The position numbers were made by a program, and so were the translations under genes. From positions 459,338 through 523,337 of the forward strand of contig JBPOHV010000001.1 of assembly GCA_052035175.1 (NCBI GenBank): DNA of 64,000 nt, in the 5' to 3' direction. This document shows, in pieces, positions 1 to 64,000 of the stretch. The stretch is from a candidate division WWE3 bacterium (lineage in GTDB: Bacteria > Patescibacteriota > WWE3 > UBA101185 > UBA10185). Numbering within the stretch: the first letter of the stretch is position 1; every line of letters begins with the position of its first letter. Under the pieces are notes generated by a model. It had not been told where the DNA came from. It searched no databases and worked only from the letters and a program-made list of their open reading frames with translations.

Positions 1-1
1 C

Positions 2-298
2 TATAGAAAAAAGATGTCTTCGATTGCACGAGAAGCCAAAAACCATCCAATTCAAGGCACAAATGCTGATGCGATAAAATTTGCTTTGGTATTTTTGCAA
101 GAGCGTTTGACCAAAGATAACGTCGATGGTTTTGTAGTTTCTACGGTGCACGACGAAATTGTTTGTGAAGTTCGAGAAGATCAAGCTCAAGACTTTTCAA
201 AAGTGTTATCAGACGAGATGGTAAGGGCAGCGAATTTATTTTTGAAAAAAGTTAAAATAGTTTCAGAGCCTTTTGTCGGCGATGTTTGGGAACACTAA
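2..298 (+). CDS. polA: DNA polymerase I, C-terminal fragment (gene begins upstream of window)
   Basis: The translation ends ...HPIQGTNADAIKFALV...VHDEIVCEV... This matches the family A polymerase motif C region (VHDE) and the conserved C-terminal H. The ORF is open to the window edge. Confidence 0.75.
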   Translation, partial: YRKKMSSIAREAKNHPIQGTNADAIKFALVFLQERLTKDNVDGFVVSTVHDEIVCEVREDQAQDFSKVLSDEMVRAANLFLKKVKIVSEPFVGDVWEH

Positions 299-348
299 AG
301 ACTAGCACTCGTATTGACTAGTTGCTAGAAGGATTGTAAACTAAATTT

Positions 349-2436
349 ATGGTTTTATGTCACAGATGCGGGCAACGCCCAGCACAATATCCAGTCAATC
401 AAATAATAGACGGTAAGCAAGTGTATATGGCTTTTTGTGAAGAGTGTTACAACGAATACATGCAAAAAGCTAATAATGTTTCTTCGAAAGTAGAAAAGTT
501 TGGTCGCGATCTTACAAAGCTTGCAGAAGAAGGTAAGCTCGACCCTGTAGTTGGCCGCAAAGACGAAATTCAAAGAGTAATCCACATTTTATCTAGGCGC
601 ACAAAAAATAACCCTGTTTTAATAGGAGATCCAGGTGTAGGTAAAACTGCAATTGTTGAAGGGCTTGCTCAAAAAATTATAGACGGAGCTGTTCCTGAGC
701 CTTTGCGAGGTAAAAGAGTTTTCATGTTAGATTTAGCTTCGGTTGTAGCAGGCACTCATCACAGAGGTATGTTTGAGCAAAGGCTCAAAGATATTATAGA
801 CGAAGTCATCAAATCTCAAGGACAAATTATTTTATTTATAGACGAATTGCATACAGTTGTAGGTATGGGTGGTGCAGAAGGTGCTATGGATGCAGCAAAT
901 ATTTTAAAGCCGGCATTGTCTCGTGGTCAATTGCAAATGGTAGGTGCTACAACAATAGACGAGTATCGTAGGTATGTAGAAAAAGATGCAGCTTTGGAAA
1001 GAAGATTTCAACCAATAGTTGTAGAGGAGCCTAGCTTAGAAGAAACAATCGAAATATTGAGAGGTTTGCGTGAAAGATACGAAGAATATCACCACGTAAC
1101 GATAAAAGACGAAGCTTTGATTTCTGCAGCTAAGATGAGTGATAGATATATTAGTGATAGATTTTTGCCAGACAAAGCTTTGGATATGATAGATGAAGCT
1201 TGTGCCTTGGTTAGATTATCTTTAGTTCAAGAACCAGAAAATTTAAAAGGCGTGATACAAGAATTAACAACACTCAAGTCAAAGTCCCGAGATGATTTAC
1301 CAGAAGTAGAACTTAAAAAGCTAAAAGCTCAGATAGCAGATTTAGAAAAGATAAAAAAAGAATTGGTTGAAATTTGGACAAAAACCAAATTGGAAGAAAC
1401 AGCTTATGTCACAGAACACGATGTTCTCAAAGTAATCTCTCGTGCTACAAGTATACCGCTAGAAAGACTTAGTGAAGCAGAGAAAGAAAAGCTTTTGCAT
1501 ATGGAAGATAGGTTGAAAGATCGAATAGTAGGTCAAGAAGAAGCAATTCATTTGTTGGCAGAAGCTATTCGTCGCGCGCGCTCTGGTTTGAAAGATCCAA
1601 AGAGACCTATTGGTTCTTTCTTATTCTTAGGTCCAACAGGTGTAGGTAAAACTGAACTTGCAAAGACTTTGGCTGAGGTTTTGTACGGCGATGAAGATAT
1701 GCTTGTACGCCTGGATATGAGTGAATATATGGAAAAGCATGCAGTTAGTAAAATGATAGGTGCACCACCGGGATACGTTGGTTACGATAAAGGTGGTCAG
1801 CTGACTGAAATAGTTAGAAGAAAACCGTTTTCAGTTATCCTTTTTGACGAAATAGAAAAAGCACATCCAGATACATTTAATGCACTATTGCAGATAATGG
1901 AAGATGGGCGATTAACAGATGGGCAGGGGAGAACGGTTGATTTCAAGAATACTACTTTAATCATGACTTCAAATGTAGGGTCAGAATATCTTCGTAGGTC
2001 ACAAATAGGCTTTGATGCTGAGGAAAAGACCAAAGAGCATGCCAAGCGTTCATTTGAACAAAAGATTGATGTGGCGCTTAAAGATTCGTTTAAGCCTGAA
2101 TTTTTGAATAGAATAGATGAAATAATCGTCTTTTCTTCATTGACAATAGAAGATATCGAAGAGATTTCAAAGAGAATTGTAAATAAGACTATAAAACTGT
2201 TGTCAGAAAAGGGTATTCAGTTGGAAGTAGATCATAAAGTAATAAAGCATTTAGCCCAGGTCGGTTATAGCGATGAATACGGTGCCAGACCGCTCAGAAG
2301 GCTTATACAGCGCGAACTAGATAATGTTATATCTACTATGATCATCTCAGAAGAAGTTAAAGACGGAGCTCAAATAGAGGCAACTTTGTCAAAAGACGCT
2401 GTCAAACTCAAAGTAAAACAGCCCGTTAACGTATAA
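349..2436 (+). CDS. ClpC/ClpB-like two-domain AAA+ chaperone ATPase. A short N-terminal CxxC...CxxC zinc ribbon replaces the usual Clp_N repeat domain.
   Basis: D1 Walker A is [17 protein letters not shown] coiled-coil M-domain is present ([18 protein letters not shown]). D2 Walker A is [15 protein letters not shown], followed by [17 protein letters not shown] and a sensor-2 GARPLRR. The N-terminus is [11 protein letters not shown]...[10 protein letters not shown]. Confidence 0.85.
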
Positions 2437-2481
2437 CTTGTTGATATTTTAAGGTTAATTTGGTATTCTTTCTGGCAGTCT

Positions 2482-2943
2482 ATGGCCGATGAATCAGTAA
2501 AACAAGTCAATAAACAAGCTGCTGTAAAGCCAAACTTTAAGTCTGGGGATACAGTAAATGTCTACTATAAGATTATAGAAGGCGAAAAGACTAGAATACA
2601 GCCTTATCAAGGTATTGTTATTTCTAGAAAAGGCCACGATATGTCCAAAAGCTTTACAGTCAGACGCCTTGGTGCTGATGGTGTAGGCGTAGAAAGAATA
2701 TTCCAACTGCATTCTCCAAACATAGAAAAGATAGAATTAGTCAAATCTGGCCGTGTTCGTAGAGCAAAACTTTATTATTTAAGAGATAAAAAAGGAAGCG
2801 CCGCTTATAGAATCAAAGAAAGCCCATCCTCTAAAAAACAAGCTATTAAAAATAGCGATGAGATAATAGCCCCAGAACCAGAGGTTATACAAGAATCTGA
2901 GGTTTTAACTCAAACAACTGAAGAGTCTCCAATAACAGAATAA
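2482..2943 (+). CDS. rplS: 50S ribosomal protein L19 with a ~40-aa low-complexity C-terminal extension
   Basis: The L19 core is [30 protein letters not shown]...[25 protein letters not shown]. The acidic/Ser-Pro-rich tail is not part of canonical L19. Confidence 0.88.
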
Positions 2944-2984
2944 TTGCAAATTTTAATTGCACAGCATAATATCTATTTACAACT

Positions 2985-4289
2985 TTGGCAAGATATTTCT
3001 TTTATTTAATAGATAGCGTAGTATCGTCAAATATGTCACATAAAAGTATTGATTTAGACAACTTAATAGACCAGGGTAATAAAGTTTTCGCAGAATTTTT
3101 GCAATACGATAGACATCGTACCCAGTTAAACTCAATTACCGATTTGTCGAGGGTAGAAGGCTTAATAAATAAATTTGATGAGCTTTATAAAGCAATACCA
3201 GATATCAATATTAGTGATGAAAAAAGCCTGTATGTTAGGGAGCTTAAACGCATGTGTAAATTTCATGTTAGTTTATTAGCCGAAGAGTTTACAAGTGAAA
3301 TTACAACACCAGAAGCAATTATTGAAAGGTACCACGTTAAAGACGAAGATATTACTGCGCTAAAAGACTGGTTGTTGTCAAATAAACAAGAAATATTAGC
3401 AGCTAACAACCGTCAATACGAGTATTATTCTAGTGTAGAGCGCAGCAGCATACGTATGGGGTCATTAGAACTAGTTACTACTGCGGAGAATTTGTTAAGA
3501 GACTATGTAGAAGCTATTAAAACTACCCTCCTTAAGAACGTTTCGCATCTGTCGATTGGTGAAGTTTTAAAAGACTATATAATAACCTTTGATCGTGTCA
3601 ATGGTAGGTCTGCAGCAAACAGGATTGCCAAATACGCTATTTTGGGTATTGATCCATGTGTATACATGAATAAAGGTACAATTTATTTACTCGAAGAAGA
3701 AGTTATTAGTAAGTTTGGACACGAAGTTTTAGGTCACACCGCAAATTTTTATGCTACTGCTGTTTCTGATATGCCTTTATTTATAAAAGAAAATTATTTT
3801 CAGAATTCAACGTCATCAAGAGAATCTGTTACTAATTACTTTGAAAGTAGAATATTTGATTTTCTTACAGGCTTAGATGAATTTAGAAGTAAATCAAACT
3901 TTGAAGGTCTATTAACAGACGTAGTATCTCGTTATCATGATACACGTATTTTAGAAGATTATAATTGGAAGCTTAGGATGGTTGGTTATTGGGTTCTTTG
4001 TAAGACTAAAATGGAGGACTTTGATAAACAAGTGAAAGAGCTTAATATTTATTCTATAGAACCACAGTGGCCACCATATTTTTTGGCTGGTTATAGAAAT
4101 GATTGGAATAAAGCGACTGGTCTAATTATGCCTAGAATTGCGGCCGAGCTCAGATATAGTGTAGATGCAGTAGGTAAGCTACTAGCAGAGAAAAAGCCCA
4201 CAGACCTAGCAAAATTTGAGCAAGCTATCTTGGTTGGCGCGTGGTCACCTCAAGGGTTCGAAGAATGGGTCAAAATGACGGGTTACTGA
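2985..4289 (+). CDS. Hypothetical protein (alternative start at 3033, MSHKS)
   Basis: Long intact ORF with no TM segment and no recognisable motif. The start is ambiguous between 2985 and 3033. Confidence 0.5.
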   Translation: MARYFFYLIDSVVSSNMSHKSIDLDNLIDQGNKVFAEFLQYDRHRTQLNSITDLSRVEGLINKFDELYKAIPDINISDEKSLYVRELKRMCKFHVSLLAEEFTSEITTPEAIIERYHVKDEDITALKDWLLSNKQEILAANNRQYEYYSSVERSSIRMGSLELVTTAENLLRDYVEAIKTTLLKNVSHLSIGEVLKDYIITFDRVNGRSAANRIAKYAILGIDPCVYMNKGTIYLLEEEVISKFGHEVLGHTANFYATAVSDMPLFIKENYFQNSTSSRESVTNYFESRIFDFLTGLDEFRSKSNFEGLLTDVVSRYHDTRILEDYNWKLRMVGYWVLCKTKMEDFDKQVKELNIYSIEPQWPPYFLAGYRNDWNKATGLIMPRIAAELRYSVDAVGKLLAEKKPTDLAKFEQAILVGAWSPQGFEEWVKMTGY

Positions 4290-4299
4290 TCATAACTCA

Positions 4300-4322
4300 A
4301 AATACTACAAAATGTGTTATAA
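4300..4322 (+). promoter_or_regulatory. Candidate sigma70 extended -10 promoter (TGtTATAAT) driving a ~150-nt leader ahead of the RRM gene
   Basis: aatgtgTTATAATgtc lies in the intergenic region upstream of 4476. No clear -35. Confidence 0.3.
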
Positions 4323-4475
4323 TGTCTGTGTTTCTAGGATGCAAGAAGATAGAGGCACTTTTGTCCGTCATAGCCTTGGCGTAGCCGGATCACCCTTAAT
4401 GCTTTCCCAAGTTTTAGAATCATCGTAATTGAGATTAAAAAAAAGAAGGCGGTGACGTAATTTTAAAACGCTAAT

Positions 4476-4793
4476 ATGAAAAAACTATACGTAGGTAATT
4501 TACCTTATTCTTATGACGAGAATTCATTAAGAGATCTTTTCGCTGATTATGGTGAAGTTTTCTCAGCAGCAATCATCATGGATAGAGCTACAAACAGAAG
4601 CAAAGGTTTCGGTTTCGTAGAACTTAATGATGCAGAAGCTGATAGAGCTATCGCAGAACTTCATGGAAAAGAACAAGATGGCAGAGCTTTGGTAGTTTCC
4701 GAAGCAAGACCAATGGCAGAAAGACCACAAAGATCTAGCCGAGATTTCGGTAATAGAAATGGTGGTGGACACGACAGAAGAAGTAGATATTAA
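4476..4793 (+). CDS. RRM-type RNA-binding protein (RNP-2 LYVGNL, RNP-1 KGFGFVEL) with a Gly/Arg-rich tail
   Basis: Canonical RNP motifs. The C-terminal RDFGNRNGGGHDRRSRY resembles RGG tails of bacterial Rbp proteins. Confidence 0.85.
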   Translation: MKKLYVGNLPYSYDENSLRDLFADYGEVFSAAIIMDRATNRSKGFGFVELNDAEADRAIAELHGKEQDGRALVVSEARPMAERPQRSSRDFGNRNGGGHDRRSRY

Positions 4794-4811
4794 TAACAAC
4801 TTAAATTAGCT

Positions 4812-4845
4812 ACAGCGACCCCCGCCTAGGCGGGGGTCGCTCTGC
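4812..4845. terminator. Bidirectional intrinsic terminator hairpin (gcgacccccgcc tagg cgggggtcgc) between convergent genes
   Basis: Perfect 12-bp GC-rich stem with a 4-nt loop, lying between the + gene ending at 4793 and the - gene ending at 4869. Confidence 0.7.
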
Positions 4846-4868
4846 TAAGTCAAATTTTCACTATTAAA

Positions 4869-5534
4869 TTACTCTTTAACTTCAATTGAAAGAATTTTTA
4901 CAGGGTTTACAGGTTTTGAATTTTCTCCTGACATTACATTTGCCGTTACGGGTGATGTAGCAATTTTATCGACTACATCAAGGCCTTGTGTAACTTTTCC
5001 AAAGATAACGTAATTTTTTGGCAAATTGTAATCGGCATGCATAATGAAGAATTGACTGCCATTTGTATTTGGTCCTGCATTCGCCATGGCAATGGTACCT
5101 TTTGTGTATTCACCCTCGAATACTTCGTCGTTGAATCTGTATCCTGGTCCACCAGTACCATCACCTTTTGGATCTCCGCCTTGAATCATAAAATCTTTAA
5201 TAGTTCTATGAAAAATTGTGTTGTCGTAAAATCCTTCTTTGGCGAGGTTGACAAAATTACCGACTGTAATAGGTGTCTTTGTTCCTGTCAAAAGTAGTGT
5301 GATATTTCCTTCTGATGTTTTCATTGTTACTGCTACATCTTTATTTAGTGGAGCGGGAGCGTTATTTGTCTCTGGTTGCATAACTTGTTCACTTTCTTGC
5401 TGTGTAGGTATAGTAGTTTCATCAATAATATTTGATTTTTGGGCTGAGTTCTTTTGTGAAAAGACTATTCCTGCAGCTAAAATTAATAATACTAAAGTAG
5501 TTACGAGTATAGTTGGTATATAATCTTTATTCAT
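4869..5534 (-). CDS. Cyclophilin-type peptidyl-prolyl cis-trans isomerase with an N-terminal membrane anchor (ORF-track start 5603; MNKDY start at 5534 is more likely)
   Basis: Cyclophilin core FHRTIKDFMIQGGDP...GTIAMANAGPNTNGSQFFI, preceded by a TM helix ILVTTLVLLILAAGIVF. Starting at 5534 avoids overlap with the upstream gene's stop at 5548. Confidence 0.85.
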   Translation of the reverse strand: MNKDYIPTILVTTLVLLILAAGIVFSQKNSAQKSNIIDETTIPTQQESEQVMQPETNNAPAPLNKDVAVTMKTSEGNITLLLTGTKTPITVGNFVNLAKEGFYDNTIFHRTIKDFMIQGGDPKGDGTGGPGYRFNDEVFEGEYTKGTIAMANAGPNTNGSQFFIMHADYNLPKNYVIFGKVTQGLDVVDKIATSPVTANVMSGENSKPVNPVKILSIEVKE

Positions 5535-5547
5535 GCCTAAGATAATA

Positions 5548-6267
5548 TCATATCTCTGGGTAACCTTCTCTTGACCAATGCCAAAGCGCTGAATGCATTT
5601 CATGTGGAGGAATGTTTACTTCTTTTAAAATAGGTTTCCAGGCAATTTCAACTTCATTTGGTTTTGCATTCTCATTTACAACTCCTAGCTTAGCAGATGC
5701 GTTTATAATGTGTGTGTCAGGTACTATTGATAAATTGTACATATCTTTAAACTTTATATCTGTGTATGCATTCAAAACCATCATTGTGTAATTTGAAAGT
5801 TTGATTCCACCAAGATATGGAAATATATCTTTTTTTTCTTTTTGTAACATTGGAATAATCTTAGCAATCTCATATGCGCATTCTTCCATAATCTTACGTG
5901 GATCATTTTCATAATATTTATTTAATGTTTCTGATATTTTTATCCAAATTGTTGGATGTTTATTTTTTTGTAATGCTAGTTTATGTTTTGTCATTGCCGC
6001 TTGTATCTCTTCAAAGCTTTTTGTTACTACTTGTTCAGGGAAAAATAAAAAATTAGTTTCACTGTCATGCCATGTAGCATAAGAAGCTTGCCATAAAGCA
6101 GGGGAGCTGCGTTGAAAATTGATAGTGCACGACATAAAAAAATACAAATATCTTTCACGTGAGCCTTTGGGAAGATCGGGATGCACTTCATGGTTTTCTA
6201 GTCGTTTTATTCTTCCGTCTTGAAATGCTTGGTGTATTGCTTTTATCTTACTAATGTAATTATTCAT
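5548..6267 (-). CDS. HhH-type DNA glycosylase-like protein (AGOG/8-oxoG-glycosylase-like); function tentative
   Basis: FPYLGGIKLSNYTMMVLNA...PDTHIINASAKLGVV resembles the helix-hairpin-helix followed by a catalytic Asp (L.G.G.K...vDtHv.R) of the HhH-GPD superfamily. A Lys in the hairpin would fit a bifunctional lyase. Confidence 0.4.
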   Translation of the reverse strand: MNNYISKIKAIHQAFQDGRIKRLENHEVHPDLPKGSRERYLYFFMSCTINFQRSSPALWQASYATWHDSETNFLFFPEQVVTKSFEEIQAAMTKHKLALQKNKHPTIWIKISETLNKYYENDPRKIMEECAYEIAKIIPMLQKEKKDIFPYLGGIKLSNYTMMVLNAYTDIKFKDMYNLSIVPDTHIINASAKLGVVNENAKPNEVEIAWKPILKEVNIPPHEMHSALWHWSREGYPEI

Positions 6268-6647
6268 ATCTTTGCAATCTCTAATTCTTCATTTGTTACG
6301 TATTTACTTGGCAATGTATCTAAATGCATGTTTATAGCTTTCTCAAGCCTATGTACACCATCTAAAGTCACAAGCTTTCCATTATCTTTAATAATAATTA
6401 TTGGTGTATTAACATCACAGTCATTCACACGCTGTGCATGCCAATTTGGTAGGCCATGCTTACAGCTAGTGCACTGCATATTTCCATTGCCGTCAACAGT
6501 TTGTGTATACTTCAGTATCCATTTCAAATCAGATACTTTGACTTGTGTTATTTCTTTATCATGTATAATTTCAAAAATCTTATTTAAGTTGTATTTTTGC
6601 CCATTATGTGTAAAAGTACCTTCACCTGATTCTTGGTATATACTCAT
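6264..6647 (-). CDS. Small ParB/sulfiredoxin-like nuclease-domain protein (tentative)
   Basis: PIIIIKDNGKLVTLDGVHRLEKA resembles the ParB N-terminal DGHHR box. Its stop overlaps the start of the downstream glycosylase-like gene by 4 nt. Confidence 0.4.
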   Translation of the reverse strand: MSIYQESGEGTFTHNGQKYNLNKIFEIIHDKEITQVKVSDLKWILKYTQTVDGNGNMQCTSCKHGLPNWHAQRVNDCDVNTPIIIIKDNGKLVTLDGVHRLEKAINMHLDTLPSKYVTNEELEIAKI

Positions 6648-6671
6648 GGATATACTATAACAAATAAAAAT

Positions 6672-7424
6672 ATGGAATTTTATAAACTAAAACAAAAACC
6701 GCGAATAGCACTAGAACTACTCAAAAAGTCTCCTGATTTTTTGAAATACTTTTTTGATTACTTTGGTATCTTTCATCAAGATTGGATTTTTCATGTAAAT
6801 AAGTTTCAGTTTTATGTAAGACCAAATAGCGTAGATAAATGGATAGTTACAGAAAACGTTGTGCTAGATTCGTATCATTTAAATGCATTAAAAACCGAAT
6901 CTTTTGATCAGATCATAGATATAGGAGGAAATATTGGGGCATTTACTATACCTCTTTCATACATGTTCCCATCTGCTAAAGTCGTGACGTTTGAACCAAG
7001 CAATGAAAATTATTTGATGCTCAAAAAGAACATAGAGCTAAATAAGTCAACGAATATAACTTTGTATAACAAAGCAGTTACAATGTCGAAAGAGGCGAAA
7101 ATAAAACTTTATTCTGGTGCAGACTTTGGTTCTAATTCGACGACCGAGACTTCTGAAGAGTTTCATGTCGTTGATAATTATTATTTTCGAGATTTATTAC
7201 CTATGATTACGCCAAATACGCTTTTGAAAATAGACATTGAGGGTGGTGAAATAAGTTTGTTTACTCAAGAAAACCTCGACATTCTAAAAGCTGCCAAATT
7301 GATAATTACTGAATATCATTTCTTTTTGGAAACTCACAGTAAACAAGAGTTTGAAGCTTTTTTAAAAAATAACGGGTTTACATTTGTCCAAGATGACTTG
7401 ATATATATAATCCGAAGTCAGTAG
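6672..7424 (+). CDS. FkbM-family SAM-dependent methyltransferase (ORF-track start 6633; MEFYKL start at 6672 is likely)
   Basis: IIDIGGNIGAFT ... VVTFEPSNENYLMLKKNIELN ... LLKIDIEGGE match the Methyltransf_21/FkbM pattern. Confidence 0.7.
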   Translation: MEFYKLKQKPRIALELLKKSPDFLKYFFDYFGIFHQDWIFHVNKFQFYVRPNSVDKWIVTENVVLDSYHLNALKTESFDQIIDIGGNIGAFTIPLSYMFPSAKVVTFEPSNENYLMLKKNIELNKSTNITLYNKAVTMSKEAKIKLYSGADFGSNSTTETSEEFHVVDNYYFRDLLPMITPNTLLKIDIEGGEISLFTQENLDILKAAKLIITEYHFFLETHSKQEFEAFLKNNGFTFVQDDLIYIIRSQ

Positions 7425-7455
7425 AGTGTTATACTCACTGTGATATCATAATTTT

Positions 7456-7797
7456 ATGAAGATTAATATTCGACTTTTATATCTTTATTTATTTTCTTTT
7501 GTAGGCCTCTTAATAATTGTTTTTGGAAGTGTGAATTTAGTGAATTTGGGTTTAAAGACTTTAGTATTTCCTGATATTGATAGCTATGAAGTTTATCCTG
7601 TAAAAATAACCGAAGTCGAAGGTCAGCCTATAGAGCCAAGTGTAGAAGAGCAGTTAGCTTCGCAAAAAAGAGAAATTTCACGCCAAAGACAACGCCAGCT
7701 AGTAGAAGCAGTTTCGATGATTACAGTAGGGTTACCTTTATATTTGTATCATTGGAAAACTATTCAAAAGGAAAATAAGAATGACACCATTGCGTGA
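7456..7797 (+). CDS. Hypothetical small membrane protein
   Basis: N-terminal TM helix and a charged SRQRQRQ segment. No homology recognised. Confidence 0.4.
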   Translation: MKINIRLLYLYLFSFVGLLIIVFGSVNLVNLGLKTLVFPDIDSYEVYPVKITEVEGQPIEPSVEEQLASQKREISRQRQRQLVEAVSMITVGLPLYLYHWKTIQKENKNDTIA

Positions 7798-8683
7798 TAC
7801 TAGTAAATTAGCTGCTTTATTTGAGTCTTCTGGTAATCACGAAACAATAACTGATTCTAACAGACATTTGCGCAAGTCGATTGCAAGATTTGAAAAGTGC
7901 AGTTCTCCAGACACTGTTCTTTCAGTATTAATGTTGAATGCAGTTAAACAAGTGCCTGATATGTTAAAAGAAATTGAAGCACAAATGCTTAATGATGCAC
8001 CTGATCTAGAAGCTATTGAATCGGGAGAAGGTCGTATAAGCCCAGAAGATTTTATGTATAGGCGTATTACAGGCGTTGCTACTGGTATCAACGGCCTAGG
8101 AGTGTTAATGCAAAATGGACCTTATAAACAACATAGGAAACAAATGCCTGGTGTTTTTCGATTTATTCCTCCAGCTGATATGGCACCTGCTCAACAAAGT
8201 TTATATGCAAATGCTCTTGAAATTATGTATAAGCCAGTAGATTTGCAAAGGTTATATCGCCTTGAACCTGATTGGTATGGTTTACCTCTTGACGAGATAG
8301 CTAACCGCTTGCAAAAGCGTGATAATCAAGATAGAGGCCATAAAGGCGCAGACAAGCAATTTGATTCTAATAAACAGGCTTTATCTGAATTAACAACTGT
8401 CGCAGATACATGGGAGAAGTCTTCACCAGCACGCTTGTCTGTCAGATGGGGATACATGGTCGATGATGCATTTATACCTGCAGATACTCAATTGCTTGTA
8501 AATGTGAAATATACACAAAAAAATGGATTTGTTTGTAGGCCAGATCTATATATTCAACCTTATGCTATTGAATCAAAAGAGCCAGTTTTGACAGCAAAAG
8601 GCAAGCCATTTAGTTTTCTAAAACTCAAGAATTCCTCAGATGAAGAACTTAATAACTCGATTACCGATAAGTTTAATATTTAG
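7781..8683 (+). CDS. Hypothetical protein
   Basis: Intact 300-aa ORF overlapping the previous gene by 17 nt. No motif recognised. Confidence 0.45.
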   Translation: MTPLRDTSKLAALFESSGNHETITDSNRHLRKSIARFEKCSSPDTVLSVLMLNAVKQVPDMLKEIEAQMLNDAPDLEAIESGEGRISPEDFMYRRITGVATGINGLGVLMQNGPYKQHRKQMPGVFRFIPPADMAPAQQSLYANALEIMYKPVDLQRLYRLEPDWYGLPLDEIANRLQKRDNQDRGHKGADKQFDSNKQALSELTTVADTWEKSSPARLSVRWGYMVDDAFIPADTQLLVNVKYTQKNGFVCRPDLYIQPYAIESKEPVLTAKGKPFSFLKLKNSSDEELNNSITDKFNI

Positions 8684-9417
8684 AGATTTGTGTCTAAGGT
8701 TACTAGAGTGCCAATTTTATTTGTATATTTAACTTTTCCATTCTCAAAATAGGCTGGGTCTCCTGGGATGCCGATTGGGCCAGCATCTGTAGCTAATACT
8801 TTGCACGAGGTTTCTGAACAATATATGACTGAAAATGGATCGCTACTTGTTAAATCATAAGGCGCAGCTTCTGGTCCAGCCGTAAATACAATGCCATCAC
8901 GTGTAGGTGACCAACTTAGTTTATCTACATACTCTACAAATAAAATTTTTGAAAATAGTTGCGTAGCTTTTCCAGTAGAAGTATTTATCATATACAGTGC
9001 ATTTTCTGCTGGTGCTCCGCCTGTTTTTATATAATCATCTGAGTAAGTTACGGCAAATATCAGATGGCCGTTTGGTGCAACCGCGTATTTAGTAATATGC
9101 GCCACTACAACACTGCTTTTAAATCGGATTTCTTGTTTATCAAAGCCAAATTTCTCAGGATAGTTGCAGACTTGTATATTGCTATTTACATTTTCAAGTG
9201 GTGCGCAAGGGTATGTAGCTGGTTTAGCAGGTTCTCCCATTTTTGTTATAGGTTCTGTGTCATTTGGTGTTACCTTAATGCTTGTTTTGTTAAGCATTTC
9301 GTTTGCTCTTTGCATTCGTTCATCAGCTAGTTTAAGACCTGAAATAAATGCTTTTCCGACAGTAAAAATGGCTACTACGCCTAATAACCATATTGAGATG
9401 ATTATATATTTTTTCAT
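8680..9417 (-). CDS. Hypothetical N-terminally anchored extracytoplasmic protein
   Basis: Signal anchor MKKYIIISIWLLGVVAIFTVG. No recognisable family. Confidence 0.5.
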   Translation of the reverse strand: MKKYIIISIWLLGVVAIFTVGKAFISGLKLADERMQRANEMLNKTSIKVTPNDTEPITKMGEPAKPATYPCAPLENVNSNIQVCNYPEKFGFDKQEIRFKSSVVVAHITKYAVAPNGHLIFAVTYSDDYIKTGGAPAENALYMINTSTGKATQLFSKILFVEYVDKLSWSPTRDGIVFTAGPEAAPYDLTSSDPFSVIYCSETSCKVLATDAGPIGIPGDPAYFENGKVKYTNKIGTLVTLDTNL

Positions 9418-9420
9418 TTA

Positions 9421-10158
9421 TTAAATCGTAACATATTTTAAACGTTCGTAGTTTTTGCCTGGTTCAAGATTTGTTTCTTGCAAAAACTCTTCTTCAATAG
9501 CCTCTGGAGTTAGGGCGCTTTCATGTTTCAAAAGTGCCTTTTTCTTTTTATCCATGTATTTAGTTATTTCAAAATACAAAACATCAGGATATGTATAAGA
9601 ATCTGAGAACATAAGTTCGTGCACTGTATGTGGCGTTAAGTTATTTTCAGTAAATTGCTCTGGGAAAAATCCACGGTCGCGTGAATATGGGTAAGCTGCA
9701 TCTAGTACATTTAGCGCTGTTGCTCTGTGATCTCTATGATTAACCCAACTTGTACCTTCTGAGAAAGAGTTTATTGGATCGAATGGGTTGTGCGTTATTA
9801 TAATATCGGGTTTGAATTGTCTTATATGAAAAACAAGCTTTTTTATGTTTTCCAAACTATTTTCGTTTTCTCCGTCAGGTATACCAAGATTGAAGTTTTC
9901 GGTTTCTGGTATCCCTAGTTCGAGTCCTGCTGCGATTTGCTCTTTAAATCTTATTTCTGCAAATTCTTCTTCTGTTACATCTGTACGATCTTGATAACCT
10001 TTACCACCAGTTGTCATAACTACTAATCTTACTTTTTTACCTTCGTCAATAAGCCTTGCCACAATGCCACCGCAAATGATTTCATTATCGTCAGGATGTG
10101 CTGTGACTACGAGAATATTACTTTTGTCTTTGAATATTTGATCAAATGCGTCTGTCAT
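9421..10158 (-). CDS. PIG-L/LmbE-family N-acetylglucosaminyl deacetylase
   Basis: VVTAHPDDNEIICGG is the AHPDDE signature. Supporting motifs are HNPFD and HRDHRAT. Confidence 0.8.
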   Translation of the reverse strand: MTDAFDQIFKDKSNILVVTAHPDDNEIICGGIVARLIDEGKKVRLVVMTTGGKGYQDRTDVTEEEFAEIRFKEQIAAGLELGIPETENFNLGIPDGENENSLENIKKLVFHIRQFKPDIIITHNPFDPINSFSEGTSWVNHRDHRATALNVLDAAYPYSRDRGFFPEQFTENNLTPHTVHELMFSDSYTYPDVLYFEITKYMDKKKKALLKHESALTPEAIEEEFLQETNLEPGKNYERLKYVTI

Positions 10159-10212
10159 AGAATTTATATTAATCCTTGAAATCTGCAGTGATTATAAATT
10201 ATTCGTGGTTTT

Positions 10213-10252
10213 TATTCCAGAGATTAAAAATACCCAACTGTATTTAATAGTT
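10213..10252 (-). terminator. Intrinsic terminator downstream of the 10258..10575 gene
   Basis: On the minus strand: atacccaact attaaatac agttgggtat followed by a T-run. Confidence 0.55.
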
Positions 10253-10257
10253 GGGTA

Positions 10258-10575
10258 TCATTTTGTGAGGTGATTGTTAATTGTTCTAAGTTCTGTTAAG
10301 AACTCTATTAACCAATCATCCCCTATGGCGGTTTTTTCCGGGTATACTGCTTGGAGTAGAAATTCCATTTTCTTGGTGAGTCGATTACCTACTGCCAAAG
10401 TTTTACCTCGATATGTGACGAGAATTACTTCTCGCCACTGTTTGCGCGGCGCTCTGTTATGCCCCCGCGACTTACTGACGAACTCTGTCAGCACAACCCC
10501 TTGCTTTACCAAGGGATTTTCTTTTTGGAGCTCGCGTTCTATCTCCTCAAGGATTTCTTGTTCCCAAGTTTCCAT
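10258..10575 (-). CDS. Hypothetical small protein
   Basis: Intact 105-aa ORF, followed by the terminator above. No motif recognised. Confidence 0.4.
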   Translation of the reverse strand: METWEQEILEEIERELQKENPLVKQGVVLTEFVSKSRGHNRAPRKQWREVILVTYRGKTLAVGNRLTKKMEFLLQAVYPEKTAIGDDWLIEFLTELRTINNHLTK

Positions 10576-10676
10576 GTGTCTCCTTTTTTAAATTTTAGTT
10601 TATAGGTTATCAGATTTGATGTAAATAGGTTACATCTTAACTTTTGTATGTGTAGCTTTTATCGTATAGTGGTGTT

Positions 10677-11204
10677 ATGAAAACTTGTGTTATAGGTCCT
10701 TCTGGCGGCGGAAAAACTTATTTAGCTACTAAATTATCCGAAAAATTGGGAATTTCACACATAAACTTGGACTATGTTTTTTATAAGCACGTTGTAGCTA
10801 AAAAGCGTGAAGCAATTCCAGAAGTTGAGTGGAAAGCAAATTTGGCTACTATTATTTCACAAAGTTCATGGATAATTGAAGGTGTAAACCCTATAAAAGA
10901 AGTTTTTGATGCTGCAGATAGTATTGTTTATTTAAGACCATCAGTTATTTTCGCTTTGTATAGACAGTGGAAAAGATATTTTACTGACCCAAAGCAAAGA
11001 AGAGAGCATGGTTTTAAGAATAATTTACTGCTGTCAAAGTATTTGATTATGCAATATATAGAAGAGCCTGATGCTACAAAAATGGATGATCCTAAATATT
11101 CACGCGTGAAGAAGTTGGATAAAGTATTACAAGGTTATGGTGATAAAGTGATTGTTTTAAAAACTAAATCCGACGTGGCTAGCTATCTGGCTAGTATGCA
11201 TTAG
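10677..11204 (+). CDS. P-loop NTPase (adenylate-kinase/FlaR-like AAA domain protein)
   Basis: Walker A GPSGGGKTYLATKL near the N-terminus, small size, and kinase-like fold cues. Confidence 0.65.
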   Translation: MKTCVIGPSGGGKTYLATKLSEKLGISHINLDYVFYKHVVAKKREAIPEVEWKANLATIISQSSWIIEGVNPIKEVFDAADSIVYLRPSVIFALYRQWKRYFTDPKQRREHGFKNNLLLSKYLIMQYIEEPDATKMDDPKYSRVKKLDKVLQGYGDKVIVLKTKSDVASYLASMH

Positions 11205-11307
11205 TATTTTGTGTGGATTCCTTATAATGGGTCAGGTATGGTTTCACACCAAGAACTATGGTGTAGTTATAACCTGGTTTTGGTGTGTGCGGATATAGAT
11301 AGGGATG

Positions 11308-12006
11308 TTAAGGGTTACTAGTATGTTGCGATTTGAAATAGCTAACTACTTCTTCCTGAAAAGCCCGCATTGATTTGTATCCTAAGTCCCACGAATCCTT
11401 TGCACTTCTAGCGTATATGTAGTCTTTACCATTTTTTGAATAATCTTTATATTTGTGAATTTTGAATTTTCCACCTGAGGGGTCAACAGTAATCCACCTA
11501 CCCTCATTTTCTAAATAAACATCAATAAATATATGTCCTTGCATTGGCGGTGTTTCTGGATTGCCTATTTCAAAAGAAGCCGCCTCGTGTTCGCACCATT
11601 CCTTCTGCAAGGTTTCCGTATATACGCAAGGTATGCCTTTGGCTAGTAATAATGCTCTGACAACATGACCAGTTTCAATACACCCGCTTATATTTCTAGT
11701 TCTCATTCTATCCGGCAATAGATTACTTTCATCTAACAGTTCATCGGCGGTTCTTAGTCTTTTATCAATTTTTAGATTCGGTTGTTGTTGGTATAGTTGT
11801 AGTAAGTCTTCTCTTGAAGGAATCATAGTCATAACAAAGTCGCATACTTCCAAAGTAAGTTTTTCTCCTTGGACTTCGTGTTTAGGATCTATTTCTTTTG
11901 CTACTGCTTTAACTTTTTCTGTTACTAATGTTTGTTCCCCTTGTTTTCTAGCAAGTTCTAGAAGCGTGTCTTCTGATTGTATATCGTTGTTTTTTAGGTA
12001 TGTCAT
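11308..12006 (-). CDS. Transglutaminase-like (Cys-His-Asp) superfamily protein
   Basis: GCIETGHVVRALLLAKGIP (catalytic Cys context), then GHIFIDVY and WITVDPSGG (His/Asp). Confidence 0.65.
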   Translation of the reverse strand: MTYLKNNDIQSEDTLLELARKQGEQTLVTEKVKAVAKEIDPKHEVQGEKLTLEVCDFVMTMIPSREDLLQLYQQQPNLKIDKRLRTADELLDESNLLPDRMRTRNISGCIETGHVVRALLLAKGIPCVYTETLQKEWCEHEAASFEIGNPETPPMQGHIFIDVYLENEGRWITVDPSGGKFKIHKYKDYSKNGKDYIYARSAKDSWDLGYKSMRAFQEEVVSYFKSQHTSNP

Positions 12007-12090
12007 AAATTAAATTATAGATATAAAAGTTGTTTTAAAAATAGTATGAGATGTTGGCTGACTATAATGTTGTTGTGACGGGAAAATATT

Positions 12091-12165
12091 TGGTGAGGGC
12101 GGTGGGGATCGGACCCACGACACGCGGCTTAAAAGGCCGCTGCTCTACCACTGAGCTACGCCCCC
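12091..12165 (-). tRNA. tRNA-Lys (anticodon UUU) with encoded CCA
   Basis: The minus strand reads GGGGGCG TA GCTC AGTGGTA GAGC A GCGGC CTTTTAA GCCGC ... GTGGG TCCGATC CCCAC CGCCCTC A CCA. The cloverleaf folds with one G-U pair in the acceptor stem. The T-loop reads UCC rather than UUC as transcribed here. Confidence 0.8.
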
Positions 12166-12194
12166 AAACTGAATATATTCAAATGTCAAAAGCA

Positions 12195-12226
12195 AAAGGC
12201 CGATGCTCTACCACTGAGCATTAGTC
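12195..12226 (-). other. Partial tRNA-like duplicate (D-arm plus 5' half of the anticodon stem) 30 nt upstream of tRNA-Lys on the same strand
   Basis: GCTCAGTGGTAGAGCAtCGGCCTTTT matches the tRNA-Lys 5' half at 25 of 27 positions. It lacks a T-arm and the 3' acceptor strand. Confidence 0.4.
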
Positions 12227-12311
12227 ACGCTTAGCGGGACGCTGGCGAGCATGATTTACATGCGAGACAGACACCCCCTCACTAATGGGGCGATGCCCCA
12301 AACTCCATGGA

Positions 12312-12340
12312 ATTATACATAATTTACCCGTGGTTTACAA
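12312..12340 (-). promoter_or_regulatory. Near-consensus sigma70 promoter (TTGTAA, 17-bp spacer, TATAAT) reading toward the tRNA-Lys region
   Basis: The minus strand reads ttgtaaaccacgggtaaattatgTATAATtcc. It would give a ~130-nt leader containing a GC hairpin (GGGGCATCGCCCC) before the partial tRNA copy and tRNA-Lys. Confidence 0.4.
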
Positions 12341-12370
12341 AGGTTTAGCACTGCCAGTACAATAGTACAT

Positions 12371-13537
12371 ATGTCACTAAGCATTTATCCAGAACATTAC
12401 TCAAACTTTGAAGATCAGCAAGAGACAGGCAAAAAGACTTACATACTACCAATTCCTAGTGGGGGATCTATAGAAATAACAGCAGCTCAAGAAAAAGGCA
12501 CGATGAAACAAGGTCTATACAGCGTTGTCTACCCATTGGACGATAACAGAGTAGCCAAATTGAGCCATTTGGGGGTTACAGATATGGCTGGTGGATCTAT
12601 AGAAATAGATGGTCCAGAATTGGGAGACCGTTTGCAAGAAGTTTCAGAGTCTTCTGATAAGTCTGCAGCTGATTTAGCAAGGCGCAAAGCTTGGGTGAAG
12701 ATGCTAGAGGTAGCCAATCACAAGCAAGATATTCATGAATATCTAGAGCATTACGTGCATGGGTTTTTACTAGACCGTGACCTTATGACGATTGTTGACT
12801 CTCCAAGGAAAGCTTTGGATAAAATCTTACAATCATTTCCTGAAGGCGCGTATATTGATAAGCGTGTGCCTGATCACGAAATAAGCGTTTTGGAGATAGT
12901 TGAGAAGATTAGATTTAGTTTTTCCGATTTACCATTTGAAGGGTTGCAAGTCGCTTACGAGCGCCCATCGATTAAGCCTCAACTTAAGCAATTTTCTACA
13001 GGCGCATTACATTCTATTTTACAAGGTGGTCAGATGCTAGATATATCAGATTCAAATGGTGTGAGGTTGGTTTTTAAAGATGGCAGTGACCCTGTAGATA
13101 CTACGAATATCGAAACACTCTTAGGAGTTTTGACTGGCGAAATAACAGATATTATGCCTGTACCCAAAAATGTCGGGGTTACAAAAGATAAGCAAAATCC
13201 TAGACTAGTTTTGTACGATGAAGACCCTCTTCACGAAATAATAAATACGCCTATGCACGGTTTTGCACACGAAATAGCAAATTTGATACGTAACCAAGAT
13301 TATCAAGGAATAAAAGATATGTTTGATGCAGATGAGATTGTAGAAAGACCAACAAAGTCCAATGAAACTGGTAGAGTAATAAGTAAAAAACCTGACGATC
13401 GCTTGTTGCAGGCTAAATTGGCCATAACTAATCATTTATTATTACTGAAATACCTAGGGGCTGATTTTGATGAAGATTACACTTTTGATGCTACGACAAC
13501 CCATCTTTTGAGGTCTAGAAAGCCTACACACGTATAA
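12371..13537 (+). CDS. Hypothetical protein
   Basis: Intact 388-aa ORF. Its 3' end overlaps the convergent sortase gene by ~60 nt. No motif recognised. Confidence 0.45.
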   Translation: MSLSIYPEHYSNFEDQQETGKKTYILPIPSGGSIEITAAQEKGTMKQGLYSVVYPLDDNRVAKLSHLGVTDMAGGSIEIDGPELGDRLQEVSESSDKSAADLARRKAWVKMLEVANHKQDIHEYLEHYVHGFLLDRDLMTIVDSPRKALDKILQSFPEGAYIDKRVPDHEISVLEIVEKIRFSFSDLPFEGLQVAYERPSIKPQLKQFSTGALHSILQGGQMLDISDSNGVRLVFKDGSDPVDTTNIETLLGVLTGEITDIMPVPKNVGVTKDKQNPRLVLYDEDPLHEIINTPMHGFAHEIANLIRNQDYQGIKDMFDADEIVERPTKSNETGRVISKKPDDRLLQAKLAITNHLLLLKYLGADFDEDYTFDATTTHLLRSRKPTHV

Positions 13538-13995
13538 AGAGTAATTCTTGAGTCATCGGTCTCGTTTAGTATGTGTGTTTGATCTGGGGACACCATAAAA
13601 GTGCTAGAAATTTCAAACTTTTGAGTTGATCCATCAGAATAATCGATTTCAATATAATCGCCTTTATTTACTTTGTTTAAGCTTCCCAAAAGGTTTGGTC
13701 GATTGTGACCATAGAACACACTATTTCCTTGTGCACCTGGGATAGGCGTATTCGACAAGTATGAAACGCCATCATCTGTATATTCCCACGTATGTCCTTT
13801 GTATGTACTTGGGAAAATGTTTAGGTCGATATTTACTGCAGGTATTTTTATTCTTTTTGGTAAAACATTTTTTTGTAAAGGTGTGTTTGCTGTTTCTGCG
13901 ATTATAGGTCTATTTCTCACATAGTAAATGTTGCCAATAGTATATATTGAATACGAACAAACCAGTAAAAGGGCTATAGTAATAGCTTTTTTCAT
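13477..13995 (-). CDS. Sortase (class E/A-like transpeptidase), membrane anchored
   Basis: N-terminal TM, a His-containing VFYGHN segment, and the catalytic TLxTC box ITLYTCVGF with a downstream Arg. Confidence 0.75.
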   Translation of the reverse strand: MKKAITIALLLVCSYSIYTIGNIYYVRNRPIIAETANTPLQKNVLPKRIKIPAVNIDLNIFPSTYKGHTWEYTDDGVSYLSNTPIPGAQGNSVFYGHNRPNLLGSLNKVNKGDYIEIDYSDGSTQKFEISSTFMVSPDQTHILNETDDSRITLYTCVGFLDLKRWVVVASKV

Positions 13996-13996
13996 T

Positions 13997-14647
13997 TTAG
14001 TCTTTCTTTTTATTTTTAGAAGGTCTGTTTATATAAACACTAGTACCGAATGTGGTAGCAGCTGTTATACCAAATCCAATAATTGCTGGAGTGTCACCAG
14101 TATTTGCGAGTCCTAGTACTTGGCCACCAATGCCCAAGCGCGTTGTTGAGTAACCTGTAGCCAGTATGTCCCCGCCAAGTCCACCGCGACCACCATCATT
14201 ATCGTCATCTTCATCTTCATCGTCGTCGTTGTTGTTATCGTGGCAATCGTAAGACAAGTTCTTTGCTAGGTAAGGCTCTTCCTCAAGTCCCCAAAGTGCT
14301 CCATTTGGGATATATGTCCAACCTTGCTTTTGAAGCTCTGCAACCTCTTCTAGAGACATTTCAGACACTTTCCACCAATTGGTTTGCGTTCCGTTACCTT
14401 CATTAGGACAAAAGCATTGTACCAAGGTGTCTTGTGTAAGCGTATAGACTGCATCGCTTCCAGTTTGTTCTGAATAAACTCCAACAATGCCGTGTATACC
14501 AGAAGCATATGAGACTTTAAGTTGTCCTTGTGGATTTTCGCAATCTGCAAAAGTAGGTTCTGATATCTCAGAAGCGTTGGTTATTTGAGTTACAGCAAGA
14601 GAAGCTATTAAAATAAATGTTGCTACAAAGAGCCTGCCTTTTTTCAT
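13997..14647 (-). CDS. Sortase-substrate surface protein with a C-terminal LANTG sorting signal (ORF-track start 14701; MKKGRLF signal-peptide start at 14647 is likely)
   Basis: The C-terminus reads LANTG, then a hydrophobic segment TPAIIGFGITAATTFGTSVYI, then a basic tail NRPSKNKKKD. There is an internal D/E-rich run DNNNDDDEDEDDDND. It lies immediately upstream of, and is co-oriented with, the sortase. Confidence 0.65.
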   Translation of the reverse strand: MKKGRLFVATFILIASLAVTQITNASEISEPTFADCENPQGQLKVSYASGIHGIVGVYSEQTGSDAVYTLTQDTLVQCFCPNEGNGTQTNWWKVSEMSLEEVAELQKQGWTYIPNGALWGLEEEPYLAKNLSYDCHDNNNDDDEDEDDDNDGGRGGLGGDILATGYSTTRLGIGGQVLGLANTGDTPAIIGFGITAATTFGTSVYINRPSKNKKKD

Positions 14648-14737
14648 ATAAAACATTGGCAGGTTGGGGCAGATAGTACCACAATGACCTATAAAGATCA
14701 ACTATAAGGAAGGCAGCACATACTTGGTTTGATATAG

Positions 14738-15982
14738 TTAGTTATTTGTGAAGTAATCGATAAGTGAGATTAACTTTTCGTGAAGTTTGTATAATAGGTT
14801 CTTTTTTTGCTTTATTAATTCGATTGTTATGTCTGCTTGTTCTGTTGTTGGAATATTTATACTTTTGTCGAAATAACCATCTGCCTTTATATCTACTTTT
14901 GTTGTGTTCTCTATGTATGTTATTTCAAACTTACCTGTATCGTTTGCAATAAATAATTTATTTCCAACATACAATTTGGCAAACGGTACACTTTTGCCCA
15001 AACTATTTATTATCTGACCTGTTAATACTTTTGGCGTGTAAAATTTTGTTAGCGTCGTCACAGCTTTTCGCGGTGTGCTATCTGGTTCCCATAATGCCGT
15101 AGAACTATCTATGTTTGACCAATAATTCATTCCAATAACGTTGTTGTTGTTCATCAATAAACTTAGTGCTTTTTCTAACCAGTCTTGTTGTTCCTGCTGT
15201 GTAAATTCTCCGTGTATGTCTGGAATTGGCGCGCCAAATTCTCCCAATATAATTTTTCCTCCACTTGATATCGCCAATTGTGTTAAATCGGCCGAAAGCT
15301 TTTCTGGAGTTTCAACGTAATGATCGACTGCTACTATTCCATCTAGTGCTTTTGTTGTTGGTTTATCCATTGTAGCTAAAGCAACATCGCCATTCATAGA
15401 TAAATAATTAGACGCGACATTTTTGTTTATTTTTTTGAACGCTGCTTTTGTAATCTTATATTCTTGTATCAAAAAATCTCGATGACCTTGTATATCACCT
15501 GTATGCCTTGGATCTCCAGGCCCGCCATTCTCACATTCTGGACATGCCGAAAAGACATCTCCATCTTCAAAAAGATCTTGATGTGACAAAATAAATTGTT
15601 CAGTCATTTCCAAATGCGTTTCGCGCGTTATACGTGGGTATTTGAACCATCCTTCCCAGCCGCTCCAGTTACCACGAAACCAAACATGCAAGTTATACTT
15701 TCTGGCTGTAGCAACCCATCTTTTTAAGAATGGTAGAAACTCTTCGTCATAAGGTGTCGCAATACCAATATGCGTAGCGCCAGTTTTTGCTATTTCATTT
15801 ACTTGTTGATCTATTATTGCGTCAAAAGTTGGATTGTCTAGTTTTTCGCGCGCTTTATCTCGAGAATATTTCATAGTATCAATTGATTGAAAGTCCCAAA
15901 GTGATTTTGCGGATATATGATGTGGTATCAAACTAATACACACAAATATTAATACAGAAAATAATTTTTTAGTGTTTTTCAT
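14738..15982 (-). CDS. Secreted TIM-barrel glycoside hydrolase (GH5/GH113-like)
   Basis: Signal peptide, then CPECENGG (acid/base-like) and ILGEFGAP (nucleophile-like GEFG) motifs. Confidence 0.5.
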   Translation of the reverse strand: MKNTKKLFSVLIFVCISLIPHHISAKSLWDFQSIDTMKYSRDKAREKLDNPTFDAIIDQQVNEIAKTGATHIGIATPYDEEFLPFLKRWVATARKYNLHVWFRGNWSGWEGWFKYPRITRETHLEMTEQFILSHQDLFEDGDVFSACPECENGGPGDPRHTGDIQGHRDFLIQEYKITKAAFKKINKNVASNYLSMNGDVALATMDKPTTKALDGIVAVDHYVETPEKLSADLTQLAISSGGKIILGEFGAPIPDIHGEFTQQEQQDWLEKALSLLMNNNNVIGMNYWSNIDSSTALWEPDSTPRKAVTTLTKFYTPKVLTGQIINSLGKSVPFAKLYVGNKLFIANDTGKFEITYIENTTKVDIKADGYFDKSINIPTTEQADITIELIKQKKNLLYKLHEKLISLIDYFTNN

Positions 15983-17673
15983 TTTTGATTGTTAAATGTA
16001 GCATCTGTATTTAGTTGACCAATATATTCTGGTTTTATTTCATAAATATCTGCAAAAGGGAATTTACCAACCAAATTATATTTTTCTAGACCTGTTGTTT
16101 CTTTTACTGCTTTCCATGTCAGGTCGTTATCGTCATATGTCCTCATGATAATCCAACGTGCCCACCTATCTGGTAAGGCTGTAGCGCTTTGCCAGTATAA
16201 GCCAGTACCTTCATGTATAAACCGTTTCATAGGCAAACCAGATGAAAATATAATTGCGTCGTGCGAAGCTGCTGATATTAAAACAAAGCCTTTTTCGTTT
16301 AATGCATGGTCATACAACCAACCACTTACTTCAGAGACATTTTTTTGGCTAGATCCAACTCGTGCATCGTCTATCGTTACCGCGTCAAAACTTACAAATT
16401 GAAAAAACGTAACTAAAAAGAGCAAGCCAGCTATTGCTATTCGCATGTTTACTGCTTTATCAAATAAGTATCCAATGAAAATAGCAATAGCTGGCATAAG
16501 CATTATTCCGTATCTTACATTAAACCAAGTATCACCAGATAAGCCTTGTATAAACAAAACAGAGTGCCCCATGTATAAAGCTAATATATTAAAAAAGAAT
16601 GGAGCTATAAGTGCTGTTGAAGCATACTTAACATACTTGGTTATTCTTTTATCAAACCATGAGTATACCAATCCTAATACTCCCAAGATTACGTGCATAG
16701 CCCCAGAGTTGTAGACTAACGCGTATATATAGAACTTTACAGATAACCATAAGTTATGCTTGGTTTGCAATACTCCTGCGTTTTGTAGTTGGTCTTGTTG
16801 TGCTTTGGCTGAAAATGGTCCAAAAGCAAAATATAGCGGGTCTTTAAATATCAAAGCGTTCCACAATAACCATAGCATTATGCCAAAAGAAGCGAGCGTA
16901 CCGAACAAAACCAAAGTTCCTTCAGTTTGGAAATAATTGTTTTTTAATTGGTGAAAAACCCTTTGTAATCTTTGTTTAAGTGGTGCATGTTCTATGTCGG
17001 CATATTTGAAAAGAGTATGTATTGCTACCAAAGCACAACCCCACGCAAGCAAAAACCAACCATCATATCTAGCTAATGTAGAAAACATTATCCACATAGC
17101 AGACTTAATTAAATGCAAGATCTTGTCATTTTTATGCCAAAGCATCAACTCGTATGCTGCTATTGTCATAGTCGCAATTAATAACAATTCGGTCATAGCG
17201 GTTGATTGCAGATAAAGTACATTTAAATTCGTCACCCATACGATTACGCCTGCAAGCTTTCCGACCATGCTTATATTCAAAGCATCTAGATATTTGTAGA
17301 TAATCATGCCTGTGACAACAAAAGAAATCATCGAGATGATTGCTCCTGCCAACCCAGAGTGCCACATAAAATCATTCCAGATTGTAGGTACCATTAGTAA
17401 ATGTGGTAACGGTAGCCAGACAGACCCCAACTGCGCAAGTCCTGGTTTCAAACCTTCTACTACGCGCCTACCAATATCCAAGTGTGAGCGAGCATCATTA
17501 TAAGCGAGACCTAAATGGTTGTTGTAATAATATATAAATTGAGAAATGGATATCGTAGAGAGTGCGATAAACAAAAATATAGAAATGTGTTTTTGCAAAA
17601 AATATACTAGCCGGTCAAACCAGTTTGTGGGGATATTGAGGCTAATAATGTATTTCTCGTGTTCATTTCTCAT
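15979..17673 (-). CDS. Polytopic membrane protein, GT-C-fold glycosyltransferase-like (ArnT/PMT-like), with a C-terminal soluble domain
   Basis: At least 10 predicted TM helices followed by a ~150-aa hydrophilic tail. Paralogous architecture to the next gene. Confidence 0.45.
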   Translation of the reverse strand: MRNEHEKYIISLNIPTNWFDRLVYFLQKHISIFLFIALSTISISQFIYYYNNHLGLAYNDARSHLDIGRRVVEGLKPGLAQLGSVWLPLPHLLMVPTIWNDFMWHSGLAGAIISMISFVVTGMIIYKYLDALNISMVGKLAGVIVWVTNLNVLYLQSTAMTELLLIATMTIAAYELMLWHKNDKILHLIKSAMWIMFSTLARYDGWFLLAWGCALVAIHTLFKYADIEHAPLKQRLQRVFHQLKNNYFQTEGTLVLFGTLASFGIMLWLLWNALIFKDPLYFAFGPFSAKAQQDQLQNAGVLQTKHNLWLSVKFYIYALVYNSGAMHVILGVLGLVYSWFDKRITKYVKYASTALIAPFFFNILALYMGHSVLFIQGLSGDTWFNVRYGIMLMPAIAIFIGYLFDKAVNMRIAIAGLLFLVTFFQFVSFDAVTIDDARVGSSQKNVSEVSGWLYDHALNEKGFVLISAASHDAIIFSSGLPMKRFIHEGTGLYWQSATALPDRWARWIIMRTYDDNDLTWKAVKETTGLEKYNLVGKFPFADIYEIKPEYIGQLNTDATFNNQK

Positions 17674-19390
17674 GATCAGGCTTTACAAATTTTAATAGTA
17701 TCAAAACAAAAGTGGATGATATCAAACCGTATATTATCCAGAAATATTGCCAAGCGGTTATATGTTTGTGTGCAAAGCTTACAAACCCAGCAGATTTTGA
17801 AATGTTACTACTAAGTGTATCCAAATTTCTTTGCACTGTATACCTTTGTACTTTATTTGTAGTCTTTTCTAAAGCGAGAATTTCCACTTTTGGAGGCATA
17901 GCATTAGATGTTAACGCTCCTGCAGTATTAATATATGCAGATACATCAAACAAAATCACAAAAGCAATTACAAATAAAAAGCTTTTTTTATAGTTTGAAA
18001 GCGCTATCGCTAAATAAATAGCCAATATACCAAATACAGGAACTAAGTACCTTGGGCCAAACGCCCATCCACCCCAAACATCACCCCACATGGCATAAAG
18101 ACATACCAAGAGGCCAGAAACTCCTAGGAGTAGCGTGTGCATAACTTTATTAGATTTTTGTAAGAAGGCCATTCCATAAAAAGCCAAGATCATTACAGGT
18201 GCAAAAAATATAAATCCGCGATCTGGACTCAAAAATAAGATATACAGCCCATTTAACATTTCTCGCGTTTCAAAGTAATGCAAAGTATTTCTACTTTCGG
18301 TCTCTTGTTCAACGTCAAGATTTTCTTTTATAACAGCCTTGTTTTCGTCTTTGAATACTATTGGGTTACCTTGTTTGTCAAATTCCTGTACTTGTACAAC
18401 CGTACCAGCCAACTGCAAAGGATTTCCGTAAGATGTTTTATTAAACCAAAAGAAGAACGCAATAGCAGGAATTGCAGTGACTACACACAGAGTATATAGA
18501 GGTCTAAAAACCATTTTTAATTTATTGGTCTCTTTAGATATTTTTAGTACTTGTGTAACTGCATATATAGCAAAAGGTAGTAAAATTATCGCATTTGGGT
18601 AGTCTACTGAAATTGCAAGAAAGTAGGTAAAAGAAATAACCAACAATGTTTTATAGTTATCCCACTTCACAATCGCGTACAGACTTATCAAAATTAATAG
18701 TAATGTAACGTGGTGTTGATAAAGGCTTACTCCATATGCAAAAGCATTGGTGCCGAATAAAAAAGCCAGTGCAGCCAATACAGCTGCATATTTATTTGCT
18801 CCTAATTTTTTTGAAATCTCTATAATCAGTAAAACATTTATAAAAGCAATAAAAGTAATTACAGCATAAGTTCCCAATTGTGCTGCACCCAAAGCTTTAC
18901 CTATAACATATCCTGGAATTATTAAAAAAGAAACGCCTGGTGCAAATAACGAAACAAAGTTCCCATTAAAAAATCCCAAGTCGGGTGCAGCCAAACGCGC
19001 GACATCTTTTGAAAAATACAGTGTGTGATCTTCGACGACCGAATACATAAGCGCATAGCGTCCTCTGTCTGGGGATAGCTCGAGCGGGCCATCTTCTTTC
19101 CAGTTACTAGTGTTGAGTTCGGTTATAGAAGGATTTCCCACCATGCCTTTTATGCTTAGTGCAAGTATTGCAATTACTAAGATAAAGGCTATATATAGTG
19201 TTTTTTCTTTTATGCTTATTACTTTTTGAACCAATTGCTTAAGTAAAGGTGCAGCTATTTTGGCATTTATATCGAGGTTAGATATTTTGTTGTATATATA
19301 CTTTACGTTAAGCATTTTAGATATTCTGATATTTATTTTTAATAACAAAATTTTCGAAATCGACTTCATCGTATCTAATAATGTCTCCAA
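17663..19390 (-). CDS. GT-C-fold membrane glycosyltransferase (ArnT/PMT family-like). An alternative start at 19315 would avoid overlap with the SDR gene.
   Basis: Many TM helices, a large extracytoplasmic loop, and a C-terminal WGDVWGGWAFGPRYLVPV segment typical of PMT_2/ArnT-like enzymes. Confidence 0.5.
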   Translation of the reverse strand: METLLDTMKSISKILLLKINIRISKMLNVKYIYNKISNLDINAKIAAPLLKQLVQKVISIKEKTLYIAFILVIAILALSIKGMVGNPSITELNTSNWKEDGPLELSPDRGRYALMYSVVEDHTLYFSKDVARLAAPDLGFFNGNFVSLFAPGVSFLIIPGYVIGKALGAAQLGTYAVITFIAFINVLLIIEISKKLGANKYAAVLAALAFLFGTNAFAYGVSLYQHHVTLLLILISLYAIVKWDNYKTLLVISFTYFLAISVDYPNAIILLPFAIYAVTQVLKISKETNKLKMVFRPLYTLCVVTAIPAIAFFFWFNKTSYGNPLQLAGTVVQVQEFDKQGNPIVFKDENKAVIKENLDVEQETESRNTLHYFETREMLNGLYILFLSPDRGFIFFAPVMILAFYGMAFLQKSNKVMHTLLLGVSGLLVCLYAMWGDVWGGWAFGPRYLVPVFGILAIYLAIALSNYKKSFLFVIAFVILFDVSAYINTAGALTSNAMPPKVEILALEKTTNKVQRYTVQRNLDTLSSNISKSAGFVSFAHKHITAWQYFWIIYGLISSTFVLILLKFVKPDHEK

Positions 19391-20063
19391 TTATTTCTGC
19401 AACCCGATATGGGGACAAGTGATTGCCTGCTTTACTAGATACAAAATTTGTCATAGCAGATGGTAAGACGGCAATTACTCTTATGCCAAAGGGTTTTAAC
19501 TCATTTTTAAGAACATTAGTCATGCCTTCGACTGCATATTTTGTACTAGCATACAAAGATTTGTAAGGTGAGATCATACTATTGCGGGAGATTTTAGAAC
19601 CAATGTTTATTATAGTTCCTTGTTTTTGCTCTTTCATGTATTCTGCTGCATACTTTGATGTCAAAAAGTTTGATTTGATATTAACCGCAAGATATTCGTC
19701 TATGATATCTGAGGTAATCTCGCTTAGTTGTTTGTCGTATGTTACCGCGGCATTATTTATCAAAACATCTATTTTGCCGTATTCTTTGTGTATTTGATCA
19801 AAAATTGCGGCCACTTCGCTTTCATTTGTTATATCGCAAACCAGTGTATGCAACTTGTCTTGATTAGTAGCCGCAGATCTTGATAATGCGATAACATTAG
19901 CACCAGAATTATGCATATACTCTACAAGACACTTACCCAACCCCGTACTTGTACCAGTAATCACGATGATTTTTTCTGACAATTTGTTACTCGTCGGAAC
20001 CTCTAGCAGTTTTTGTTTGACAAGCAGATGAATTGTACGTTTTATATCCTTTAAAATTGTCAT
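19317..20063 (-). CDS. Short-chain dehydrogenase/reductase (SDR) family oxidoreductase
   Basis: ITGTSTGLG is the TGxxxGxG motif. Also NNAAV and the catalytic Ser...YASTK. Confidence 0.8.
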   Translation of the reverse strand: MTILKDIKRTIHLLVKQKLLEVPTSNKLSEKIIVITGTSTGLGKCLVEYMHNSGANVIALSRSAATNQDKLHTLVCDITNESEVAAIFDQIHKEYGKIDVLINNAAVTYDKQLSEITSDIIDEYLAVNIKSNFLTSKYAAEYMKEQKQGTIINIGSKISRNSMISPYKSLYASTKYAVEGMTNVLKNELKPFGIRVIAVLPSAMTNFVSSKAGNHLSPYRVAEIIGDIIRYDEVDFENFVIKNKYQNI

Positions 20064-20064
20064 A

Positions 20065-21237
20065 TTAAATTTTACTCATATAAAAATCGTGCATTCTTTT
20101 TGCTACTTCTTCCCATGTGTTTCTTAAGCCAAATTCTCGACTATTATTTTCAATTTGCTTAATTTCATCAGAGTTAGAATGCTCTAATACATAGTTAATC
20201 TTTTTTGCTAATGCATCACTATCTTTTGTTTCTATAAGATAGCCAGTTTCATTATCTTTGATTAAATAGGGGAGTGCGGTATTGTTTGCTACGATGCAGA
20301 CTTTTCCTTGACTTAAACCTTCGTGAACCACATTACAAAAGCTTTCCCACAAAGCCATATGCACCATCATTTGAGAGTGTTTGATCAAATAGTATTTATC
20401 GATGCCTTTTGAGATACCATAAAATATGACTCTATCTTCTACGCCCAAGCTTTTTGCCAAGTTGATTAACATTGTTTTATAACTTTCTTCTCCTACCGGA
20501 CCTACCAATAAGTATTTTACGTCTTTTGGTAATTTTGTAAGAGCCTTTATAGTTGTTTCATTATTTTTAATTTTGTAGATACGGCCAATCTGAATAATGT
20601 ATCTTCCAAATTGGTTTACGTGAGTCTTTACCAATGCACTTGCTTTGGCATCTACATCTTCAAAAGCTTCGTTTTCGAGCCCATTGTCGATAACTACTAC
20701 TTTTTCTTTGTTTACTCCTTTTGCAACAATTTGTTCTTTTTCCCATTCTGATACAGCCCTCACGCCATCAACAACAAGGTTTATCATCAATGTACCTAAA
20801 GTATAATGATATGTGGATTTCACTAGTCGTGTTGGAAGATCATATATAGACCATTCAGGATTAAACCCACCGTGTGGTGTTAGAAAGAGCTTAAATTTCT
20901 TTTTACCAAATATTTTTAGTATCAATGCAAAAGCCATTATGGCGAAATGAGGTAATATGTTGAAATTGTGCAAACATACAAAGTCTGCCTTTTGCCAATC
21001 TATTTTAGGCCAATAACCCATAGGCCCATAATTATATCTATTAACATTAATACCACTTATGATTTCTTCAGACTTCAGCACGTTTTTTTCGGTCAACGTA
21101 TCTGTAGTCGTATGCATGATTATGTCCCAGCCGCCTTTTACAAGCACTTTGTAAGTTTCATGTGTATTTACCTCAATTCCAGCTGTTACAGGAATAAAGT
21201 ATTTTTCTATAACATGTACAATCTTTTTTTCTGACAT
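20065..21237 (-). CDS. GT4-family (GT-B) glycosyltransferase
   Basis: C-terminal EX7E-type motif HMALWESFCNVVHEGLSQGKVCIVANNTALPYLIKDNETGYLIE. Confidence 0.7.
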   Translation of the reverse strand: MSEKKIVHVIEKYFIPVTAGIEVNTHETYKVLVKGGWDIIMHTTTDTLTEKNVLKSEEIISGINVNRYNYGPMGYWPKIDWQKADFVCLHNFNILPHFAIMAFALILKIFGKKKFKLFLTPHGGFNPEWSIYDLPTRLVKSTYHYTLGTLMINLVVDGVRAVSEWEKEQIVAKGVNKEKVVVIDNGLENEAFEDVDAKASALVKTHVNQFGRYIIQIGRIYKIKNNETTIKALTKLPKDVKYLLVGPVGEESYKTMLINLAKSLGVEDRVIFYGISKGIDKYYLIKHSQMMVHMALWESFCNVVHEGLSQGKVCIVANNTALPYLIKDNETGYLIETKDSDALAKKINYVLEHSNSDEIKQIENNSREFGLRNTWEEVAKRMHDFYMSKI

Positions 21238-21977
21238 TATGCTTTCCTCGCTTTTATAGAAACTATAACTGGGAAGTATTGATCATTGTAATCAAGTTCT
21301 TTTTTATCCATTTCTTCTAACGCCATTCCAACCCAGAAACATTGGCCTGCCAATGCATTTCCATATGTTTTAACTTCGAGTTCATCATGTACGAAGTATT
21401 TGTTAAAAATATATTCACCAGAAGCACGTGTCCATCTCCAATGATGGTGGTCGATATTCCAGACTGGTCCCAAGCATGGCATTGTAACAAGTATATATCC
21501 ACCTTTCTTCAAGATTCTATGACATTCTTTAATAGCTGCAGGGTAGTCATCGATCATTACAAAAGTTTGAGTGATTATCAAACAATCATATGTTTCATCA
21601 GCAATGTCTTTTAAGTCTCTTAAGTCTCCATAAAGATTGGCAACTTTATTATTTGTGTTTATATCCAAAGCATCTGCCCTAGAAACTTTTTCTTTGCCGT
21701 ATTTTTGTATATAAGCTGTGTCTGTAATTTCCAAGCAAGCTCCCTTTACTACATCAGCATTTTTTTCCATAAATTGTTCTATATAATATCGATCTATTGG
21801 TGTGCCTCTATCGTATCCGTAGACAGTGCTTAGCGGTTCTACGTTTTTAGTGTCTTCTACTCTTTTTGGTAATGGTGCGATGTAATAATTACTCAATGGT
21901 CTTAGTGTTTTCACTACAACATTTTGCACTTTTCGTACTATTTTATAAACTATTGAATTAGGATCTTTTTTTATCAT
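21237..21977 (-). CDS. Class I SAM-dependent methyltransferase (tentative)
   Basis: ACLEITDT...DCLIITQ...ILKKGGYILVT has Rossmann MTase-like spacing. Confidence 0.5.
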   Translation of the reverse strand: MIKKDPNSIVYKIVRKVQNVVVKTLRPLSNYYIAPLPKRVEDTKNVEPLSTVYGYDRGTPIDRYYIEQFMEKNADVVKGACLEITDTAYIQKYGKEKVSRADALDINTNNKVANLYGDLRDLKDIADETYDCLIITQTFVMIDDYPAAIKECHRILKKGGYILVTMPCLGPVWNIDHHHWRWTRASGEYIFNKYFVHDELEVKTYGNALAGQCFWVGMALEEMDKKELDYNDQYFPVIVSIKARKA

Positions 21978-22795
21978 AATATTGATCTTTCTATTATTTG
22001 TTTTTTTACAAATTTCTTAATAAACTTTCTAAACTTTATTACAGATGGAGATATTGTCCATAAGACTTCATTTATCCCGTGCGAACTATCTATTCCCACT
22101 CTTGGAATAGTTAGTAAGTCAGTGTTGGATGTTAGCGCCGCGTCATCCATACTAAATGCCGCTGTATACCCAGCTGATCTAATATATTTCAACACGTCGC
22201 TTGTATAATTTCCCTTTGGATAAGCAAAATAGTCTATGTTTATACCTAGGTCCGCCTGAAGCTTTTCTTTTGCTGTGATTACCTCTTCTTTTATCTGTGC
22301 TTTTGAAATACCAGAAAAGTTGATATGAGTCAAACTATGAGCCCCTACAGACCAGCCATTTCTATATAGCATTTTAATGTCATCGATAGATAAAAAGTCT
22401 TTTTTTGTATTCAAAGCTAGTTCGCCAAAATTATAATTTTCAGTATCAGCTATTACAAATATGCATGGTTTTATTTTCAATTGTTCCAAAAATTGCTCCG
22501 TTCGCAATATGTTTTTATATCCGTCGTCAAACGTTAGAACTACAGATTTTGTCATCGGCTTATTTGTTTGGAGATTTTCTAGCAGTTCGTTTACAGTTAT
22601 GAAGTTATATCCGTGCATTAAAAGTTTATTTATGTGTAATATGAATAGTTCTGGTTTTGTACTAAATCTCCATGCATCATTTGAAATACTGTGGTAACAC
22701 AAAACAACTGCGCTATTCTTTGTCTGCAGTATGTTGTCGATACTAAATAACGTAAAATAAATTATTTTTCTAATTAGTATAAAGAAGTTTTTCAT
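21974..22795 (-). CDS. Polysaccharide deacetylase (NodB homology domain, CE4) with an N-terminal membrane anchor (ORF-track start 22831)
   Basis: VVLTFDDGYKN (the TFDDG motif) and WSVGAHSLTHINFS (the His motif). Confidence 0.75.
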   Translation of the reverse strand: MKNFFILIRKIIYFTLFSIDNILQTKNSAVVLCYHSISNDAWRFSTKPELFILHINKLLMHGYNFITVNELLENLQTNKPMTKSVVLTFDDGYKNILRTEQFLEQLKIKPCIFVIADTENYNFGELALNTKKDFLSIDDIKMLYRNGWSVGAHSLTHINFSGISKAQIKEEVITAKEKLQADLGINIDYFAYPKGNYTSDVLKYIRSAGYTAAFSMDDAALTSNTDLLTIPRVGIDSSHGINEVLWTISPSVIKFRKFIKKFVKKQIIERSIL

Positions 22796-23721
22796 ATGTT
22801 TACTGTCTTTGACGAATTTGCCAATGTCCATGTGTCTTTATTGATTTTTTCAGGTTTGATTGCACTATACAGATAACAATATAAGACTAAGAAAGGATAT
22901 ATAGTGCTGTAAATAGGACTTTTTAGAAATACCTTTATTCCAGATATTGCTAGTTTTACCCATGGCCATTTAGTAAGTCTATGTATCAATTGCTTAGGTA
23001 AATCGTCATAAAATATCTTGTTAGAATTATAAAAGCGTATTTCTTGTTTTAAATGATCGTATAACGTTGCAGGTAATGCATACCAGCATTCTGTATCTTT
23101 TACAAAACTAAACTTAAACCCATTAGCGTGACAAAAAATATACGAATACATATCTTCTGCAAAGCTCTTTTTGAATTCAAATTTAAGTACAAATGCTTTG
23201 GATAAGGCTCTAATAGTGCCGTGGCAATTGTACCAATTATCACCGTCATTTAGATCTTCAAACGTTTCTCTTTTTATTTCGTTCCCAATAGCGAGAACTT
23301 TTTCTATAAATGTGCGTGGCTTGCTTTCTAAAAGGCGACAAGATACTAGATCGGCATGATCTTCACTTATTGGCTTGATCATTTTTTGTAAGCATTTGTT
23401 ATCTGTAATTCTAATGTCACCATTTAACAACAATACTATGTCAGCATTTTTATAGTGCATCAATTCATTTGATCTTGCGGCTAAGCCTTTGTTTTCTTTA
23501 TTGTCTACAACGATGATTTTGTCATTACTGACACTTTGCGCTTGCGCTACCGTATTATCGGTAGAACCATCAGAAAGAACAACTATGTTTATTAATTCAA
23601 ATGTTGATATGTCTTGTGCAACTAGGTCTGTTAAAAGATTTTTTATATTTGATCCTTCGTTGTAAGCTGGTATTCCGATAAGTACTTTTGGTTTATCCAT
23701 ATTATTTGTTTGAGTTACCAA
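22792..23721 (-). CDS. GT2-family (GT-A) glycosyltransferase
   Basis: IGIPAYNEGSNI and VVLSDGSTDNT motifs. Confidence 0.75.
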   Translation of the reverse strand: MVTQTNNMDKPKVLIGIPAYNEGSNIKNLLTDLVAQDISTFELINIVVLSDGSTDNTVAQAQSVSNDKIIVVDNKENKGLAARSNELMHYKNADIVLLLNGDIRITDNKCLQKMIKPISEDHADLVSCRLLESKPRTFIEKVLAIGNEIKRETFEDLNDGDNWYNCHGTIRALSKAFVLKFEFKKSFAEDMYSYIFCHANGFKFSFVKDTECWYALPATLYDHLKQEIRFYNSNKIFYDDLPKQLIHRLTKWPWVKLAISGIKVFLKSPIYSTIYPFLVLYCYLYSAIKPEKINKDTWTLANSSKTVNI

Positions 23722-26221
23722 CTTTATCTGTCAAATTTAGTTTCCATACAGAATCTTCTATATTAGACGTTTGAATACTGAGTGTTTTTCGTATTTCGTG
23801 TAAAAATTTATTTGCTGTCATTTCCCAGCTAAAATTATTTGCCCACAATTTACCAGTCTTACCAAATGTAGTTCTTAATTCATGATCAGATATCAATTTA
23901 TCAAGGGCTTCTGCTGTTTGGTCTACATTTGCCCATTCGACCAGCAATCCAGTTTTTTCATGATTTACCGATTCTTTGAGTCCGGGAACATTTGTTGCAA
24001 CTACTGGAGTTTCACACATATTTGCTTCTATAACAGTAATTCCCCAACCTTCTACCATTGATAATTGTACTGCTATCCACGATTTGGTAAACAGTTGTGC
24101 CTTTGTTTTTTCAGTAACATTACCTTTGAAAACCACATGTTTTTGAAGTCCTAATTGGTTGACTTGTGCTTTTAGTGTTTTTTCGTGTTCTCCGCTTCCG
24201 GCTATTATCAGCTTGATATTAGTATATTTCTCTTTTAATTTATGAATAGCGTGAATTGCTGTATCTACGCCTTTATACTCGCGCAGACGTCCAAGATATA
24301 AAACGGTTGGCGTTGACGTCTTTTTCACTTTTGCTGGTTTGATTTCGACGCCAGGGTACATAATTTCTATGTTTTGATTTTTCCCAAGACCTATTTTGAG
24401 CATTTCTTCTCTTGTAGAATCTGATACAGCTAACATTTTGATTTTTCTGTATAAGAACGGCATCAATATACCTTCTAAAAACATAGAAAGTTGCTTGGTA
24501 GGGAATGGTAATTCTTTTTTAAACATTTCTTGATGTACTTGATGAACAAGACATATCTTTGGTTTTGTTACAAATAGAGGAGTAAAGAAAGGTACACCTT
24601 TGGGAATATCGATGACTACATCAAAGTTTTTTCTAAACTTGATTACGTAATATATAAATCCCCAGATTGCTACAGTATAAATCCCGCCGCGTCTAAAAAC
24701 TTTAACGCCATCTACTTCTTCATAATGCTCGCTTTGTTGATCATTTCCGCAAAAGAATGTTACATCATGCCCTTGTTTCACAAAATTTTTAGCAACTTGA
24801 TGTATATATATTTCTGCACCGCCACCCCATACGTGTTTTGTATCGTACCAGTTATATATTAATATACGGAGCTTATCAGGGTTTAGTTTACGTGGTTTGG
24901 GAAGAGGCGAGAACAACCCATAAAAAGCTACTAGGTTATTTAACGCTATTTCTATATGAGTATTAAACAAATGCAAAAGTAGTGCCGTACTCAAATTTAC
25001 AAATCCTAGTACAGCCATAAGTATGACGAAGCTTTCTAAATCGGTATTAAAATGTCCAAGCACATATATTTGTACTAAAGCTAGTAAAAAGCTAGTAATT
25101 GGGAACAAAGATTTGTCTTTAATTTGATAGTAACCAAAGATTGTAGAGGCCAACGAAAACAAAAGTACTGCAAAGCCATAAATAGGTAAAAGCTCAGTTA
25201 CATTTGAGATCTTATCTCCAAATAAAAACGCTGCAGTGTGATTGCCAAAGAGTCCTACTGCTATATATACACAAAAGCTACATAACGCAGAAATGAAGAA
25301 CAAAGTATAAAACTTGTTAGAACTATCTACCTTTGAGCCTTCATCTTTACTAACTAACGGTAAGATAAATTGACTAAAAAGGCCTCCTATCGAAAATATC
25401 ATTTTGCCGACCAAAGCTACTAATGCGTATTCACCTGCTTCAATTGGAGATAAATAGTGTTTTGCTAAAAGCACATCAAAGCTTAAAAAAGCTATAATCG
25501 AGAAATTATACACAAATGAAGACGTATAGAATTTTGTTGGGAATTTGATGTTGTCCGATTTAGCTTGTGCTGTTTGTTTTCTAACCATGAATTTTACAGA
25601 GAGATATGCTATCGACAAAGCTACAAACAGTGATGTAGGTATAGCCAAATAAGCAAATTCGCCATAGCCAGTTACGACTAAGATATATGCAACGAGAAGC
25701 TTACAAATAGCTTCTACAGTTATCAAAATTCCAACAGCAGTAAACTTCAAATTACCGTTTATAAAGCCAGTATCTATAGAAGCTAAGCTTGCTATGAAAA
25801 TACAAGGTGTAAACAAAAGTATAGGTAGTAGTGAGTCGGTTTTAAAATAGTTCATCAAGAAAGGGGAGGCAACGATCCATACAACACTGAACAATCCAGA
25901 AATCAAAAAGATATTTTTGCGAGTTTCATACCAAAACGTTGTAAATGGTTTTTTATATTTTCCAAAATAAAAAGCAGACTCGTGTATAACTGTACGGTTC
26001 AAAGCATTTAGCGGTATCGATAATAAAAATAAGAAGCTACCGATCAAACTAATCAATCCAAAATCTTCGATTGACACAGCTCGCGTTAAAAAAGCGTTAT
26101 AGGCGTAGTTGAGAAAATTTGCAACTACACCAGAGGCTACAAGAACCATTCCAGATGTTGCATAAGCTTTTACCGAGGAAAAAGCTTTGTTGATTAGTGC
26201 ATAAATTTTGTTTAGCACCAT
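23702..26221 (-). CDS. Fusion protein: N-terminal Wzx/MOP-type polysaccharide flippase-like polytopic domain plus C-terminal GT4 glycosyltransferase
   Basis: The first ~430 aa contain more than 12 TM helices of the polysaccharide-biosynthesis-protein type. The last ~380 aa are GT-B, with LAVSDSTREEM...EGWGITVIEANMCETPVVATNVPGLKESVNHEKTGLLV. Confidence 0.65.
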   Translation of the reverse strand: MVLNKIYALINKAFSSVKAYATSGMVLVASGVVANFLNYAYNAFLTRAVSIEDFGLISLIGSFLFLLSIPLNALNRTVIHESAFYFGKYKKPFTTFWYETRKNIFLISGLFSVVWIVASPFLMNYFKTDSLLPILLFTPCIFIASLASIDTGFINGNLKFTAVGILITVEAICKLLVAYILVVTGYGEFAYLAIPTSLFVALSIAYLSVKFMVRKQTAQAKSDNIKFPTKFYTSSFVYNFSIIAFLSFDVLLAKHYLSPIEAGEYALVALVGKMIFSIGGLFSQFILPLVSKDEGSKVDSSNKFYTLFFISALCSFCVYIAVGLFGNHTAAFLFGDKISNVTELLPIYGFAVLLFSLASTIFGYYQIKDKSLFPITSFLLALVQIYVLGHFNTDLESFVILMAVLGFVNLSTALLLHLFNTHIEIALNNLVAFYGLFSPLPKPRKLNPDKLRILIYNWYDTKHVWGGGAEIYIHQVAKNFVKQGHDVTFFCGNDQQSEHYEEVDGVKVFRRGGIYTVAIWGFIYYVIKFRKNFDVVIDIPKGVPFFTPLFVTKPKICLVHQVHQEMFKKELPFPTKQLSMFLEGILMPFLYRKIKMLAVSDSTREEMLKIGLGKNQNIEIMYPGVEIKPAKVKKTSTPTVLYLGRLREYKGVDTAIHAIHKLKEKYTNIKLIIAGSGEHEKTLKAQVNQLGLQKHVVFKGNVTEKTKAQLFTKSWIAVQLSMVEGWGITVIEANMCETPVVATNVPGLKESVNHEKTGLLVEWANVDQTAEALDKLISDHELRTTFGKTGKLWANNFSWEMTANKFLHEIRKTLSIQTSNIEDSVWKLNLTDKVGNSNK

Positions 26222-26222
26222 A

Positions 26223-28382
26223 TCAGCCGCCGATCTTGGCAGGAACTTGGTTAGCAGCCTTTTTAAGATGGAGACCGTGTTGTGTTTTTTCCCAGTGATG
26301 TGGTTTAAATAACAATTGATAAAATGCCATTACTGCAGCAATACTCATCAAAAACCAATAAAAGGGTACTAAAAAGACGTATTTCATGAGTTCCCAGTGG
26401 CCTCTTTTTGCAAGGCCTATCATATAGTTGTACAAGTATAAAAAGTTGCCGAATACCAGTGAAATAGCCCCCATATAAAACACAGTTGTTGGATAAAAAG
26501 ATTCAATAGTTGGTCCTACATATTTATATAAAACAAAATATGAAATAGTCATCGCCCACCAGATAGGATTAATCAAAATGAATATAATTCTCAAACCAAT
26601 TATCAACTGGAATAGTAATGCATGTGCGCCGTTTGTTCTAAAGAAGTTTATTGGGTCGCGCATGTGTACCTGATATGTTTGCATGTAGCCTTTGAGCCAG
26701 CGTGATCTTTGGCGGATCCAGTTCTTTGTATTGCTGTTTGCTTCTTCTAGTGTTACAGAATCAATAATTGCAGTTTTGTATCCTTCTTTAAATAGCCTTA
26801 CTCCCAAATCACAATCTTCTGTTACATTAAATGGATCCCAACCTTCAAGCTCTCGTAATTTCTGAGTTTTGAAATGATTGCTTGTGCCACCTAAAGGTAT
26901 ATAAGTGTCGATGCTTTGTAAACCTGGTAAAACTACATCAAACCACAAAGAATATTCCGCAGTAAATAAGCGTGTTAATAAATTGTGGTGTGGGTTGTAA
27001 TAATTGAGTTTTGCCTGGACGCAGACTGTTTTTTCACCAAGCTGTGTGAACGCAAGGTATGCTTTTTTTAACTGCATAGGCTCAGTTTTATCTTCAGCGT
27101 CATATATTACTATATATTCACCTTTTGCTTGTAACAACCCGTAGTTGCACGCTTTTGGTTTTGTTTTTGGTGCTGAATGAGGAGTAACTACTATTCTAAA
27201 GTAATCGGGTAAACTCATACTTTGTGCCACATGTATAGTTTTAGCATCGTCTTCTTCAAGTAACAAAATGACATCAAGTTTATTTTTTGGCCAATCAATA
27301 TTGTTGATAGCTTCGATGAAATGAGGCAAAACTTCGGATTCTTTATATAAAGGACACAAGATCGTATAAACCGGTAATGTTTTGTCGTTTATACTGGCTA
27401 ATTGTGCGTCTGAAAAAGCCAGTTCTGGCGGAAAATAGAGGCTTTTTGATATAACGAATACGCTGAAAATGACATCTGCAAAATAAATAGCAGTTAAAAA
27501 AGCAATAAGGCCAATAAGTGTGTACATGTAATTTGTATAGAGTCCATAACCTAATGCAAGTATTCCAGATACTATTATAATTTTTTGCCATCTTTGAAAT
27601 GTGTATATAGCCGATTTTGAATGATGTCTATTTGTGTGAGTTACATATTTCTTTTTCCTATAAATAACGCCAGATTCAATGTTATAGACTCTTCTATTCT
27701 TAAACCTAGTTTTAAAAGCGCACTTAGCTATATCAAAACCTGTTTTTAGGATACCAACCTTTGATGCGCCTTCTTCTCGAGCTTCAAACTCTATGTCAAC
27801 TTTGTCGATTTTGTATCCCAATTCTTGTGCCGCGAATAAAAGTGGGATATCAAATGTCCATGGTGTTACGAGAGACTTGTCTATTTCTATTCCTATACTT
27901 TTTCTAAAAATCTTGAGACCCGATTGAATGTCTGTATTTATACCAGCCAGCAATCTACCAAAAACAAATACCCCCAATCTAGACAATATTCTGCGTAGAA
28001 GAGGTGCTTTAAAGACTTTTCTGTTTGCTACAACTACTCCTATTGTTTCGTCTTGCATCTTGGCATACATCTCTGGTAGGTATTTGGGTGAGTACTGCAA
28101 ATCACCGTCTATAAAAGCTATCAATTTGGCATCAGATACAGATATACATTCAAGTAGCGTATACCCTTTGCCAGGTTTACCTTGCTTTTCGTGTAATAAT
28201 ATTTGATTCTGATCTTTAATTTTGTGTATTTCTTTGAGTGTGTTGTCGGTAGATTTATCGACGCCAAAAAGTATCTTATAGTCGATATTTAGTGGGTCAA
28301 GTGCACTTTTTATACCAGCCACCATTTTGGCAATATTCTTTTCTTCGTTTTTGACTGGTACTATTATGTCTAAGTCTCTCAT
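26223..28382 (-). CDS. Tandem GT2 fusion: polyprenyl-phosphate glycosyltransferase-like (DPM1/GtrB-like) domain, TM segment, then a processive synthase-type GT2 with a QxxRW motif and C-terminal TMs
   Basis: The N-terminal domain has IIVPVKNEEKNI...FIDGDLQY. The second domain has LCPLYKESE...YDAEDKTEP...NWIRQRSRWLKGY (the Q/RxxRW box). It is flanked by multiple TM helices. Confidence 0.65.
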   Translation of the reverse strand: MRDLDIIVPVKNEEKNIAKMVAGIKSALDPLNIDYKILFGVDKSTDNTLKEIHKIKDQNQILLHEKQGKPGKGYTLLECISVSDAKLIAFIDGDLQYSPKYLPEMYAKMQDETIGVVVANRKVFKAPLLRRILSRLGVFVFGRLLAGINTDIQSGLKIFRKSIGIEIDKSLVTPWTFDIPLLFAAQELGYKIDKVDIEFEAREEGASKVGILKTGFDIAKCAFKTRFKNRRVYNIESGVIYRKKKYVTHTNRHHSKSAIYTFQRWQKIIIVSGILALGYGLYTNYMYTLIGLIAFLTAIYFADVIFSVFVISKSLYFPPELAFSDAQLASINDKTLPVYTILCPLYKESEVLPHFIEAINNIDWPKNKLDVILLLEEDDAKTIHVAQSMSLPDYFRIVVTPHSAPKTKPKACNYGLLQAKGEYIVIYDAEDKTEPMQLKKAYLAFTQLGEKTVCVQAKLNYYNPHHNLLTRLFTAEYSLWFDVVLPGLQSIDTYIPLGGTSNHFKTQKLRELEGWDPFNVTEDCDLGVRLFKEGYKTAIIDSVTLEEANSNTKNWIRQRSRWLKGYMQTYQVHMRDPINFFRTNGAHALLFQLIIGLRIIFILINPIWWAMTISYFVLYKYVGPTIESFYPTTVFYMGAISLVFGNFLYLYNYMIGLAKRGHWELMKYVFLVPFYWFLMSIAAVMAFYQLLFKPHHWEKTQHGLHLKKAANQVPAKIGG

Positions 28383-28511
28383 ATTTCATATAAACCCAAC
28401 TGCAGTGCCCTGGCCGGATAGTAAAGATGATTATACCCGATTATCTGGCTATTTCAACTTTTATGGTATATGTTGCCAGTATATAGTAAAGTATTTAATT
28501 ATGGTGCTTAT

Positions 28512-29186
28512 ATGAGACTATTACTTGTAGAAGACGAAGTTAAATTGTCTAGCAACCTTAAAAAGCTATTAAAAGGGGAGTCCTATAGTATTGATGTCTC
28601 TGATACAGGGGCTTATGCACTTGAACTAGCTAATACGACAAATTATGACGTAATCATTCTAGACCTTGGTTTGCTAGATATGTCTGGCTTGGAGGTTTGT
28701 AAAAAGTTTAGAGAGCAGTTAATAACTTCGCCTATACTTATACTTACTGCGAGAGATGATGTTTTTTCTAAAGTAAAAGCATTGGATTCTGGGGCAGATG
28801 ACTATTTGGTGAAGCCTTTTGAATTTAATGAACTTACCGCACGCTTACGTGCTTTGCTTCGTAGAAATACGGCAGTACTAGATACTATATATAGTATTGA
28901 TTCTTTAGAGATATATCCAGATAAAAAATTGTGTGTTCGCGAAGGTCGTGACGTTGCGTTGAGTGCAAAAGAATACGCATTGCTAGAGTATTTGATACGA
29001 AATAAAGACAAAGTAATCTCAAAAAGCCAGTTGATCGATCATGTATGGGATGACGGTTTGGATCCATTTTCTAATGTTGTCGACGTATATATTGGTTATG
29101 TACGCAATAAAATAGATAAGGCATTTCCAGACGCCAACCCATTGGTACATACAATAAAGGGATTAGGTTATAAACTATCGTTATGA
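28512..29186 (+). CDS. OmpR-family response regulator (ORF-track start 28470)
   Basis: A receiver domain MRLLLVEDE...DVIILDLGLLDMSG...LTAR...LVKPF plus a winged-helix effector domain. It is divergent from the glycan locus. Confidence 0.85.
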   Translation: MRLLLVEDEVKLSSNLKKLLKGESYSIDVSDTGAYALELANTTNYDVIILDLGLLDMSGLEVCKKFREQLITSPILILTARDDVFSKVKALDSGADDYLVKPFEFNELTARLRALLRRNTAVLDTIYSIDSLEIYPDKKLCVREGRDVALSAKEYALLEYLIRNKDKVISKSQLIDHVWDDGLDPFSNVVDVYIGYVRNKIDKAFPDANPLVHTIKGLGYKLSL

Positions 29187-30160
29187 CAGAATTTGAAAAA
29201 GCTCGTGCAAAGCTAACCTTATATTATTTTTTACTTAGTTTCGTGTTGTTAACTTTTTTTAGCATTATGGCTATAGGAGCAGAGCGTACTGCCTTCAAGA
29301 AAATTACTGATGCACTGAGTAATCCTACCGAAAGACCAGTTTTGACAAAAGTTTTGTCTACAAGTTTGAATGAGTTTGATAGCGATTTTATAAAAACTTT
29401 ACTTATTTTTGATCTGGCGTCGTTAATAGTTGCTATGTGGTTTGGGTATTATATGAGCGGCCAGACATTGCGTCCAATAGCTGAAATGTTGACAAGGCAC
29501 GAAGAATTTTCTCAAGACGTTTCGCATGAACTTAGAACACCACTTACAAATATTTCTCTAGAGTTAGAAGTTTTGAACCGTCAAAGTTTGGATGTTGAAA
29601 CAAAAAAGTCTTTATCTAGTATTACGAGCGAAGTAACACGGATGCAAAGATTGATAAATGGGCTTTTGTCCTTGGTACATATGCAAAACCCTTATGACAA
29701 ATCGATTTTCAAACCTGTCGATCTTGTAGATATAAGCATAAAGGCATTTGATACATTCAAGCGTTTAGCAGAAGAAAAAAATATTACACTTCATTTTAAA
29801 TATTCAAAAAAACCTATTTTAGTTACAGGAATTTCAGATCAAGTATATCAATTGGTTGTGATTCTTTTGGAAAATGCAATTAAATACACAAGTTCACGCG
29901 GCAGCGTTGCGATCAACATATATGCAACCCCAGACAGTGGCATTATAGAAATAACTGATACTGGCGTGGGTATAAAAAAATCTGAGCAGCGTAATATATT
30001 CAAAAGATTTTATAAGGGCGATAAGTCTTTGGGTTTTGGTCTAGGCTTATCGATAGCCCAAAAAATTGTCAAAGATAATAAAGGTAAATTGATATTAGAT
30101 GATACTTATGTCAAAGGGTCAAAATTTGTTGTCAGTTTTGACCTCTTAAGTTCTTCTTAA
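29183..30160 (+). CDS. Sensor histidine kinase (two TMs, HisKA plus HATPase_c)
   Basis: H-box VSHELRTPL, N-box LLENAIKYT, G1 ITDTGVGI, G2 GLGLSIAQ. There is a 4-nt overlap with the regulator. Confidence 0.8.
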   Translation: MTEFEKARAKLTLYYFLLSFVLLTFFSIMAIGAERTAFKKITDALSNPTERPVLTKVLSTSLNEFDSDFIKTLLIFDLASLIVAMWFGYYMSGQTLRPIAEMLTRHEEFSQDVSHELRTPLTNISLELEVLNRQSLDVETKKSLSSITSEVTRMQRLINGLLSLVHMQNPYDKSIFKPVDLVDISIKAFDTFKRLAEEKNITLHFKYSKKPILVTGISDQVYQLVVILLENAIKYTSSRGSVAINIYATPDSGIIEITDTGVGIKKSEQRNIFKRFYKGDKSLGFGLGLSIAQKIVKDNKGKLILDDTYVKGSKFVVSFDLLSSS

Positions 30161-30182
30161 GTTAGTATGGTAATTTAATAAT

Positions 30183-30800
30183 ATGAAATATTCTTATTTA
30201 ACTAAATATATAGCTTTTCTTTTGGTAATTACTTTGGTTGTAGTGCCTACCGTGTATGCAAATCACACTGGGGTTGTTGATGACCATGACAAGAATGGTG
30301 TCGGTTTGCTACGTAAAGACGGCACTGAAAGACCTATGAAAGAAGCAGTTTCATGCGAAGTCCTAGTAAATCGAATTGAAAAACGCATAGAAGTAAATGA
30401 AAGAATTCTTGGTAATCGAAAAGAGGCTTATAATAGATTGTCTACAAGATTAACCAACCTTATCGAGCGTTTGAAAGAAAAAGATCTCGATACGTCAAAA
30501 TTGGAAGAACATTTACTTGTTTTAAATGAGAAGTTCGAAACCGCATTAAACAGCAATAGCTCATATGTTGCAAAATTAAATGATGCTAAAGGTCATGCTT
30601 GCGATGAAGATAGAACTGTTTTCAAAAGCCTCGTAGAAGATGCGCGTAAGTTGTTGGAGCAGACAAGAACAGATGCAAAAGCTGTGAGAGAGTATTTTAG
30701 AACTGTTATATTAGAAGATTTGAAAGCATTAAATGCTGAGTTTGCGATAAATAAGCACAATAATGAAACACGCGTAAGAGAAATTAATCCTTTGAATTAG
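30183..30800 (+). CDS. Hypothetical secreted coiled-coil protein
   Basis: Signal peptide ending ...VYA, then helical heptad-like sequence. Confidence 0.4.
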   Translation: MKYSYLTKYIAFLLVITLVVVPTVYANHTGVVDDHDKNGVGLLRKDGTERPMKEAVSCEVLVNRIEKRIEVNERILGNRKEAYNRLSTRLTNLIERLKEKDLDTSKLEEHLLVLNEKFETALNSNSSYVAKLNDAKGHACDEDRTVFKSLVEDARKLLEQTRTDAKAVREYFRTVILEDLKALNAEFAINKHNNETRVREINPLN

Positions 30801-32034
30801 CGTTAGTCGGTGCAATCTTTCTTGAATACCATCTGTTGGTTTTGATGCCTTGTTCTGGACCTAAACTTCTAGGAGTTAGTTCGTTGAAATCTTTCGGTTT
30901 TGGTAATCTTACGTTATCTTCTGACTCTCTTATAGCTGTTATTGGTAAAGTTGGTTGTACTGTAATCGGAGCTTTTTCAACGCCTAATCTTTCGAGTACT
31001 CGTCGGGTTTTTATTGCAGCTGCAGCCTCTGCTAGAGAAGAGAAAAGTAATTTGGTTTGTATCAATGCGGTTATCTCAATTTTCAATTTTTTTTGCTCTG
31101 CCTCAGTTAGTGAGGTTTCTATAGCGTAGAGTCGCAATTCATTTGCAAGTAAATCGGCCAGCTTAGCGATACTATTTGGTGTATCTAATTTTACAGTGTG
31201 CGGGTTTACTTCTGGGTCATGTAACGCTTTGATAATGCCTATTCGTTTTGCAGCTTTGTTTCTTTTTATATTTAAAGGGCGGTCAGCCTCATCGTCTGGG
31301 TTGGCAACAAATGCTTCAATTTCAGGTAGCTTAAAAGTCTCTACTGCCATAGCTTTATATCTATTATAGGTAGTTTTTAATTCTGCTTGTACTTGGTTAT
31401 ATGAAGATGTATTAGTAGCTGTAAGTTTGTTTGCGGAGTATTTATGTATAGTATTTATAGCTCTACCTATCCAAATGGCTGCGATATTAAGTCTTATTCT
31501 TTCATTTTCTCCTGATGTATCTTGAGATATGTCTACTGCGTATTTTTTCCAATATACCTTTAAATCTTCTTCTAATGCGCTGTAGTTTTGATCTTCTAAG
31601 TGATTGATGTATGTGTCAGCCATTGCTACTGCGTATGCTTCGCTGGCGGTGGTTGGGGGCATATTAGGGCTCATATCATACGTATTCGTACTATAGAGTG
31701 TACGCATTTTGTCAACATCGGGATCAGCTTGAAGCACAAACTTTGGTGCTGGGTTAACCTTGATCTGCTTGAAGAGTTCGAACGCAGTTCTTGCATCATC
31801 TAACTCTTGTTGTGTTATGTCGGTACTTTCTTTTGTACTTGCATAAGCTGGTAGTGCCTTGACGGTAAGACTTGGTGCATTACGCTTATTAGTATGCTGT
31901 GTTCTCTGCTTATCAACTTTAAATGGCGCCTTGCCGTTTAGTTTTGCTTCTTGACCAGCGATATCTAAAAAAAGAGGCAAGTAATCATCTGGCAGGTCAT
32001 TGGCTACTTTTTCAAAATTGGATCCTAGGGGCAT
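30784..32034 (-). CDS. Hypothetical protein
   Basis: Intact 416-aa ORF. No TM segment and no motif. Confidence 0.45.
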   Translation of the reverse strand: MPLGSNFEKVANDLPDDYLPLFLDIAGQEAKLNGKAPFKVDKQRTQHTNKRNAPSLTVKALPAYASTKESTDITQQELDDARTAFELFKQIKVNPAPKFVLQADPDVDKMRTLYSTNTYDMSPNMPPTTASEAYAVAMADTYINHLEDQNYSALEEDLKVYWKKYAVDISQDTSGENERIRLNIAAIWIGRAINTIHKYSANKLTATNTSSYNQVQAELKTTYNRYKAMAVETFKLPEIEAFVANPDDEADRPLNIKRNKAAKRIGIIKALHDPEVNPHTVKLDTPNSIAKLADLLANELRLYAIETSLTEAEQKKLKIEITALIQTKLLFSSLAEAAAAIKTRRVLERLGVEKAPITVQPTLPITAIRESEDNVRLPKPKDFNELTPRSLGPEQGIKTNRWYSRKIAPTNANSKD

Positions 32035-32066
32035 ATATAGATTATACTTTATTCAACTTAATTTTG

Positions 32067-32483
32067 TTAACTATTAATCAATTTTACAGAAAATACTGCG
32101 CGTTTTTTGTCTCCATTGTTATCTTCGATTTCCATTTCGCCAGATTCTCGGTAATACTCAACAATCTCTTGCGATAGTAATTCTTTGTTTTCTTTCATTG
32201 TTTGTCTGATATCTTTTAGTTTTTCTTCAATTTCTTTAAATTTTGGTGCCAAAAGTGTTTTTGCTTTTTTTTCATTGAGTTGACTTTTGACTTTATTAAC
32301 TTCTTCGAGCACATCTTGGTAAGAATTATCTTCTTCAAGGTACTCGTTAAAAATTTCTTTAACTTTATTCATTTCTGCTTGCAGGTCTGAAATTATTTTT
32401 AATCGTTTTTTTATAATATCTGTAGTCATAAGAAATATTGTATCAGGTTTGTGTATATATGTTGAGATATATCTTCTTGACAA
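32067..32483 (-). CDS. Hypothetical coiled-coil protein
   Basis: Lys/Glu-rich helical 138-aa ORF. Confidence 0.4.
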   Translation of the reverse strand: MSRRYISTYIHKPDTIFLMTTDIIKKRLKIISDLQAEMNKVKEIFNEYLEEDNSYQDVLEEVNKVKSQLNEKKAKTLLAPKFKEIEEKLKDIRQTMKENKELLSQEIVEYYRESGEMEIEDNNGDKKRAVFSVKLINS

Positions 32484-32513
32484 AACAGGTATATAGGATT
32501 TATCTTACATTGA

Positions 32514-35500
32514 ATGAGTATTTTTGTATTCGTTCACAATATTATTAATCGAAAATTATTTTTTTCCTCAACAATTTTTCTAACGCTTCTAACATCTTCA
32601 TTTTTAGTTTCAAATATATCTTACGCAGCGACAGATTGGTCTATGGCTGGAGGAAATCCTCAGCGTAATAGTTGGACACCCGATGAAGCTCCCGGTGGTA
32701 AAAAAATATCTTGTGTAGTTCCTATAGAACCATACGTTCAATTTGAAGCTCAACCTATTGTTGCGAATAATAAAGTTTTTGTATCTACTGCCAAAGGTTT
32801 GTATGCATTCAATATTGCTGATTGTACCCAAGCATGGGCAAACCCTTTTGCTACAGAGCTACCTTTAGGTAACTCGCCAACTTATTCAAACGGGAAATTG
32901 TATGTAAGTGGTACAGATCGCAAACTTTATGCACTAGATGCAACTAATGGTACAAAACTTTGGGAATTTATTGCTGATGGTCCTTTTGAAGTAAATCCTT
33001 TGGTAGTTGATGGAGTTGTTTATGCCGGAAACCATGATGGAAATATGTATGCTATTGATGCTACTACCGGACAAAAGCTATGGAATTACAACGTAGGTGC
33101 TCAAATATTCCAATCTGCGACATACAATAACAATAAAATCTTTTTTGGTGCAATGAATAGCAAAGCATATGCTTTAAATATTGACGGTACATTATCTTGG
33201 AGTACTCCATTGCCAGTCATGGGTTGGAGAACTTTTTGGCCAGTGGTTTATCAAGACAAAATAATATGGACACGTACAGATTTTGCACGAAACAGTAATT
33301 ATCCCAATGATTTTTCTGGTGAATCTTCTATGGTAAAAGAAAGAGATTATTTGTTTGGACCAAATCCAAATGACTCTGGAAGTATAGCTGGTCAAGTTTA
33401 TACACAAACACAACCAAATAGTTGGTTACCAGTCAATTCAAAATATGCAGACTTAAGCGTAAATCCAATAATACCTGGAAACAGTGTTGTGAATTATTTG
33501 GAAGCAAATATACAAAGCAGAAATCTTTTTATCCTCAATCAAAGTGATGGCGTCGAAAACTTTTTTCAACTTGACGACGATAACAATGATGGCTTAATAA
33601 ATTCAAGTGATACTCCAGATGCAGCTCCATTTCTTACATATTCTGGAGATAATAATACTGGGTATCCACCAGTAGTTAGTGGTTATAATGGTCTTATCTA
33701 TACAAGAAACCCAATCTATCAAAGCGGAGTTCTTTCTGGATCTATGGCGCAAGGTTGGAATTATGGTACACCTTTGGTAAGTATAGCTTTATCGAGCCAA
33801 AGTGGTACTAGTCCAGATTGGCCAATGGATGAATATGTAGGATTATCAGCAGGCGGCAAATATTTACATTGGAGCGTGATTTTGGGAAGAAATATTGGTG
33901 GTGTAGATTTGTCCAAACCAAATGCCGCATTTCCTGGATTTGATAAGACTCGCCAATTTAGATATATAAATCGAAGTCAGCCAGGTACAAATAGTGGTTT
34001 ATTTCCTGTTGGATTCAATACACAAACACACAAATTCTTTTGGTATCCATCACAAGTTCAACCAGATAGCCAGTTATACTTCGGCCACAATTATCAGACT
34101 GGACCTGTTGTATACGGCACCAATGTTGTTTCTACTGTCAGTAATTCTTTGGTAGTTTTTGCTCCTACTGGAAGTGCTTCATTAAAACCTGTAGCTTTAA
34201 GCCCGACCAATACGCCTTCTGCTGCTACCACTGTTTCAAATACAATTTTACGAGAAAGATTAATTAATGAAATCACCAAAATTGTTACACCAGATTCAAA
34301 TGGTAATTTTGTGACCTTTAAACCTGGTTATACAAATGTAGGTAATTTTGATTCTCATGCGTATGCTTCGCTTGGAGATAATATTTTGGATTATTGGAGT
34401 AATCCTGCAGAAACTATAACTGCTCTTATTTCGACACTTCCTTATTTAGATGAACCTTTAAAAACACAAACCCGTTCTTATATACAACATATATATGCAA
34501 CTTATCCTCCATATCAGTACACGCATGTTGGTTGGGTAGAAGGTTCATTTAGACAAAATTTTGTTTGGCCAGAAGCAATGATCAACAATACTTTGCAAAA
34601 AGTTGGTGTTTCAAGTTTTTACAGTGGGATAACTCCGTTCAATGTATATAGTATGTATAAATATGCCGAAGTTGGTCTTGGTGATCCTGTTGCTGTTTAT
34701 CAAAACGCTAAAAATATTTTACCGCCTCAAGTTCCTTCTTTTGCAACAGACACTTATTTAAAAACATATACACATGTCTTAAATAGTTATATTGCTGGGT
34801 ATATTGGTTATGTAAAATTGGCTCAATTAGCTCAAACTACTGATAATTATAATGCTTATATTACTGAAAGAGATCGTTTGTTGACTCTTCGTAAAAATAA
34901 TTGGGCTACTACACCTCCTACTGCAGGTATAAATAATGCAGCACCCAAACTTTATTTTCATACTTTAATTACTGGTTGGAATTTTATGTATATGGTACCT
35001 GAGTTGGCAGATTATTTGAGTGCAAATATTCTTTCTGCTGTGAATACTACTATTAATATGTATACAGATAAAGTTCCTTATCCTGTACCAGGAACTAATA
35101 ACGGACCACGAGCCCCTTATTGGTTTATTCCTGAGAATAAAGAAGTACAAGGTGAAAATGGTATTACACCTTACTATCAAACTTTTGGTATTTTCCAAGC
35201 AAAAGCTTTAATTTCAAAAAGCACTCAAACTGAACTAAGTAAATATATTAGTATGCCAGTTACTCCTGTTGGAGATTTATTCTACATACAAAATTTAGTT
35301 GCAGTTCTAAATGCACCCGATGATACTGCTCCAGTAGTAACAATCACTTCACCAAGTAATAATTCTATATTGACTAATGTAGTATCTGTTACAGCTGCCG
35401 CACAAGATAATGGGTGGTTGAGTAATGTTTCTTTTTACAAAGACGCAGACTTGTTATTCACTGATACATCAGCACCTTACGAGTATGATCTTGACACTAC

Positions 35501-36158
35501 GCAGTTTACAAACGGTGACTACACACTCACTGCAATTGCTACTGATGCGTCGAACAATACAGCGTTCTATTCTATTAATATAACTGTTGATAATGTTTTA
35601 CCTGATACTACAAACCCAACAGTTGATATAACGCAGCCAGCAGATAATACTGTAGTTGCTGGTAATGTAACTTTAACTGCTAACGCATCAGACGATGTAG
35701 CATTGTCGGGCGTCCAGTTTAAGCTTGATGATATAGACTTAGGCGTATTAGATACTGAAGCACCCTATACTGTAGATTTAGATACTACTTTATATAGTAA
35801 TAGCACTCATACAATAAGTGCAGTGGCATACGATACATCGGGAAACACAAGTACAGATCAAATTTCTTTGACTTTTGATAATGAACTGCCGGAGGCACAG
35901 ATTACAAGTCCGCTACCAGATGAAACTCTATTTGGTTTAGTTACAATTTCTGCAAATGCCATAGATAATATTGGAATCTCCACGGTACAGTTTAAACTCG
36001 ACGATTCAGAGTTAGGAGCTCTTTTGATTGAATCTCCTTATACAGTTGACTTTGACTCAACTCAGGTTACAAATGGAGCTCATACGTTATCTGTTGTTGC
36101 ACTCGATACTGTTGGTAATGTCACTAATCATACAATAAACATTATTGTTCAAAATTAG
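32514..36158 (+). CDS. Large secreted protein: N-terminal PQQ/BamB-like beta-propeller repeats, a central domain of unknown function, and four C-terminal bacterial Ig-like domains
   Basis: Signal peptide, then repeats KLYALDATNGTKLWEF and MYAIDATTGQKLWNY. The C-terminus has four ~95-aa repeats of the form P..V.IT.P.......V.....A.D..G...V.F..D......D...PY....D.T....G.HT....A.D..GN. Confidence 0.6.
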   Translation: MSIFVFVHNIINRKLFFSSTIFLTLLTSSFLVSNISYAATDWSMAGGNPQRNSWTPDEAPGGKKISCVVPIEPYVQFEAQPIVANNKVFVSTAKGLYAFNIADCTQAWANPFATELPLGNSPTYSNGKLYVSGTDRKLYALDATNGTKLWEFIADGPFEVNPLVVDGVVYAGNHDGNMYAIDATTGQKLWNYNVGAQIFQSATYNNNKIFFGAMNSKAYALNIDGTLSWSTPLPVMGWRTFWPVVYQDKIIWTRTDFARNSNYPNDFSGESSMVKERDYLFGPNPNDSGSIAGQVYTQTQPNSWLPVNSKYADLSVNPIIPGNSVVNYLEANIQSRNLFILNQSDGVENFFQLDDDNNDGLINSSDTPDAAPFLTYSGDNNTGYPPVVSGYNGLIYTRNPIYQSGVLSGSMAQGWNYGTPLVSIALSSQSGTSPDWPMDEYVGLSAGGKYLHWSVILGRNIGGVDLSKPNAAFPGFDKTRQFRYINRSQPGTNSGLFPVGFNTQTHKFFWYPSQVQPDSQLYFGHNYQTGPVVYGTNVVSTVSNSLVVFAPTGSASLKPVALSPTNTPSAATTVSNTILRERLINEITKIVTPDSNGNFVTFKPGYTNVGNFDSHAYASLGDNILDYWSNPAETITALISTLPYLDEPLKTQTRSYIQHIYATYPPYQYTHVGWVEGSFRQNFVWPEAMINNTLQKVGVSSFYSGITPFNVYSMYKYAEVGLGDPVAVYQNAKNILPPQVPSFATDTYLKTYTHVLNSYIAGYIGYVKLAQLAQTTDNYNAYITERDRLLTLRKNNWATTPPTAGINNAAPKLYFHTLITGWNFMYMVPELADYLSANILSAVNTTINMYTDKVPYPVPGTNNGPRAPYWFIPENKEVQGENGITPYYQTFGIFQAKALISKSTQTELSKYISMPVTPVGDLFYIQNLVAVLNAPDDTAPVVTITSPSNNSILTNVVSVTAAAQDNGWLSNVSFYKDADLLFTDTSAPYEYDLDTTQFTNGDYTLTAIATDASNNTAFYSINITVDNVLPDTTNPTVDITQPADNTVVAGNVTLTANASDDVALSGVQFKLDDIDLGVLDTEAPYTVDLDTTLYSNSTHTISAVAYDTSGNTSTDQISLTFDNELPEAQITSPLPDETLFGLVTISANAIDNIGISTVQFKLDDSELGALLIESPYTVDFDSTQVTNGAHTLSVVALDTVGNVTNHTINIIVQN
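35320..36150 (+). repeat. Four tandem ~285-nt Ig-like-domain coding repeats (diverged)
   Basis: Seen as a periodic protein motif (TSP.....V...V.A.A.D...S.VQFKLDD..LG). Confidence 0.5.
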
Positions 36159-36195
36159 TATTGACATACCACTTAATTTTCTTCACCATATACAC

Positions 36196-37752
36196 ATGAA
36201 TAATAAAAATTTGCCCGGAATTATACATGCAGGCCTAGCGGTATTGTCTATAGCGCTGTTAGTGCTTGCTTTTTCTTTTAGTTTTAAAATTGTAGACAGA
36301 ATGAGAGGCGAAGTAGCTGCAGCAAAATCAGCGTTACCGACTATTGGCAGAAAACCAAGTGCGGTCTCAATGGTTTTTTGGCCTAATAATTTCTCTCCTA
36401 TAAATTATCCAGTTGCCGATCATGAGCAACTTCCAGTAGAAAATAACAACATAGTAGTTTTACAAAACATGAATCACACAGGAAGTGTTGGTTATTATTG
36501 GTCTAGGTTTACAGATACTCCATTTATTTGGAAAAACCAACAAGACTCTGGTGATCAAGATACAAAAGCTAGAATGTATGGTTATACTACTGCACCTTGT
36601 GGTGTGTATCAGGATATGCGTATGGAAATTTGGCCTGTGAGAGATAATATTCAGTATTATAACCATGGCGTTGTTTTCCCAAATACTGATCAATGGGTTT
36701 GCGGACCAAATGGAGACGGTACGAACTGGTTTAAGACTGTATCCGGCTTGCCAAATGGTGGCTTTAATAATGAACCGATATATGAATTGTTTTTTAGAGC
36801 TGCACCGATAAAGCTCGGTACTAATTATTTTTGGAATATCTCAAAACTTGATGTCTGTAATCCAGATGTAGGCGGTACAGGGTGTGAACTTGCAACCTGG
36901 CCACCTGTACAAGTTTTGGGTACAGTAGTAACACCAAAACAAATGTGTTCTGATGCCACAACAAATGCTAAGAATGCTATTTCTTGGGAACCTATTGTAA
37001 ATGCAACTGATTATCAAGTTGATGCATGTGCTGGCGCTTCTTGTACAAATTTTGCAAATGTTGCTACAGTTCCTGCCACACAACCTACTAGATTTATACA
37101 TCAAGGATTAGTTGATGATACTTATTACAGATATAGAGTACGTGGACATAACTCTAATGAGAACGTGTATGGTATCTGGTCAAATCCAGTTTCTGTAAAA
37201 GTTGACCCTACTTGTACAACATTTGTTTCATCTAAAAAGTACACAGGTGCCATTACAAATGGTAATAACACAGGTCTTGTTGCTGCTGATCTTGAATGCC
37301 AAGCCATGGCTGATACAGCTACTTTAGATGGTACATTTAAAGCTTGGTTGTCAACTGATGCTGCTGGTGGTGATGCAGTTACTCGTATAAGTAACTCTAA
37401 GTATAGACTTGTCACTGGCGTTCAAGTAGCTGATAGCAAGTCAGATTTGATTGATAGTGATCCACTTACTTCAGTTATAAATAAAACTGAGCTTGGCGCT
37501 ACTTCATCAGAAAGATTTGTGTACACAGGTACACTTGCCAATGGGCAAAATGCTTCTAATACTTGCTACAATTGGACATCAAGTAACCAAGCGCACAACG
37601 CAAACGTTGGAGATACTCAAAGTACTACAGGTGCATGGACAAATTATTCTAGTACCTTGCCATGTAGTTACAACAACACGCCTCCAAATAACCCAACAAT
37701 GTATCCCATCTACTGTTTCCAGACAGATGGTTTGATTGGCAACGGTTACTAA
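36196..37752 (+). CDS. Membrane-anchored extracytoplasmic protein with a fibronectin type III-like domain and a Cys-containing C-terminal domain (ORF-track start 36145)
   Basis: An N-terminal TM helix, then an FN3-like segment ATDYQVDACAGASCTNFANVATV...YYRYRVRGHNSNENVYGIWSNPVSV. Confidence 0.5.
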   Translation: MNNKNLPGIIHAGLAVLSIALLVLAFSFSFKIVDRMRGEVAAAKSALPTIGRKPSAVSMVFWPNNFSPINYPVADHEQLPVENNNIVVLQNMNHTGSVGYYWSRFTDTPFIWKNQQDSGDQDTKARMYGYTTAPCGVYQDMRMEIWPVRDNIQYYNHGVVFPNTDQWVCGPNGDGTNWFKTVSGLPNGGFNNEPIYELFFRAAPIKLGTNYFWNISKLDVCNPDVGGTGCELATWPPVQVLGTVVTPKQMCSDATTNAKNAISWEPIVNATDYQVDACAGASCTNFANVATVPATQPTRFIHQGLVDDTYYRYRVRGHNSNENVYGIWSNPVSVKVDPTCTTFVSSKKYTGAITNGNNTGLVAADLECQAMADTATLDGTFKAWLSTDAAGGDAVTRISNSKYRLVTGVQVADSKSDLIDSDPLTSVINKTELGATSSERFVYTGTLANGQNASNTCYNWTSSNQAHNANVGDTQSTTGAWTNYSSTLPCSYNNTPPNNPTMYPIYCFQTDGLIGNGY

Positions 37753-37784
37753 AAACTAAATAGAAATTCAATGATATGCCCCGG

Positions 37785-37830
37785 TACTACAAAGTACCGG
37801 GGCATATTTTATTTGTATGAAATTCTACTT
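37785..37830 (+). terminator. Strong intrinsic terminator
   Basis: atgccccggtact acaa agtaccggggcat followed by attttatttg. Confidence 0.7.
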
Positions 37831-37863
37831 GCAAGTAATTTATATTTGGAGTAGCTTTAAAGT

Positions 37864-39351
37864 ATGAAGCTTATAAATAATACAAAACTAATAACCTTAT
37901 TATTTATTTCATCTTTTTTTATATCCATATTTATAATCAACCCTGTATTCGCAAATAGTGATTTTGCAACATCTCCTGTTAATTATCGTTTGCTAGAAAC
38001 AAGCTATGATCACTTACCCGAACAGTTAGATGAGCAGATGCTTTGGGTTTATGTAGCAGTTCCCTGGCATATTGCAGAACCTTGTGATTCTGCTAAGCGT
38101 AATTGCCCATACAACTGGAATGACCCTGCTATGGTAGAGGTTGAGGATGCAATTGACCAATACATAGCCGCAGGGAAGAAAGTCTTTATTACAATAAAAA
38201 CCACTCCTGAGTGGGCAAGAGACCCACTATGTATTACAGCTGGTGCACCTACTTGTAGGCCCAAACAGTCAGCTTGGGATAATTTTGAACGATTTGCTAT
38301 AGCGTTATACGAACGACATCCATTAATTTTTGGACTTGAAGTTTGGAATGAGCCTGATGCTCCAGCATTTGAGACTTACTATGGTGGATGGGCAAATCCA
38401 GGAGATCCCACTTATGGAGGAGTTTGGTATGGAGAGTTTTTAGCTGACATTTATCCCACTATCAAAGCTGCGTTCGGTCCAAATAGATTTATATATATAG
38501 GTGGTTTAGCTCAAACTAATGTAGTCACTCACCCAAGTATGCAGTTTTTTTCTGGTGTCATGCAAACTATAAAAAATAGATCTGCGTGTATAAATGTAAT
38601 TGGCAGTAATTATGATTTGTGCGCAGACGGAATGCTGATGCATATGTATCCTTATTGGAAGTGTCTTGACGCTACTTGTACTGGTCTAGACTGGGATGTT
38701 GCGCGCGGTCAGTTAATGCAACTTGGCAATGAAGGCATGATAAAAGGAAAAATCATGTTTAATAAACAAATAATTTCTGATAACTGCAGTACAGAGGATT
38801 GTGTTAATAAATTTCCAATTAAAATTAATGAAACTGCTTTAATAAAAAATGACGCGAGTTGTGATCAGCCACATTATGCAGAGTATAAGCTAGCTAAAAT
38901 TAAATTTTTACCAAAGTTGTATTTTAGAGCGTTAGTCAACTTGGTAGGAAATACTCCATCGATAGCATATTTTGATTATGAAGATAGCTGGCAATGCGTA
39001 GGACTCAAGTATAATAATGAAACTGAACCGTTTGAAGTTTATGACTTCTTGTCTGAAAAACTTTATAATTACTCATGGAAGTTAGACTCTTACGTTTTTG
39101 GTGCAGGCAATAATACAGAGGTTGTTAAATTAAGAGATGAATATCAGCCAAACATTCAATTTTGGGCAGTTTATAATAATTCAAGTACAGTAATGTCGTG
39201 TTTCGATATACCGGTTGCAAATAGTGTTACAGTTTATGATGTGTTTGGTATTATAATGACTCCTCGGGTAGACTTCTGTAACCCAGTTCCGGGTGTATGG
39301 AACAGAGTTACACTTTACGATAGCCCAGTATATTTTAGTATTACCAATTGA
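37864..39351 (+). CDS. Secreted TIM-barrel glycoside hydrolase-like protein (clan GH-A style NEP motif)
   Basis: Signal peptide, then FGLEVWNEPDAP, the acid/base motif typical of GH5/GH39/GH42-type enzymes. Confidence 0.5.
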   Translation: MKLINNTKLITLLFISSFFISIFIINPVFANSDFATSPVNYRLLETSYDHLPEQLDEQMLWVYVAVPWHIAEPCDSAKRNCPYNWNDPAMVEVEDAIDQYIAAGKKVFITIKTTPEWARDPLCITAGAPTCRPKQSAWDNFERFAIALYERHPLIFGLEVWNEPDAPAFETYYGGWANPGDPTYGGVWYGEFLADIYPTIKAAFGPNRFIYIGGLAQTNVVTHPSMQFFSGVMQTIKNRSACINVIGSNYDLCADGMLMHMYPYWKCLDATCTGLDWDVARGQLMQLGNEGMIKGKIMFNKQIISDNCSTEDCVNKFPIKINETALIKNDASCDQPHYAEYKLAKIKFLPKLYFRALVNLVGNTPSIAYFDYEDSWQCVGLKYNNETEPFEVYDFLSEKLYNYSWKLDSYVFGAGNNTEVVKLRDEYQPNIQFWAVYNNSSTVMSCFDIPVANSVTVYDVFGIIMTPRVDFCNPVPGVWNRVTLYDSPVYFSITN

Positions 39352-39354
39352 GTA

Positions 39355-40455
39355 TTATTCAGTCAAATACACATTTCCAGTTTTTATTGAATATTCTAAG
39401 TTGTACTCAGACTTATTGTATCTATCTTTACCAGATGAAGTTGGGTAAAGCTTGAATTTGAGTGTTTCACTATCTATTATCATTATCTCTGGTTGTAAGC
39501 CTTTTGAATAATCTGAGAAATATAAATCTTTTATGATTGCCTGTACTTGTTTATTCTCCGACTTGTGTATAAGCCATTTTATAGTCATAGCATCAAGAAA
39601 AGCGAAATCATTGAGAATATAGTTATCATTCACTTTATACGAAGCTGTAAGTGTACTGTATATTTTATCTTGTGTTTTTATGCTTAGCTGGTTTAGATCT
39701 GTAACATACTGTTGGCTGTATGAACGTAATAAATGTCCCAATGCCTCATTGTCTACCAGATAAGACGTATCCTCATTAAAATGTTGTGAAAGATTGAAAT
39801 TACCTTCTTCGTTTTGTTGAAGCTCAAATGTTTTTGTACTTGGCAGGTATTTCCAACTTATGACGCTATACCAAATACCTATATCACCTGATTGCTTCTG
39901 ATTTACAAGATAATAGTTGGTGTACGCATCTGAGTTATAGACTATTATTTCTTTATCTGTAGTAACTAATATTTTATCTGGTGATAGATTATCTTTAGCA
40001 ACTTCTGTCGTGTTAGTACGATTTTTCCAGCCAAGTGTTTCGGTGTTTACTGAAGGAAGCTCTACTTTTTCTAATGAGTTATTGTCTTGTATATATAATC
40101 CATCTGCCAATATGACATAATAAGTGTTTTCTACTTTTCTAACATGCTTATTTAAGGCACTAGTTATGTCTGTTATCTCTTTGTATATTCCTTCATATTG
40201 TCTTAGGCTGGATAAAACTTGTTGATATATGATTGTGTCTGGCTTTCCATAAGTTGAAGCGCTGAGTTTAAATGTATCTACCCTTAAAATAGGTGTTCCT
40301 ATGTTACCTATTGGCATTTTCTTTTGTATGGCTGGCTGACCGTTATTAGTTTGCTTATAGTTACGTGCAGTTTGAAGAAGTGCCATACTGCTTCCAAAAA
40401 GTACCAATAAAATTATTGTTATACCAGATGCTATTAGTTGTTTATTTTTATGCAT
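39355..40455 (-). CDS. Hypothetical N-terminally anchored extracytoplasmic protein
   Basis: TM helix ASGITIILLVLFGSSMALL. No motif. Confidence 0.45.
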   Translation of the reverse strand: MHKNKQLIASGITIILLVLFGSSMALLQTARNYKQTNNGQPAIQKKMPIGNIGTPILRVDTFKLSASTYGKPDTIIYQQVLSSLRQYEGIYKEITDITSALNKHVRKVENTYYVILADGLYIQDNNSLEKVELPSVNTETLGWKNRTNTTEVAKDNLSPDKILVTTDKEIIVYNSDAYTNYYLVNQKQSGDIGIWYSVISWKYLPSTKTFELQQNEEGNFNLSQHFNEDTSYLVDNEALGHLLRSYSQQYVTDLNQLSIKTQDKIYSTLTASYKVNDNYILNDFAFLDAMTIKWLIHKSENKQVQAIIKDLYFSDYSKGLQPEIMIIDSETLKFKLYPTSSGKDRYNKSEYNLEYSIKTGNVYLTE

Positions 40456-40526
40456 ATCAAAATTGTACGCCGTTTGGGGTTAATTGTAGATACTTGTGTT
40501 GATTTATATAGAAAATCGCTATAGAT

Positions 40527-40724
40527 CTATGTTGTTCTTGGTTTAAAGTTGGTTTCAAAAAGCAATTTTAAGTAATGTTTGTCTTGTGGGATCATGTTCA
40601 AAGCATCTAAATCTTTCGCATCTACCCATAGCATGCTTTGCCCTTCATTCAAGTTTAATTTTTGATCAGGATTATATTTTGCCACCAAATAAGCTATAGA
40701 GAGACGGGTAAATAGGAGCATCAT
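40527..40724 (-). pseudogene. Possible remnant of a NUDIX-like hydrolase C-terminus (gene fragment)
   Basis: A 65-aa ORF bounded by a stop codon six codons upstream of its Met. It sits inside an unusually long 525-bp non-coding stretch. The NUDIX assignment is weak. Confidence 0.2.
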
Positions 40725-40980
40725 CTGTCCGTTGTTGTATTAAGGCTTGGTTACTTTCGTTATAAAGTACTATATTAGCTACTCTTCGAATTGATTCCAT
40801 ATTTATCTTTGGTGACCCAACTGAGATTAAACTGGAACCCCCTACTTTCATCTATTATTGATTTGGTAGGTGTGCTTAAGAGTCCAAGTCCGTCTATAAC
40901 TTTAGCTTTCAACTAAGCACTTATAGCTCATCTATTACTACCCAATATGTACTAGAAACCCTCAGTACTACTTTCAAGTC

Positions 40981-41886
40981 CTATTTCTTCTTTGACTTTC
41001 GCTCCTTTGCAATATCCTCGACAAAAAACTTGTTATACGTTTTAAAACTGCAGTTCAATATCTTGTATTGCTTAAGTCTGGTGGCAAAGTACAGATAAAA
41101 TGTAAACGCGGTAGCTAGAACTAAATCGATCCTATCAGGGTTTTTATCAAGCAATAATGACTCTTCCCCAGCGGTATCCTTTACCCAAAAATGCTGCAAA
41201 CCAGTAATGGGCAAATGGGTATATTCTGACAAATATCTATATACAAGTGTGTACATATGCTCCACACCACCGTTTTTAGTTTTCTGGCGTTTTTTTAATC
41301 TCTTGTCTACGCGTGATGCGCGATCGTATAGACTACCCCAAACCTTTCTAAACTCATCTTTGTTTTCATATGAAATATTTAGGGAGTCTTTGTACTTTTC
41401 AAGCTCTTTTAATGGGAGTTCTCTCATTTTATCCAGGATACTATCAGGAAACGTAGAAGGTCTTAGGTGGGGATATTTACTGTAGACACTTTGTAGCTCG
41501 TTCACTACGGTTACCTTATAGTAACTGCCCTCAATTACATAATGATATAGTGGATTATTGTTAGGTGACCCTAAAATGTAATGTGAGTTGATCCATGTTT
41601 CTGATATGCTCCTTAGTATTACGATGGCAGCATCCGGTCTACTCTGTTTACAAAGTTCAAATATAGCCTCTGTATAGGAGTTAATTGCGGCGAACGCCGA
41701 CAGTACATAATATTGTTTTGGCGATAGTTCGCTTTTAACAATTGTTTTTTTGACAAGTTCTTCTTTTGTGTAATTTATAAGCTCTGCTAGCGTATTTAAG
41801 ATTTTTTGATTTTCTTCACTTAATTTTGGCAACTCATTCATACAAGGATTATAGCTTTTATTACTATTGTTATATAATCGAAGCAT
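40981..41886 (-). CDS. Hypothetical protein (element cargo)
   Basis: Intact 301-aa ORF. Lys-rich C-terminus. Confidence 0.5.
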   Translation of the reverse strand: MLRLYNNSNKSYNPCMNELPKLSEENQKILNTLAELINYTKEELVKKTIVKSELSPKQYYVLSAFAAINSYTEAIFELCKQSRPDAAIVILRSISETWINSHYILGSPNNNPLYHYVIEGSYYKVTVVNELQSVYSKYPHLRPSTFPDSILDKMRELPLKELEKYKDSLNISYENKDEFRKVWGSLYDRASRVDKRLKKRQKTKNGGVEHMYTLVYRYLSEYTHLPITGLQHFWVKDTAGEESLLLDKNPDRIDLVLATAFTFYLYFATRLKQYKILNCSFKTYNKFFVEDIAKERKSKKK

Positions 41887-41888
41887 AA

Positions 41889-41981
41889 CTTAGCCGGTCA
41901 CTATGTTTTGAACGACACTAAATGTGTCTTGAACCCAAGAAGGGGCTACCTTTTTATTGGGTTCAAGGCTGACCGGCTAAG
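41889..41981 (+). repeat. Nested inverted-repeat element: a 12-bp perfect IR (cttagccggtca / tgaccggctaag) enclosing a 5-bp hairpin and an 11-bp perfect IR (cttgaacccaa / ttgggttcaag)
   Basis: Read directly from the sequence. It folds as a three-way junction if transcribed. Confidence 0.45.
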
Positions 41982-42008
41982 GACTACGAAAGGTAGTCCC
42001 TTTTTTAT
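41981..42008 (+). terminator. Intrinsic terminator-like hairpin plus T-tract immediately after the nested IR element
   Basis: ggactac gaaag gtagtcc cttttttatgg. Confidence 0.5.
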
Positions 42009-42034
42009 GGTATTAATTATGGGTAATTTCTAAT

Positions 42035-42373
42035 ATGTATATACTTTTGATTATATTTACAGTCTACTTAGCCAAGAAGTATTTTGAACTAAGGGAAGGC
42101 TATGCAGATCTATTTAAGGCAGATGGATTTATGACTGCGCGGCTCACAGAAGAGGTTGGTATCCGGCGTGTGGTTGAAATGTCCTGTGACTATATATGCA
42201 CCTTATCCGGTGCAGAAAAAGAACGAGCTGTACGGAACTTGAACCAGAGATTTGGTATTGCGATTAAGCTTAACTCAGATGGGAGCGTTACACGGGAGAC
42301 TGTAAACAAAATAGCGGAAATTTTTAGTGCAAGAAATCCAAGATTACCTATAGACAATGCTACTGAAAATTAA
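42035..42373 (+). CDS. Hypothetical small protein (element cargo)
   Basis: Intact 112-aa ORF with an N-terminal hydrophobic segment. Confidence 0.4.
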   Translation: MYILLIIFTVYLAKKYFELREGYADLFKADGFMTARLTEEVGIRRVVEMSCDYICTLSGAEKERAVRNLNQRFGIAIKLNSDGSVTRETVNKIAEIFSARNPRLPIDNATEN

Positions 42374-42465
42374 GATAGGAGGGGGGTACCTTTGCAGTTG
42401 TCCTGTTTGTAAATAGTTATGGCAAACAGACCTTGTACAATTTTGTATCAAATTTTTTGATATTA

Positions 42466-42804
42466 CTACTCCCGGCTGTATTTATACAGATCAATTATTT
42501 CCTGAGGTACCTCTTCATATTTTGAGTAAAGAGCCTCAATTTTAGTTTGTATAACTGCCTGTTCTTTGAACAAGTTAGCTACGGCAGCATAGTCTTTTTC
42601 TAACAAAGCTTTGTTTTCTTCGCGGCATAAGTTGTACATTTGGTTGAAGTCAGAGCCCATAGTACCCATATCAGTACCTATTTCGTAAAGTTTATCGTTT
42701 TGCGTTTGTAGCTCTCTTATAAGTTTTTCTTTTTGAAACGCATTTATACCAAGACCAACAACTAACATTGTGAAAAGTATTGTGACCGCTTTACTCTTAC
42801 TCAT
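42466..42804 (-). CDS. Hypothetical membrane-anchored coiled-coil protein (ORF-track start 42948; MSKSK start at 42804 is likely)
   Basis: TM helix AVTILFTMLVVGLGINAF followed by a helical region. Confidence 0.4.
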   Translation of the reverse strand: MSKSKAVTILFTMLVVGLGINAFQKEKLIRELQTQNDKLYEIGTDMGTMGSDFNQMYNLCREENKALLEKDYAAVANLFKEQAVIQTKIEALYSKYEEVPQEIIDLYKYSRE

Positions 42805-42889
42805 GTTTCTGATCGTAGCACTTCCCCCACCCGGAAACAATAAATTAGCTATACCTCGTCTATAAAACAAATAGTGGTAAAATGACCTC

Positions 42890-43927
42890 ATGAACATATT
42901 TTTGGCGCCTCGTTCAAACGAAACATCATATAAAAACTTTTTGAGCACTATTGAAAGTGGTGTTGACTACTCAATAATTGAACCTCATCTAGACGAACAA
43001 GGAAAACAACTATTGGCCTCCGAAGATAAAATCTTTGCATGGGGTACTAAAGACTCTAAAAAAAGTTCATGGGAGAAGCTATTACCAGGTGATGTAGTGT
43101 TATTTTACAAGGGGAGAGAAGGCGAAGAACGCGAAGGCAAGCTTGTTTATGCAGGCAGATTACTATACAAACAAAACAGTAAGGCGTTGGGCACCTCTTT
43201 ATGGCCACCTAAAACCGGAGAAGAGCCTTGGACATGTATTTTCTTTTTAAACGATCTTAAACCAGTTTATATACCAATAACCGACATAGCGGATTTTGCA
43301 GGTTACAGTAGAAATCTTATTGTTCAAGGTTTTATGCCTATTAATGAGGATGGTGTAAATGCTATTTTGGCAAAGTTTGGAGATGTTGATAAATTTATTA
43401 AACATTACTCAGCGGATGCCCCAGTAAGTGCGAACGATTTGGAAGAAGAAGAAAACCACATTAGTGCTCATTCTGAAGCACAACTTCTATTACTGAAAAT
43501 AGGTACATTACTTGGGTTTGATACTTTTTGTCCTGATAAAGGTGCGGAGGCATACGGGGAAAAGTTAATCGACTATATTTCTTTACGAGAAGTCCCTAAG
43601 AGGTTTCTTGGTGAGGATATTTTAAAACTAGTCACTCAAATAGATGTAATTTGGTTTAAAGACGAGGTTCCAGTCGCAGCATTTGAAGTAGAACACAGCA
43701 CAAAGATTTTAAGTGGCATGCAGCGGCTGTGCCAGCTTAGTCCACTATCGACTAGGCTATACATAGTAGCCTCGACTAAGGATTATCATTTGTACGAAAA
43801 ATTTATTAATACAGACCCATATTATAAAAATAAAGGCTCTTTTAGATTTAGAAGCTACAAACAACTAGAAAGCTATTTTAAGTCAGTATCTGAGTTCACG
43901 GCCATACGTGACGTATTTATGGAGTAA
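42890..43927 (+). CDS. PUA/EVE-like domain fused to a PD-(D/E)xK-like nuclease domain; a candidate modification-dependent (Type IV-like) restriction endonuclease
   Basis: The N-terminal KIFAWGTKDSKKSSWEKLLPGDVVLFYKG...KLVYAGRLLYK fits the PUA-like EVE pattern (W...GD.v.FY). The C-terminal HSEAQLLLLKIG...IDVIWFKDEVPVAAFEVEHSTKI has E, then D, then the E.E..K spacing of restriction-endonuclease-fold proteins. Confidence 0.45.
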   Translation: MNIFLAPRSNETSYKNFLSTIESGVDYSIIEPHLDEQGKQLLASEDKIFAWGTKDSKKSSWEKLLPGDVVLFYKGREGEEREGKLVYAGRLLYKQNSKALGTSLWPPKTGEEPWTCIFFLNDLKPVYIPITDIADFAGYSRNLIVQGFMPINEDGVNAILAKFGDVDKFIKHYSADAPVSANDLEEEENHISAHSEAQLLLLKIGTLLGFDTFCPDKGAEAYGEKLIDYISLREVPKRFLGEDILKLVTQIDVIWFKDEVPVAAFEVEHSTKILSGMQRLCQLSPLSTRLYIVASTKDYHLYEKFINTDPYYKNKGSFRFRSYKQLESYFKSVSEFTAIRDVFME

Positions 43928-43947
43928 ATTACATTGGATATGAACAT

Positions 43948-45408
43948 ATGTCTAAAGTAGGTAGAAATGACAAATGTCGATGTGGTTCTGGGAAGAAATA
44001 TAAATACTGTTGCGGCATTGATGGTGCACCAAAACTCCCAACAAATGTTAATAGACCCATAAGAGATAGAAATTTGATGATGATGCATGCAGTTGATGAT
44101 ATTTTCAAGTTTGATAAAAAAACTACATGGGATGATTTTCGAAAAAATATCAATGATGAACAAGTAAGAGAGTTTTATAGTTTTATGGATTGGCTGTGGC
44201 CGCTTGAAACTAATGTGGAAGCACTCTTACCTAAACCGTCAGATAAGCTTCGCGGCTTATACATTGGTGATATTAAGCCAGACAAAATTAGTACAAATAT
44301 ACTGCGCTACAGTTTATACACTGATGAAATTGTTGTTGTTAATCCATTTCCACATCCAAGAGCAATGTCCCCAGATTACAATCCGATTTTAAACCCCGGT
44401 CAATATAAACAAGATACATTGCAGATGATTTTTTTTGTAATGTCCTTATACAATTGGGTAGGTAAAGGTATTGTTCATTTAGTCCCTAACCCTATGGATT
44501 TCAATTATAAATTGCGTGATTCGTTCTTTTCTTCTGCTGAAGCACGGTGGAAAGATATCACTCCCGAAGATATGGAAAGCATATTAAGTGAAGAGGAAAA
44601 AAAGGAACTTGAAGAAGAAGGTAAGGATATGATTTTGAACACAATATCTCGTATGCCAGTAGATGCCCAAAAGGAGTTTATAAAACGACATCTACCTTCG
44701 ATTTCAGATACTGAAATGAACGCTCAAATCGACTTTATAAAGAGACAACGTAAAGCTAATGTATTATGGTTAGATCAAGATATGCCGGCAAACACGCCAG
44801 AACTTAAGGCTATGAGGTTAGGTGGCAATTTAGAACTAGGTTTGTATCTTAGTCAGTTAACAGGGTCCTATATGTATACAAATCGTAAATCCCAATGGAA
44901 CGAAATCTTATCGGTGCAGGTCAATAGCAATGATGAACAAGATATTTGGTCACCACTTACCAATGCGTTTCAATCGCTAGATTTCCAGTTTTTAGACAAT
45001 GTAAATTATGCTTTTATAGATAGATTGCAGGAAGAACAACGGCTTGAAAGTTTTAGAAACTACTTGCGTCGTGTGTGGGAAAGCATTAATAGTCCCACTC
45101 AAGCGTCAGAGGGTACTGTGCGCGAGTTTAAGGATGAACTTAAAGAGCAATACGCTATTGCAAAAGAGGATTGGAAGAAAATAGACATTACATTGAGAGA
45201 TTGGTTACTGAAAAAAAGCATACTCAACTCTGGCGCTGTTGCAGGAGCAAGTCAAATTCTTACAGGAAACATTAATTTGATAGCTCCAATGCTTGGGTTC
45301 TGCCTAGATGGTGTTAACCAGCTGCTTCAAGCAAATGATAAAAGAAAAGAGTTTAAGACAAAAGTACCCTTATCTGTATTTATTGATTTGGAAAATCATA
45401 GGCCATAA
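43948..45408 (+). CDS. SEC-C-motif (CxCGSGKKYKxCC zinc-binding) protein; the ~450-aa remainder has unknown function
   Basis: N-terminal KCRCGSGKKYKYCCG. It starts 20 nt after the nuclease-like gene. Confidence 0.5.
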   Translation: MSKVGRNDKCRCGSGKKYKYCCGIDGAPKLPTNVNRPIRDRNLMMMHAVDDIFKFDKKTTWDDFRKNINDEQVREFYSFMDWLWPLETNVEALLPKPSDKLRGLYIGDIKPDKISTNILRYSLYTDEIVVVNPFPHPRAMSPDYNPILNPGQYKQDTLQMIFFVMSLYNWVGKGIVHLVPNPMDFNYKLRDSFFSSAEARWKDITPEDMESILSEEEKKELEEEGKDMILNTISRMPVDAQKEFIKRHLPSISDTEMNAQIDFIKRQRKANVLWLDQDMPANTPELKAMRLGGNLELGLYLSQLTGSYMYTNRKSQWNEILSVQVNSNDEQDIWSPLTNAFQSLDFQFLDNVNYAFIDRLQEEQRLESFRNYLRRVWESINSPTQASEGTVREFKDELKEQYAIAKEDWKKIDITLRDWLLKKSILNSGAVAGASQILTGNINLIAPMLGFCLDGVNQLLQANDKRKEFKTKVPLSVFIDLENHRP

Positions 45409-45418
45409 ACACTTGATT

Positions 45419-45802
45419 ATGCCCAAGATACTTCGCACACCCAAAAACAAGTATGGCTTAAGTATAAAGCAGCGTATGGTGATAGAGGATATAGTATCTG
45501 ATATCAAACATAACAGACCGTTTAACCCCGTAACATCACATAAAAAATACTACAATGCCAAAAATAAGTTGAGTTTATCAGTTATAACTCATGAAAACTT
45601 AAATAGACCTAACTTTAAAGCAGCTCTTTTTGAGGCTTTGGAGTATGAAGGTGTATTAGGAGTATCGGGAAATGCACCACATGTTCTCATTTCGGGTTTA
45701 AACGCTTATCAAATTATAAATGGCGAAAAAGTACCGGACTATAAAACACGGCTAAAATATATCCAAGAAATAAATAAAATAACCGGTGTTTATCCAAAAT
45801 AA
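45419..45802 (+). CDS. Hypothetical small basic protein immediately upstream of the recombinase (ORF-track start 45308 overlaps the previous gene)
   Basis: 127 aa from MPKILRTPKNK. No motif. Confidence 0.4.
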   Translation: MPKILRTPKNKYGLSIKQRMVIEDIVSDIKHNRPFNPVTSHKKYYNAKNKLSLSVITHENLNRPNFKAALFEALEYEGVLGVSGNAPHVLISGLNAYQIINGEKVPDYKTRLKYIQEINKITGVYPK

Positions 45803-45816
45803 GCTATAATTACCTT

Positions 45817-45885
45817 GTGCTCATCTATATGTTTGTAAGCAGAAATGACCGTCTTAGTCATCTATAAAAATATGGATGAGCACAC
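45817..45885. promoter_or_regulatory. Imperfect 14-bp inverted repeat (gtgctcatctatat / atatggatgagcac) with a central small hairpin, 20 bp upstream of the recombinase start
   Basis: Read from the sequence. A candidate operator or recombination site. Confidence 0.3.
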
Positions 45886-45903
45886 TAGGGCGGTCTTTTT
45901 TGT

Positions 45904-47616
45904 ATGAAAAACACACTTGAAGGTAAAAACGCAGTAATAATAGCTAGAGCATCAACCACAAAACAATTTGATGCTGGAGATACTCTGGATCACCAAATAA
46001 ATCAATGTGAAATATATATTAAGAAAATGGGTATGCACCTAATTAAAGCGTTTACGTTAGTTGAGTCAGGTAGAAATGAGGAAAGGGAGTTTTTCACGGG
46101 TATATTAAACTACTGTTTAAATCCTAAAAACAGGGTTCAAGCAGTTGTTTTTAAAGACATATCCAGATTTACCAGGCAAGGAAGCAATACCTATACAAAT
46201 CTGAAGCAACAGTTATCTCGTGCCAATATACGGTTAGTAGATACTATGGGGATAATACAAGAAGAAGAAAACATTCTCGCTCACTTAAATGTTGTTTTTG
46301 ATTGGAGTCTTCGTTCACCGTCCGAAAGAACGGAGATAATGGAAGCTGAGGAAGCTCGTAATGAAGTAAAAAATATATTAAGCAGGACTATTGGCGCGGA
46401 AATCCAATATGTACAAGATCCCGCTAGCTACTCTGTTCGTCAACCTGAGTTTGGCTATAAGAACATTAAAACAGACGTTGATGGGAAAAAACGAACTATT
46501 AGAGCACCTGATGAAGCAGAAGCTCATTGGGTAAGGGAAATGTTTAGATTACGAGCAGAAGGTATATTAAGTGATGAAGAAATTGCACAAGACCTAAATA
46601 ATAGGGGTTTTGTTACGAGGACATTTAATAGAAGGGATAAGGAAACTAAAAAGATTGTAGGTAAGTCCGGTGGCAAGAAGTTAACTGCGAAAACCTTGAA
46701 AAAGTACATTCACAAAACAGTTTATGCCGGAGTTGTACAGGAAACTTGGGGAGGAACAACACTTTTAACTGTAAAATCAAATTTGTGGGAGGGACTAGTT
46801 ACAATCGAGACATTTAATAAAGCTAACAAAGGAAAGGTTTACATTGAAGTTCGGGATGATAGAACAGCGCATATCATGTACAACGTTAAAGATAAAAGGC
46901 GCACTCGTAGTAAAAATAACGCTTTGTTTCCATATAAAAACTATGTTTTATGTCCTATATGTAAGCGCACTCTCATGGGTAGTGCTTCTACGGGGAAGCT
47001 AGGTGGGAAGTATCCCTACTATCATTGTGAACGCAACCACAAAAGATTTAGTGTTAAAACAAGCGATATGGACAAAACAATTGAAAACTTTGTCGCTAGC
47101 CTAAAGTTTAAGGAAAGCTTTGCCAACGATTTTAGACTTGTGGTCAGGGATTTGTATCAACAGGAAAAGAAAAGGCTTCTAGAAAACACCGTAGAGGCAT
47201 CAAACCTTTTAGTTGAGCTAAAATCGCAGCAGGATCTTCTAATGGATAACCTTGTCGTGACCAAGTCCGCTTTAGTACGAGCTGAGTTGGAGAAGAAGTA
47301 CGAAGAGCTTGAACTAGATATTGCGCTAGCCATAGATTCCAGAAATAAATCTGAAGCAAAAGAGCTAGATCTTTACTATTTCGAAAATCAACTTATAAAG
47401 CTAATGGAAAACCCGAGGAAATTGTTGTCACAAGGCGCTGAAACAGTTGGTATAGGTAATATGTTTAGTAGGTTCTTTAGTGAGCCTCCCACATACGAAG
47501 ATTTAGTTAAGGGAACCCCAAAATTAACGCCTATTTTCGAGTTATCTAGAAATCAAGAAGTATCAAAGGATTTAATGGTGACCCTACGGGGAATCGAACC
47601 CCGGTTATCAGGATGA
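45904..47616 (+). CDS. Large serine recombinase (resolvase/invertase-type catalytic domain, recombinase domain, zinc ribbon, coiled coil)
   Basis: The catalytic N-terminus AVIIARASTTKQ is the Y.RVST..Q family signature. The zinc ribbon is CPICKRT...YYHCERNH, followed by a long helical C-terminus. The final 13 codons read through the tRNA-Glu T-arm and acceptor-stem sequence, giving GIEPRLSG. Confidence 0.85.
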   Translation: MKNTLEGKNAVIIARASTTKQFDAGDTLDHQINQCEIYIKKMGMHLIKAFTLVESGRNEEREFFTGILNYCLNPKNRVQAVVFKDISRFTRQGSNTYTNLKQQLSRANIRLVDTMGIIQEEENILAHLNVVFDWSLRSPSERTEIMEAEEARNEVKNILSRTIGAEIQYVQDPASYSVRQPEFGYKNIKTDVDGKKRTIRAPDEAEAHWVREMFRLRAEGILSDEEIAQDLNNRGFVTRTFNRRDKETKKIVGKSGGKKLTAKTLKKYIHKTVYAGVVQETWGGTTLLTVKSNLWEGLVTIETFNKANKGKVYIEVRDDRTAHIMYNVKDKRRTRSKNNALFPYKNYVLCPICKRTLMGSASTGKLGGKYPYYHCERNHKRFSVKTSDMDKTIENFVASLKFKESFANDFRLVVRDLYQQEKKRLLENTVEASNLLVELKSQQDLLMDNLVVTKSALVRAELEKKYEELELDIALAIDSRNKSEAKELDLYYFENQLIKLMENPRKLLSQGAETVGIGNMFSRFFSEPPTYEDLVKGTPKLTPIFELSRNQEVSKDLMVTLRGIEPRLSG

Positions 47617-47650
47617 AAACCTGATGTCCTGACCATTAGACGATAGGGCC
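47576..47650 (-). tRNA. tRNA-Glu (anticodon UUC) with encoded CCA
   Basis: The minus strand reads GGCCCTA TC GTCT AATGGTCA GGAC A TCAGG TTTTCAT CCTGA TAAC CGGGG TTCGATT CCCCG TAGGGTC A CCA. The cloverleaf folds cleanly. Confidence 0.85.
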
Positions 47651-47729
47651 TTATACTAGATATATATCAGAAACGTCACTATTTTAGCAAAGAATACCCC
47701 TAAGTATCAATGATTAAGTAATCTAGTGC

Positions 47730-49844
47730 TTATTCGTATCTAAGAGCATCTAGCGCAGAGATCTTTTTTGACCTTTTTGCAGGGTAAATACCAGTAAATA
47801 CACCTACAAAAAGTGAAAGTAAAAGAATGACGAATATAAATGATCCCGGGATTTTTGATACATCGATGTATCCTTGACCTTTGAACATTGAGAATGATGA
47901 AAGCAGTAAGCCTACGCCTTTGCCACCCAACCAGCCTAATAGTAGTCCACTAAGGCCTGCACAAAAACCCATAATCATAGACTCAGTTAAGAAAAGTTCT
48001 TGTACTTCAGAAGTTTTCATTCCCATTGCTTTCATCAGGCCTACTTCACGCGATCTTTCCAAAAGCGATACGGTCAATGTATTAAACATTCCCAACGAAG
48101 CAACCGCCAAAGCGATCATACCCATAACTCCTAATACCAATCTTATAGTTCCAAACAAGCTGTTTATTTGTGTGACAGTATCAACTACCGAAGTTGTATT
48201 ATAACCAATAGACTCAATCTTTTTACGAATGTCTGCCAAAGATTCTGGTGTTTGTGACATTACTTTGAATTGCGAAAAATTAACTATGCCGAGAGACCTC
48301 AAATCTATGAAAGGTACATAAAAAACAGGTGAAGTGTCGTCTGGAGTTACTCCTACGATAGTGTACTCGCTTGGTTCAGATTCGACTCTTTTAGAAGAGC
48401 CTTCTATCAAATAGCTTGGTAATACAAATGAAGCCATAAAAGTTTTGCCTACAGCATTTTTTTCATCAAGTCCCAAGATTTTTATCATGGCTCGGTTTAC
48501 TACTGCTTGGCGAATCGCTTTGTCTGACAGCATAACTTTGGTAAGTTCATTTGCCTCGGTTTCAGTTTCATCAGATAACGCAACCCATTCAGAGTTGGGG
48601 TCAATTTCTAATGCACTCAATGGATCTACTTCGGCGTCAGGTTGTAAAGTTGTTGTTGTAGCTTCTGTTGTCGAAGTTTCAGTATCACGTGTATCTGTTT
48701 CAGCTAATACGTCTGTATCAATTGCATAATTTGCAGTGTTTACAATTATATTTAACATCGAAAAATACCCACTTCTTTTAGATTGTTCATTTGTTACTTC
48801 GTCAATAATTGGCTCATATCCATTCTCAGTTTCTTGCCACAACAAAACGTCCGATCTTATCCATTCACCAAGATTTTCTCCGCTAGACGTTGTTTGAGAG
48901 CTACCTTTGTCACTCCCTTCATACTCAGTTCCCAAGTATATATCTCCAGTTTGTTTATATTCTGTATGCTTTGTATAACCTAAGATTTCATTTTCGGCAC
49001 CAGGCCCACCTCGAACTCTTATCCACGTGTCGGGTAAAATATCGTACTCGAGTGTACCAACTTTATCACCTTTATCTACAGTGTTTGATACAGATATACC
49101 AGCTACACTTCCGTAATCTTTGGTAGTGTAAGATAAAGGTTTTTCTTCAGACAAAAATGAAGTTTCATTGCTATCAAATATTTTACCTTCGGTTGGTTTG
49201 ATTGCAGATCTTTCCAAATAACCAGAAGTCACTCCGTACACAGCCATATCAGTTATAGAATTTTGAAAATTTACTCTACCTACTACTGCGATTAATGGAT
49301 AAACTTCAAAAACATTTGGAAATTGTTTGACGTCAGACAATGTTTTGTCGTCTATACGTACTTTAGAGCCTGGTTGCGTTGCAACATCTGCTTGCTTAAG
49401 CTCGTCAAGCCTAGCTACACGCGATATTACCAATTCTTGCAAACCGTATCCGAGCGAGACCAAAAAAACAATTGCTCCTATACCTATCGCAACACCACCG
49501 ATAGTAATAAGTGTTCTTGTTTTTTTTACTTGCATATTTCGAATAGCAAGTTTGATAAGATCAATTTTTGGAATCGTCGCATCATCAGATGCGTCTAGTT
49601 TTTTTTCTAATTTACCGAATAGTCTATAAAATTGCGCCAACACTGTAGACGTAACAGAGTAGGGGAGTATTTTTGTAAGTCTTTTGATTAATAAAGTATC
49701 TATTACATAAAATAAAACCAAGACATTAAAAGATATAAAATCTTTGAAGATGTAATTTAAAAAGCCTGGTAACTGCTTGAGACTTTGGGCCAAGGATTTA
49801 ATTTTTTCTTTGATTTTTGGTAATGCTGCTTTTATTTTATCCAT
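47730..49844 (-). CDS. MacB/FtsX-like ABC transporter permease with a large extracytoplasmic domain
   Basis: An N-terminal TM, a ~450-aa extracytoplasmic region containing a Thr/Asp/Glu-rich insertion, and a C-terminal FtsX 3-TM domain (GLMKAMGMKTSEV...). Its start overlaps the ATPase stop by 8 nt. Confidence 0.75.
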   Translation of the reverse strand: MDKIKAALPKIKEKIKSLAQSLKQLPGFLNYIFKDFISFNVLVLFYVIDTLLIKRLTKILPYSVTSTVLAQFYRLFGKLEKKLDASDDATIPKIDLIKLAIRNMQVKKTRTLITIGGVAIGIGAIVFLVSLGYGLQELVISRVARLDELKQADVATQPGSKVRIDDKTLSDVKQFPNVFEVYPLIAVVGRVNFQNSITDMAVYGVTSGYLERSAIKPTEGKIFDSNETSFLSEEKPLSYTTKDYGSVAGISVSNTVDKGDKVGTLEYDILPDTWIRVRGGPGAENEILGYTKHTEYKQTGDIYLGTEYEGSDKGSSQTTSSGENLGEWIRSDVLLWQETENGYEPIIDEVTNEQSKRSGYFSMLNIIVNTANYAIDTDVLAETDTRDTETSTTEATTTTLQPDAEVDPLSALEIDPNSEWVALSDETETEANELTKVMLSDKAIRQAVVNRAMIKILGLDEKNAVGKTFMASFVLPSYLIEGSSKRVESEPSEYTIVGVTPDDTSPVFYVPFIDLRSLGIVNFSQFKVMSQTPESLADIRKKIESIGYNTTSVVDTVTQINSLFGTIRLVLGVMGMIALAVASLGMFNTLTVSLLERSREVGLMKAMGMKTSEVQELFLTESMIMGFCAGLSGLLLGWLGGKGVGLLLSSFSMFKGQGYIDVSKIPGSFIFVILLLSLFVGVFTGIYPAKRSKKISALDALRYE

Positions 49845-50631
49845 TTATATCTACCCCGCGTTTTAATTTGACGCCTTTTTGAATTTCTTCTTTCTCTTTA
49901 CCTCTTGTTATGTCCAAAACTTTTCCGTCTTGTATTCTGACTGCTGATTTTCCATATCTAAGATATTCTAGGTCGTGCGTAACCATTAATATTGTACGTC
50001 CTGTATTATTTAAATCTACTAGTATTTGTAATAAGTTTTGACCAGACTCGTAATCAAGGTTTCCTGTAGGTTCATCGGCGATAATTAATTCTGGGTCGGT
50101 AACCAAAGCTCGTGCGAGTGCAACCTTTTGCTGTTGACCTCCGGATAGCTCTGTAGGACGGTAGCTCGCCCAGTTTTGCATACCCATACTTTCTAGGGAT
50201 TTCCAAGCTTTTTGCAAAGCAGTTACGCGGTCTACTCCTAATAAAGATAAAGGAAATGCAATATTCTCAATTACTGAAAGCGATTTGACCCAGTTGGCTT
50301 GTTGATAAACCATACCTATATGTTTTTTTCTAAATCCAGATCTATCATCGTCAGTTGCTAATGCGTACAAATCTGTATCCAAACAAAAAACCTTCCCAGA
50401 TGTTGGTATTTCCAAACCTAGTAAGACGTGTAATAAAGTTGATTTACCAGATCCAGATGGACCAAGAATAATTGCAAAATCACCGCGAGGCACTTCAAAC
50501 GAAATGCCTTTTAGTACTTCGATAGTTTGTGTACCTACGATAAAAGACTTGGTTATCTCTGTTGCTTTTAAAACAATTGCGGGTGCCGCTGGTGCTGCTG
50601 CCTCAGCAGTTTGTGCTGGAATATCACTCAT
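49837..50631 (-). CDS. ABC transporter ATP-binding protein (MacB/LolD/FtsE-like)
   Basis: Walker A GPSGSGKST, signature LSGGQQQKVALARAL, Walker B IIADEPTGNLD, H-loop VTHD. Confidence 0.9.
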   Translation of the reverse strand: MSDIPAQTAEAAAPAAPAIVLKATEITKSFIVGTQTIEVLKGISFEVPRGDFAIILGPSGSGKSTLLHVLLGLEIPTSGKVFCLDTDLYALATDDDRSGFRKKHIGMVYQQANWVKSLSVIENIAFPLSLLGVDRVTALQKAWKSLESMGMQNWASYRPTELSGGQQQKVALARALVTDPELIIADEPTGNLDYESGQNLLQILVDLNNTGRTILMVTHDLEYLRYGKSAVRIQDGKVLDITRGKEKEEIQKGVKLKRGVDING

Positions 50632-53600
50632 TTTTTAAGACCTCCCAAGAATCCAAACACTTCACCCAAATTTGTAATTACCAAGTTCAATGCGCTGTCA
50701 GAAGATTTTGGCGTAATGCTTACAGTGTCTATAGATTTTGCTTCATTGGTTGCTTTGTCTTTAGAAAGAGCTCGTAAATGATAAACTTTTGAAGTATTTA
50801 AACCTGAAATTACCACGACGTGGTTGTAAGTTAGGTTTGAGTCTTCTTGCGTCTTTTGAGAATAGGTTGTTCCTGTACCTTCGCCAAATTCCACTTGAGA
50901 TGTTCCGGGTTCGTCTGTATCCCAACTTACTACCAATTGCGCTGTAGCTACTTGTTCACTTGTATTAACGATATTTCCTTCGACTCGTAAGTTTGAAATC
51001 AAAGGAGGTCTCGTATCTGTTGCAGTTGTTAATTGTTGTGGATCGCTCGAGGCCTGATTCCCTGCTTTGTCTATACCTTTTACTACCATTGTATAAGGTG
51101 TTTCTGGGAATAATCCTTTTATTAATAACCTATGTACACCTTTAACGAGCTTAACATTAACTTCGTCTCTTGCTTGTGATGCATCGCTGCTTGGGTAATA
51201 CGTAATTATTGATGAAACTTCTGTATTAGTTGACCATGATACTAAAACTGCTGGTTGTGCACTACCTTTGACTTGTTGGATTTTGACATTATCTATTTTT
51301 GGTCGTGGTAAAGTTTCAAACGACAAAATACTTCCTTCATACTCTTCGCCTTCTGTATCAAAAGTGTTTATTTTATAATAGTATTTTGTACCATCTTCCA
51401 AGCTATCTATTGTTGTATTATAAGTTGTTTCGCTTGTAGAAGTTGAAAGTTCAACAGAACCTCCAAATGCAGAAGTTTTGCCATAATAAATTTTAACTTT
51501 TGAAGAACTATTTACGGTATATTGCAGAATTACACTGTTAATGCCAACTGTTTTGGCTGTTGGATCAGTTACAGTCGGCGCTGGTGCAGTCTCAAAAGTA
51601 AATTCATCTGTTAGTCCAGTATTTCCATCTTCATCAGTCCACTTTGCTACTGCATAATAATTTGTTCCTGGTGAAAGATTTGTAAGCGTTATTTCGTGTG
51701 CAGTTACTTGAGTTGAGTTTGAAGGCTCTTCGTCAAAATAATCACCCTCACTCGTACCAAATTGTATTTTTGAATCGCTGGCTCGATCTGTGGACCATGT
51801 TATTGTAGCTTGCTTTGTTGTTATGCCAGTTACTTCTGGTTCACTTTCTAGCGCTGCAGCTTCTGTAAATTTACCTGTAGGCAATAAGGAAACAGCTGCA
51901 GTAGATGCGCCGCAGTTGCTTACGCTATCGCAAGCTTTCACTTTATAATAGTATGTTTCTTGTTCTAGTGATGTATCGATATACGCTGATCCTGTTGTAG
52001 ATGCTAATAATGTATATGTACTATCGTCAGAAGATCTATATATTTCATATTCTTCTACGCCAGAACCTACATCAGTAGGAGCTGTCCATGATAATGCCAA
52101 CCTCCATGCTGATGTACTTTTGATAGAAACGTCTGAAATTTCTAGATTTAACGGAATGCCTGGTGCAGATGTATTGGCTGTGAAACTTACACTAGTGTAA
52201 GATCCATAATTTATAGTTCCTCCTACATCATCTCCGTTTTTTGCAACTAAATAAAAAGTATTCAAACCTACTTGTGTAGCAAATGAGCTCGCCGAAACAG
52301 ATGTAGCTCCAGCGCTTGTATAAGTACATGTATCTACAGAAGGTAGTGTATTTACTGTATAACAATATGTCAGGTCAGATGAGTCACCGCTATACGTTGC
52401 AGGAATTTGCCAAGAAAACGCAAAAGAGTTAGTTGTATTTGTGCTAGGTGTAGCAGTCAAAAATTGTGGTGCCGATGGTCCATCTCCTCCATAATAGTAT
52501 GTAGCTTGTAATGGTGTTGCCGATACATTACCCGCTGTATCAATTACTCTTAAATAAAATGTATTTGCGCCTGTTTGATATGCAGCAGAAGGGATATCAA
52601 TACTAGTAGAAGCAGTAGTCGACGACCAATCGCTTAGATCTCCACTTGGTGCACCAGTTTTATATTGATATCCTGCTAAACCTGATCCGGTATCTGATGC
52701 AATTCCATCCCCAGACGAGGGCCATGAAAATGTAAACGAATTTGTAGATGCATAACCAGAAGGTGTAACAGTAACTGTACTTGGGTTGCTTGGATTTGTA
52801 TTATCAAACTTATATATAAAAGGTGCGTACACTGTGCTTAAGTTTTGTGCATTATCTTTGGCTTGAATTCGCAAATAATACGTCGATCCGCTCGACAACC
52901 CTGAAGCTGAGTATGATGTACCCACTTGAAATACTCCTGCTGTAGATGGTGTTGCAGTATTATCTGTTCCAAAATAAACATAATAACCAGCAACTCCAGC
53001 TTCTGTGTCTGATGCGCCGCTCCAAGAGAAATACGGTGTTGTATACGTATACCAAGTGTTTGTTGTCAAAGATGTTCCTCCGCCAGAAACATTTAGAGCT
53101 GTCAAACTACTTGGTGGGTTAGGATTTGTTGTATCTGCTTCAGCTTCAACTGTTATAGAATTTAGTGTTACAGCTTGTGTACCATCTCCATCCAAGATAG
53201 CTTGCCATTTAATACCGCTAGAGCTTATAGAAAAAGTGTCTATATTGGTATCAATCGTTGAACTAGCGTTGGCTTGTGCGGTAGACGCAGATGTAGCCCA
53301 AGCTCCGCCATCCCAATATTTCCAAGTAGTGCCGCCATCGTTAGACAACCGATAAGTTATTGCTCCGCCATTTGCAGTTTCTGAAACTACAAATCCGGTA
53401 TATGTATATATATCTTCAGTAAACACGGCTGTCGCATTTTGTATAGTTTGTGCCGATGTAGAATAAGCTGTTGTATTAAATGATGGTAGTGCAGTATTGC
53501 TTATTCTCACTTCGTCTATATTGCCATTAAAAAATCCTTGAGGACTACCCTGACTAGTGCTTCCATAAGTTGTTCCTAGTAAAACTGCTTTTGCGGTATT

Positions 53601-56477
53601 TGGTATTGATAACGAGGCACTTCCAGAGTTATCCAAAGTTCCGTCAATATAAATTTTCATAGTAGAACCATCGTATGTAGCAGCTATATGATGCCAGCTA
53701 GTATTTTGTGACGTAGTTGCCGATTGCAAATACCCATTGTTTCCATAAGACCAAATAGCAGCATCTACATTTGCACTTTCACCTAATCCAGCATAAAGTT
53801 TGCCTTTGTAAACACTTAAAGAGTGTACGCTTTCAGATGCATTAATATCCCAGCTAGAATTTAAGGCATCGCCTCCGACTTGTGCCCATGTTGAACCATC
53901 GTATTTCCATACTTCTGATTCTCCTGCTGTAGTACCAAGGCCAGCATAAATGTCCCCATTATAAGAAGCTAGTGCTCTGAGTCTTTCATAAGTTCCTGCT
54001 GTCCAACTTCCTCCAATATCGTCGCCACCTATTTGTGTCCAAGCAGCGCCATCCCATTTCCATAAATCAGCATCACCTGCTGTTGTACCTAATCCTGCAT
54101 ATATTTCACTGTTATGTACAATCAGTGTTTCTACTATTTCATGTAAAGATGCCCATCCAGAATTTGTGCTGTCGCCTCCTATTTTAGTCCATGCAGTGCC
54201 ATTAAAACTCCAAACCTCAGCATCCCCAGCAGTGTTACCAATGCCTGCGTAAACAACCCCATTATAAGAGGTCATACTATACACAGCTTCAAAATTTGTT
54301 GTCCAACCAGAGTTAAGACTGTCTCCTCCAACTTTTTCCCACACTGTCCCATTCCATCGCCACACTTCTGCATCATTTGCAGACAACCCCAAACCTGCGT
54401 ATAAATATCCTCCTGAAACTGTCATGCTTTGCACTGTTTCAAAACCGGTATTCCAACCCGAGTTTAAATTGTCACCTCCAACTTGTGTCCAAGTTGTACC
54501 GTTGTAGCTCCAAACTTCCGCGTCGTTGGCGGTTGATCCAATACCCACATATAAATCTCCATTATAGCTTCGCATAGAGAATACGCCTTCATATGTAGCA
54601 GCTGACCAGCTACTATTTACTCCTTGCCCACCAACAATTGCCCAAGAACTACCGTCGTATTCCCATACTAATGCATTGCCTGCAACGGTATACCCGGTAC
54701 CAGCATACAGTTTACCGTTGTGAGTTTTCATAACTTCTACACTTTGCAAATTATAAAAGCCCCAACTTTTGTTAATATAATTTCCGCCTATTCTGGTCCA
54801 AGCAGATCCATTCCAAGTCCAGAATTCTCCTGAAGCTGATGCTGCTGTAGTTCCTGTATATAAAGTCCCGCCAGTATAAAGAAGCGTATTTATTATTGTA
54901 TGTGTATTTGTAAATCCAGAATTTATAGCATCTCCACCAATTTTGGTCCAAGCAGAACCATTCCAACGCCATACTTCATTGTCACCTGCTGTTGTACCAA
55001 GCCCTGCGTAAATATTAGTACCATCACTCTCTAATGCGTAAACACCTTCATAATTTGTAGTCCACCCAGAATTTGTGCTGTCGCCTCCTATTTTGGTCCA
55101 GCTGCCACCTGTATACTGCCAAACTTCTGCATCATTTGCCGAATTTCCTAGGCCTGCATACAAACTAGTACCAGCATATTCCATTGTAAGGACTTGTTCA
55201 TAATCAGTATTCCAGCTAGAGTTTGTCCCATCTCCGCCAATTTTGGTCCAAGCAGATCCATTCCAGCTCCAAATCTCTGCGTCTGTCGTACTGCTTCCTA
55301 AGGCTGCATATACTGTAGATCCGTCATTAACCAGTTTCATTACTGTCTCAAAATTTGTAGTCCATCCTGAGTTTATACTATCTCCACCTATTTTGGTCCA
55401 AGCAGATCCATTCCAGCTCCAAACCTCCGCATCATTAGCACTACTACCAGTACCAGCGTACAAAGTTGAACCCATATATGTAAGAGTAGCAATATATTCA
55501 TAAGTTCCTACTGCCCAGCTTGAATTGATGGCATCGCCACCAATTTTAGTCCAACTGTTACAACCAGTACTTGTATTGCAATACCAAACTTCAGCATCTC
55601 CTGCGGTTATACCAATACCTATATATAAGTTTGTACCATCTGTTGCCATAGCAGAAACAGTCTCAAACGTTTGAGCTGCCCAGCTTGAATTAATGGCATC
55701 GCCACCCACTTGTTCCCAAATAGTCCCATCCCATTTCCAGACTTCTGCATCACCTGCAGCATTTCCTAAGCCAACATAAATGTTGCTCCCAACAACAATA
55801 GATGAATTTACATCCAGTTTTCCGTTTAAATCCCAACTTTCGTTTATATCAAGGCCAGCTCTTTGAGTCCAATCTGTTTCTGTGGTATTAACTAACTCAT
55901 ACGTCACTTTACCTGTTTCATTGTCGTAATAAAGTTTGTAATCACCTTTATCGATAATACCTTGTTCATATTCGGTACTTCCTGCAGAAAATGCTGTTCC
56001 AAACTTTGTCCAAGCTTCCAAAGTATTTGATTGGCTAAGTGATAAAGATGAGCTATCTGGTATAGATATTTTTTTTGTAAGTCCATCCAATGAAAATGCG
56101 TTGTTTAGATTACCTGTAGTCCAAGAAGCAATTGATGCAGTACCGTCGTTATTATTTGCAGATGCATCGTCTACAGTTGTTCCGCTAGACTCATCTAAGT
56201 GCCACAGACCCATTGTATTAGCGTCAGTTGTATAATTTTGTACTTTAAGTCTCGCAGTATTGCTACTTACTTCTATTGCTGCAGAGTCAGATAATGTGTA
56301 ATCACCAGAGCTAGCAAATGTCCAAGCTTGGCTTACATATCCAGCAGCTAATGCTTTTAAATAGGTTTGAGTTAATACAACAGTAAAACATATTAAAACC
56401 AAAGATATTACAACGTAAGTAATTTTTTTCTTTGTATTGAAAAACTTATAAAAGATTAATGGCAGCTTTTGTATCAT
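50628..56477 (-). CDS. Giant (1949-aa) cell-surface protein: N-terminal anchor, LamG/ConA-like domain, ~13 Kelch-like beta-propeller repeats, a second LamG-like domain, multiple FN3-like domains
   Basis: N-terminal TM. Repeats have the form DAEVW.WNGSAWTKIGGD..NSGW...YE.V.....G..LYAG.G. FN3-like segments include YYLRIQAKDNAQN. Its stop overlaps the ABC ATPase start by 4 nt. Confidence 0.7.
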   Translation of the reverse strand: MIQKLPLIFYKFFNTKKKITYVVISLVLICFTVVLTQTYLKALAAGYVSQAWTFASSGDYTLSDSAAIEVSSNTARLKVQNYTTDANTMGLWHLDESSGTTVDDASANNNDGTASIASWTTGNLNNAFSLDGLTKKISIPDSSSLSLSQSNTLEAWTKFGTAFSAGSTEYEQGIIDKGDYKLYYDNETGKVTYELVNTTETDWTQRAGLDINESWDLNGKLDVNSSIVVGSNIYVGLGNAAGDAEVWKWDGTIWEQVGGDAINSSWAAQTFETVSAMATDGTNLYIGIGITAGDAEVWYCNTSTGCNSWTKIGGDAINSSWAVGTYEYIATLTYMGSTLYAGTGSSANDAEVWSWNGSAWTKIGGDSINSGWTTNFETVMKLVNDGSTVYAALGSSTTDAEIWSWNGSAWTKIGGDGTNSSWNTDYEQVLTMEYAGTSLYAGLGNSANDAEVWQYTGGSWTKIGGDSTNSGWTTNYEGVYALESDGTNIYAGLGTTAGDNEVWRWNGSAWTKIGGDAINSGFTNTHTIINTLLYTGGTLYTGTTAASASGEFWTWNGSAWTRIGGNYINKSWGFYNLQSVEVMKTHNGKLYAGTGYTVAGNALVWEYDGSSWAIVGGQGVNSSWSAATYEGVFSMRSYNGDLYVGIGSTANDAEVWSYNGTTWTQVGGDNLNSGWNTGFETVQSMTVSGGYLYAGLGLSANDAEVWRWNGTVWEKVGGDSLNSGWTTNFEAVYSMTSYNGVVYAGIGNTAGDAEVWSFNGTAWTKIGGDSTNSGWASLHEIVETLIVHNSEIYAGLGTTAGDADLWKWDGAAWTQIGGDDIGGSWTAGTYERLRALASYNGDIYAGLGTTAGESEVWKYDGSTWAQVGGDALNSSWDINASESVHSLSVYKGKLYAGLGESANVDAAIWSYGNNGYLQSATTSQNTSWHHIAATYDGSTMKIYIDGTLDNSGSASLSIPNTAKAVLLGTTYGSTSQGSPQGFFNGNIDEVRISNTALPSFNTTAYSTSAQTIQNATAVFTEDIYTYTGFVVSETANGGAITYRLSNDGGTTWKYWDGGAWATSASTAQANASSTIDTNIDTFSISSSGIKWQAILDGDGTQAVTLNSITVEAEADTTNPNPPSSLTALNVSGGGTSLTTNTWYTYTTPYFSWSGASDTEAGVAGYYVYFGTDNTATPSTAGVFQVGTSYSASGLSSGSTYYLRIQAKDNAQNLSTVYAPFIYKFDNTNPSNPSTVTVTPSGYASTNSFTFSWPSSGDGIASDTGSGLAGYQYKTGAPSGDLSDWSSTTASTSIDIPSAAYQTGANTFYLRVIDTAGNVSATPLQATYYYGGDGPSAPQFLTATPSTNTTNSFAFSWQIPATYSGDSSDLTYCYTVNTLPSVDTCTYTSAGATSVSASSFATQVGLNTFYLVAKNGDDVGGTINYGSYTSVSFTANTSAPGIPLNLEISDVSIKSTSAWRLALSWTAPTDVGSGVEEYEIYRSSDDSTYTLLASTTGSAYIDTSLEQETYYYKVKACDSVSNCGASTAAVSLLPTGKFTEAAALESEPEVTGITTKQATITWSTDRASDSKIQFGTSEGDYFDEEPSNSTQVTAHEITLTNLSPGTNYYAVAKWTDEDGNTGLTDEFTFETAPAPTVTDPTAKTVGINSVILQYTVNSSSKVKIYYGKTSAFGGSVELSTSTSETTYNTTIDSLEDGTKYYYKINTFDTEGEEYEGSILSFETLPRPKIDNVKIQQVKGSAQPAVLVSWSTNTEVSSIITYYPSSDASQARDEVNVKLVKGVHRLLIKGLFPETPYTMVVKGIDKAGNQASSDPQQLTTATDTRPPLISNLRVEGNIVNTSEQVATAQLVVSWDTDEPGTSQVEFGEGTGTTYSQKTQEDSNLTYNHVVVISGLNTSKVYHLRALSKDKATNEAKSIDTVSITPKSSDSALNLVITNLGEVFGFLGGLKK
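53700..55800 (-). repeat. Tandem ~141-150-bp nucleotide repeats inside the giant gene; some copies are near-identical
   Basis: For example 55231-55277 versus 55381-55427 (tctcc.cc.attttggtccaagcagatccattccagctccaaa.ctc), with similar units near 54781, 54931 and 55078. Confidence 0.6.
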
Positions 56478-56691
56478 AATTCATCGTTTACATCTTAATG
56501 TATATATTCAAGCCTTTACATAAATTATATCTTTAAAATACAACCAAGCACAAGACGCAAAACATGTATTTTTATTGTAATAAAAGCAATTTTCATAGAT
56601 CGTCATCTATATCACTTGTGTGATTGATTGATATCTTATATATCATAGGTTAAGACTATATAAATATTTACGTGTTAAAATAAAATGGCAT

Positions 56692-58107
56692 ATGTTTACA
56701 TTGCAACAATTATTTCTTTTTATTACCTCTACATTAGTAGCATTTTCTCCAGCAGCGACATACACCGAAGGTGTTGTCGGTCAACCTATATCATTTAACC
56801 CTGTAAAAGCAAAAACTCAGCACGAAATTGCTGTATCAAGATTGATTTACAGAGGTTTATTTAAATACGATATTTATGGTTCGTTAATACCAGATTTAGC
56901 TGATACCTGGGCAGTCTCCGAAGATGGATTGACTTATACAATTAAACTTAAGTCTAATCAAACATGGAATGATGGTAAACCAATATCTGCAGATGATTTA
57001 ATTTATACAGCTTTTAATTCTCCAAATCTTACAGGAGTTGCTACTGATAGAGTTGATCCGCTTACTGTTAGATACACGTTACCAAATAAATATGCCCCTT
57101 TTGTAAGTTTATTGACAATAGGAGTTATCCCAAATGGATCTTTAGAAAAAGATAACCCGATAAAGCCAACTTCGAGTGGAGATTTTAGCGTGGTGCGTAT
57201 AGATAAAACTGGTTCACTTATAAATGAAGTTGTTTTATACAATCCAAATACTCATATAAAAAGATTAAACTTTAAATATTATAGTAACGATGATGAAATA
57301 CTAGCTGCTGCCAAATTGGGCGAGATTGATGGCTTTCTTTTCAAAGACAACATAAATCTCGATAGATTTAACGAATACAAGTATCCAATGCAAGGTATTT
57401 TTTATGGCTTGTTCTTCAATATGTCTAATGACAACGTCAAAGAAGAGCTTTTTAGAAAGCAATTACGAAATACGCTAAATGTTGAAAGAATGATAGAAAC
57501 TCGAGGCATCTTGGTACAAGGGCCAATAAGTAGAAGTACTTTTACAGATCGCGCGCTAAATTTTAATCATTACGATCCGTTATTATCGGCCGATTTACTC
57601 GGCAAACAGCTGGTTTTGACGGTACCAGATATAGAAGGTCACATAAATTTGGCGGAAGAAATTAAAAATATTTGGGAAGACAAACTGAATATAGATGTGA
57701 CTATTCGCAAAATATCTCCTAGTGAAATCGACGAACGCGTCTTAAAACCCAGAAATTTTGAAGTACTGCTATACGGGCAAGAAGTAGGACGTGATCCTGA
57801 CAGATACAATACATTTCATTCGGCTCAAGCTCCTTACCCGGGTGCTAATATTAGTCAATTTAATCATGTAAGATCTGATCGTGCATTGGAGGAAGGAAGA
57901 AACGAACTCGACGATTCAAAACGTGTTACGCATTATAATGAGCTTCAAAAAGTCATAGATGAGCAAGTGCCAGTTATCTTTTTGTACCACCCTTATGATA
58001 GATACTATGTTTCAAAATATATAAGTGGAATAGGGGATAAGTATACTTTTGCTCCTGGTGATAGATTCTTAGACTTTTATAACTGGCAAAGAAAAAAGAT
58101 TAATTAA
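56692..58107 (+). CDS. ABC transporter substrate-binding protein, family 5 (peptide/nickel type) with a signal peptide
   Basis: LADTWAVSEDGLTYTIKLKSNQTWNDGKPISADDLIYT matches the SBP_bac_5 N-lobe signature. Confidence 0.6.
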   Translation: MFTLQQLFLFITSTLVAFSPAATYTEGVVGQPISFNPVKAKTQHEIAVSRLIYRGLFKYDIYGSLIPDLADTWAVSEDGLTYTIKLKSNQTWNDGKPISADDLIYTAFNSPNLTGVATDRVDPLTVRYTLPNKYAPFVSLLTIGVIPNGSLEKDNPIKPTSSGDFSVVRIDKTGSLINEVVLYNPNTHIKRLNFKYYSNDDEILAAAKLGEIDGFLFKDNINLDRFNEYKYPMQGIFYGLFFNMSNDNVKEELFRKQLRNTLNVERMIETRGILVQGPISRSTFTDRALNFNHYDPLLSADLLGKQLVLTVPDIEGHINLAEEIKNIWEDKLNIDVTIRKISPSEIDERVLKPRNFEVLLYGQEVGRDPDRYNTFHSAQAPYPGANISQFNHVRSDRALEEGRNELDDSKRVTHYNELQKVIDEQVPVIFLYHPYDRYYVSKYISGIGDKYTFAPGDRFLDFYNWQRKKIN

Positions 58108-58172
58108 TTGGTATACAAGCAAAATCCTTAGTATAATGCATTGGGGTGAGTGAGGGCTTACCCCTCTTTTAT

Positions 58173-58250
<78 letters not shown>

Positions 58251-58276
58251 TAATAAAGTTATGCTACTATATCTTT

Positions 58277-58618
58277 ATGATTACATTTGAAGTAGGAAAT
58301 AGCGAAAAACATAGTATTAACTTTGATTACGACATAATGTGGGGAGGGTTAACTATCTCAGTCGATGGCAAAGAACTTACGAAAACCAGAAAAATGGTAG
58401 TTGGAGAAACACCCTTTCAGTTTCAAATCGGAAACGAAGAAAAGCATGATGTTAGAATTTTACTAAATAACCCACTTGGTTTCGCATTTAGAGGTTCTAG
58501 TATGAAGGCATTTGTTGACGGAAAACTTATACATGAAGAACATATAGGCGCGTCCAGATTATTTATTATTATACTCGCTGTACTTCTTGCATTAACTGTA
58601 TATATGTCGTCTAGATAG
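58277..58618 (+). CDS. Hypothetical small protein with a C-terminal TM (ORF-track start 58208 lies inside the tRNA)
   Basis: MITFEV... ORF of 113 aa. Weak support. Confidence 0.35.
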   Translation: MITFEVGNSEKHSINFDYDIMWGGLTISVDGKELTKTRKMVVGETPFQFQIGNEEKHDVRILLNNPLGFAFRGSSMKAFVDGKLIHEEHIGASRLFIIILAVLLALTVYMSSR

Positions 58619-58751
58619 CGTTGATAAACGCACATTTCTTATTTTTTATCAAAGTTGTATCTAAAAGTTGAAATAAGTAACTTACCCATTTCATTTCATC
58701 AAAATCATTAATTTAGTTATAATTGGGACTTCAGTTAATAATTATACTTTT

Positions 58752-59216
58752 ATGTCAAAAACAAAAAGCACAAAGATTACATATATTAAAATAAAAGAAT
58801 GGCTTAGACGCTACTTTCCTGCAGAAATTACAGCAATTATCGGTGCTATGGCAGGTGGATTAATTACACACTATATTTTTGATAATCCAATTTTAACTGC
58901 TCTCGGAGGAACGTGGGGAGAAAATATAGGTTATTACGGCAAAATGTTGCATGTAGACATTAGAGCTAGAATAAAAGTAGATGAAACAATTACACTTACA
59001 GGCTTAGTCAAAGTTCTGCGAAATAGCTTTATCGAATTTGGCTTAGCCGAATATTTTGATAGCTTTTTGATAAGGCCATTAACAATGTACTTTTTTACTC
59101 AATGGGCAGGAAACATTAGTTTAGGTTTGTTCCTTGGCAAAATTAGTGCAGATATTACTTTTTATGCACCTACAATCTTTTTTTACGAATTTCGAAGAGA
59201 ATATTTAAAAGACTAA
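58752..59216 (+). CDS. Hypothetical protein
   Basis: Intact 154-aa ORF with hydrophobic segments. Confidence 0.4.
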   Translation: MSKTKSTKITYIKIKEWLRRYFPAEITAIIGAMAGGLITHYIFDNPILTALGGTWGENIGYYGKMLHVDIRARIKVDETITLTGLVKVLRNSFIEFGLAEYFDSFLIRPLTMYFFTQWAGNISLGLFLGKISADITFYAPTIFFYEFRREYLKD

Positions 59217-59249
59217 GTATAGATTTTTCACTGGTGTTATGTATGTACT

Positions 59250-60806
59250 TTATACTTTGTGCTTAGGTATTTTAAATAATGTAGCAGATTTAGTTTTTAT
59301 ATACCCTCTAATACTAGGCAACGCTCCTTTTTTTCTAGCGATATATACTACAAAGACTAACGTGAGTACTATTAGTAATAATACAATCAGGCTTATCAAT
59401 AAAATCATCAACGAATCGTAAAAACTAAAATTGGTAAAGTCTTTGCCAAGGATTTGACCTAATGGGACTGTTATTGCTTGAAGTGCATTTGGTGTAGTTT
59501 CTTGTATACTTTTAGGCAAGCTTGGCACAGCATCCTTTTTGCTGATTTGTGTTGTCTGGTCTTTGTCATTGTCGTCATCGTTGCTTTTTGATGGTTCAGG
59601 TTTATTTTCTGTAGTAAGCGCAGCCTCTTTTGACAACGTAAAAGTTGTATTTTTTGATGACTTAACAAAATAGCTTAATCCTGACTCTAATGAAAAGTTA
59701 TCGTTGTTATCACCACATTCATAATTAGTATAGTTTGCTTCAGTATTCTTTTCATAATAGCGAGTGTATTGAATTTCTGTAACTCCATCATATTCGCAAA
59801 GGTCACTGGCATTAGTAAACTGTGAGTTGCCTTCTATTAATGTTTTTGGAAAAGATATCAAATTCCATGAGGCTTTTAATTCGTATGTCATTGAGTTTAT
59901 GTCTGTCCATGAATCTAGTATGTCGTGTATATTTGCTTGCGGATTATCGACAGAAATAATATAACCTTCTCCAGCATTTATCTCAAAATCATTAAAAGGA
60001 AAACCTTTAACATGACCGTCCCACCCGCTATTCTTCCATCTATCAATCTCAGTTGCAAAGACACCTTCTGCATTTAATTTATCCAAAAGTTCTTTTGCTT
60101 TATTCCAACTATCTCCAGGTATACCTTTTGGTCCCCAAAATACAAAGTATGCTTTTTGTTTTTTTTCTGGTTTCCATGTACTGTAATCTGTTCCTTTTAA
60201 AAAATAAGAATGCGCTTCTTTTATCTCAAAGTTATTATCAGATGATCCACATTGATGTGACTTGTAGCCAGGTGATTCATCGATAGGTTTCAGTTGTTCT
60301 TCCATAGGTTCTGTATATGCAACTTCACTTAGTGTACTGCCTATATTTTTGCAAATGTCTTCTGCCTGAAAAATTTCATATTCTTCTTTAAATCCTTTTG
60401 GAAAGTTGATTAGGTTCCAACCAATACTTAATTCATATTCACTAGGTATATAGGTCTCATAATCATTTAGAATATTTTCGATATCAAGTTCGTTAGTAGT
60501 TATTTTCAGGAAATAACCTTCCTCAGCTTTAATATCAAAGTTATTAAATGGAAAATCTTTTATATGGCCATCCCATCCGCTATTTTTCCATCTATTTAAT
60601 TCTGTTGCTTGTATACCGTTGTTACTGAGTTTTTCCAATAATTCTTCTGCTGTATCCCAGTCGCTTGAGGGTTTTCCTGGTGTACCAAATTGTATCCAGT
60701 AATTGGTAGCAGCATTAATAGGTGCATTACCAAATAGTGTGAAAATAAACAAAAAAATAAAAAAAGCATTCAATTTATAAATAAAATGTTTAAATTGCAT
60801 GTTCAA
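59250..60806 (-). CDS. Secreted, C-terminally membrane-anchored protein with two tandem ~190-aa paralogous domains
   Basis: Signal peptide, then a duplicated block (RWKNSGWDGH.K.FPFN.F.I.A.EGY ... SWNLI.FPK). A Thr/Asp-rich linker is followed by a C-terminal TM and a KK tail. Confidence 0.5.
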   Translation of the reverse strand: MNMQFKHFIYKLNAFFIFLFIFTLFGNAPINAATNYWIQFGTPGKPSSDWDTAEELLEKLSNNGIQATELNRWKNSGWDGHIKDFPFNNFDIKAEEGYFLKITTNELDIENILNDYETYIPSEYELSIGWNLINFPKGFKEEYEIFQAEDICKNIGSTLSEVAYTEPMEEQLKPIDESPGYKSHQCGSSDNNFEIKEAHSYFLKGTDYSTWKPEKKQKAYFVFWGPKGIPGDSWNKAKELLDKLNAEGVFATEIDRWKNSGWDGHVKGFPFNDFEINAGEGYIISVDNPQANIHDILDSWTDINSMTYELKASWNLISFPKTLIEGNSQFTNASDLCEYDGVTEIQYTRYYEKNTEANYTNYECGDNNDNFSLESGLSYFVKSSKNTTFTLSKEAALTTENKPEPSKSNDDDNDKDQTTQISKKDAVPSLPKSIQETTPNALQAITVPLGQILGKDFTNFSFYDSLMILLISLIVLLLIVLTLVFVVYIARKKGALPSIRGYIKTKSATLFKIPKHKV

Positions 60807-60840
60807 ATTATAGTCTCGGAATTTTGTTTTGTAAATTTTA

Positions 60841-61464
60841 CTAAATAAGACTGTGCCAAAGGGCTATGCTTGCGTAAGTTTTGTAGGGGGACCAACCTTT
60901 TATAATATCTTCTATTTGATCTGGTGTAGGATCTGTTAAGTTATATACTTTTTCAATCCCGCGTTTTAACCCAAGATCACCAAATGAGAATATATTTTCT
61001 CTGTGCAAATTAAACATTAAAAACATTTCTGCAGTCCATTTTCCAATGCCTTTTACAGTTATTAACTCGGAAATTACATCTTCGTCGCTAAGGTTTTCTA
61101 GATTTGATAAATCTATTTGTTTATCAAAAACCTTTTGAGCTAAATCTTTTATATATTTTACTTTTGACCAAGATAAACCGATTTCACGCAATTTAATATC
61201 TTCAGTGTCCAAGATTGCTTTGGCCGTAGCAATACTGGGCTTATATAAATCAGTAAATCTGTTATATATCGAACTAGCCGCTTTCACAGATAATTGCTGT
61301 CCTATTATTGCTCTACACAAAGCGGTAAAGTAATCATTACCCCTAAACTCTTGCCAAGGTTTAAACCATTCATTCAAGTCTATATTTTGCAAAATAGCAT
61401 AAATCTTGGGATCGTTTGTTTTGTAGTGTTCTAATATGTCACTGAAATCAGTGCGCTTAAACAT
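60841..61464 (-). CDS. HhH-GPD superfamily DNA glycosylase (AlkA / 3-methyladenine glycosylase II-like)
   Basis: HhH VKGIGKWTAEMFLMF followed by the catalytic-Asp loop FSFGDLGLKRG. Confidence 0.75.
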   Translation of the reverse strand: MFKRTDFSDILEHYKTNDPKIYAILQNIDLNEWFKPWQEFRGNDYFTALCRAIIGQQLSVKAASSIYNRFTDLYKPSIATAKAILDTEDIKLREIGLSWSKVKYIKDLAQKVFDKQIDLSNLENLSDEDVISELITVKGIGKWTAEMFLMFNLHRENIFSFGDLGLKRGIEKVYNLTDPTPDQIEDIIKGWSPYKTYASIALWHSLI

Positions 61465-61488
61465 AAACTGAGTTTAGCATAATAGTCA

Positions 61489-62124
61489 TTGTCATTTTTT
61501 CTAGTAATAATCCATTATATAATTAACAATATGAATATAGATTCTTACCCATCAGATGAATTAGGAAGTTATCTCGAACACCGTTACCGCACTGCTGAGT
61601 ATTGGCTAGGTAAGCATCTGAAACTTTTAAAAAAGTTCGGACACGAAGATAAAGCAGCAGGTTGTGCGATTGCAGCAGTAGCTTTTACACATCAAGGTAA
61701 AAATAGAATAGATATACTTGATACATCTTTAGCATCGACATTACTTGGTAAGTGGCCGATATCTCCGGCTGATATTAGAAACGTGCAATTTAATACAGCC
61801 AACAAATTTGCACAATCCCCAGATTACAAGGCTACACTCTACGAAAGTTTATATTTAACTAATTTTCAAGCAATTGTTCAACCAACTGAAAGTATGTGGG
61901 TAGCATACACATCCAGAAATTCACAAGACTCAACAACCGGGCATGTTTTAGGTGCAATACATATTGGCCAAGATAAATGGGCTGTCGCGGACACAAGATA
62001 TATTCGCAATAAATTAGAACTAATCCCAAGTGTTGTCACTACAGAAGGTTTATACGATGAAGTAATGAGTTCAGCAAAAATCAATACAGACATTCATACT
62101 TATACATTTAGACCGTTTAAGTAG
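61489..62124 (+). CDS. Hypothetical protein (alternative start 61531)
   Basis: Intact ORF. No motif. Confidence 0.4.
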   Translation: MSFFLVIIHYIINNMNIDSYPSDELGSYLEHRYRTAEYWLGKHLKLLKKFGHEDKAAGCAIAAVAFTHQGKNRIDILDTSLASTLLGKWPISPADIRNVQFNTANKFAQSPDYKATLYESLYLTNFQAIVQPTESMWVAYTSRNSQDSTTGHVLGAIHIGQDKWAVADTRYIRNKLELIPSVVTTEGLYDEVMSSAKINTDIHTYTFRPFK

Positions 62125-62135
62125 ATATAAATACA

Positions 62136-63464
62136 ATGAAAACAAAATATTATGTAAAAGGCATGCATTGCGCAAGCTGCGAAATACTTATAGAAAAAGG
62201 CTTGATGAAGTTGGATGAGGTTTCTGATGCTCAAGTTTCATTAAAAAATAATACTGTAGAAATAACAGCTGCAAAACAATATGATGCACAGTTTTTAACC
62301 GATAAATTTTCTGATGCGGGTTATTCGTTTTACAATGATAAGCCGCTTATAAACACAACGCAGAAAGACGTGAAACAAGTGATGTTAATCTTTGGACTTT
62401 TTGTTTTTGTGTTTTTAACATTTGAAAAAACAAGTATGTTTTCGACATTTTCTGTAAATGCCAACTCGTCAGTTTTTAATTACTTTGTCTTTGGATTATT
62501 AGCAGGCGTTTCTAGCTGTGCAGCCTTGGTAGGGGGGTTGCTCTTATCAATGTCTAAACAATGGAACACCTTATACAACGGGAATACAAAAGAAAGTAAA
62601 AAACCTTTTATATATTTCAATGTGTCTAGAATTGTAGCTTTTGGTGTTTTGGGAGGTGTGTTAGGGCTAGTAGGTACAGCATTCAAAACTACAATCTTAT
62701 TTTCCACAGCTCTTACAATAATTACGACATTAATAATGCTGAGTATAGGTTTACAAATGCTCAATATCATTTTTTTCAAAAAATTCAAATTAGCTTTGCC
62801 AAAGAAAGTAAGTAAATACATTAATACAGAATCCAACTTTACAGGAAAGTACATGCCTATGATGATAGGTGCATTAACATTCTTTTTGCCATGTGGGTTC
62901 ACATTAATTGCTCAAACAAACGCTCTTGCATCTGGGTCATTTACTCAAGGAGGGCTAATCCTTTTTGCATTTTCGTTGGGAACACTTCCAATGCTTGCTT
63001 TAATTAGTTTTTCGAGTTTCAAGTTTTATACAAATCCAAAGTTTGCAAAAAATTTTAACCTATTTGCAGGTCTACTTATAACTTTTTTTGCACTGTATAC
63101 ACTTAATGCACAATTAAATGTTTTGGGTTATCCAAGTCTTAGTGACATTAAATTTTCAGCTCAAACAACAGAGTCAACTGCTCTTACCTCTGATAATGTA
63201 CAAATTATGCAAATGGAAGCTACAACTTTTGAGTACTCTCCTTCTGTAATAAATATAAAAGCAGGTATTCCTACTAGATGGGAGATTTATAACAGTGGTG
63301 CTGCAGGATGTGCCAATGCTGTGTACGCGCGCGGGCTATATCCTGATGTTATACCATTAAAACCTGGGATGAATATTGTCGAATTTACACCTATAGAAAA
63401 AGGTAGTTATAAGGTTTCATGCTCTATGGGTATGGTTCCTCCTATAACTGTAAATGTAAATTGA
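62136..63464 (+). CDS. Fusion membrane protein: N-terminal heavy-metal-associated (HMA, GMxCxxC) domain, a ~7-TM permease-like core, and a C-terminal cupredoxin-like beta-sandwich with Cys/Met residues
   Basis: The N-terminus KGMHCASCEILIEKG is the HMA motif. The central region has multiple TM helices. The C-terminus is EIYNSGAAGCANAVYARG...SCSMGMVPP. Confidence 0.55.
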   Translation: MKTKYYVKGMHCASCEILIEKGLMKLDEVSDAQVSLKNNTVEITAAKQYDAQFLTDKFSDAGYSFYNDKPLINTTQKDVKQVMLIFGLFVFVFLTFEKTSMFSTFSVNANSSVFNYFVFGLLAGVSSCAALVGGLLLSMSKQWNTLYNGNTKESKKPFIYFNVSRIVAFGVLGGVLGLVGTAFKTTILFSTALTIITTLIMLSIGLQMLNIIFFKKFKLALPKKVSKYINTESNFTGKYMPMMIGALTFFLPCGFTLIAQTNALASGSFTQGGLILFAFSLGTLPMLALISFSSFKFYTNPKFAKNFNLFAGLLITFFALYTLNAQLNVLGYPSLSDIKFSAQTTESTALTSDNVQIMQMEATTFEYSPSVINIKAGIPTRWEIYNSGAAGCANAVYARGLYPDVIPLKPGMNIVEFTPIEKGSYKVSCSMGMVPPITVNVN

Positions 63465-63466
63465 AT

Positions 63467-63982
63467 TTAGTCTTGTTCAATTACTTTATAAGCAACGATC
63501 GATGCAGCGACGTGGACATTGAGGGAATAATTTTTGCCATACATAGGTATATAAACAACTTCATCAGAATGGGCTAAAACCGAATCATAAACGCCTTGTA
63601 CTTCGTTACCCAAGACTAAACAAACTTTTTTGCCATAATCAGCAGTACCATATTCAATAGATTTATCAGTTACTTCCAAAGACACAATTTTATAGCCATC
63701 AGCTTTTAGCTCTTTCAAAGCTTCTTCTGCAGTACCATAATGTTTCCAGTCTACGCGTGCTTCTTGACCCATAGAAGTTACTGCAATATCTGAATTTGGT
63801 GGAGTAGGGGTTCTGCCGGTTAAAATGACTTTTTTAGCCCCAGTAGCATCGGCCAGTCTAAAGATATGGCCTACGTTAAAAGGGCTTTCAAAGCTTAGTA
63901 GTACAAATACAAGATCTACATCGTGCATTTGTACATTTTTATTAAAGAATTTCTTAATCTTTGGACGATTTAAAGGTTTCAT
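63467..63982 (-). CDS. SpoU/TrmH-family (SPOUT) RNA 2'-O-methyltransferase
   Basis: SPOUT motifs VCLVLGNEVQGV and IPMYGKNYSLNVHVAASIVAY. Confidence 0.8.
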   Translation of the reverse strand: MKPLNRPKIKKFFNKNVQMHDVDLVFVLLSFESPFNVGHIFRLADATGAKKVILTGRTPTPPNSDIAVTSMGQEARVDWKHYGTAEEALKELKADGYKIVSLEVTDKSIEYGTADYGKKVCLVLGNEVQGVYDSVLAHSDEVVYIPMYGKNYSLNVHVAASIVAYKVIEQD

Positions 63983-64000
63983 AATGAAATAATGATGTTT

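Follow-up and report, generated by a model that had tools for sequence, protein, structure and literature searches.

Multi-component transmembrane glycosylation, in which a GT-A enzyme, a GtrA- or Wzx-type flippase, and a GT-C enzyme together decorate wall polymers, is established in Gram-positive bacteria (PMC8035078). In examples such as CsbB/GtcA/YfhO, GtlA/GtlB, GacI-J-K-L, and GtsABC, the GT-A (GT2) enzyme makes a C55-P-sugar, the flippase (Wzx-type in GacK) exports it, and the GT-C enzyme loads it onto the wall polymer (PMC8035078). The Pgf O-glycosylation cluster of S. mutans (PgfS, PgfM1, PgfE, and PgfM2) lies beside Cnm/CnaB/CbpA (PMC5856776, 10.1101/2024.05.05.592596); it combines a GT2, two GT-C enzymes, and an epimerase and is encoded next to its own wall-anchored substrates (10.1101/2024.05.05.592596).

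Here we describe a locus from a Patescibacterium (Microgenomates; its homologs bear Patescibacteria names), contained in a 64-kb stretch of DNA (the window), that has all three module types of the Gram-positive systems, GT-A, flippase, and GT-C. Apart from the host, it differs from these systems in several respects. Its two GT-C paralogs fall outside YfhO and all other Pfam families, and one of them has a GH-like partner, to which it is fused in some relatives. A CE4 step and a sortase pair are added, and the GT-A domain of relatives forms part of a megaprotein of ~1550 amino acids (aa) that also contains a processive synthase, a flippase, and a GT4. In our best reading, the locus combines multi-component transmembrane glycosylation with a synthase to produce an envelope glycopolymer, and we estimate a probability of about 55% that the operon builds and decorates such a polymer, partly outside the membrane, from polyprenyl-phosphate-linked sugars. 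In the ORF listing, 12 consecutive minus-strand ORFs fill positions 13477 to 28382 exactly. In transcription order, preceded by a promoter-like site, the features are as follows:

28430 to 28457, minus strand: TTGAAA-16-TATAAT, a promoter-like site directly ahead of gene 1, within a divergent intergenic region of 87 nt
26223 to 28382, minus strand: gene 1, GT2-GT2 protein of 719 aa (Pfam, two GT2 stretches)
23702 to 26221, minus strand: gene 2, membrane domain plus GT4 (TM+GT4), 839 aa (Pfam Glycos_transf_1, 3.6e-47)
22792 to 23721, minus strand: gene 3, 309-aa GT2 whose C-terminal tail is hydrophobic (Pfam Glycos_transf_2, 3.2e-25)
21974 to 22831, minus strand: gene 4, CE4 polysaccharide/lipid-sugar de-N-acetylase (Pfam Polysacc_deac_1, 1.4e-22)
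21237 to 21977, minus strand: gene 5, class I SAM methyltransferase (Pfam Methyltransf_11/23)
20065 to 21237, minus strand: gene 6, soluble GT4 glycosyltransferase (Pfam Glycos_transf_1, 3.2e-28)
19317 to 20063, minus strand: gene 7, classical short-chain dehydrogenase/reductase (SDR; Pfam adh_short, 2.5e-43)
17663 to 19315, minus strand: gene 8, GT-C2, membrane glycosyltransferase of GT-C fold, 550 aa, ~12 TM helices
15979 to 17673, minus strand: gene 9, GT-C1, membrane glycosyltransferase of GT-C fold, 564 aa
14738 to 15982, minus strand: gene 10, GH-like protein, secreted or membrane-anchored, with an N-terminal signal/anchor
13997 to 14647, minus strand: gene 11, LANTG sortase substrate; the translation has a signal peptide, VLGLANTG, a hydrophobic helix, and a Lys-rich tail
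13477 to 13995, minus strand: gene 12, membrane-anchored sortase (Pfam Sortase, 2.8e-23), last gene of the putative operon

The initial annotation had described fourteen genes headed by a sortase. There are 12, as in its own list of 12 items, and 14 is reached only by counting the fusion proteins by domain; the sortase gene is the 3'-most on the minus strand and is transcribed last, the GT2-GT2 fusion first. Its description of consecutive minus-strand genes with short or overlapping junctions holds: across the block, neighboring genes overlap or are 1 nt apart (TGA-T-ATG between genes 1 and 2), with the sole exception of ~90 nt before the LANTG gene. From this spacing, the conservation of the block, and the fusions found in relatives, we infer that the 15-kb block is one operon. 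The TTGAAA-16-TATAAT site is the top match (11/12) within positions 12000 to 29500, where the total of promoter-like sites is not above shuffle expectation, and its role as the promoter of gene 1 is suggestive only.

Direct Pfam matches within the block comprise Sortase, adh_short, GT4 (twice), methyltransferase, Polysacc_deac_1, GT2, and the two GT2 domains of gene 1, and they confirm these domain calls. Both GT-C proteins, the catalytic part of the GH-like protein, the flippase domain, and the LANTG protein had no direct Pfam match. The GT-C, flippase, and GH-like assignments were made via predicted fold or, transitively, via homologs, without a direct family match in the window proteins, and the sorting signal likewise needed evidence of this kind. 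The block lacks an initiating phosphoglycosyltransferase, an LCP ligase, and a flippase of the GtrA type.

The comparison set consisted of 80 fetched loci, each from a different species, with denominators that vary from gene to gene. GT-C2 is present in 74/74 loci and GH-like follows GT-C1 in 64/65, and the core of GT-C2, GT-C1, and GH-like occurs together in ~100% of related loci; the GT2 of gene 3 is present in 51/57 and Wzx-GT4 in 50/54. The block is therefore strongly syntenic in related genomes, which the initial annotation had named as a point to check, and its conservation extends over a broad group of ultra-small, uncultured Patescibacteria/Microgenomates. Fusions among relatives connect the modules. 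GT2-GT2-Wzx-GT4 (genes 1 and 2) is a single ORF of ~1550 aa in 25/31 related loci, GT2-CE4-GT-C2 is one 1106-aa ORF in L001/L004 with the CE4 in the middle (other related loci have the partial fusions GT2-CE4, CE4-GT-C2, and GT2-GT-C2), and a GT-C1 homolog with GH-like fused at its C terminus was found in at least 7 cluster representatives. Conservation over 80 loci, each of a separate species, and the fusion of several gene pairs among relatives place the arrangement far beyond chance. The chemistry is of a known kind, and the earlier claim that such a system has not been described in this form is only partly right: the logic is known (PMC8035078) and the Pgf cluster is a precedent, whereas the literature searched contained neither this Patescibacteria locus nor its families of GT-C, GH-like, and LAxTG proteins.

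Gene 1 starts with a polyprenyl-phosphate sugar synthase-type GT2 domain (residues 1 to ~230), followed by two TM helices. This domain matches PgfS (2e-15, the best match) and ArnC (4e-11) in NCBIfam and GtrB (2.7e-9), DPMS (7.5e-9), and ArnC (3e-7) in PDB. Residues 339 to 564 form a domain of the processive GT2 synthase type, which carries TED and QRSRW motifs; TM helices make up the C terminus of the protein. This C-terminal part matches PgaC/IcaA (1.8e-24) and CelA (4.5e-17) in NCBIfam and BcsA (3.6e-5) in PDB. In gene 2, an N-terminal membrane domain (residues 1 to ~440, ~11 to 12 TM helices) precedes a cytoplasmic GT4 (residues 467 to 805). The membrane domain gave no direct match in Pfam and NCBIfam searches; its homolog P0241 (46% identity, E value of 2e-91) passes the Pfam cutoffs for Polysacc_synt and Polysacc_synt_3, which transitively supports a divergent Wzx/MOP-type flippase. 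Together with the GT-C folds, these assignments agree with the lipid-linked extracytoplasmic glycosylation (polyprenyl-P GT2, flippase, and GT-C) proposed at the outset. We hypothesize that the GtrB/DPMS/ArnC-like domain charges polyprenyl phosphate with sugars at the cytoplasmic face and that the Wzx-type domain flips the lipid-linked sugars. Most relatives have the polyprenyl-P-sugar synthase domain in one protein with the processive synthase and the flippase, which suggests that the two branches, lipid-linked and synthase, have a common product.

Gene 3 is a candidate second polyprenyl-phosphate sugar synthase and would probably also charge polyprenyl phosphate. Its NCBIfam matches are AglJ (1.7e-10), PgfS (3e-6), and ArnC (3.6e-4), the PDB comparison gave generic GT2 matches only, and in relatives it is fused to CE4 and/or GT-C2. 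The closest NCBIfam profiles of the CE4 are IcaB (3.3e-18) and PgaB (5.5e-16), which are extracytoplasmic polymer deacetylases, and not ArnD; NodB and HfsH matched as well.

The Arn pathway (ArnC, ArnD, ArnE/F, ArnT) serves lipid A modification in Gram-negative bacteria, and the GT2-CE4-GT-C2 fusion of relatives has the order ArnC-ArnD-ArnT. Only a weak hydrophobic stretch precedes the CE4 in the 1106-aa fusion, and a strong TM1 comes right after it. This single-ORF fusion and its topology suggest that the CE4 could, like ArnD, de-N-acetylate the GT2 product at the cytoplasmic face with the lipid carrier still attached; since the nearest profiles are IcaB and PgaB, it is the fusion topology alone that points to an ArnD-like step. 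The locus further differs from the Arn pathway in having neither ArnA/ArnB sugar-nucleotide genes nor an ArnE/F flippase, and as the organism lacks lipid A, the acceptor must be a different one.

With the synthase-dependent PNAG systems (icaADBC, pgaABCD), the locus shares a processive GT2 that has QxxRW and TM helices, a de-N-acetylase of family CE4, and a domain of glycosidase type; synthase, CE4, and glycosidase are the signature of synthase-dependent EPS systems. This trio could make a plain secreted exopolysaccharide (a PNAG-, chitosan-, or cellulose-like biofilm matrix), with the sortase pair a mere frequent neighbor, separable from the core, and the GT-C enzymes serving another envelope target, e.g., a lipid or lipoglycan. 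The best NCBIfam matches, PgaC/IcaA and IcaB/PgaB, fit such a matrix, which we nevertheless consider improbable. Compared with the PNAG systems, the scores are far below the equivalog cutoffs (86.5 versus 422; 66 versus 248), and IcaC/IcaD and PgaA/PgaD are absent. Against a plain matrix, the CE4 is optional (24/57 related loci) and, when fused, is joined to GT2 and the GT-C branch (GT-C2), not to the synthase, and the GH-like gene likewise goes with GT-C1, by linkage and by fusion, and not with the synthase. The single-protein arrangement of polyprenyl-P-sugar synthase, processive synthase, and flippase in most relatives also argues against it.

The initial annotation had allowed that the GT-C genes might prove to be unrelated transporters; by predicted fold, both GT-C1 and GT-C2 are GT-C proteins and not transporters. 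Neither has YfhO, STT3, or PMT/PMT_2 membership in Pfam, and PMT_2 (ArnT/PMT-like) was matched only by distant GT-C1 homologs fused to GH-like. The GT-C proteins have a conserved first-loop Asp (D60 in GT-C1); the first external loop of GT-C1 carries an invariant YNDARSHL motif, and its C terminus is an extracytoplasmic alpha/beta domain. The start of gene 8 at 19315 is the annotated one, and the longest ORF extends to 19390. Structural neighbors of the two proteins are Pmt4/Pmt2, AftB, AftA, PimE, and EmbA, which recalls the actinobacterial Ppm1/Pmt and GT-C lipomannan/arabinan pathways; there too, a GT2-made polyprenyl-phosphate sugar is used by GT-C enzymes outside the membrane, and cytoplasmic GT4 steps precede flipping, as with PimA/PimB. 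However, the window proteins lack PMT/PMT_2 sequence membership, there is no Sec-coupled evidence here, and the phylum and the parts list are different. We hypothesize that both GT-C enzymes pass lipid-linked sugars to an extracytoplasmic acceptor, probably a polysaccharide and most simply the beta-glycan that the BcsA/PgaC-like processive domain of gene 1 would make and export.

Profile searches with gene 10 gave no direct GH family match. Its homolog P0276 (41% identity) passes Pfam Glyco_hydro_cc (26.2 bits; cutoff, 21), homolog P0281 reaches 17.8 bits, and E151-N152 and G-E248-F-G are invariant; the catalytic core is probably of the clan GH-A type. The C terminus is a CarboxypepD_reg beta-sandwich, found in 23/35 orthologs, and accessory domains among homologs are CarboxypepD_reg or PA14. 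Fused to GT-C1 in some lineages, the protein might trim or transglycosylate the polymer.

Genes 5 to 7 are probably strain-variable tailoring genes. The methyltransferase is present in just 9/57 related loci, the GT4 (best NCBIfam match, Agl16 at 6e-51, below its cutoff) in 21/57, and the SDR in 4/57. The best NCBIfam matches of the SDR are FabG-like classical SDRs and not GalE-type epimerases, and relatives without it have a hexapeptide acetyltransferase and an APH-like kinase in its stead. The Agl pathway of Haloferax uses AglJ/AglD GT2s, a methyltransferase, a Wzx-type flippase, and GT-C enzymes. Our locus has parallel parts, including two GT-C enzymes, the external domain of GT-C1, and AglJ and Agl16 matches, and might transfer an oligosaccharide en bloc, as the Agl system of archaea and the Pgl system of Campylobacter do: GT4 and GT2 enzymes would build a lipid-linked oligosaccharide, methylated and deacetylated in the cytoplasm and flipped by the Wzx domain, GT-C1 would be the oligosaccharyltransferase onto surface proteins, and GT-C2 would add the last polyprenyl-phosphate sugar, like AglS. 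We regard this as highly improbable. The WWDYG-type motif is absent from GT-C1 and GT-C2, neither matches STT3, the fused GT-C1 homologs side with ArnT/PMT-like families, and the block has no initiating phosphoglycosyltransferase. The presence of GT4, methyltransferase, and SDR in only 4 to 21 of 57 relatives implies that there is no conserved oligosaccharide pathway.

The LANTG protein is the sole ORF in the window with such a sorting signal and has no match in Pfam or PDB. In its domain of ~100 aa, 4 Cys residues are invariant and several Trp residues are invariant or nearly so; a short low-complexity linker follows before VLGLANTG. Homologs in related loci end in LAxTG, a TM helix, and a basic tail; L180, A181, T183, and G184 are invariant in an alignment of 33 homologs and the window protein, and LAxTG makes up 47/51 sorting-signal matches in related loci. 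The sortase passes the general NCBIfam family TIGR01076 (43.5 bits; cutoff, 39.35) and no NCBIfam class model at its cutoff; H97, C156 (TLYTC), and R164 do not vary among 34 orthologs. Of 60 related loci, 44 have the LAxTG gene after the GT-C genes, and the sortase is present in 41/59; the pair as a whole comes after the core in about 70%. It does not adjoin the core in ~25 to 30% of relatives (~15 loci with sufficient flanking sequence) and is thus less firmly tied to the glycan genes in function than the core is.

The initial annotation favored dedicated protein O-glycosylation, in which a GT2-made polyprenyl-phosphate sugar is flipped and put by GT-C1/GT-C2 on the linker or domain of the LAxTG protein and on other secreted proteins before sortase anchors them to the wall. 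As in S. mutans Pgf (10.1101/2024.05.05.592596), a GT2, two GT-C enzymes with an external catalytic site, and an SDR-superfamily enzyme adjoin a sortase-anchored surface protein. PgfS is the best match of the gene 1 N-domain, Pmt4, Pmt2, and AglB are among the top structural neighbors of GT-C1, and the linker exceeds 30% Ser/Thr in ~14/34 orthologs. We still consider this reading unlikely. In comparison with Pgf, PgfS is matched at only 56.8 bits (cutoff, 500), PgfM1/M2 belong to the YfhO family and the GT-C proteins here do not, the SDR is FabG-like and rare, and the substrate is small and Cys-rich. The processive synthase, CE4, Wzx, and GH-like proteins are additional to Pgf, and the first two would be left without a role.

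An envelope glycopolymer is the better supported acceptor, since the LAxTG pair is often missing, the linker in the window is acidic (27% Asp/Glu) with only 4 Ser/Thr (and is just 11 to 14 residues long in some orthologs), and GT-C1 is fused to a glycan-active GH-like domain and not to a protein-binding module. Of the two products first envisaged, a wall glycopolymer and a glycosylated surface protein, the former is thus preferred, and glycosylation dedicated to the LANTG protein, although possible, has less support. We propose that the dedicated sortase anchors its single LAxTG substrate, a small Cys- and Trp-rich protein, to the wall, where it may work with the polymer as binder, tether, or acceptor. 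A sorting transpeptidase with its cognate substrate inside a polysaccharide locus is also typical of exosortase/PEP-CTERM (and XrtG) systems in EPS loci, and XrtG-, XrtP-, XrtY-, and XrtA-associated GT models in NCBIfam match the GT2/GT4 domains, all below cutoffs; here, however, the signal is LAxTG, and the His/Cys/Arg triad marks the enzyme as a true sortase rather than an exosortase. The start of the LANTG gene at 14647 is the signal-peptide Met, and the longest ORF extends to 14701.

The minus strand of the window carries, between 13477 and 28382, twelve consecutive ORFs without competing long ORFs in the ORF listing. In transcription order they are as follows.

28382-26223, minus strand, gene 1, GT2-GT2 fusion
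26221-23702, minus strand, gene 2, membrane domain fused to a GT4
23721-22792, minus strand, gene 3, GT2 of 309 aa (Pfam GT2)
22831-21974, minus strand, gene 4, CE4 deacetylase (Pfam CE4)
21977-21237, minus strand, gene 5, methyltransferase (Pfam)
21237-20065, minus strand, gene 6, GT4 (Pfam GT4)
20063-19317, minus strand, gene 7, SDR (Pfam)
19315-17663, minus strand, gene 8, membrane protein GT-C2
17673-15979, minus strand, gene 9, membrane protein GT-C1
15982-14738, minus strand, gene 10, secreted glycoside hydrolase-like (GH-like) protein
14647-13997, minus strand, gene 11, LANTG protein
13995-13477, minus strand, gene 12, sortase (Pfam Sortase, 2.8e-23)

Pfam confirms the sortase, the SDR, the methyltransferase, the CE4, both GT4 domains, and all three GT2 domains (two in gene 1 and one in gene 3). 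The coordinates and gene list of the initial annotation agree with the ORF listing; its fourteen genes are 12, or 14 if domains are counted, and the sortase, which it had put at the head, is the last gene of the block. The genes overlap or are separated by a single base (genes 1 and 2 join as TGA-T-ATG), with the exception of ~90 nt ahead of the LANTG gene. The top sigma-70-like match of the whole region (11/12) lies inside the 87-nt gap upstream of gene 1, and terminator-like sites within the block do not exceed shuffle expectation, with no convincing internal terminator among them. The block is presumably cotranscribed. Because Rfam finds only three tRNAs in the window, there is no sign of a riboswitch or leader upstream of the operon. 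The GC content is ~36%, and the lowest-GC stretch of the window is the variable middle of the block.

The genes at 28470-30160 (plus strand), divergent from the operon, encode a response regulator of the OmpR type and a histidine kinase. We considered this pair as a regulator of the locus and dropped it because it is not syntenic: 2-3 of the 45 loci have it, and there it lies on the other side. A similar pair lies a few kilobases downstream of the locus in two relatives (L017 and L024) and on the contig of P0294, a fused homologous protein.

Homologs of both GT-C proteins occur almost only in Microgenomates-type Patescibacteria (Levy-, Davies-, Gottesman-, Ames-, Woese-, Curtiss-, and Shapirobacteria), and 321 species genomes carry a relative of GT-C1. 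We fetched 80 related loci and scored a gene as present when it lay on the same strand at the expected distance, the denominator being the loci with enough flank.

Presence of the genes of the block in related loci
GT-C2: 74 of 74
GH-like protein: 64 of 65
309-aa GT2: 51 of 57
Wzx-GT4 (gene 2): 50 of 54
LAxTG protein (family of the LANTG protein): 44 of 60
Sortase: 41 of 59
CE4: 24 of 57
GT4: 21 of 57
Methyltransferase: 9 of 57
SDR: 4 of 57

The initial annotation had left synteny in relatives to be checked; the block is conserved, as the counts for GT-C2 and the GH-like protein exemplify, and the counts as a whole indicate a fixed core with a variable tailoring middle. In relatives, genes for an acetyltransferase and a kinase-like protein occupy the middle of the locus. 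GT-C1 averages ~61% identity over the 80 loci, which is unusually high next to the 39 to 51% of its neighbors. The LAxTG protein and the sortase are not beside the core in ~15 loci with enough flank.

The N-terminal domain of gene 1 has GtrB, DPMS, and ArnC as its top seven PDB sequence matches and matches PgfS, ArnC, AglJ, and Dol-P-hexose transferase in NCBIfam; by homology, it is predicted to be a GT-A/GT2 enzyme of the polyprenyl-phosphate sugar synthase type. The C-terminal part matches cellulose synthase BcsA in the PDB (3.6e-5 across residues 46 to 339 of this part) and also PgaC/IcaA in NCBIfam. The translated domain contains the motifs DAED, TED, and QRSRW and has TM helices on both sides, a combination that points to a processive GT2 beta-glycan synthase. 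The TM domain of gene 2 has no direct match in Pfam or NCBIfam; a homolog with 46% identity to it, P0241, passes the Pfam cutoffs for Polysacc_synt and Polysacc_synt_3, which are Wzx-type families. No GtrA-family gene is present in the block. Genes 1 and 2 form a single ORF of ~1,550 aa in 25 of 31 loci. Other fusion partners of the Wzx-like domain are an APH-type kinase domain in one homolog (P0244, 729 aa) and a GT2 in another (P0245, 727 aa).

GT-C1 and GT-C2 were assigned by fold comparison, direct sequence searches being empty: searches of the PDB by sequence with the two proteins and their profiles found nothing, and Pfam at E ≤ 0.01 gave no family for either. Both are multispanning GT-C fold transferases whose first external loop contains a conserved acidic residue. 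The likeness of GT-C1 to oligosaccharyltransferases is structural only, and we set aside an identity as STT3, AglB, or PglB because GT-C1 has no STT3 match and no WWDYG motif and because its fused homologs match PMT_2. The sequence WWD is absent from both GT-C proteins. An en-bloc transfer of the Agl/Pgl type is thus disfavored for the locus, which lacks STT3/WWDYG features as well as a conserved oligosaccharide pathway.

For the catalytic part of the GH-like protein, Pfam gave no direct match, and nothing beyond noise came from the PDB, whether queried with the single sequence or a profile, or from plasmids searched by tblastn. A Pfam scan of 35 orthologs yielded only single weak matches to clan GH-A. 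The link to Glyco_hydro_cc was obtained via more distant homologs; one of these, P0276 (41% identical), reaches 26.2 bits (cutoff, 21) in an alignment to profile positions 139 to 225 of 237. Residues E151 and E248, the latter being the glutamate of a GEFG motif, are invariant, and the orthologs carry CarboxypepD_reg or PA14 accessory domains.

Natural fusions tell which of these enzymes act together. In two related loci (L001 and L004), the GT2, CE4, and GT-C2 are encoded in one ORF of 1,106 aa, which has a weak hydrophobic stretch ahead of the CE4 and a strong first TM helix directly after it; other loci have the partial fusions GT2-CE4, CE4-GT-C2, and GT2-GT-C2. GT-C1 is fused to the GH-like protein in at least 7 metagenomic cluster representatives of 890 to 954 aa, the GT-C half of which passes or nearly passes Pfam PMT_2. 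In P0294, residues 9 to 523 are 37% identical to GT-C1 (E value, 2e-99). These fusions bear on the idea that the locus makes a plain PNAG-like exopolysaccharide and that the sortase is merely an unrelated neighbor. The block does match the PNAG (ica/pga) models, but far below the equivalog cutoffs (PgaC/IcaA, 86.5 bits versus 422.3; IcaB/PgaB, 66.1 versus 248), and it contains no further ica or pga genes (IcaC/D, PgaA/D). A PNAG-like pathway leaves unexplained the fusions that join the CE4 and the GH-like domain to the GT-C branch.

The sortase has a sortase domain with the His-Cys-Arg triad (H97, C156, and R164, invariant among 34 orthologs) and a TLxTC motif, and it scores 43.5 bits against the NCBIfam model TIGR01076 (cutoff, 39.35). 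It reaches none of the NCBIfam class models, scoring 46.2 versus 165 for class D, 24.9 versus 160 for class E, and about 42 for classes C and F, whose cutoffs are 160 to 166. Class E sortases recognize LAxTG; their substrates resemble the motif found here, but the enzyme falls below the class E model. The LANTG protein comprises a signal peptide, a domain of ~100 aa with four invariant cysteines and conserved tryptophans, and a short low-complexity linker. Its C terminus reads VLGLANTG, followed by 22 mostly hydrophobic residues and NRPSKNKKKD, which is a cell wall sorting signal with an LPXTG-like motif, a hydrophobic helix, and a basic tail. It is the sole ORF with such a signal in the 64-kb window. 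LAxTG is invariant in 34 aligned sequences, and of the 51 sorting-signal matches in related loci, 47 have this form; the profile of the family matched nothing in the PDB or Pfam. In our alignment (A4), many orthologs repeat G-(Q/D/E)-(V/I)-L-G ~10 to 18 residues ahead of VLGLAxTG, and the linker of several contains GRSDGRSDG repeats or a CPEC motif. One related locus (L068, 13004-14179) has the LAxTG protein and the sortase in a single ORF of 392 to 442 aa, depending on the choice of start; either the two are truly fused there, or the assembly contains a frameshift.

The closest described precedent for the locus is the Pgf system of Streptococcus mutans, in which a GT2, two GT-C proteins, and an epimerase lie beside wall-anchored adhesins (10.1101/2024.05.05.592596), and a Pgf-like O-glycosylation of the LAxTG protein is a rival reading. 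Four observations weaken this possibility: the linker of the LANTG protein in the window is acidic and Ser/Thr poor (27% Asp/Glu, 9% Ser/Thr); PgfM1 and PgfM2 are GT-C proteins of the YfhO family, whereas neither GT-C protein here falls in any Pfam family or is a YfhO protein; the LAxTG-sortase pair is separable from the core; and GT-C1 is joined to a GH-like domain in the fusions. Among the orthologs, ~14 of 34 have linkers with >30% Ser/Thr, and some others have linkers of 11 to 14 residues. The NCBIfam PgfS model scores only 56.8 bits here, below the curated cutoff of 500 for orthologs.

A polysaccharide acceptor is instead favored by the GT-C1-GH-like fusion. Wall polymers of Gram-positive bacteria, such as teichoic acid, rhamnan, or SCWP, are known to be modified by a scheme in which a GT-A enzyme makes the C55-P-sugar, a flippase of the GtrA or Wzx type follows, and a transferase of the GT-C type completes the set (PMC8035078); the parts of the block and their fusions fit it. 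From the observed folds, homologies, synteny, and fusions, we infer every substrate and the membrane side of the CE4. We hypothesize that there are two donor branches. In branch A, the 309-aa GT2, the CE4, and GT-C2 would act successively, in the same order as ArnC-ArnD-ArnT. The CE4, which has no match to the NCBIfam ArnD profile, would act on the lipid-linked sugar at the cytoplasmic face, where a canonical GT-C topology of the fused ORF would place it. Branch A would then supply an amino sugar, and the ArnC-ArnD-ArnT-like fusion hence predicts an amino-sugar (cationic) decoration. In branch B, the N-terminal domain of gene 1 would supply GT-C1, partnered with the GH-like domain. As the donor synthase, processive synthase, and flippase are usually one polypeptide, the simplest acceptor would be a beta-glycan from the processive domain of gene 1. 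The GT4, methyltransferase, and SDR may be tailoring enzymes that vary between strains, and the sortase would fix the LAxTG protein to the wall, where that protein might be a binder, tether, or receiver of the glycan.

Patescibacteria (CPR) account for much of the diversity of bacteria, and to our knowledge almost nothing is known about how they build their envelope and contact their hosts. The locus is conserved in hundreds of Microgenomates species. One study reports that a sortase is near-ubiquitous in this group, in which many of the enriched families are hypothetical membrane proteins (PMC6744442). Because of its wide conservation, the high identity of GT-C1, and the near-ubiquity of the sortase, the locus is a concrete, testable candidate for the principal surface glycan machinery; it offers two unclassified GT-C families, an unclassified GH-like family, and a new family of sortase substrates. 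Full-text literature searches found no description of the locus or of its GT-C, GH-like, and LAxTG families in Patescibacteria. The view of the initial annotation that the system had not been described in this form holds to that extent and not for the scheme, which is known; the system is a variant of it and not a new principle. In the most far-reaching version, to which we give about one chance in eight, the locus would be the main wall-glycopolymer pathway of Microgenomates: the GT2-GT2-Wzx-GT4 megasynthase would make the polymer, the GT-C1/GH-like pair would finish it as a transglycosylase, and the sortase-anchored, Cys- and Trp-rich LAxTG protein would be the covalent acceptor or tether that fixes it to peptidoglycan. 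If so, two as yet unclassified GT-C families would carry out a sortase-dependent attachment of a glycopolymer, in the place that LCP ligases and teichoic acids have in other monoderm bacteria.

Several other features of the window were recorded. Convergent with the operon is a 388-aa ORF (12371-13537, plus strand), with a promoter-like site nearby at 12334-12363; its last 61 nt overlap the 3' end of the sortase gene. This ORF matches nothing in Pfam, and tblastn located no counterpart in the 80 related loci. Some 3 kb downstream of the operon, a PIG-L family protein (GlcNAc-PI de-N-acetylase-like; 9421-10158, minus strand) is encoded, possibly another sugar de-N-acetylase. A large serine recombinase ORF with Resolvase and Recombinase domains (45904-47616, plus strand) overlaps a tRNA-Glu (47576-47650, minus strand) by ~40 nt, which could mark the edge of an integrated element. 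The region at 32514-36158 (plus strand) encodes two proteins that are probably further surface proteins: one of 1,214 aa, which combines a PQQ-type beta-propeller with three Big_7 Ig-like domains, and after it one of 535 aa, which matches DUF1554 weakly. Finally, a 1,949-aa protein (50628-56477, minus strand) has fibronectin-III, laminin-G, and purple-acid-phosphatase-N-like domains; at 0.42, the GC content of its gene is the highest in the window, and the GC skew of the gene is strongly negative (-0.31). Upstream of it, at 47730-50631 (minus strand), are an FtsX/MacB-type permease and a 264-aa ORF.

Follow-up and report, generated by a model that had tools for sequence, protein, structure and literature searches.

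We propose that the adjacent sortase and sortase substrate genes of this 64-kb stretch of DNA (the window) form a dedicated, co-evolving pair of Microgenomates-type CPR bacteria and together close a conserved envelope glycan operon as its final two genes, a reading that we consider probable, with appreciable room for doubt, and under which the sortase is a member of a small, unclassified CPR clade outside class E. A preliminary description of the locus had recognised a genuine sortase co-oriented with a small LANTG substrate of 216 aa that carries paired Cys residues and a 15-residue run of Asp, Glu and Asn only. All of these features are present, CxC included. The sortase gene starts 1 nt past the substrate stop codon on the same strand, and a promoter and terminator scan of positions 13200-15000 scored no better than shuffled sequence, with no terminator between the two genes. 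The features of the pair are as follows.

14647→13997, minus strand: sortase substrate gene, 216 aa, with signal peptide, four-Cys domain, low-complexity linker and LANTG
14243..14557, minus strand: globular domain, residues 31-135 (~105 aa), from alignment A1 and AlphaFold2
14195..14239, minus strand: Asp/Glu/Asn run DNNNDDDEDEDDDND, residues 137-151, 15 residues inside the disordered linker
14096..14110, minus strand: LANTG sorting motif, residues 180-184, with GGQVLG directly before it
14000..14095, minus strand: hydrophobic segment and basic tail, residues 185-216, with a helix predicted at 186-206
13995→13477, minus strand: sortase gene, 172 aa, with N-terminal membrane anchor and Pfam Sortase domain

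Alternative starts of the substrate gene lie at ATG 14656, which gives the 219-aa protein of the public gene call (P0001), and at TTG 14701.

The substrate family and its sorting signal

The substrate begins with a signal peptide, followed by the globular domain in which all four of its Cys residues are found. Across the family these residues (C36, C78, C80 and C135) are invariant, W91, W92, W110 and W119 are conserved, and K93, which sits in a WWK sequence, is nearly invariant (at least 90%; alignment A1). Structure prediction with AlphaFold2 yields a beta-rich, Trp-rich domain at a pLDDT of ~95, for which Foldseek returned no PDB fold match better than E = 0.79; the substrate likewise has no Pfam or NCBIfam match. 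Between the domain and the motif lies a disordered spacer of ~35 residues and variable composition, with pLDDT <50 at residues 155-183. Long, variable, disordered linkers of this sort are typical of wall-spanning regions. Among 163 homologues the linker is acidic in 14 and Ser/Thr-rich in 90, and in 16 an FN3 domain stands in its place. The Asp/Glu run to which the preliminary description drew attention is thus real in this protein but is not a feature of the family; with so few acidic linkers we rejected it as a functional hallmark, and by comparison of the homologues it is a clade-specific spacer.

LANTG is followed by 22 mostly hydrophobic residues, DTPAIIGFGITAATTFGTSVYI, and then by the tail NRPSKNKKKD, which completes a tripartite cell-wall sorting signal of motif, hydrophobic stretch and basic extreme C-terminus whose layout is kept across the family. 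The LPXTG anchor models PF00746 and TIGR01167 do not match the substrate (Pfam at E<=5, NCBIfam at E<=0.01), as is expected because the motif contains Ala. That Ala is no peculiarity of a single protein. Homologue sets of 92 proteins and of 373 cluster representatives (E<=1e-3 among 1.84 billion proteins) were assembled, and motif, pairing and tail are conserved in ~235 homologues and more than 80 loci. Motif position 2 is Ala in 185 of 202 scorable tails and Pro in only 9, so the tail, whose conservation in orthologues had bearing on the original proposal, is indeed conserved. Furthermore, T183 and G184 are invariant and L178, G179, L180 and A181 are conserved at 90% or above (alignment A1), giving a family consensus signal of G-Q-V-L-G-L-A-x-T-G-N. 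When JGI metagenomes were searched with the corresponding GQVLGLAxTGN DNA pattern, 23 of the 25 matches proved to be real C-terminal signals; every one of the 23 falls inside the substrate family, and in 22 a sortase is adjacent. Finally, certain variants (L084; P0333, P0342 and P0351) have exchanged the sorting signal for a polytopic membrane anchor and are without a sortase, and these membrane-helix-anchored forms retain the same domain and cassette. This exchange argues that the conserved need is for a tether at the surface and not for any particular bond made by a sortase.

Pairing of sortase and substrate

In related genomes, whose loci were gathered with a narrower alignment (A4), a cassette-type sortase abuts the substrate at 72 of 80 loci, and all 70 of these 72 loci in which the tail was scored carry [L/F]AxTG. 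Where the sortase is of another type, at two loci, the substrate motif is LPKTG; with the cassette profile this sortase reaches 38-43 bits, its best NCBIfam class being class C (72 bits). On one complete chromosome (L021) the adjacent sortase is missing and the tail has decayed to LSNTS. LAxTG is kept without an adjacent sortase at three loci (L008, L022 and L065); since the L008 contig stops just past the substrate gene only the other two are informative, and in these the work can evidently be done by a sortase whose gene lies elsewhere. In the converse search, from sortase homologues, the gene immediately before the sortase encoded an LAxTG substrate of the family in 3 of 3 cases. On these genomic comparisons the pairing is not chance.

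The same enzyme might instead be a housekeeping sortase, a general LAxTG enzyme functionally equivalent to class E, for which the adjacent protein is one of several substrates. We regard this as unlikely. It would fit the near ubiquity of the sortase family in Microgenomates (Méheust et al. 2019, PMC6744442) and the two informative loci that keep their LAxTG substrate without a neighbouring sortase, and our scan covered 64 kb of a genome of ~925 kb. Against it, the window and 1.23 Mb of related loci yielded no further credible ORF with a sorting signal, the large surface proteins encoded in the window, of 1214 and 1949 aa, are without one, the extended signal is exclusive to the substrate family, and the adjacency is strict from either direction. 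That the sortase of our preferred pair is dedicated is established locally, for the 64 kb covered, and further LAxTG substrates that lack GQVLG may exist in the genome.

Sortase class and specificity

The sortase is matched by Pfam Sortase PF04203 (82.5 bits against a cut-off of 26.6, E = 2.8e-23) and passes TIGR01076 (43.5 bits against 39.35). Alignment A3 and the 72 cassette sortases show no variation at H97, R164 or C156, the Cys of TLYTC. It has only 3 residues before the membrane anchor and 8 past the catalytic Arg, and its His-to-Cys spacing is 59 residues compared with 64 in sortase A of Staphylococcus aureus (SaSrtA), a class A enzyme. Its class was judged by class HMMs and by ranking against PDB chains. 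No class model reaches its cut-off: class D comes out best at 46.2 bits (cut-off 165), with class GN (TIGR03784) at 44.3 (158), class F at 42.3 (166) and class C (NF033745) at 42.2 (160), and the class E model NF033747, at 24.9 bits against 160, is the lowest of the seven sortase models. Two other cassette sortases score 29-32 bits against the class E model. A profile of cassette-type sortases searched against the PDB gave the same picture, placing the solved class E chains 5go5 and 5go6 at 14.5 bits (E = 0.2) and class D, A and C chains at 40-52 bits, with 4d70 the best at 52 bits. Class E enzymes furthermore have an insertion of ~21 residues between beta6 and beta7 and a functional cytoplasmic N-terminal segment (PMC5148588), and both are absent from this sortase. 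Membership of class E was rejected on the weakest class model, the poor score of the solved chains and the missing beta6/beta7 insertion. The earlier suggestion that LAXTG denotes a class E system therefore stands for the motif and falls for the enzyme.

How a sortase outside class E would come to read Ala may be sought in the pocket that receives it. Of 72 cassette sortases, 60 carry Leu at the position equivalent to A104 of SaSrtA, where 4 of 4 LPKTG-type sortases have Ala; the position before it, in a provisional register to SrtE1 Tyr229, is Tyr in 48 of the 72. In class E a conserved Tyr in the beta3/beta4 loop lies at S3, the subsite receiving the second motif residue (PMC5148588). The sortase appears to have come to prefer Ala at the second position of the motif, P3, independently of class E. 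This would be a natural Ala-at-P3 specificity outside class E, with Leu at the A104-equivalent as the candidate determinant, and would be relevant to orthogonal sortase engineering.

The resemblances to characterised systems are accordingly partial. Like class E, as typified by SrtE1 and SrtE2 of Streptomyces coelicolor and the chaplins ChpA-C (PMC5148588), the present system has Ala at position 2 of an LAxTG motif, small secreted substrates attached at the cell surface and apparently a bulky residue in the S3 pocket region (Tyr229 in SrtE1; Leu and a neighbouring aromatic here). Unlike class E, which is housekeeping with many substrates and belongs to Actinobacteria, it pairs 1:1 with a single family, occurs in CPR bacteria and leaves the class E sequence model unmatched. 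Class D (Clostridium perfringens SrtD, 4d70; Bacillus anthracis SrtC) provides the closest solved relative and the closest model and shares the small enzyme with few substrates, but recognises LPNTA-type signals with Pro, and the score here is far below 165. Class GN ('marine', subfamily 6; TIGR03784) has, by Haft's models, a single adjacent dedicated target. It is alike in that a sole substrate is encoded next to its sortase and bears a signal specific to the pair, but host envelope, motif and target protein all differ and GN has no glycan operon.

A dedicated sortase beside a small, compact, beta-rich substrate also resembles a pilin-sortase gene pair, and the enzyme could in principle polymerise a fibre or pilus by joining Thr183 to a conserved Lys of the next subunit, for instance K93 in WWK, yielding a covalent homopolymer. 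The strong conservation of that Lys would suit such a role, and the second sortase type present in some related genomes could do the anchoring. The enzyme itself speaks against it: the preliminary description had weighed its proposal against a grouping with the pilus-specific class C, and the class C model stays at 42 bits against 160, the 172-aa sequence contains no DP[WFY] lid motif, and the C-terminal membrane helix is likewise absent, on which grounds a class C pilin sortase was rejected. The substrate adds to this with no YPKN-type pilin motif, with a long disordered and variable spacer before the sorting motif that is unlike pilins, and with helix-anchored variants that keep domain and cassette in the absence of any sortase. 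We hold polymerisation to be highly improbable and retain the wall-anchored, dedicated pair.

The glycan operon and a model for surface display

The genes that accompany the pair are the following.

14738..15982, minus strand: 414-aa secreted protein, with a (beta/alpha)8 barrel, a CarboxypepD_reg-like beta-sandwich and a C-terminal helix
15979..17673, minus strand: very highly conserved polytopic membrane protein of 564 aa, possibly GT-C-like
17663..19390, minus strand: 575-aa polytopic membrane protein, possibly GT-C-like
19317..28382, minus strand: upstream cytoplasmic glycan genes, from Pfam

Substrate and sortase are both encoded on the minus strand, and so the glycan genes, having the higher coordinates (14738-28382), lie 5' of the pair, that is upstream of it and not downstream as had been described. 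The 414-aa protein has no sequence-family match in Pfam, and its AlphaFold2 model (pLDDT 89.7) is matched in the PDB by Foldseek to GH2, GH157, GH5, GH30, GH113, GH10 and GH79 enzymes at E values of 1e-11 to 1e-7, so that by predicted fold it resembles clan GH-A glycoside hydrolases. It has 2439 homologues, and E110, E149, E151 and E248 are invariant in the sequence alignment; the last three are candidates for the Glu residues that clan GH-A enzymes have at the ends of strands 4 and 7. The 564-aa and 575-aa proteins of the window have no Pfam match, and PDB-sequence profile searches with them were empty. The 575-aa protein gives E = 4e-9 but only 35.7 bits, against a cut-off of 200, with the NCBIfam LA_3751/LA_3752 putative glycosyltransferase model, and its orthologues match PMT_2 in 2 of 15 cases (E = 2e-5) and a TMEM260-like model in 1 of 15. 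The 564-aa protein, whose alignment A5 has a mean column identity of 67%, has a PMT_2 match in 1 of 15 orthologues (E = 2e-5). With PMT_2 found in 3 of 30 members altogether, the two proteins are possibly, and weakly, GT-C-like. The genes at 19317..28382 encode an SDR, a GT4, a methyltransferase, a polysaccharide deacetylase, a GT2, a second GT4 (839 aa) and a double GT2 (719 aa), with sub-threshold NCBIfam resemblance to PgaC/IcaA, IcaB/PgaB, PgfS/ArnC and Agl16. An Rfam scan found three tRNAs and nothing else.

The two GT-C-like membrane proteins, the GH-A-like hydrolase, the substrate and the sortase make up a conserved five-gene cassette. In 57 of 69 loci the gene immediately 5' of the substrate is the 414-aa one, in 41 of 53 the full set of three cassette genes lies upstream, and GT or deacetylase genes occur within 10 kb in 45 of 53, the deacetylase being absent from some loci. 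In 13 loci GT genes come after the pair, from which it follows that the linkage survives rearrangement. Synteny is what points to a functional link between the pair and the glycan. With the synthase-dependent exopolysaccharide systems of the Pga/Ica type for PNAG the operon shares a gene resembling a GT2 synthase, a polysaccharide deacetylase and a secreted protein like a glycoside hydrolase, although every one of these resemblances falls below its family cut-off. The pair of GT-C-like membrane proteins and the protein anchored by a sortase have no counterpart in those systems.

We propose the following course of events for the pair. What was observed is the genes present, their conserved motif, their pairing and their synteny; the first four steps are what we infer. 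The 216-aa protein would be exported by Sec, and its Trp-rich domain of ~105 residues would fold extracellularly, probably with two disulfides. The C-terminal signal (GQVLG-LANTG-D, membrane helix and basic tail) would retain the protein in the membrane, where the membrane-anchored sortase (His97/Cys156/Arg164) would cut between Thr183 and Gly184 and pass the carboxyl group of the Thr to an acceptor amine, for which a peptidoglycan precursor is the likeliest source. The domain would then be displayed on a flexible low-complexity spacer, which here is Asp/Glu/Asn-rich. We take attachment to the wall from the established sortase mechanism together with reports of peptidoglycan synthesis in CPR bacteria (PMC7143001). 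The strict co-location with glycan genes suggests a role for the displayed domain on the envelope glycan or in concert with it; the domain might, for example, bind or organise that glycan at the wall.

A primary amine is, however, the sole requirement that sortases make of a nucleophile, and sortase A accepts aminosugars in vitro. The free amine of the operon's partly de-N-acetylated polysaccharide, rather than peptidoglycan, could thus receive the protein in a covalent protein-glycan bond, or the polymer could be primed on the protein. The preliminary description had raised the substrate as a possible anchor point for the glycan, an idea of which such a ligase would be the strong form. That a PgaC/IcaA-like synthase and a polysaccharide deacetylase persistently accompany the pair would agree with it, while the members with membrane helices and no sortase indicate that the system works without a sortase-made bond, and the deacetylase is not present at every locus. 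We give this acceptor the least credence of the readings considered, well short of the peptidoglycan precursor of our model. If true, a sortase-made protein-glycan conjugate would be a conserved envelope component of Microgenomates.

Sortases of CPR/Patescibacteria have been mentioned in passing, with no substrates named (PMC6744442, PMC7143001, PMC4736985), and our search for literature joining LAXTG with Patescibacteria found no papers. No principle is overturned by the pair described here. It does define a concrete substrate family and an extended recognition signal, GQVLG-LAxTG-N, for Microgenomates, and to the poorly understood cell envelope of CPR/Patescibacteria it adds a conserved five-gene envelope cassette in this group. 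Through the pair, a highly conserved but uncharacterised glycan system of bacteria that have not been cultivated becomes accessible to experiment.

A probable dedicated substrate and its sorting signal

We propose that the sortase and the LANTG protein encoded beside it form a dedicated pair within a conserved Microgenomates envelope-glycan system, the reading best supported by our observations. The pair in the window comprises:

14647 to 13997, minus strand: substrate, 216 aa
Substrate residues 137-151, minus strand: Asp/Glu/Asn run DNNNDDDEDEDDDND
14110 to 14096, minus strand: LANTG motif, substrate residues 180-184
13995 to 13477, minus strand: sortase, 172 aa (Pfam Sortase, E = 2.8e-23)

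All elements observed in the preliminary description are real: the 216-aa substrate, its LANTG with hydrophobic segment and basic tail, its Cys residues and its Asp/Glu/Asn run, as is the co-orientation of the sortase gene, which lies on the same strand with one base between the substrate stop and its own ATG. The substrate could also begin at ATG 14656, as in the public gene call P0001 (219 aa), or at TTG 14701. The N-terminus is a signal peptide (MKKGRLFVATFILIASLAVTQITNA), four cysteines follow (C36, C78, C80 and C135), and LANTG is succeeded by 22 mostly hydrophobic residues and the tail NRPSKNKKKD. A 388-aa ORF without a family match (12371-13537, plus strand) converges on the sortase gene, their 3' ends overlapping by 61 bp, and a tRNA-Lys gene (12091-12165, minus strand) lies just upstream of this ORF.

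Among 5.8 billion proteins, 92 homologues of the substrate were recovered; those with names are all CPR/Patescibacteria, mostly of Microgenomates lineages. The family is small and sharply bounded, with almost no twilight zone: its profile matched just 373 of 1.84 billion cluster representatives at E<=1e-3, 343 of them at E<=1e-10. Neither Pfam nor NCBIfam matched the substrate, even at permissive thresholds. In the family alignment a domain of ~105 residues, with four invariant Cys and conserved aromatics (W91, W92, W110, W119 and Y126), is joined to a strongly conserved tail by a linker that varies in both length and composition. AlphaFold2 predicts residues 31-135 to be beta-rich (pLDDT about 95), residues 155-183 to be disordered and residues 186-206 to form a helix; Foldseek found no PDB match to the fold better than E = 0.79. 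Linkers are Ser/Thr-rich in 90 of 163 members and contain FN3 in 16; the Asp/Glu/Asn run is ruled out as a conserved family trait, the linker being acidic in just 14 of the 163, the nearest relatives of the window protein.

The LAxTG-type tail, by comparison, is conserved in orthologues. Among the 202 of 235 members with xxxTG and a suitable tail length, the first position holds Leu in 173 cases and Phe in 23, the second Ala in 185 against just 9 with Pro; Asn follows the Gly in 112, and the five residues ahead of the motif have the consensus G-Q-V-L-G. About one member in four (49/188 by a loose pattern) has a further, degenerate form of the signal upstream, 'xVLGxST' (for example QVLGTTTSSGQVLGTTTDQVLGLATTGN). 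These copies, seen among others in P0020, P0098-type tails and residues 160-179 of the window substrate, look like a tandem duplication of the signal region.

Sortase pairing and class

Five loci of distant homologues share one gene order: two membrane proteins (first ~500, then ~535 aa), a ~410-aa protein, substrate and sortase. A scan of one genome per GTDB species gave 98 relatives, of which 80 loci were kept. A sortase ORF of the cassette type adjoins the substrate in 72 of them, and [L/F]AxTG is present in every one of the 70 of these substrates with a scorable tail. The two unscored are L075, with LAPTG and a slightly longer tail, and L066 (3883-5058; P0279, 378 aa), in which a substrate with LASTG, helix and KRKK shares one continuous reading frame with the membrane anchor and catalytic domain of the sortase, and which is either a natural fusion, a lost stop codon or an assembly error. 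LPKTG substrates occur in exactly two of the 80 loci, L068 and L079, the two with a different sortase beside the substrate (L068:865-1611 and L079:10458-11072; 38-43 bits against the cassette profile; best NCBIfam class C, at 72 bits below cut-off). This second CPR sortase type bears the motifs FSHS...LMTCTPPGT...KRLLV and occurs additionally, at a distance of 4-9 kb, at L009:18993-19664 and L034:13825-14385. In a complete Woesebacteria chromosome (CP066693.1; L021:9989-10507) a substrate homologue without an adjacent sortase keeps its helix and basic tail, its motif having decayed to LSNTS. Starting reciprocally from sortase homologues, an LAxTG family member lay immediately upstream in 3/3. 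Back-translated GQVLGLAxTGN gave 25 matches in JGI metagenome contigs, 23 of them genuine C-terminal signals, all 23 in the substrate family and 22 with an adjacent sortase. Pairing is strict, and sortase type co-varies with substrate motif.

The cassette sortase might be a general housekeeping LAxTG enzyme, the adjacent protein being one substrate among several; no other ORF with a credible sorting signal was found across the 64 kb of the window and 1.23 Mb from related loci, and no second sortase within the window. At one locus two cassette-type sortase genes stand in tandem after one substrate (L101:276-821 and 855-1394; 196 and 115 bits). Many contigs with this CPR-specific cassette bear the public record titles 'uncultured Gammaproteobacteria', 'Pseudomonadales', 'Weeksellaceae' or 'Bathyarchaeia' (L014, L017, L018, L022, L031, L044 and others), for which automatic mislabelling or contaminated bins are the probable cause.

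LAxTG signals are already familiar from class E enzymes, and the motif had led to an implied class E assignment, which fails here, class E scoring lowest in both comparisons made. Against NCBIfam models, whose cut-offs are 140-166 bits, the window's sortase falls far short of every class: D 46, GN 44, F 42, C 42 and E 25 bits. A profile of six cassette sortases ranked PDB sequences as C. perfringens SrtD (4d70, class D; 52 bits), B. anthracis SrtA (2kw8, class A; 44 bits), several class C chains (about 40 bits), S. aureus SrtA (SaSrtA, class A; 36 bits) and class E 5go5/5go6 (14.5 bits, E = 0.2). Compared with class E traits (PMC5148588), the enzyme has just 172 residues, three of them ahead of its membrane anchor, and a His-to-Cys spacing of only 59 residues, too short to include the class E beta6/beta7 insertion; on these scores and missing traits class E identity is rejected. 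Nor does it group specifically with class C pilus sortases, lacking their lid motif and C-terminal helix. In an alignment with SaSrtA, the A104 equivalent is Leu in 60/72 cassette sortases and Ala in 4/4 LPKTG-associated ones. As LAxTG preference is reported to go together with bulk at this site, through Tyr229 in SrtE1 and A104H in evolved SrtA (PMC5148588), the cassette sortases may have reached the same specificity by another route.

The glycan block and its surroundings

The pair closes a 12-gene block on one strand (28382 to 13477, minus), in order:

1. Double-GT2 protein, 719 aa; C-terminal half PgaC/IcaA- and cellulose-synthase-like, N-terminal half polyprenyl-phosphate sugar synthase-like, all below cut-off
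2. GT4, 839 aa
3. GT2, 309 aa
4. Polysaccharide deacetylase, IcaB/PgaB-like
5. Methyltransferase
6. GT4, Agl16-like
7. SDR
8-9. Two polytopic membrane proteins, 575 and 564 aa
10. 414-aa protein
11. Substrate
12. Sortase

The glycan genes had been placed downstream of the pair; lying at higher coordinates while the pair is on the minus strand, they are upstream. The membrane proteins, which matched no PDB sequence by profile, are possibly GT-C-like, on weak sequence resemblance. The 564-aa protein (15979-17673, minus) is unusually conserved (mean column identity 67%, 59-69% identity across Microgenomates), with an invariant YNDARSHL...RRVVEGLKPG loop after its first helix, and has no sequence match in Pfam, NCBIfam or PDB. 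Homologues of the 414-aa protein number 2439, at 50-60% identity; its model (pLDDT 89.7) combines a (beta/alpha)8 barrel, matching clan GH-A hydrolases (E 1e-11 to 1e-7) with several Glu invariant, and a CarboxypepD_reg-like sandwich. One stretch of it also weakly resembles TasA (E about 0.004-0.05), and in some loci (L001:7496-10212 and L006:7550-8146) the pair is closely followed by Peptidase_M73 (camelysin/TasA-like) genes.

Across the 80 related loci, the 414-aa gene is upstream of the substrate in 57/69, all three cassette genes are upstream in 41/53, and GT or deacetylase genes lie within 10 kb in 45/53. As 13 loci have the GT genes after rather than before the pair, its linkage to the glycan cluster outlasts rearrangement.

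Elsewhere in the window, two large surface proteins lack such a sorting signal: a 1214-aa protein (32514-36158, plus; PQQ-like beta-propeller and three Big_7 Ig domains), divergent to a nearby two-component system (28470-30160), and a 1949-aa FN3-repeat protein (50628-56477, minus) beside a MacB/FtsX-type ABC transporter pair (47730-50631, minus). GC content peaks within the window at 54-56 kb (0.42), where GC skew is strongly negative (-0.31). A large serine recombinase gene (570 aa; Resolvase and Recombinase domains; 45904-47616, plus) overlaps at its 3' end a tRNA-Glu gene (47576-47650, minus), possibly one boundary of an integrated element.

Surface tethering

Some family members retain the N-terminal domain, often with FN3, and carry about three membrane helices, a conserved 'PC[KR]YFW' motif and a basic tail in place of LAxTG (L084:9920-10942; P0322, P0323, P0333, P0336, P0342 and P0351). 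L084 sits in the same glycan cassette, and its locus of 11.5 kb, on a contig that ends about 590 nt past the substrate gene, contains no sortase. Since these variants swap LAxTG for a polytopic membrane anchor, they point to tethering at the surface as the requirement being conserved. This makes two other alternatives less probable, that the sortase polymerises the substrate into a pilus or that it joins the substrate to the operon's glycan.

Sortases are already known from CPR bacteria, one family being reported as nearly ubiquitous in Microgenomates (PMC6744442), and some CPR genome papers mention sortase just in passing; we found no paper joining LAXTG with Patescibacteria. New here are the substrate family, the extended signal GQVLG-LAxTG-N, the conserved cassette, the 1:1 co-variation of sortase type with motif and the suggested non-class-E origin of Ala specificity. 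As a dedicated pair, by analogy with the known sortase mechanism, the substrate would be attached to the wall, and the pair would expose at the cell surface, carried by a flexible spacer, a small domain rich in aromatics and stabilised by disulfides.

Follow-up and report, generated by a model that had tools for sequence, protein, structure and literature searches.

A MOP/Wzx-like domain fused to a GT4 glycosyltransferase in a candidate surface-glycan assembly locus of Patescibacteria

In Mycobacterium tuberculosis, the MOP flippase MviN/MurJ carries a C-terminal pseudokinase domain with a regulatory role. Wzx proteins are notoriously divergent, and the Pel protein PelG belongs to the MOP clan. 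The GT-C family PMT_2 takes polyprenyl-P-sugars as donors, typically monosaccharide ones. In the Gac and Wps pathways of Streptococcus pyogenes and Lactococcus lactis, a GT-A enzyme loads polyprenyl-P, cytoplasmic glycosyltransferases (GTs) extend the glycan, a 12-TM Wzx-family protein (GacK or WpsG) serves as flippase, and GT-C enzymes (GacL in the former, WpsI and WpsJ in the latter) act outside (PMC9574508). GacK is the proposed flippase of C55-P-GlcNAc (PMC9574508). In the Pel system, PelF polymerizes and export is described as occurring “via PelD, PelE, PelA_DA and/or PelG” (PMC7112168).

Here, we analyze a locus within a 64,000-nucleotide stretch of DNA from a candidate division WWE3 bacterium (the window), in which an earlier note had described a flippase domain fused to a GT4 glycosyltransferase. 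We found no literature on this MOP-GT4 fusion or on its GT2-bearing version. Our best reading, an inferred one, is that the MOP-GT4 protein represents half of a conserved, previously unstudied surface-glycan assembly line.

The MOP-GT4 fusion protein

The fusion is encoded on the minus strand (positions 23702 to 26221) by a single unbroken ORF of 839 aa with an ATG start, which bears out that both domains share one reading frame; the component features are listed in Table 1. The alignment of 36 homologs (36 to 45% identity) is collinear and gap-free across the MOP-to-GT4 junction, with a linker of ~12 to 17 residues between the domains, and for this reason the frameshift join that the earlier note had considered is excluded. 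The helix that follows TM12 has a conserved N-x-x-D-F-x-x-L-F pattern and is predicted in both AlphaFold2 (AF2) models, the second of which has a pTM of 0.73. More generally, that two separate genes were joined artefactually, be it by frameshift, mis-assembly, or read-through, has a negligible probability, and this reading is effectively refuted: in addition to the homolog alignment, the same fusion is carried by 80 independent genomes, the DNA inspected at the junction has no homopolymer run, and a protein of identical sequence (839 aa) has been recorded from a 925,229-bp NCBI/Logan contig.

Table 1. Features of the fusion gene and its neighbors in the window
Feature	Coordinates	Strand	Basis
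GT2a, N-terminal GT-A domain (aa 1-235), polyprenyl-phosphate sugar synthase-like	27678..28382	-	NCBIfam
GT2b, membrane-embedded GT2 (aa 236-719), processive-synthase-like	26223..27677	-	Pfam, NCBIfam, motifs
Predicted MOP/PST (Wzx-like) flippase domain (aa 1-419)	24965..26221	-	Hydropathy, AF2, Foldseek, homolog HMM matches
Post-TM12 helix (aa 420-435) and short linker (aa 436-451)	24869..24964	-	AF2, junction alignment
Cytoplasmic retaining GT-B glycosyltransferase, family GT4 (aa 452-822)	23756..24868	-	Pfam, Foldseek, alignment
EX7E motif E724-G-W-G-I-T-V-I-E732	24026..24052	-	Read in translation
GT2_309, GT2 glycosyltransferase, variable part	22792..23721	-	Pfam Glycos_transf_2, E 3.2e-25
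CE4 polysaccharide deacetylase, N-terminal membrane anchor	21974..22831	-	Pfam Polysacc_deac_1, E 1.4e-22
SAM-dependent methyltransferase, variable part	21237..21977	-	Pfam Methyltransf_11, Methyltransf_23
Second, free-standing GT4, variable part	20065..21237	-	Pfam Glycos_transf_1, E 3.2e-28
Short-chain dehydrogenase/reductase, variable part	19317..20063	-	Pfam adh_short, E 2.5e-43
mem575, polytopic membrane protein, core partner	17663..19390	-	PMT_2, TMEM260-like, NCBIfam matches
mem564, polytopic membrane protein, core partner	15979..17673	-	Conservation, synteny
sec414, secreted protein, often last gene of locus	14738..15982	-	CarboxypepD_reg, Glyco_hydro_cc

The N-terminal domain consists of a short cytoplasmic N terminus followed by 12 TM helices (aa ~20 to 418; 12 hydropathy peaks). 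Its AF2 model (pLDDT 92.1, pTM 0.90) was compared with the PDB by Foldseek, and the top 50 matches all belonged to the MOP superfamily (MATE, WzxE, MurJ), with TM-scores of 0.6 to 0.73 over ~430 to 460 columns. The matches included MurJ 6nc9 and the WzxE structures 9g95, 9g9o, and 9g9m, the latter with a TMt of ~0.69. By fold, Wzx, MATE, and MurJ were not told apart. When the domain of the window itself was searched at thresholds as loose as E ≤ 10, nothing in Pfam, NCBIfam, or the PDB sequence models matched; its close homologs and other family members match PF01943 (Polysacc_synt) or PF13440 (Polysacc_synt_3), and the assignment thus stands on fold and transitive homology. On these two grounds the domain is, by prediction, of the MOP/PST (Wzx-like) type, in agreement with the earlier note. 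The distribution of K and R residues under the positive-inside rule (25 versus 3) corresponds to a 12-TM, N-in/C-in topology, which places the GT4 domain on the cytoplasmic side.

Conserved polar residues of the MOP half comprise N35, N38, N42, R47, E170, K174, D249, K254, H255, Y265, and K273, and the charged or polar residues within the helices are 94 to 100% conserved. The conservation of R47, E170, K174, D249, and K273 inside the helices argues for a working transporter. There is accordingly little to commend the view that the MOP domain transports nothing and merely anchors GT4 (and GT2b) in fixed stoichiometry, the fusion being a by-product of genome streamlining. This view, to which we assign a very low probability, would suit the lower conservation of the MOP half, which has 37% identity to homologs versus 46% for the GT4 half and 7 invariant positions versus ~49, and lies below Pfam detection; it would also suit the fact that the same MOP-like domain occurs with partners unrelated to each other (a GT2 in one case, an APH-like kinase fold in another). 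However, Wzx sequences diverge anyway, the complete 12-TM fold has been kept (pLDDT 92) together with its intrahelical charged and polar residues, a 12-TM anchor is costly where one or two helices would do, and the operon has no other flippase for GT-C donors.

A complete GT4 with an EX7E motif makes up the C-terminal half, as first noted, with Pfam matches to Glyco_transf_4 (aa 467 to 627) and Glycos_transf_1 (aa 627 to 792), E 3.6e-47, and Foldseek matches to MshA, BshA, PimA, and PglA (TMt up to 0.81). The glutamates E724 and E732 are invariant in the 36 homologs (alignment A3). It was suggested in the earlier note that the fusion couples addition of the last sugar to export. Within the locus, the GT that stays constant is the fused GT4, the free GT2 and GT4 genes differing in number and kind, so any conserved step would fit and not specifically the last: a first extension of a lipid-linked primer fits as well as a last sugar, with neither favored. 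The suggestion is plausible, but the data neither prove it nor favor it over other steps.

Fusion architectures and the upstream gene

At least 80 species-representative Patescibacteria genomes carry the MOP-GT4 fusion. Because their loci were picked out by GT4-domain peptide patterns and ranked on full-length match, selection accounts for part of the 80/80 fusion rate. Among the top 150, the fusion was also present in 55 of the 146 MOP-family representatives that were new, and 204 retrieved proteins included 61 with a MOP-GT4, 33 with a GT2b-MOP-GT4, and 9 with a GT2a-GT2b-MOP-GT4 arrangement. Judging from these predicted architectures, the fusion is common in Patescibacteria, mostly within a larger three- or four-module protein that takes in the GT2 gene lying upstream in the window, a point missed in the earlier note. 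The premise that flippases and GT4s are normally separate is right for model organisms, but this lineage departs from it.

In the window, the four modules are split 2+2 over adjacent genes (GT2a-GT2b and MOP-GT4). A two-module fusion like this one was found in 18 of the 80 loci, while 21 had three modules and 41 all four in a single frame; GT2a is thus in frame with MOP-GT4 in 41/80 and GT2b in 62/80. The single-protein version, found in most relatives, measures ~1,300 to 1,600 aa (about 1,500 as a rule). MOP-like domains also have other partners: two proteins, P0098 (8e-38) and P0005, join one directly to a GT2_309-type GT, which in P0098 is another pathway-level fusion, and in P0004, P0056, and P0053 an APH/kinase-like domain (PF01636) follows the MOP or MOP-GT4 part.

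The gene upstream of MOP-GT4 encodes a 719-aa protein composed of GT2a and GT2b. The best NCBIfam matches of GT2a, all far under the family cut-offs, were PgfS (5e-14), AglJ, ArnC, Dol-P-hexose transferase, and PpgS, and from these sub-threshold matches the domain resembles a polyprenyl-P-sugar synthase; it was not detected in roughly a quarter of the loci. GT2b matched Glyco_tranf_2_3 and Glyco_trans_2_3 in Pfam and carries the motifs DAED428, TED521, and QRSRW558 (QxxRW). Its best NCBIfam match was PgaC/IcaA (1.8e-24, 389/407 model positions), with a score of 86 bits against an equivalog cut-off of 422 bits. The GT2b stop codon lies 1 nt ahead of the MOP-GT4 start codon (...GGC TGA t ATG).

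Downstream genes and a proposed pathway

Gene content downstream of the fusion was counted in the 59 loci with sufficient downstream sequence. Nearly always it includes variable GTs, a PMT_2-like GT-C, and a second, highly conserved membrane protein, often accompanied by a secreted protein. GT2_309 was found in 54/59 loci (1 to 6 copies elsewhere) and the free GT4, which has an Agl16-like NCBIfam match (6e-51) under the cut-off, in 15/59. The CE4 deacetylase, with IcaB (3.3e-18) and PgaB as best NCBIfam matches, was present in 22/59 loci, the methyltransferase in 7/59, and the short-chain dehydrogenase/reductase, possibly a sugar-modifying enzyme, in 2/59.

The two polytopic membrane proteins were each found in 55/59 loci. 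Among mem575 orthologs, 5/31 matched PMT_2 (best 2.1e-8) and 2/31 a TMEM260-like family; together with an NCBIfam match to the LA_3751/3752 putative-glycosyltransferase subfamily (4.2e-9), this makes mem575 a probable GT-C-fold glycosyltransferase. mem564 is 58 to 66% identical across lineages and falls in at least 2,552 clusters, every listed member of which is annotated “hypothetical” and has no Pfam domain. Weak matches of its orthologs to PMT_2 (3/31) and PMT (1/31), and an hhalign comparison with mem575 (46% probability, E 2e-4), suggest a possible second GT-C, a status that is weak. The secreted protein sec414, present in 34/59 loci, has a C-terminal CarboxypepD_reg domain in 19/28 orthologs; its N-terminal domain may be a glycoside-hydrolase-like barrel, a very weak call given that only 2/28 matched Glyco_hydro_cc (0.0035).

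By Pfam, no gene of the window operon encodes a priming phosphoglycosyltransferase (PGT), whether of the Bac_transf or of the MraY/WecA type, and Wzy and Wzz are missing as well; the operon, fully tiled by the listed genes, has no GtrA-type flippase. This leaves the MOP domain as the sole candidate flippase for GT-C donors. The missing functions also weigh against a classical Wzx/Wzy pathway, in which the fused GT4 would complete an Und-PP-linked repeat unit with its last sugar and the Wzx-like domain would flip the unit immediately, export thus being restricted to finished units. Such a pathway is in line with the MOP/PST fold and family, with the very short tether between the cytoplasmic GT4 and the transporter, and with the variable GT content, reminiscent of O-antigen and capsule loci, and the priming enzyme could be encoded elsewhere in the genome. 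However, the operon has instead a polyprenyl-P-sugar-synthase-like GT2 and PMT_2-like GT-C enzymes, and the conservation of the fused GT4 among varying GTs is no pointer to the last step in particular. We consider such a pathway unlikely.

The combination of a polyprenyl-P-sugar-synthase-like GT2 and GT-C enzymes with the lack of PGT, Wzy, and Wzz points rather to a monophosphate-linked pathway of the Gac/Wps type, for which the association of a Wzx-family flippase with a GT-A polyprenyl-P-sugar synthase, cytoplasmic GTs, and GT-C transferases provides a precedent (PMC9574508). We tentatively propose, with a confidence that falls somewhat short of even, that the locus encodes a covalently fused form of such multicomponent transmembrane glycosylation. 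The 839-aa protein is a real fusion and, with similar reserve, a predicted bifunctional inner-membrane enzyme. The ORF, the two folds, the topology, the fusion conservation, the synteny, and the catalytic motifs are observed, whereas we infer the lipid carrier, the order of the steps, the flipped species, and the acceptor. At the inner leaflet, a GT2 would load the first sugar onto polyprenyl phosphate; the tethered GT4, the variable free GT2 and GT4 enzymes, and the methyltransferase would extend the lipid-linked glycan close to where it enters the MOP domain on the cytoplasmic side; the MOP domain would flip the product; and mem575 and mem564 would polymerize the flipped glycan and/or pass it onto an extracytoplasmic acceptor. 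The acceptor may be a beta-glycan made and exported by GT2b, a speculative role, with the secreted enzymes trimming or de-N-acetylating it. We found no characterized precedent in the literature for the fusion of a processive synthase with a Wzx-type flippase, and the actual logic may therefore differ.

A related scheme keeps the flippase and the GT4 functionally apart. The MOP domain would flip a polyprenyl-P-monosaccharide made by GT2a or GT2_309 as a donor for the GT-C enzymes, as GacK is proposed to do for C55-P-GlcNAc (PMC9574508), and the GT4 would have a separate job, e.g., priming or extending the GT2b polymer or making a glycolipid anchor, the fusion serving co-assembly and not substrate hand-over. 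The resemblance of GT2a to polyprenyl-P-monosaccharide synthases and the fit of PMT_2-type GT-Cs to monosaccharide donors agree with this scheme, as does the fused core GT2b-MOP-GT4, more constant than any other, which suggests that the GT4 may work with the synthase. Yet it leaves the many variable cytoplasmic GTs with no role and does not explain why GT4, and not GT2a, is always tethered at the MOP C terminus. The scheme has, in our estimate, a rather low probability.

The deacetylase and the possible secreted hydrolase raise the further prospect of a Pel-like machine, in which GT4 would be a processive polymerase (cf. PelF) and the MOP domain the export conduit (cf. PelG), forming a single-chain synthase of an alpha-linked exopolysaccharide, on which the deacetylase and the hydrolase-like protein would act as processing enzymes. 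Pel systems do pair the GT4 PelF with the polytopic PelG, a CE4 deacetylase, and a hydrolase. Against this, no PelG-family Pfam match was obtained with the window domain (E ≤ 10) or with 20 family members, which matched Polysacc_synt, Polysacc_synt_3, or MatE. PelF (NF038011, cut-off 100 bits) was absent among the 25 best NCBIfam matches of the fused GT4, which consequently scores <37 bits against it. Moreover, no PelD or PelE equivalents were found in the operon, the deacetylase occurs in only 22/59 loci, and the conserved GT-C enzymes and the GT2b synthase would go unexplained, making this prospect improbable.

Comparison with known systems

The N-terminal domain is like Wzx-type flippases (MOP, PST; e.g., Escherichia coli WzxE) in its 12 TM helices, N-in/C-in topology, and MOP fold, and differs from them in being covalently joined to a GT4, in relatives also to two GT2 modules, and in the lack of Wzy, Wzz, and PGT partners in the window operon. 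The locus shares with GacI/GacJ/GacK/GacL of S. pyogenes and WpsA-J of L. lactis (PMC9574508) the same parts list by type of component and likewise combines conserved machinery with variable GTs, as seen across the Patescibacteria loci. Gac/Wps components are separate proteins, whereas up to four are here in one polypeptide; the Gac/Wps acceptor is an ABC-transporter-dependent rhamnan, whereas here that one polypeptide includes a processive-synthase-like GT2. Nothing like the activator GacJ/WpsB was identified in the locus.

Like Pel (PelF, PelG, and PelA; PMC7112168), the window locus obligately pairs a GT4 with a polytopic inner-membrane protein, and its other genes include a CE4 deacetylase along with a possible hydrolase. 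Unlike Pel, whose proteins are separate, it shows no PelG or PelF family matches, PelD, or PelE, and it has GT-C enzymes and a second synthase. GT2b resembles PgaC/IcaA, BcsA, NodC, and chitin and hyaluronan synthases in its DxD, TED, and QxxRW motifs in the TM helices flanking its catalytic domain, and in having a CE4 deacetylase as partner; its match to PgaC/IcaA spans almost the whole model. In contrast to these processive synthases, it comes with no PgaA/B/D or Bcs accessory genes and is joined to a MOP transporter and a GT4, an arrangement of which we found no description in the literature. A fused cytoplasmic domain on a MOP protein has its precedent in MviN, a likeness enhanced by the APH/kinase-like domain of P0004, P0056, and P0053; the domain is regulatory in MviN, whereas here it is predicted to be a catalytic glycosyltransferase of the same pathway.

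The fusion and its two halves

The junction between the Wzx/MOP-like N-terminal half (aa 1 to 419) and the GT4 C-terminal half (aa 452 to 822) of the MOP-GT4 protein was gap-free in an alignment of 36 sequences 36 to 45% identical to the query, and the underlying DNA contained no homopolymer tract. An identical 839-aa protein is on record from a 925,229-bp contig, and a scan of species-representative genomes yielded 80 loci with the same fusion at 35 to 46% identity. The junction alignment, the homopolymer-free junction DNA, and the 80 genomic loci together rule out a frameshift or misassembly join, the error that the earlier note had considered for its proposed flippase-glycosyltransferase fusion, and we regard an artifactual origin as virtually inconceivable.

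Features of the window discussed in the text
Feature	Window position (strand)	Protein residues	Description
Sortase	13477-13995 (-)		Directly downstream of the gene for a secreted Asp/Gly-rich 234-aa protein
Sortase and 234-aa protein pair	13477-14701 (-)		3' end of the operon
sec414	14738-15982 (-)		Secreted protein
mem564	15979-17673 (-)		Polytopic membrane protein
mem575	17663-19390 (-)		Polytopic membrane protein
GT2_309	22792-23721 (-)		GT2 gene
MOP-GT4	23702-26221 (-)	1-839	One unbroken ORF, ATG start
Glyco_transf_4 (PF13439)		467-627	GT4 N-domain, Pfam 9.9e-14
Glycos_transf_1 (PF00534)		627-792	GT4 C-domain, Pfam E 3.6e-47
GT2a-GT2b	26223-28382 (-)	1-719	Directly upstream of MOP-GT4
Two-component genes	28470-30160 (+)		OmpR-type response regulator and histidine kinase, divergent from the glycan operon
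1,214-aa protein	32514-36158 (+)	1-1214	PQQ-type beta-propeller and repeated Big_7 Ig-like domains
Large serine recombinase	within 45904-47650 (+)	570 aa	Resolvase and Recombinase domains; 3' end overlaps the tRNA gene
tRNA gene	47579-47650 (opposite strand to the recombinase)
1,949-aa protein	50628-56477 (-)	1-1949	fn3, Laminin_G, and purple-acid-phosphatase-N-like Ig domains

The two Pfam domains of the C-terminal half jointly make up, as predicted from sequence, an entire GT4 glycosyltransferase of the GT-B type, bearing out that part of the earlier note, including the EX7E motif (E724-GWGITVI-E732), both glutamates of which are invariant in the 36 homologues. Matches of the fused GT4 to NCBIfam equivalogs were all far under the cutoffs (e.g., MshA, 102 bits versus 462). 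The full-length AlphaFold2 model (pLDDT 87.8, pTM 0.73) overlays the retaining GT4s MshA, BshA, PimA, and PglA in Foldseek searches, with MshA (3c4q) at the top (target-normalized TM-score, TMt, 0.80 to 0.81), and none of the solved structures matching it is a chain spanning both the MOP and GT4 halves. Following the last transmembrane span, TM12, a conserved helix (aa 420 to 435) leads through a linker of ~12 to 17 residues into strand beta-1 of the GT4 ("LRILIFNWRD").

Direct comparison with aa 1 to 450 gave no match in Pfam, NCBIfam, or the PDB sequences even at E ≤ 10, and a profile built from 10 homologues retrieved no PDB sequence of a MOP protein, its matches being confined to GT4 columns that had leaked into it and to orexin-receptor noise. 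Membership of the MOP superfamily was therefore established transitively and by fold. Both PF01943 and PF13440 are present in the nearest standalone relative, P0001 (46% identity), and were matched by 3 of 10 aligned family members (PF13440 at 1.2e-13). Among 10 standalone representatives, 6 matched Polysacc_synt, Polysacc_synt_3, or MatE, 3 of them exceeding the gathering score. Hydropathy analysis placed 12 hydrophobic spans within residues ~22 to 418, and the AlphaFold2 model of the half, computed with 43 sequences as input, reached a pLDDT of 92.1 and a pTM of 0.90. In Foldseek, all of the top 50 PDB structures matching this model belonged to the MOP superfamily, i.e., MATE, the lipid III flippase WzxE (9g95 and related structures), and the lipid II flippase MurJ, with TM-scores of 0.6 to 0.73 over ~430 to 460 columns. 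Hydropathy, fold, and homologue signatures thus identify a divergent MOP-superfamily member; the flippase-like character assigned in the earlier note holds on the latter two grounds, though not by a direct HMM match of the window sequence. By sequence the half is nearest to the PST/Wzx-type branch, while the fold search alone cannot tell Wzx from MATE or MurJ.

The predicted cytoplasmic loops contain 25 Lys and Arg residues versus 3 in the external loops, indicating an N-in/C-in topology that places the GT4 in the cytoplasm, the site of nucleotide sugars, and answers the question of which side of the membrane the enzyme faces. We are practically certain that MOP-GT4 is a real fusion with a cytoplasmic GT4. 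Five intramembrane charged residues of the N-terminal half (R47, E170, K174, D249, and K273) are 94 to 100% conserved, a pattern compatible with translocation of a polyprenyl-linked glycan. This conservation and the intact MOP fold argue against the domain being a mere anchor, which we consider very improbable.

Architecture and distribution

A search with the full protein returned ~50 clusters covering 86 to 99% of the query (93 to 99% for nearly all), the named ones belonging to Patescibacteria, Saccharimonadales, and Gottesmanbacteria. The homologues point to a patescibacterial source for the window, with the greatest similarity to Microgenomates-type lineages. Together with the 80 loci, these clusters document that the fusion pointed out in the earlier note is shared by many homologues. 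An exhaustive profile search gave 2,986 representatives at E ≤ 1e-30; the search profile (578 positions), from alignment A1, took in some GT4 columns that could have contaminated the result, and the hits were reclassified with separate domain queries. When 204 retrieved proteins were sorted using the window's own domains as queries, 97 had MOP alone, 61 were MOP-GT4, and 33 were GT2b-MOP-GT4, while 9 proteins of 1,530 to 1,611 aa combined all four modules as GT2a-GT2b-MOP-GT4 and a few had odd architectures. GT2a (polyprenyl-P-sugar-synthase-like) and GT2b (processive-synthase-like) are the two modules of the 719-aa protein encoded upstream in the window.

The 80 genomic loci were read as stop-to-stop frames. 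Four modules occupied a single frame in 41 and three in 21; the remaining 18 had MOP-GT4 alone, as in the window, and a GT2a/GT2b gene adjoins in most of these. The loci had been fetched by GT4-domain peptide patterns and ranked on full-length match, so that selection accounts in part for the fusion being present in 80/80. Of the 454 "relatives" that the scan reported, not all are confirmed fusions. In the window, a single nucleotide separates the GT2a-GT2b stop codon from the MOP-GT4 start codon (...GGC TGA t ATG), and the two genes are in different frames; in 62 of the 80 related loci they form one frame. The majority of relatives being joined in this way, the window arrangement represents a 2+2 split of what is usually a single large protein. 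The split, at positions 26221 to 26225 (-), could have arisen naturally by fission or could reflect an indel of one base in the assembly.

Some variants carry other partners. In P0004, P0056, and P0053, an APH/kinase-like domain (PF01636) follows the MOP-like domain or the whole MOP-GT4, recalling the pseudokinase domain borne by mycobacterial MviN/MurJ, and in P0098 and P0005 the MOP domain is fused instead to a GT2 of the GT2_309 type. Many of the TPA metagenome-assembled genome records containing the locus bear the title "uncultured Gammaproteobacteria" or "Pseudomonadales" (L003, L005, L007, and others), and a few Weeksellaceae, Verrucomicrobiia, or Bdellovibrionales; these titles are probably placeholder or misbinned labels and not true occurrence outside the CPR, and such labels were left out of the taxonomic assignment.

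Partner modules and gene neighborhood

Judging from its motifs (DAED428, TED521, and QRSRW558), GT2b is a processive-synthase-like GT2, with predicted TM peaks on both sides of the catalytic part (~276 and 297; ~596, 642, and 677). It aligned to model positions 7 to 395 of 407 of the NCBIfam PgaC_IcaA model with a score far under the equivalog cutoff. In the fused proteins, simple hydropathy gave 2 to 5 TM peaks between QxxRW and the MOP domain, plus two more in two long-linker proteins, which is compatible with an even number of TM segments if the first hydrophobic stretch of ~32 residues is a hairpin. The best matches of GT2a were PgfS, AglJ, ArnC, Dol-P-hexose transferase, and PpgS, at 25 to 52 bits versus cutoffs of 325 to 529, and the module went undetected in about a quarter of the loci.

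Downstream of MOP-GT4, the window encodes a GT2, a membrane-anchored CE4 deacetylase (IcaB/PgaB-like), a methyltransferase, a second GT4, an SDR, mem575, mem564, and sec414. Recurrence, counted in the 59 loci whose downstream sequence reached 9 kb or more, was highest for mem575 and mem564 (55/59 each) and for the GT2_309-type gene (54/59), followed by sec414 (34/59), the deacetylase (22/59), the free GT4 (15/59), and the methyltransferase (7/59). These counts reveal a constant machinery accompanied by a variable tailoring set.

Neither mem575 nor mem564 of the window matched Pfam. Among 31 mem575 orthologues, 5 matched PMT_2 (best 2.1e-8) and 2 were TMEM260-like; PMT_2/TMEM260-type GT-C enzymes act outside the membrane with donors linked to polyprenyl phosphate. 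mem564, of ~540 to 564 aa, is 58 to 66% identical across Patescibacteria lineages, far above its neighbors, and has an invariant YNDARSH motif after TM1. It is represented by at least 2,552 clusters, all listed members of which are "hypothetical" with no Pfam domain, and it found no family in NCBIfam either. Its orthologues gave weak PMT_2 matches in 3 of 31 (1.5e-4) plus a weak PMT signal, and hhalign of mem575 against mem564 was suggestive (46% probability, E 2e-4). On these sequence signals, mem564 looks like a major, as yet uncharacterized envelope protein of the CPR and is a possible GT-C. The secreted sec414 has a C-terminal CarboxypepD_reg domain and a faint glycoside-hydrolase signal; profiles of mem575, mem564, and sec414 found nothing useful among PDB sequences.

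The operon ends in the sortase pair, whose 234-aa protein terminates in a hydrophobic segment and KKKD and may be a sortase substrate. As to the divergent two-component genes, the only counterpart among the 80 related loci was a histidine kinase alone in L069, encoded ~6 kb upstream and in the opposite direction; the response regulator and kinase therefore probably represent a local regulatory arrangement. Further along the window, the overlap of the serine recombinase with the tRNA gene may delimit an integrated element. The 1,949-aa protein, encoded in a block of 0.41 to 0.43 GC (versus ~0.35) with a GC skew of -0.30 to -0.32, is probably a giant surface or adhesin-like protein, and the 1,214-aa protein is another putative large surface protein.

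Possible glycan assembly and known systems

No phosphoglycosyltransferase (Bac_transf, Glycos_transf_4), Wzy (Wzy_C), or Wzz was found in the operon genes (13.4 to 28.4 kb). The classical Wzx/Wzy context implied by the earlier note is thus not apparent in the operon, whose membrane proteins mem575 and mem564 instead look GT-C/PMT_2-like, and a classical Und-PP repeat-unit pathway appears quite unlikely. A Pel-like single-chain synthase, combining a PelF-like GT4 with a PelG-like exporter (PMC7112168), is more doubtful still. The PelG Pfam model was unmatched at E ≤ 10 by the window domain, and unmatched in family members; PelF (NF038011) was outside the top 25 NCBIfam matches of the fused GT4, hence below 37 bits versus a cutoff of 100; and neither PelD (the c-di-GMP receptor) nor PelE was found among the operon genes. 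A Pel-like synthase would also leave the GT-C enzymes unexplained.

Since a GT-C requires a lipid-linked donor on the outer face and the MOP domain is the sole flippase candidate in the operon, none of whose genes matched the GtrA family, we infer a flipping scheme of the Gac/Wps type. GT2a, the only primer candidate, would start a lipid-linked glycan; the tethered GT4 would catalyze a conserved step in its extension beside the flippase entrance; the MOP domain would flip the lipid-linked donor for the GT-C enzymes; and the product of the GT2b synthase would be a candidate acceptor backbone. That the patescibacterial locus encodes such a fused multicomponent transmembrane glycosylation scheme is a tentative reading of its gene content, to which we give slightly less than an even chance. 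The coupling of last-sugar addition to export put forward in the earlier note is one possible version, the data giving the last sugar no preference over the first or any other invariant step. On the boldest reading, GT2a-GT2b-MOP-GT4 would be a single-chain hybrid assembly line of many Patescibacteria, uniting a synthase-dependent route with a lipid-linked, flippase-dependent one, in which a GT2b-made, extruded backbone and a GT2a-primed, GT4-extended, MOP-flipped side chain are joined outside by the two conserved GT-C-type proteins, a possibility that we hold to be somewhat unlikely.

None of the parts falls outside known families, and it is common for consecutive enzymes of a pathway to be fused. 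The JGI automated annotation names the two halves ([quoted passage not shown]), so the fusion was already visible in databases. A full-text literature search, with subscription journals mostly outside its coverage, found no description of a Wzx/flippase-GT fusion or of this CPR locus, and neither the architecture nor the conserved locus seems to have been described before. How Wzx recognizes its cargo and whether flipping is physically coupled to cytoplasmic glycosyltransferases are long-standing questions about membrane proteins that are normally separate, of low abundance, and hard to study together. A natural flippase-GT4 weld with a short conserved linker and a confident predicted structure, extended in most relatives by the two GT2 modules, offers a single polypeptide amenable to cryo-EM and reconstitution.

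The locus is also among the more widely conserved envelope gene clusters of Patescibacteria, organisms with tiny genomes that live on other cells and whose surface chemistry is almost uncharacterized. The variable glycosyltransferases beside a constant machinery suggest a diversifying surface glycan, which may bear on attachment to hosts or recognition by phages. If true, the hybrid assembly line would be a new way to build a major envelope polymer and a natural system physically coupling glycosyltransfer and flipping, and it could be the CPR counterpart of the secondary cell-wall polymers, e.g., teichoic acids or rhamnose polysaccharides.

Among described systems, the closest logic is that of the Gac and Wps pathways. 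In Streptococcus pyogenes, C55-P-GlcNAc is made by GacI/GacJ, flipped by GacK, a 12-TM protein of the Wzx family, and transferred by the GT-C enzyme GacL (PMC9574508). A strictly GacK-like operation of the window locus, in which the MOP domain flips a monosaccharide and the GT4 serves the synthase or makes a glycolipid, seems unlikely. In Lactococcus lactis, C55-P is primed by WpsA/B and the glycan is extended in the cytoplasm by WpsC-F, after which the Wzx-type WpsG flips it and the GT-Cs WpsI and WpsJ polymerize it and link it to a rhamnan that is produced separately (PMC9574508). The window locus likewise has a putative flippase of the Wzx-like 12-TM type.
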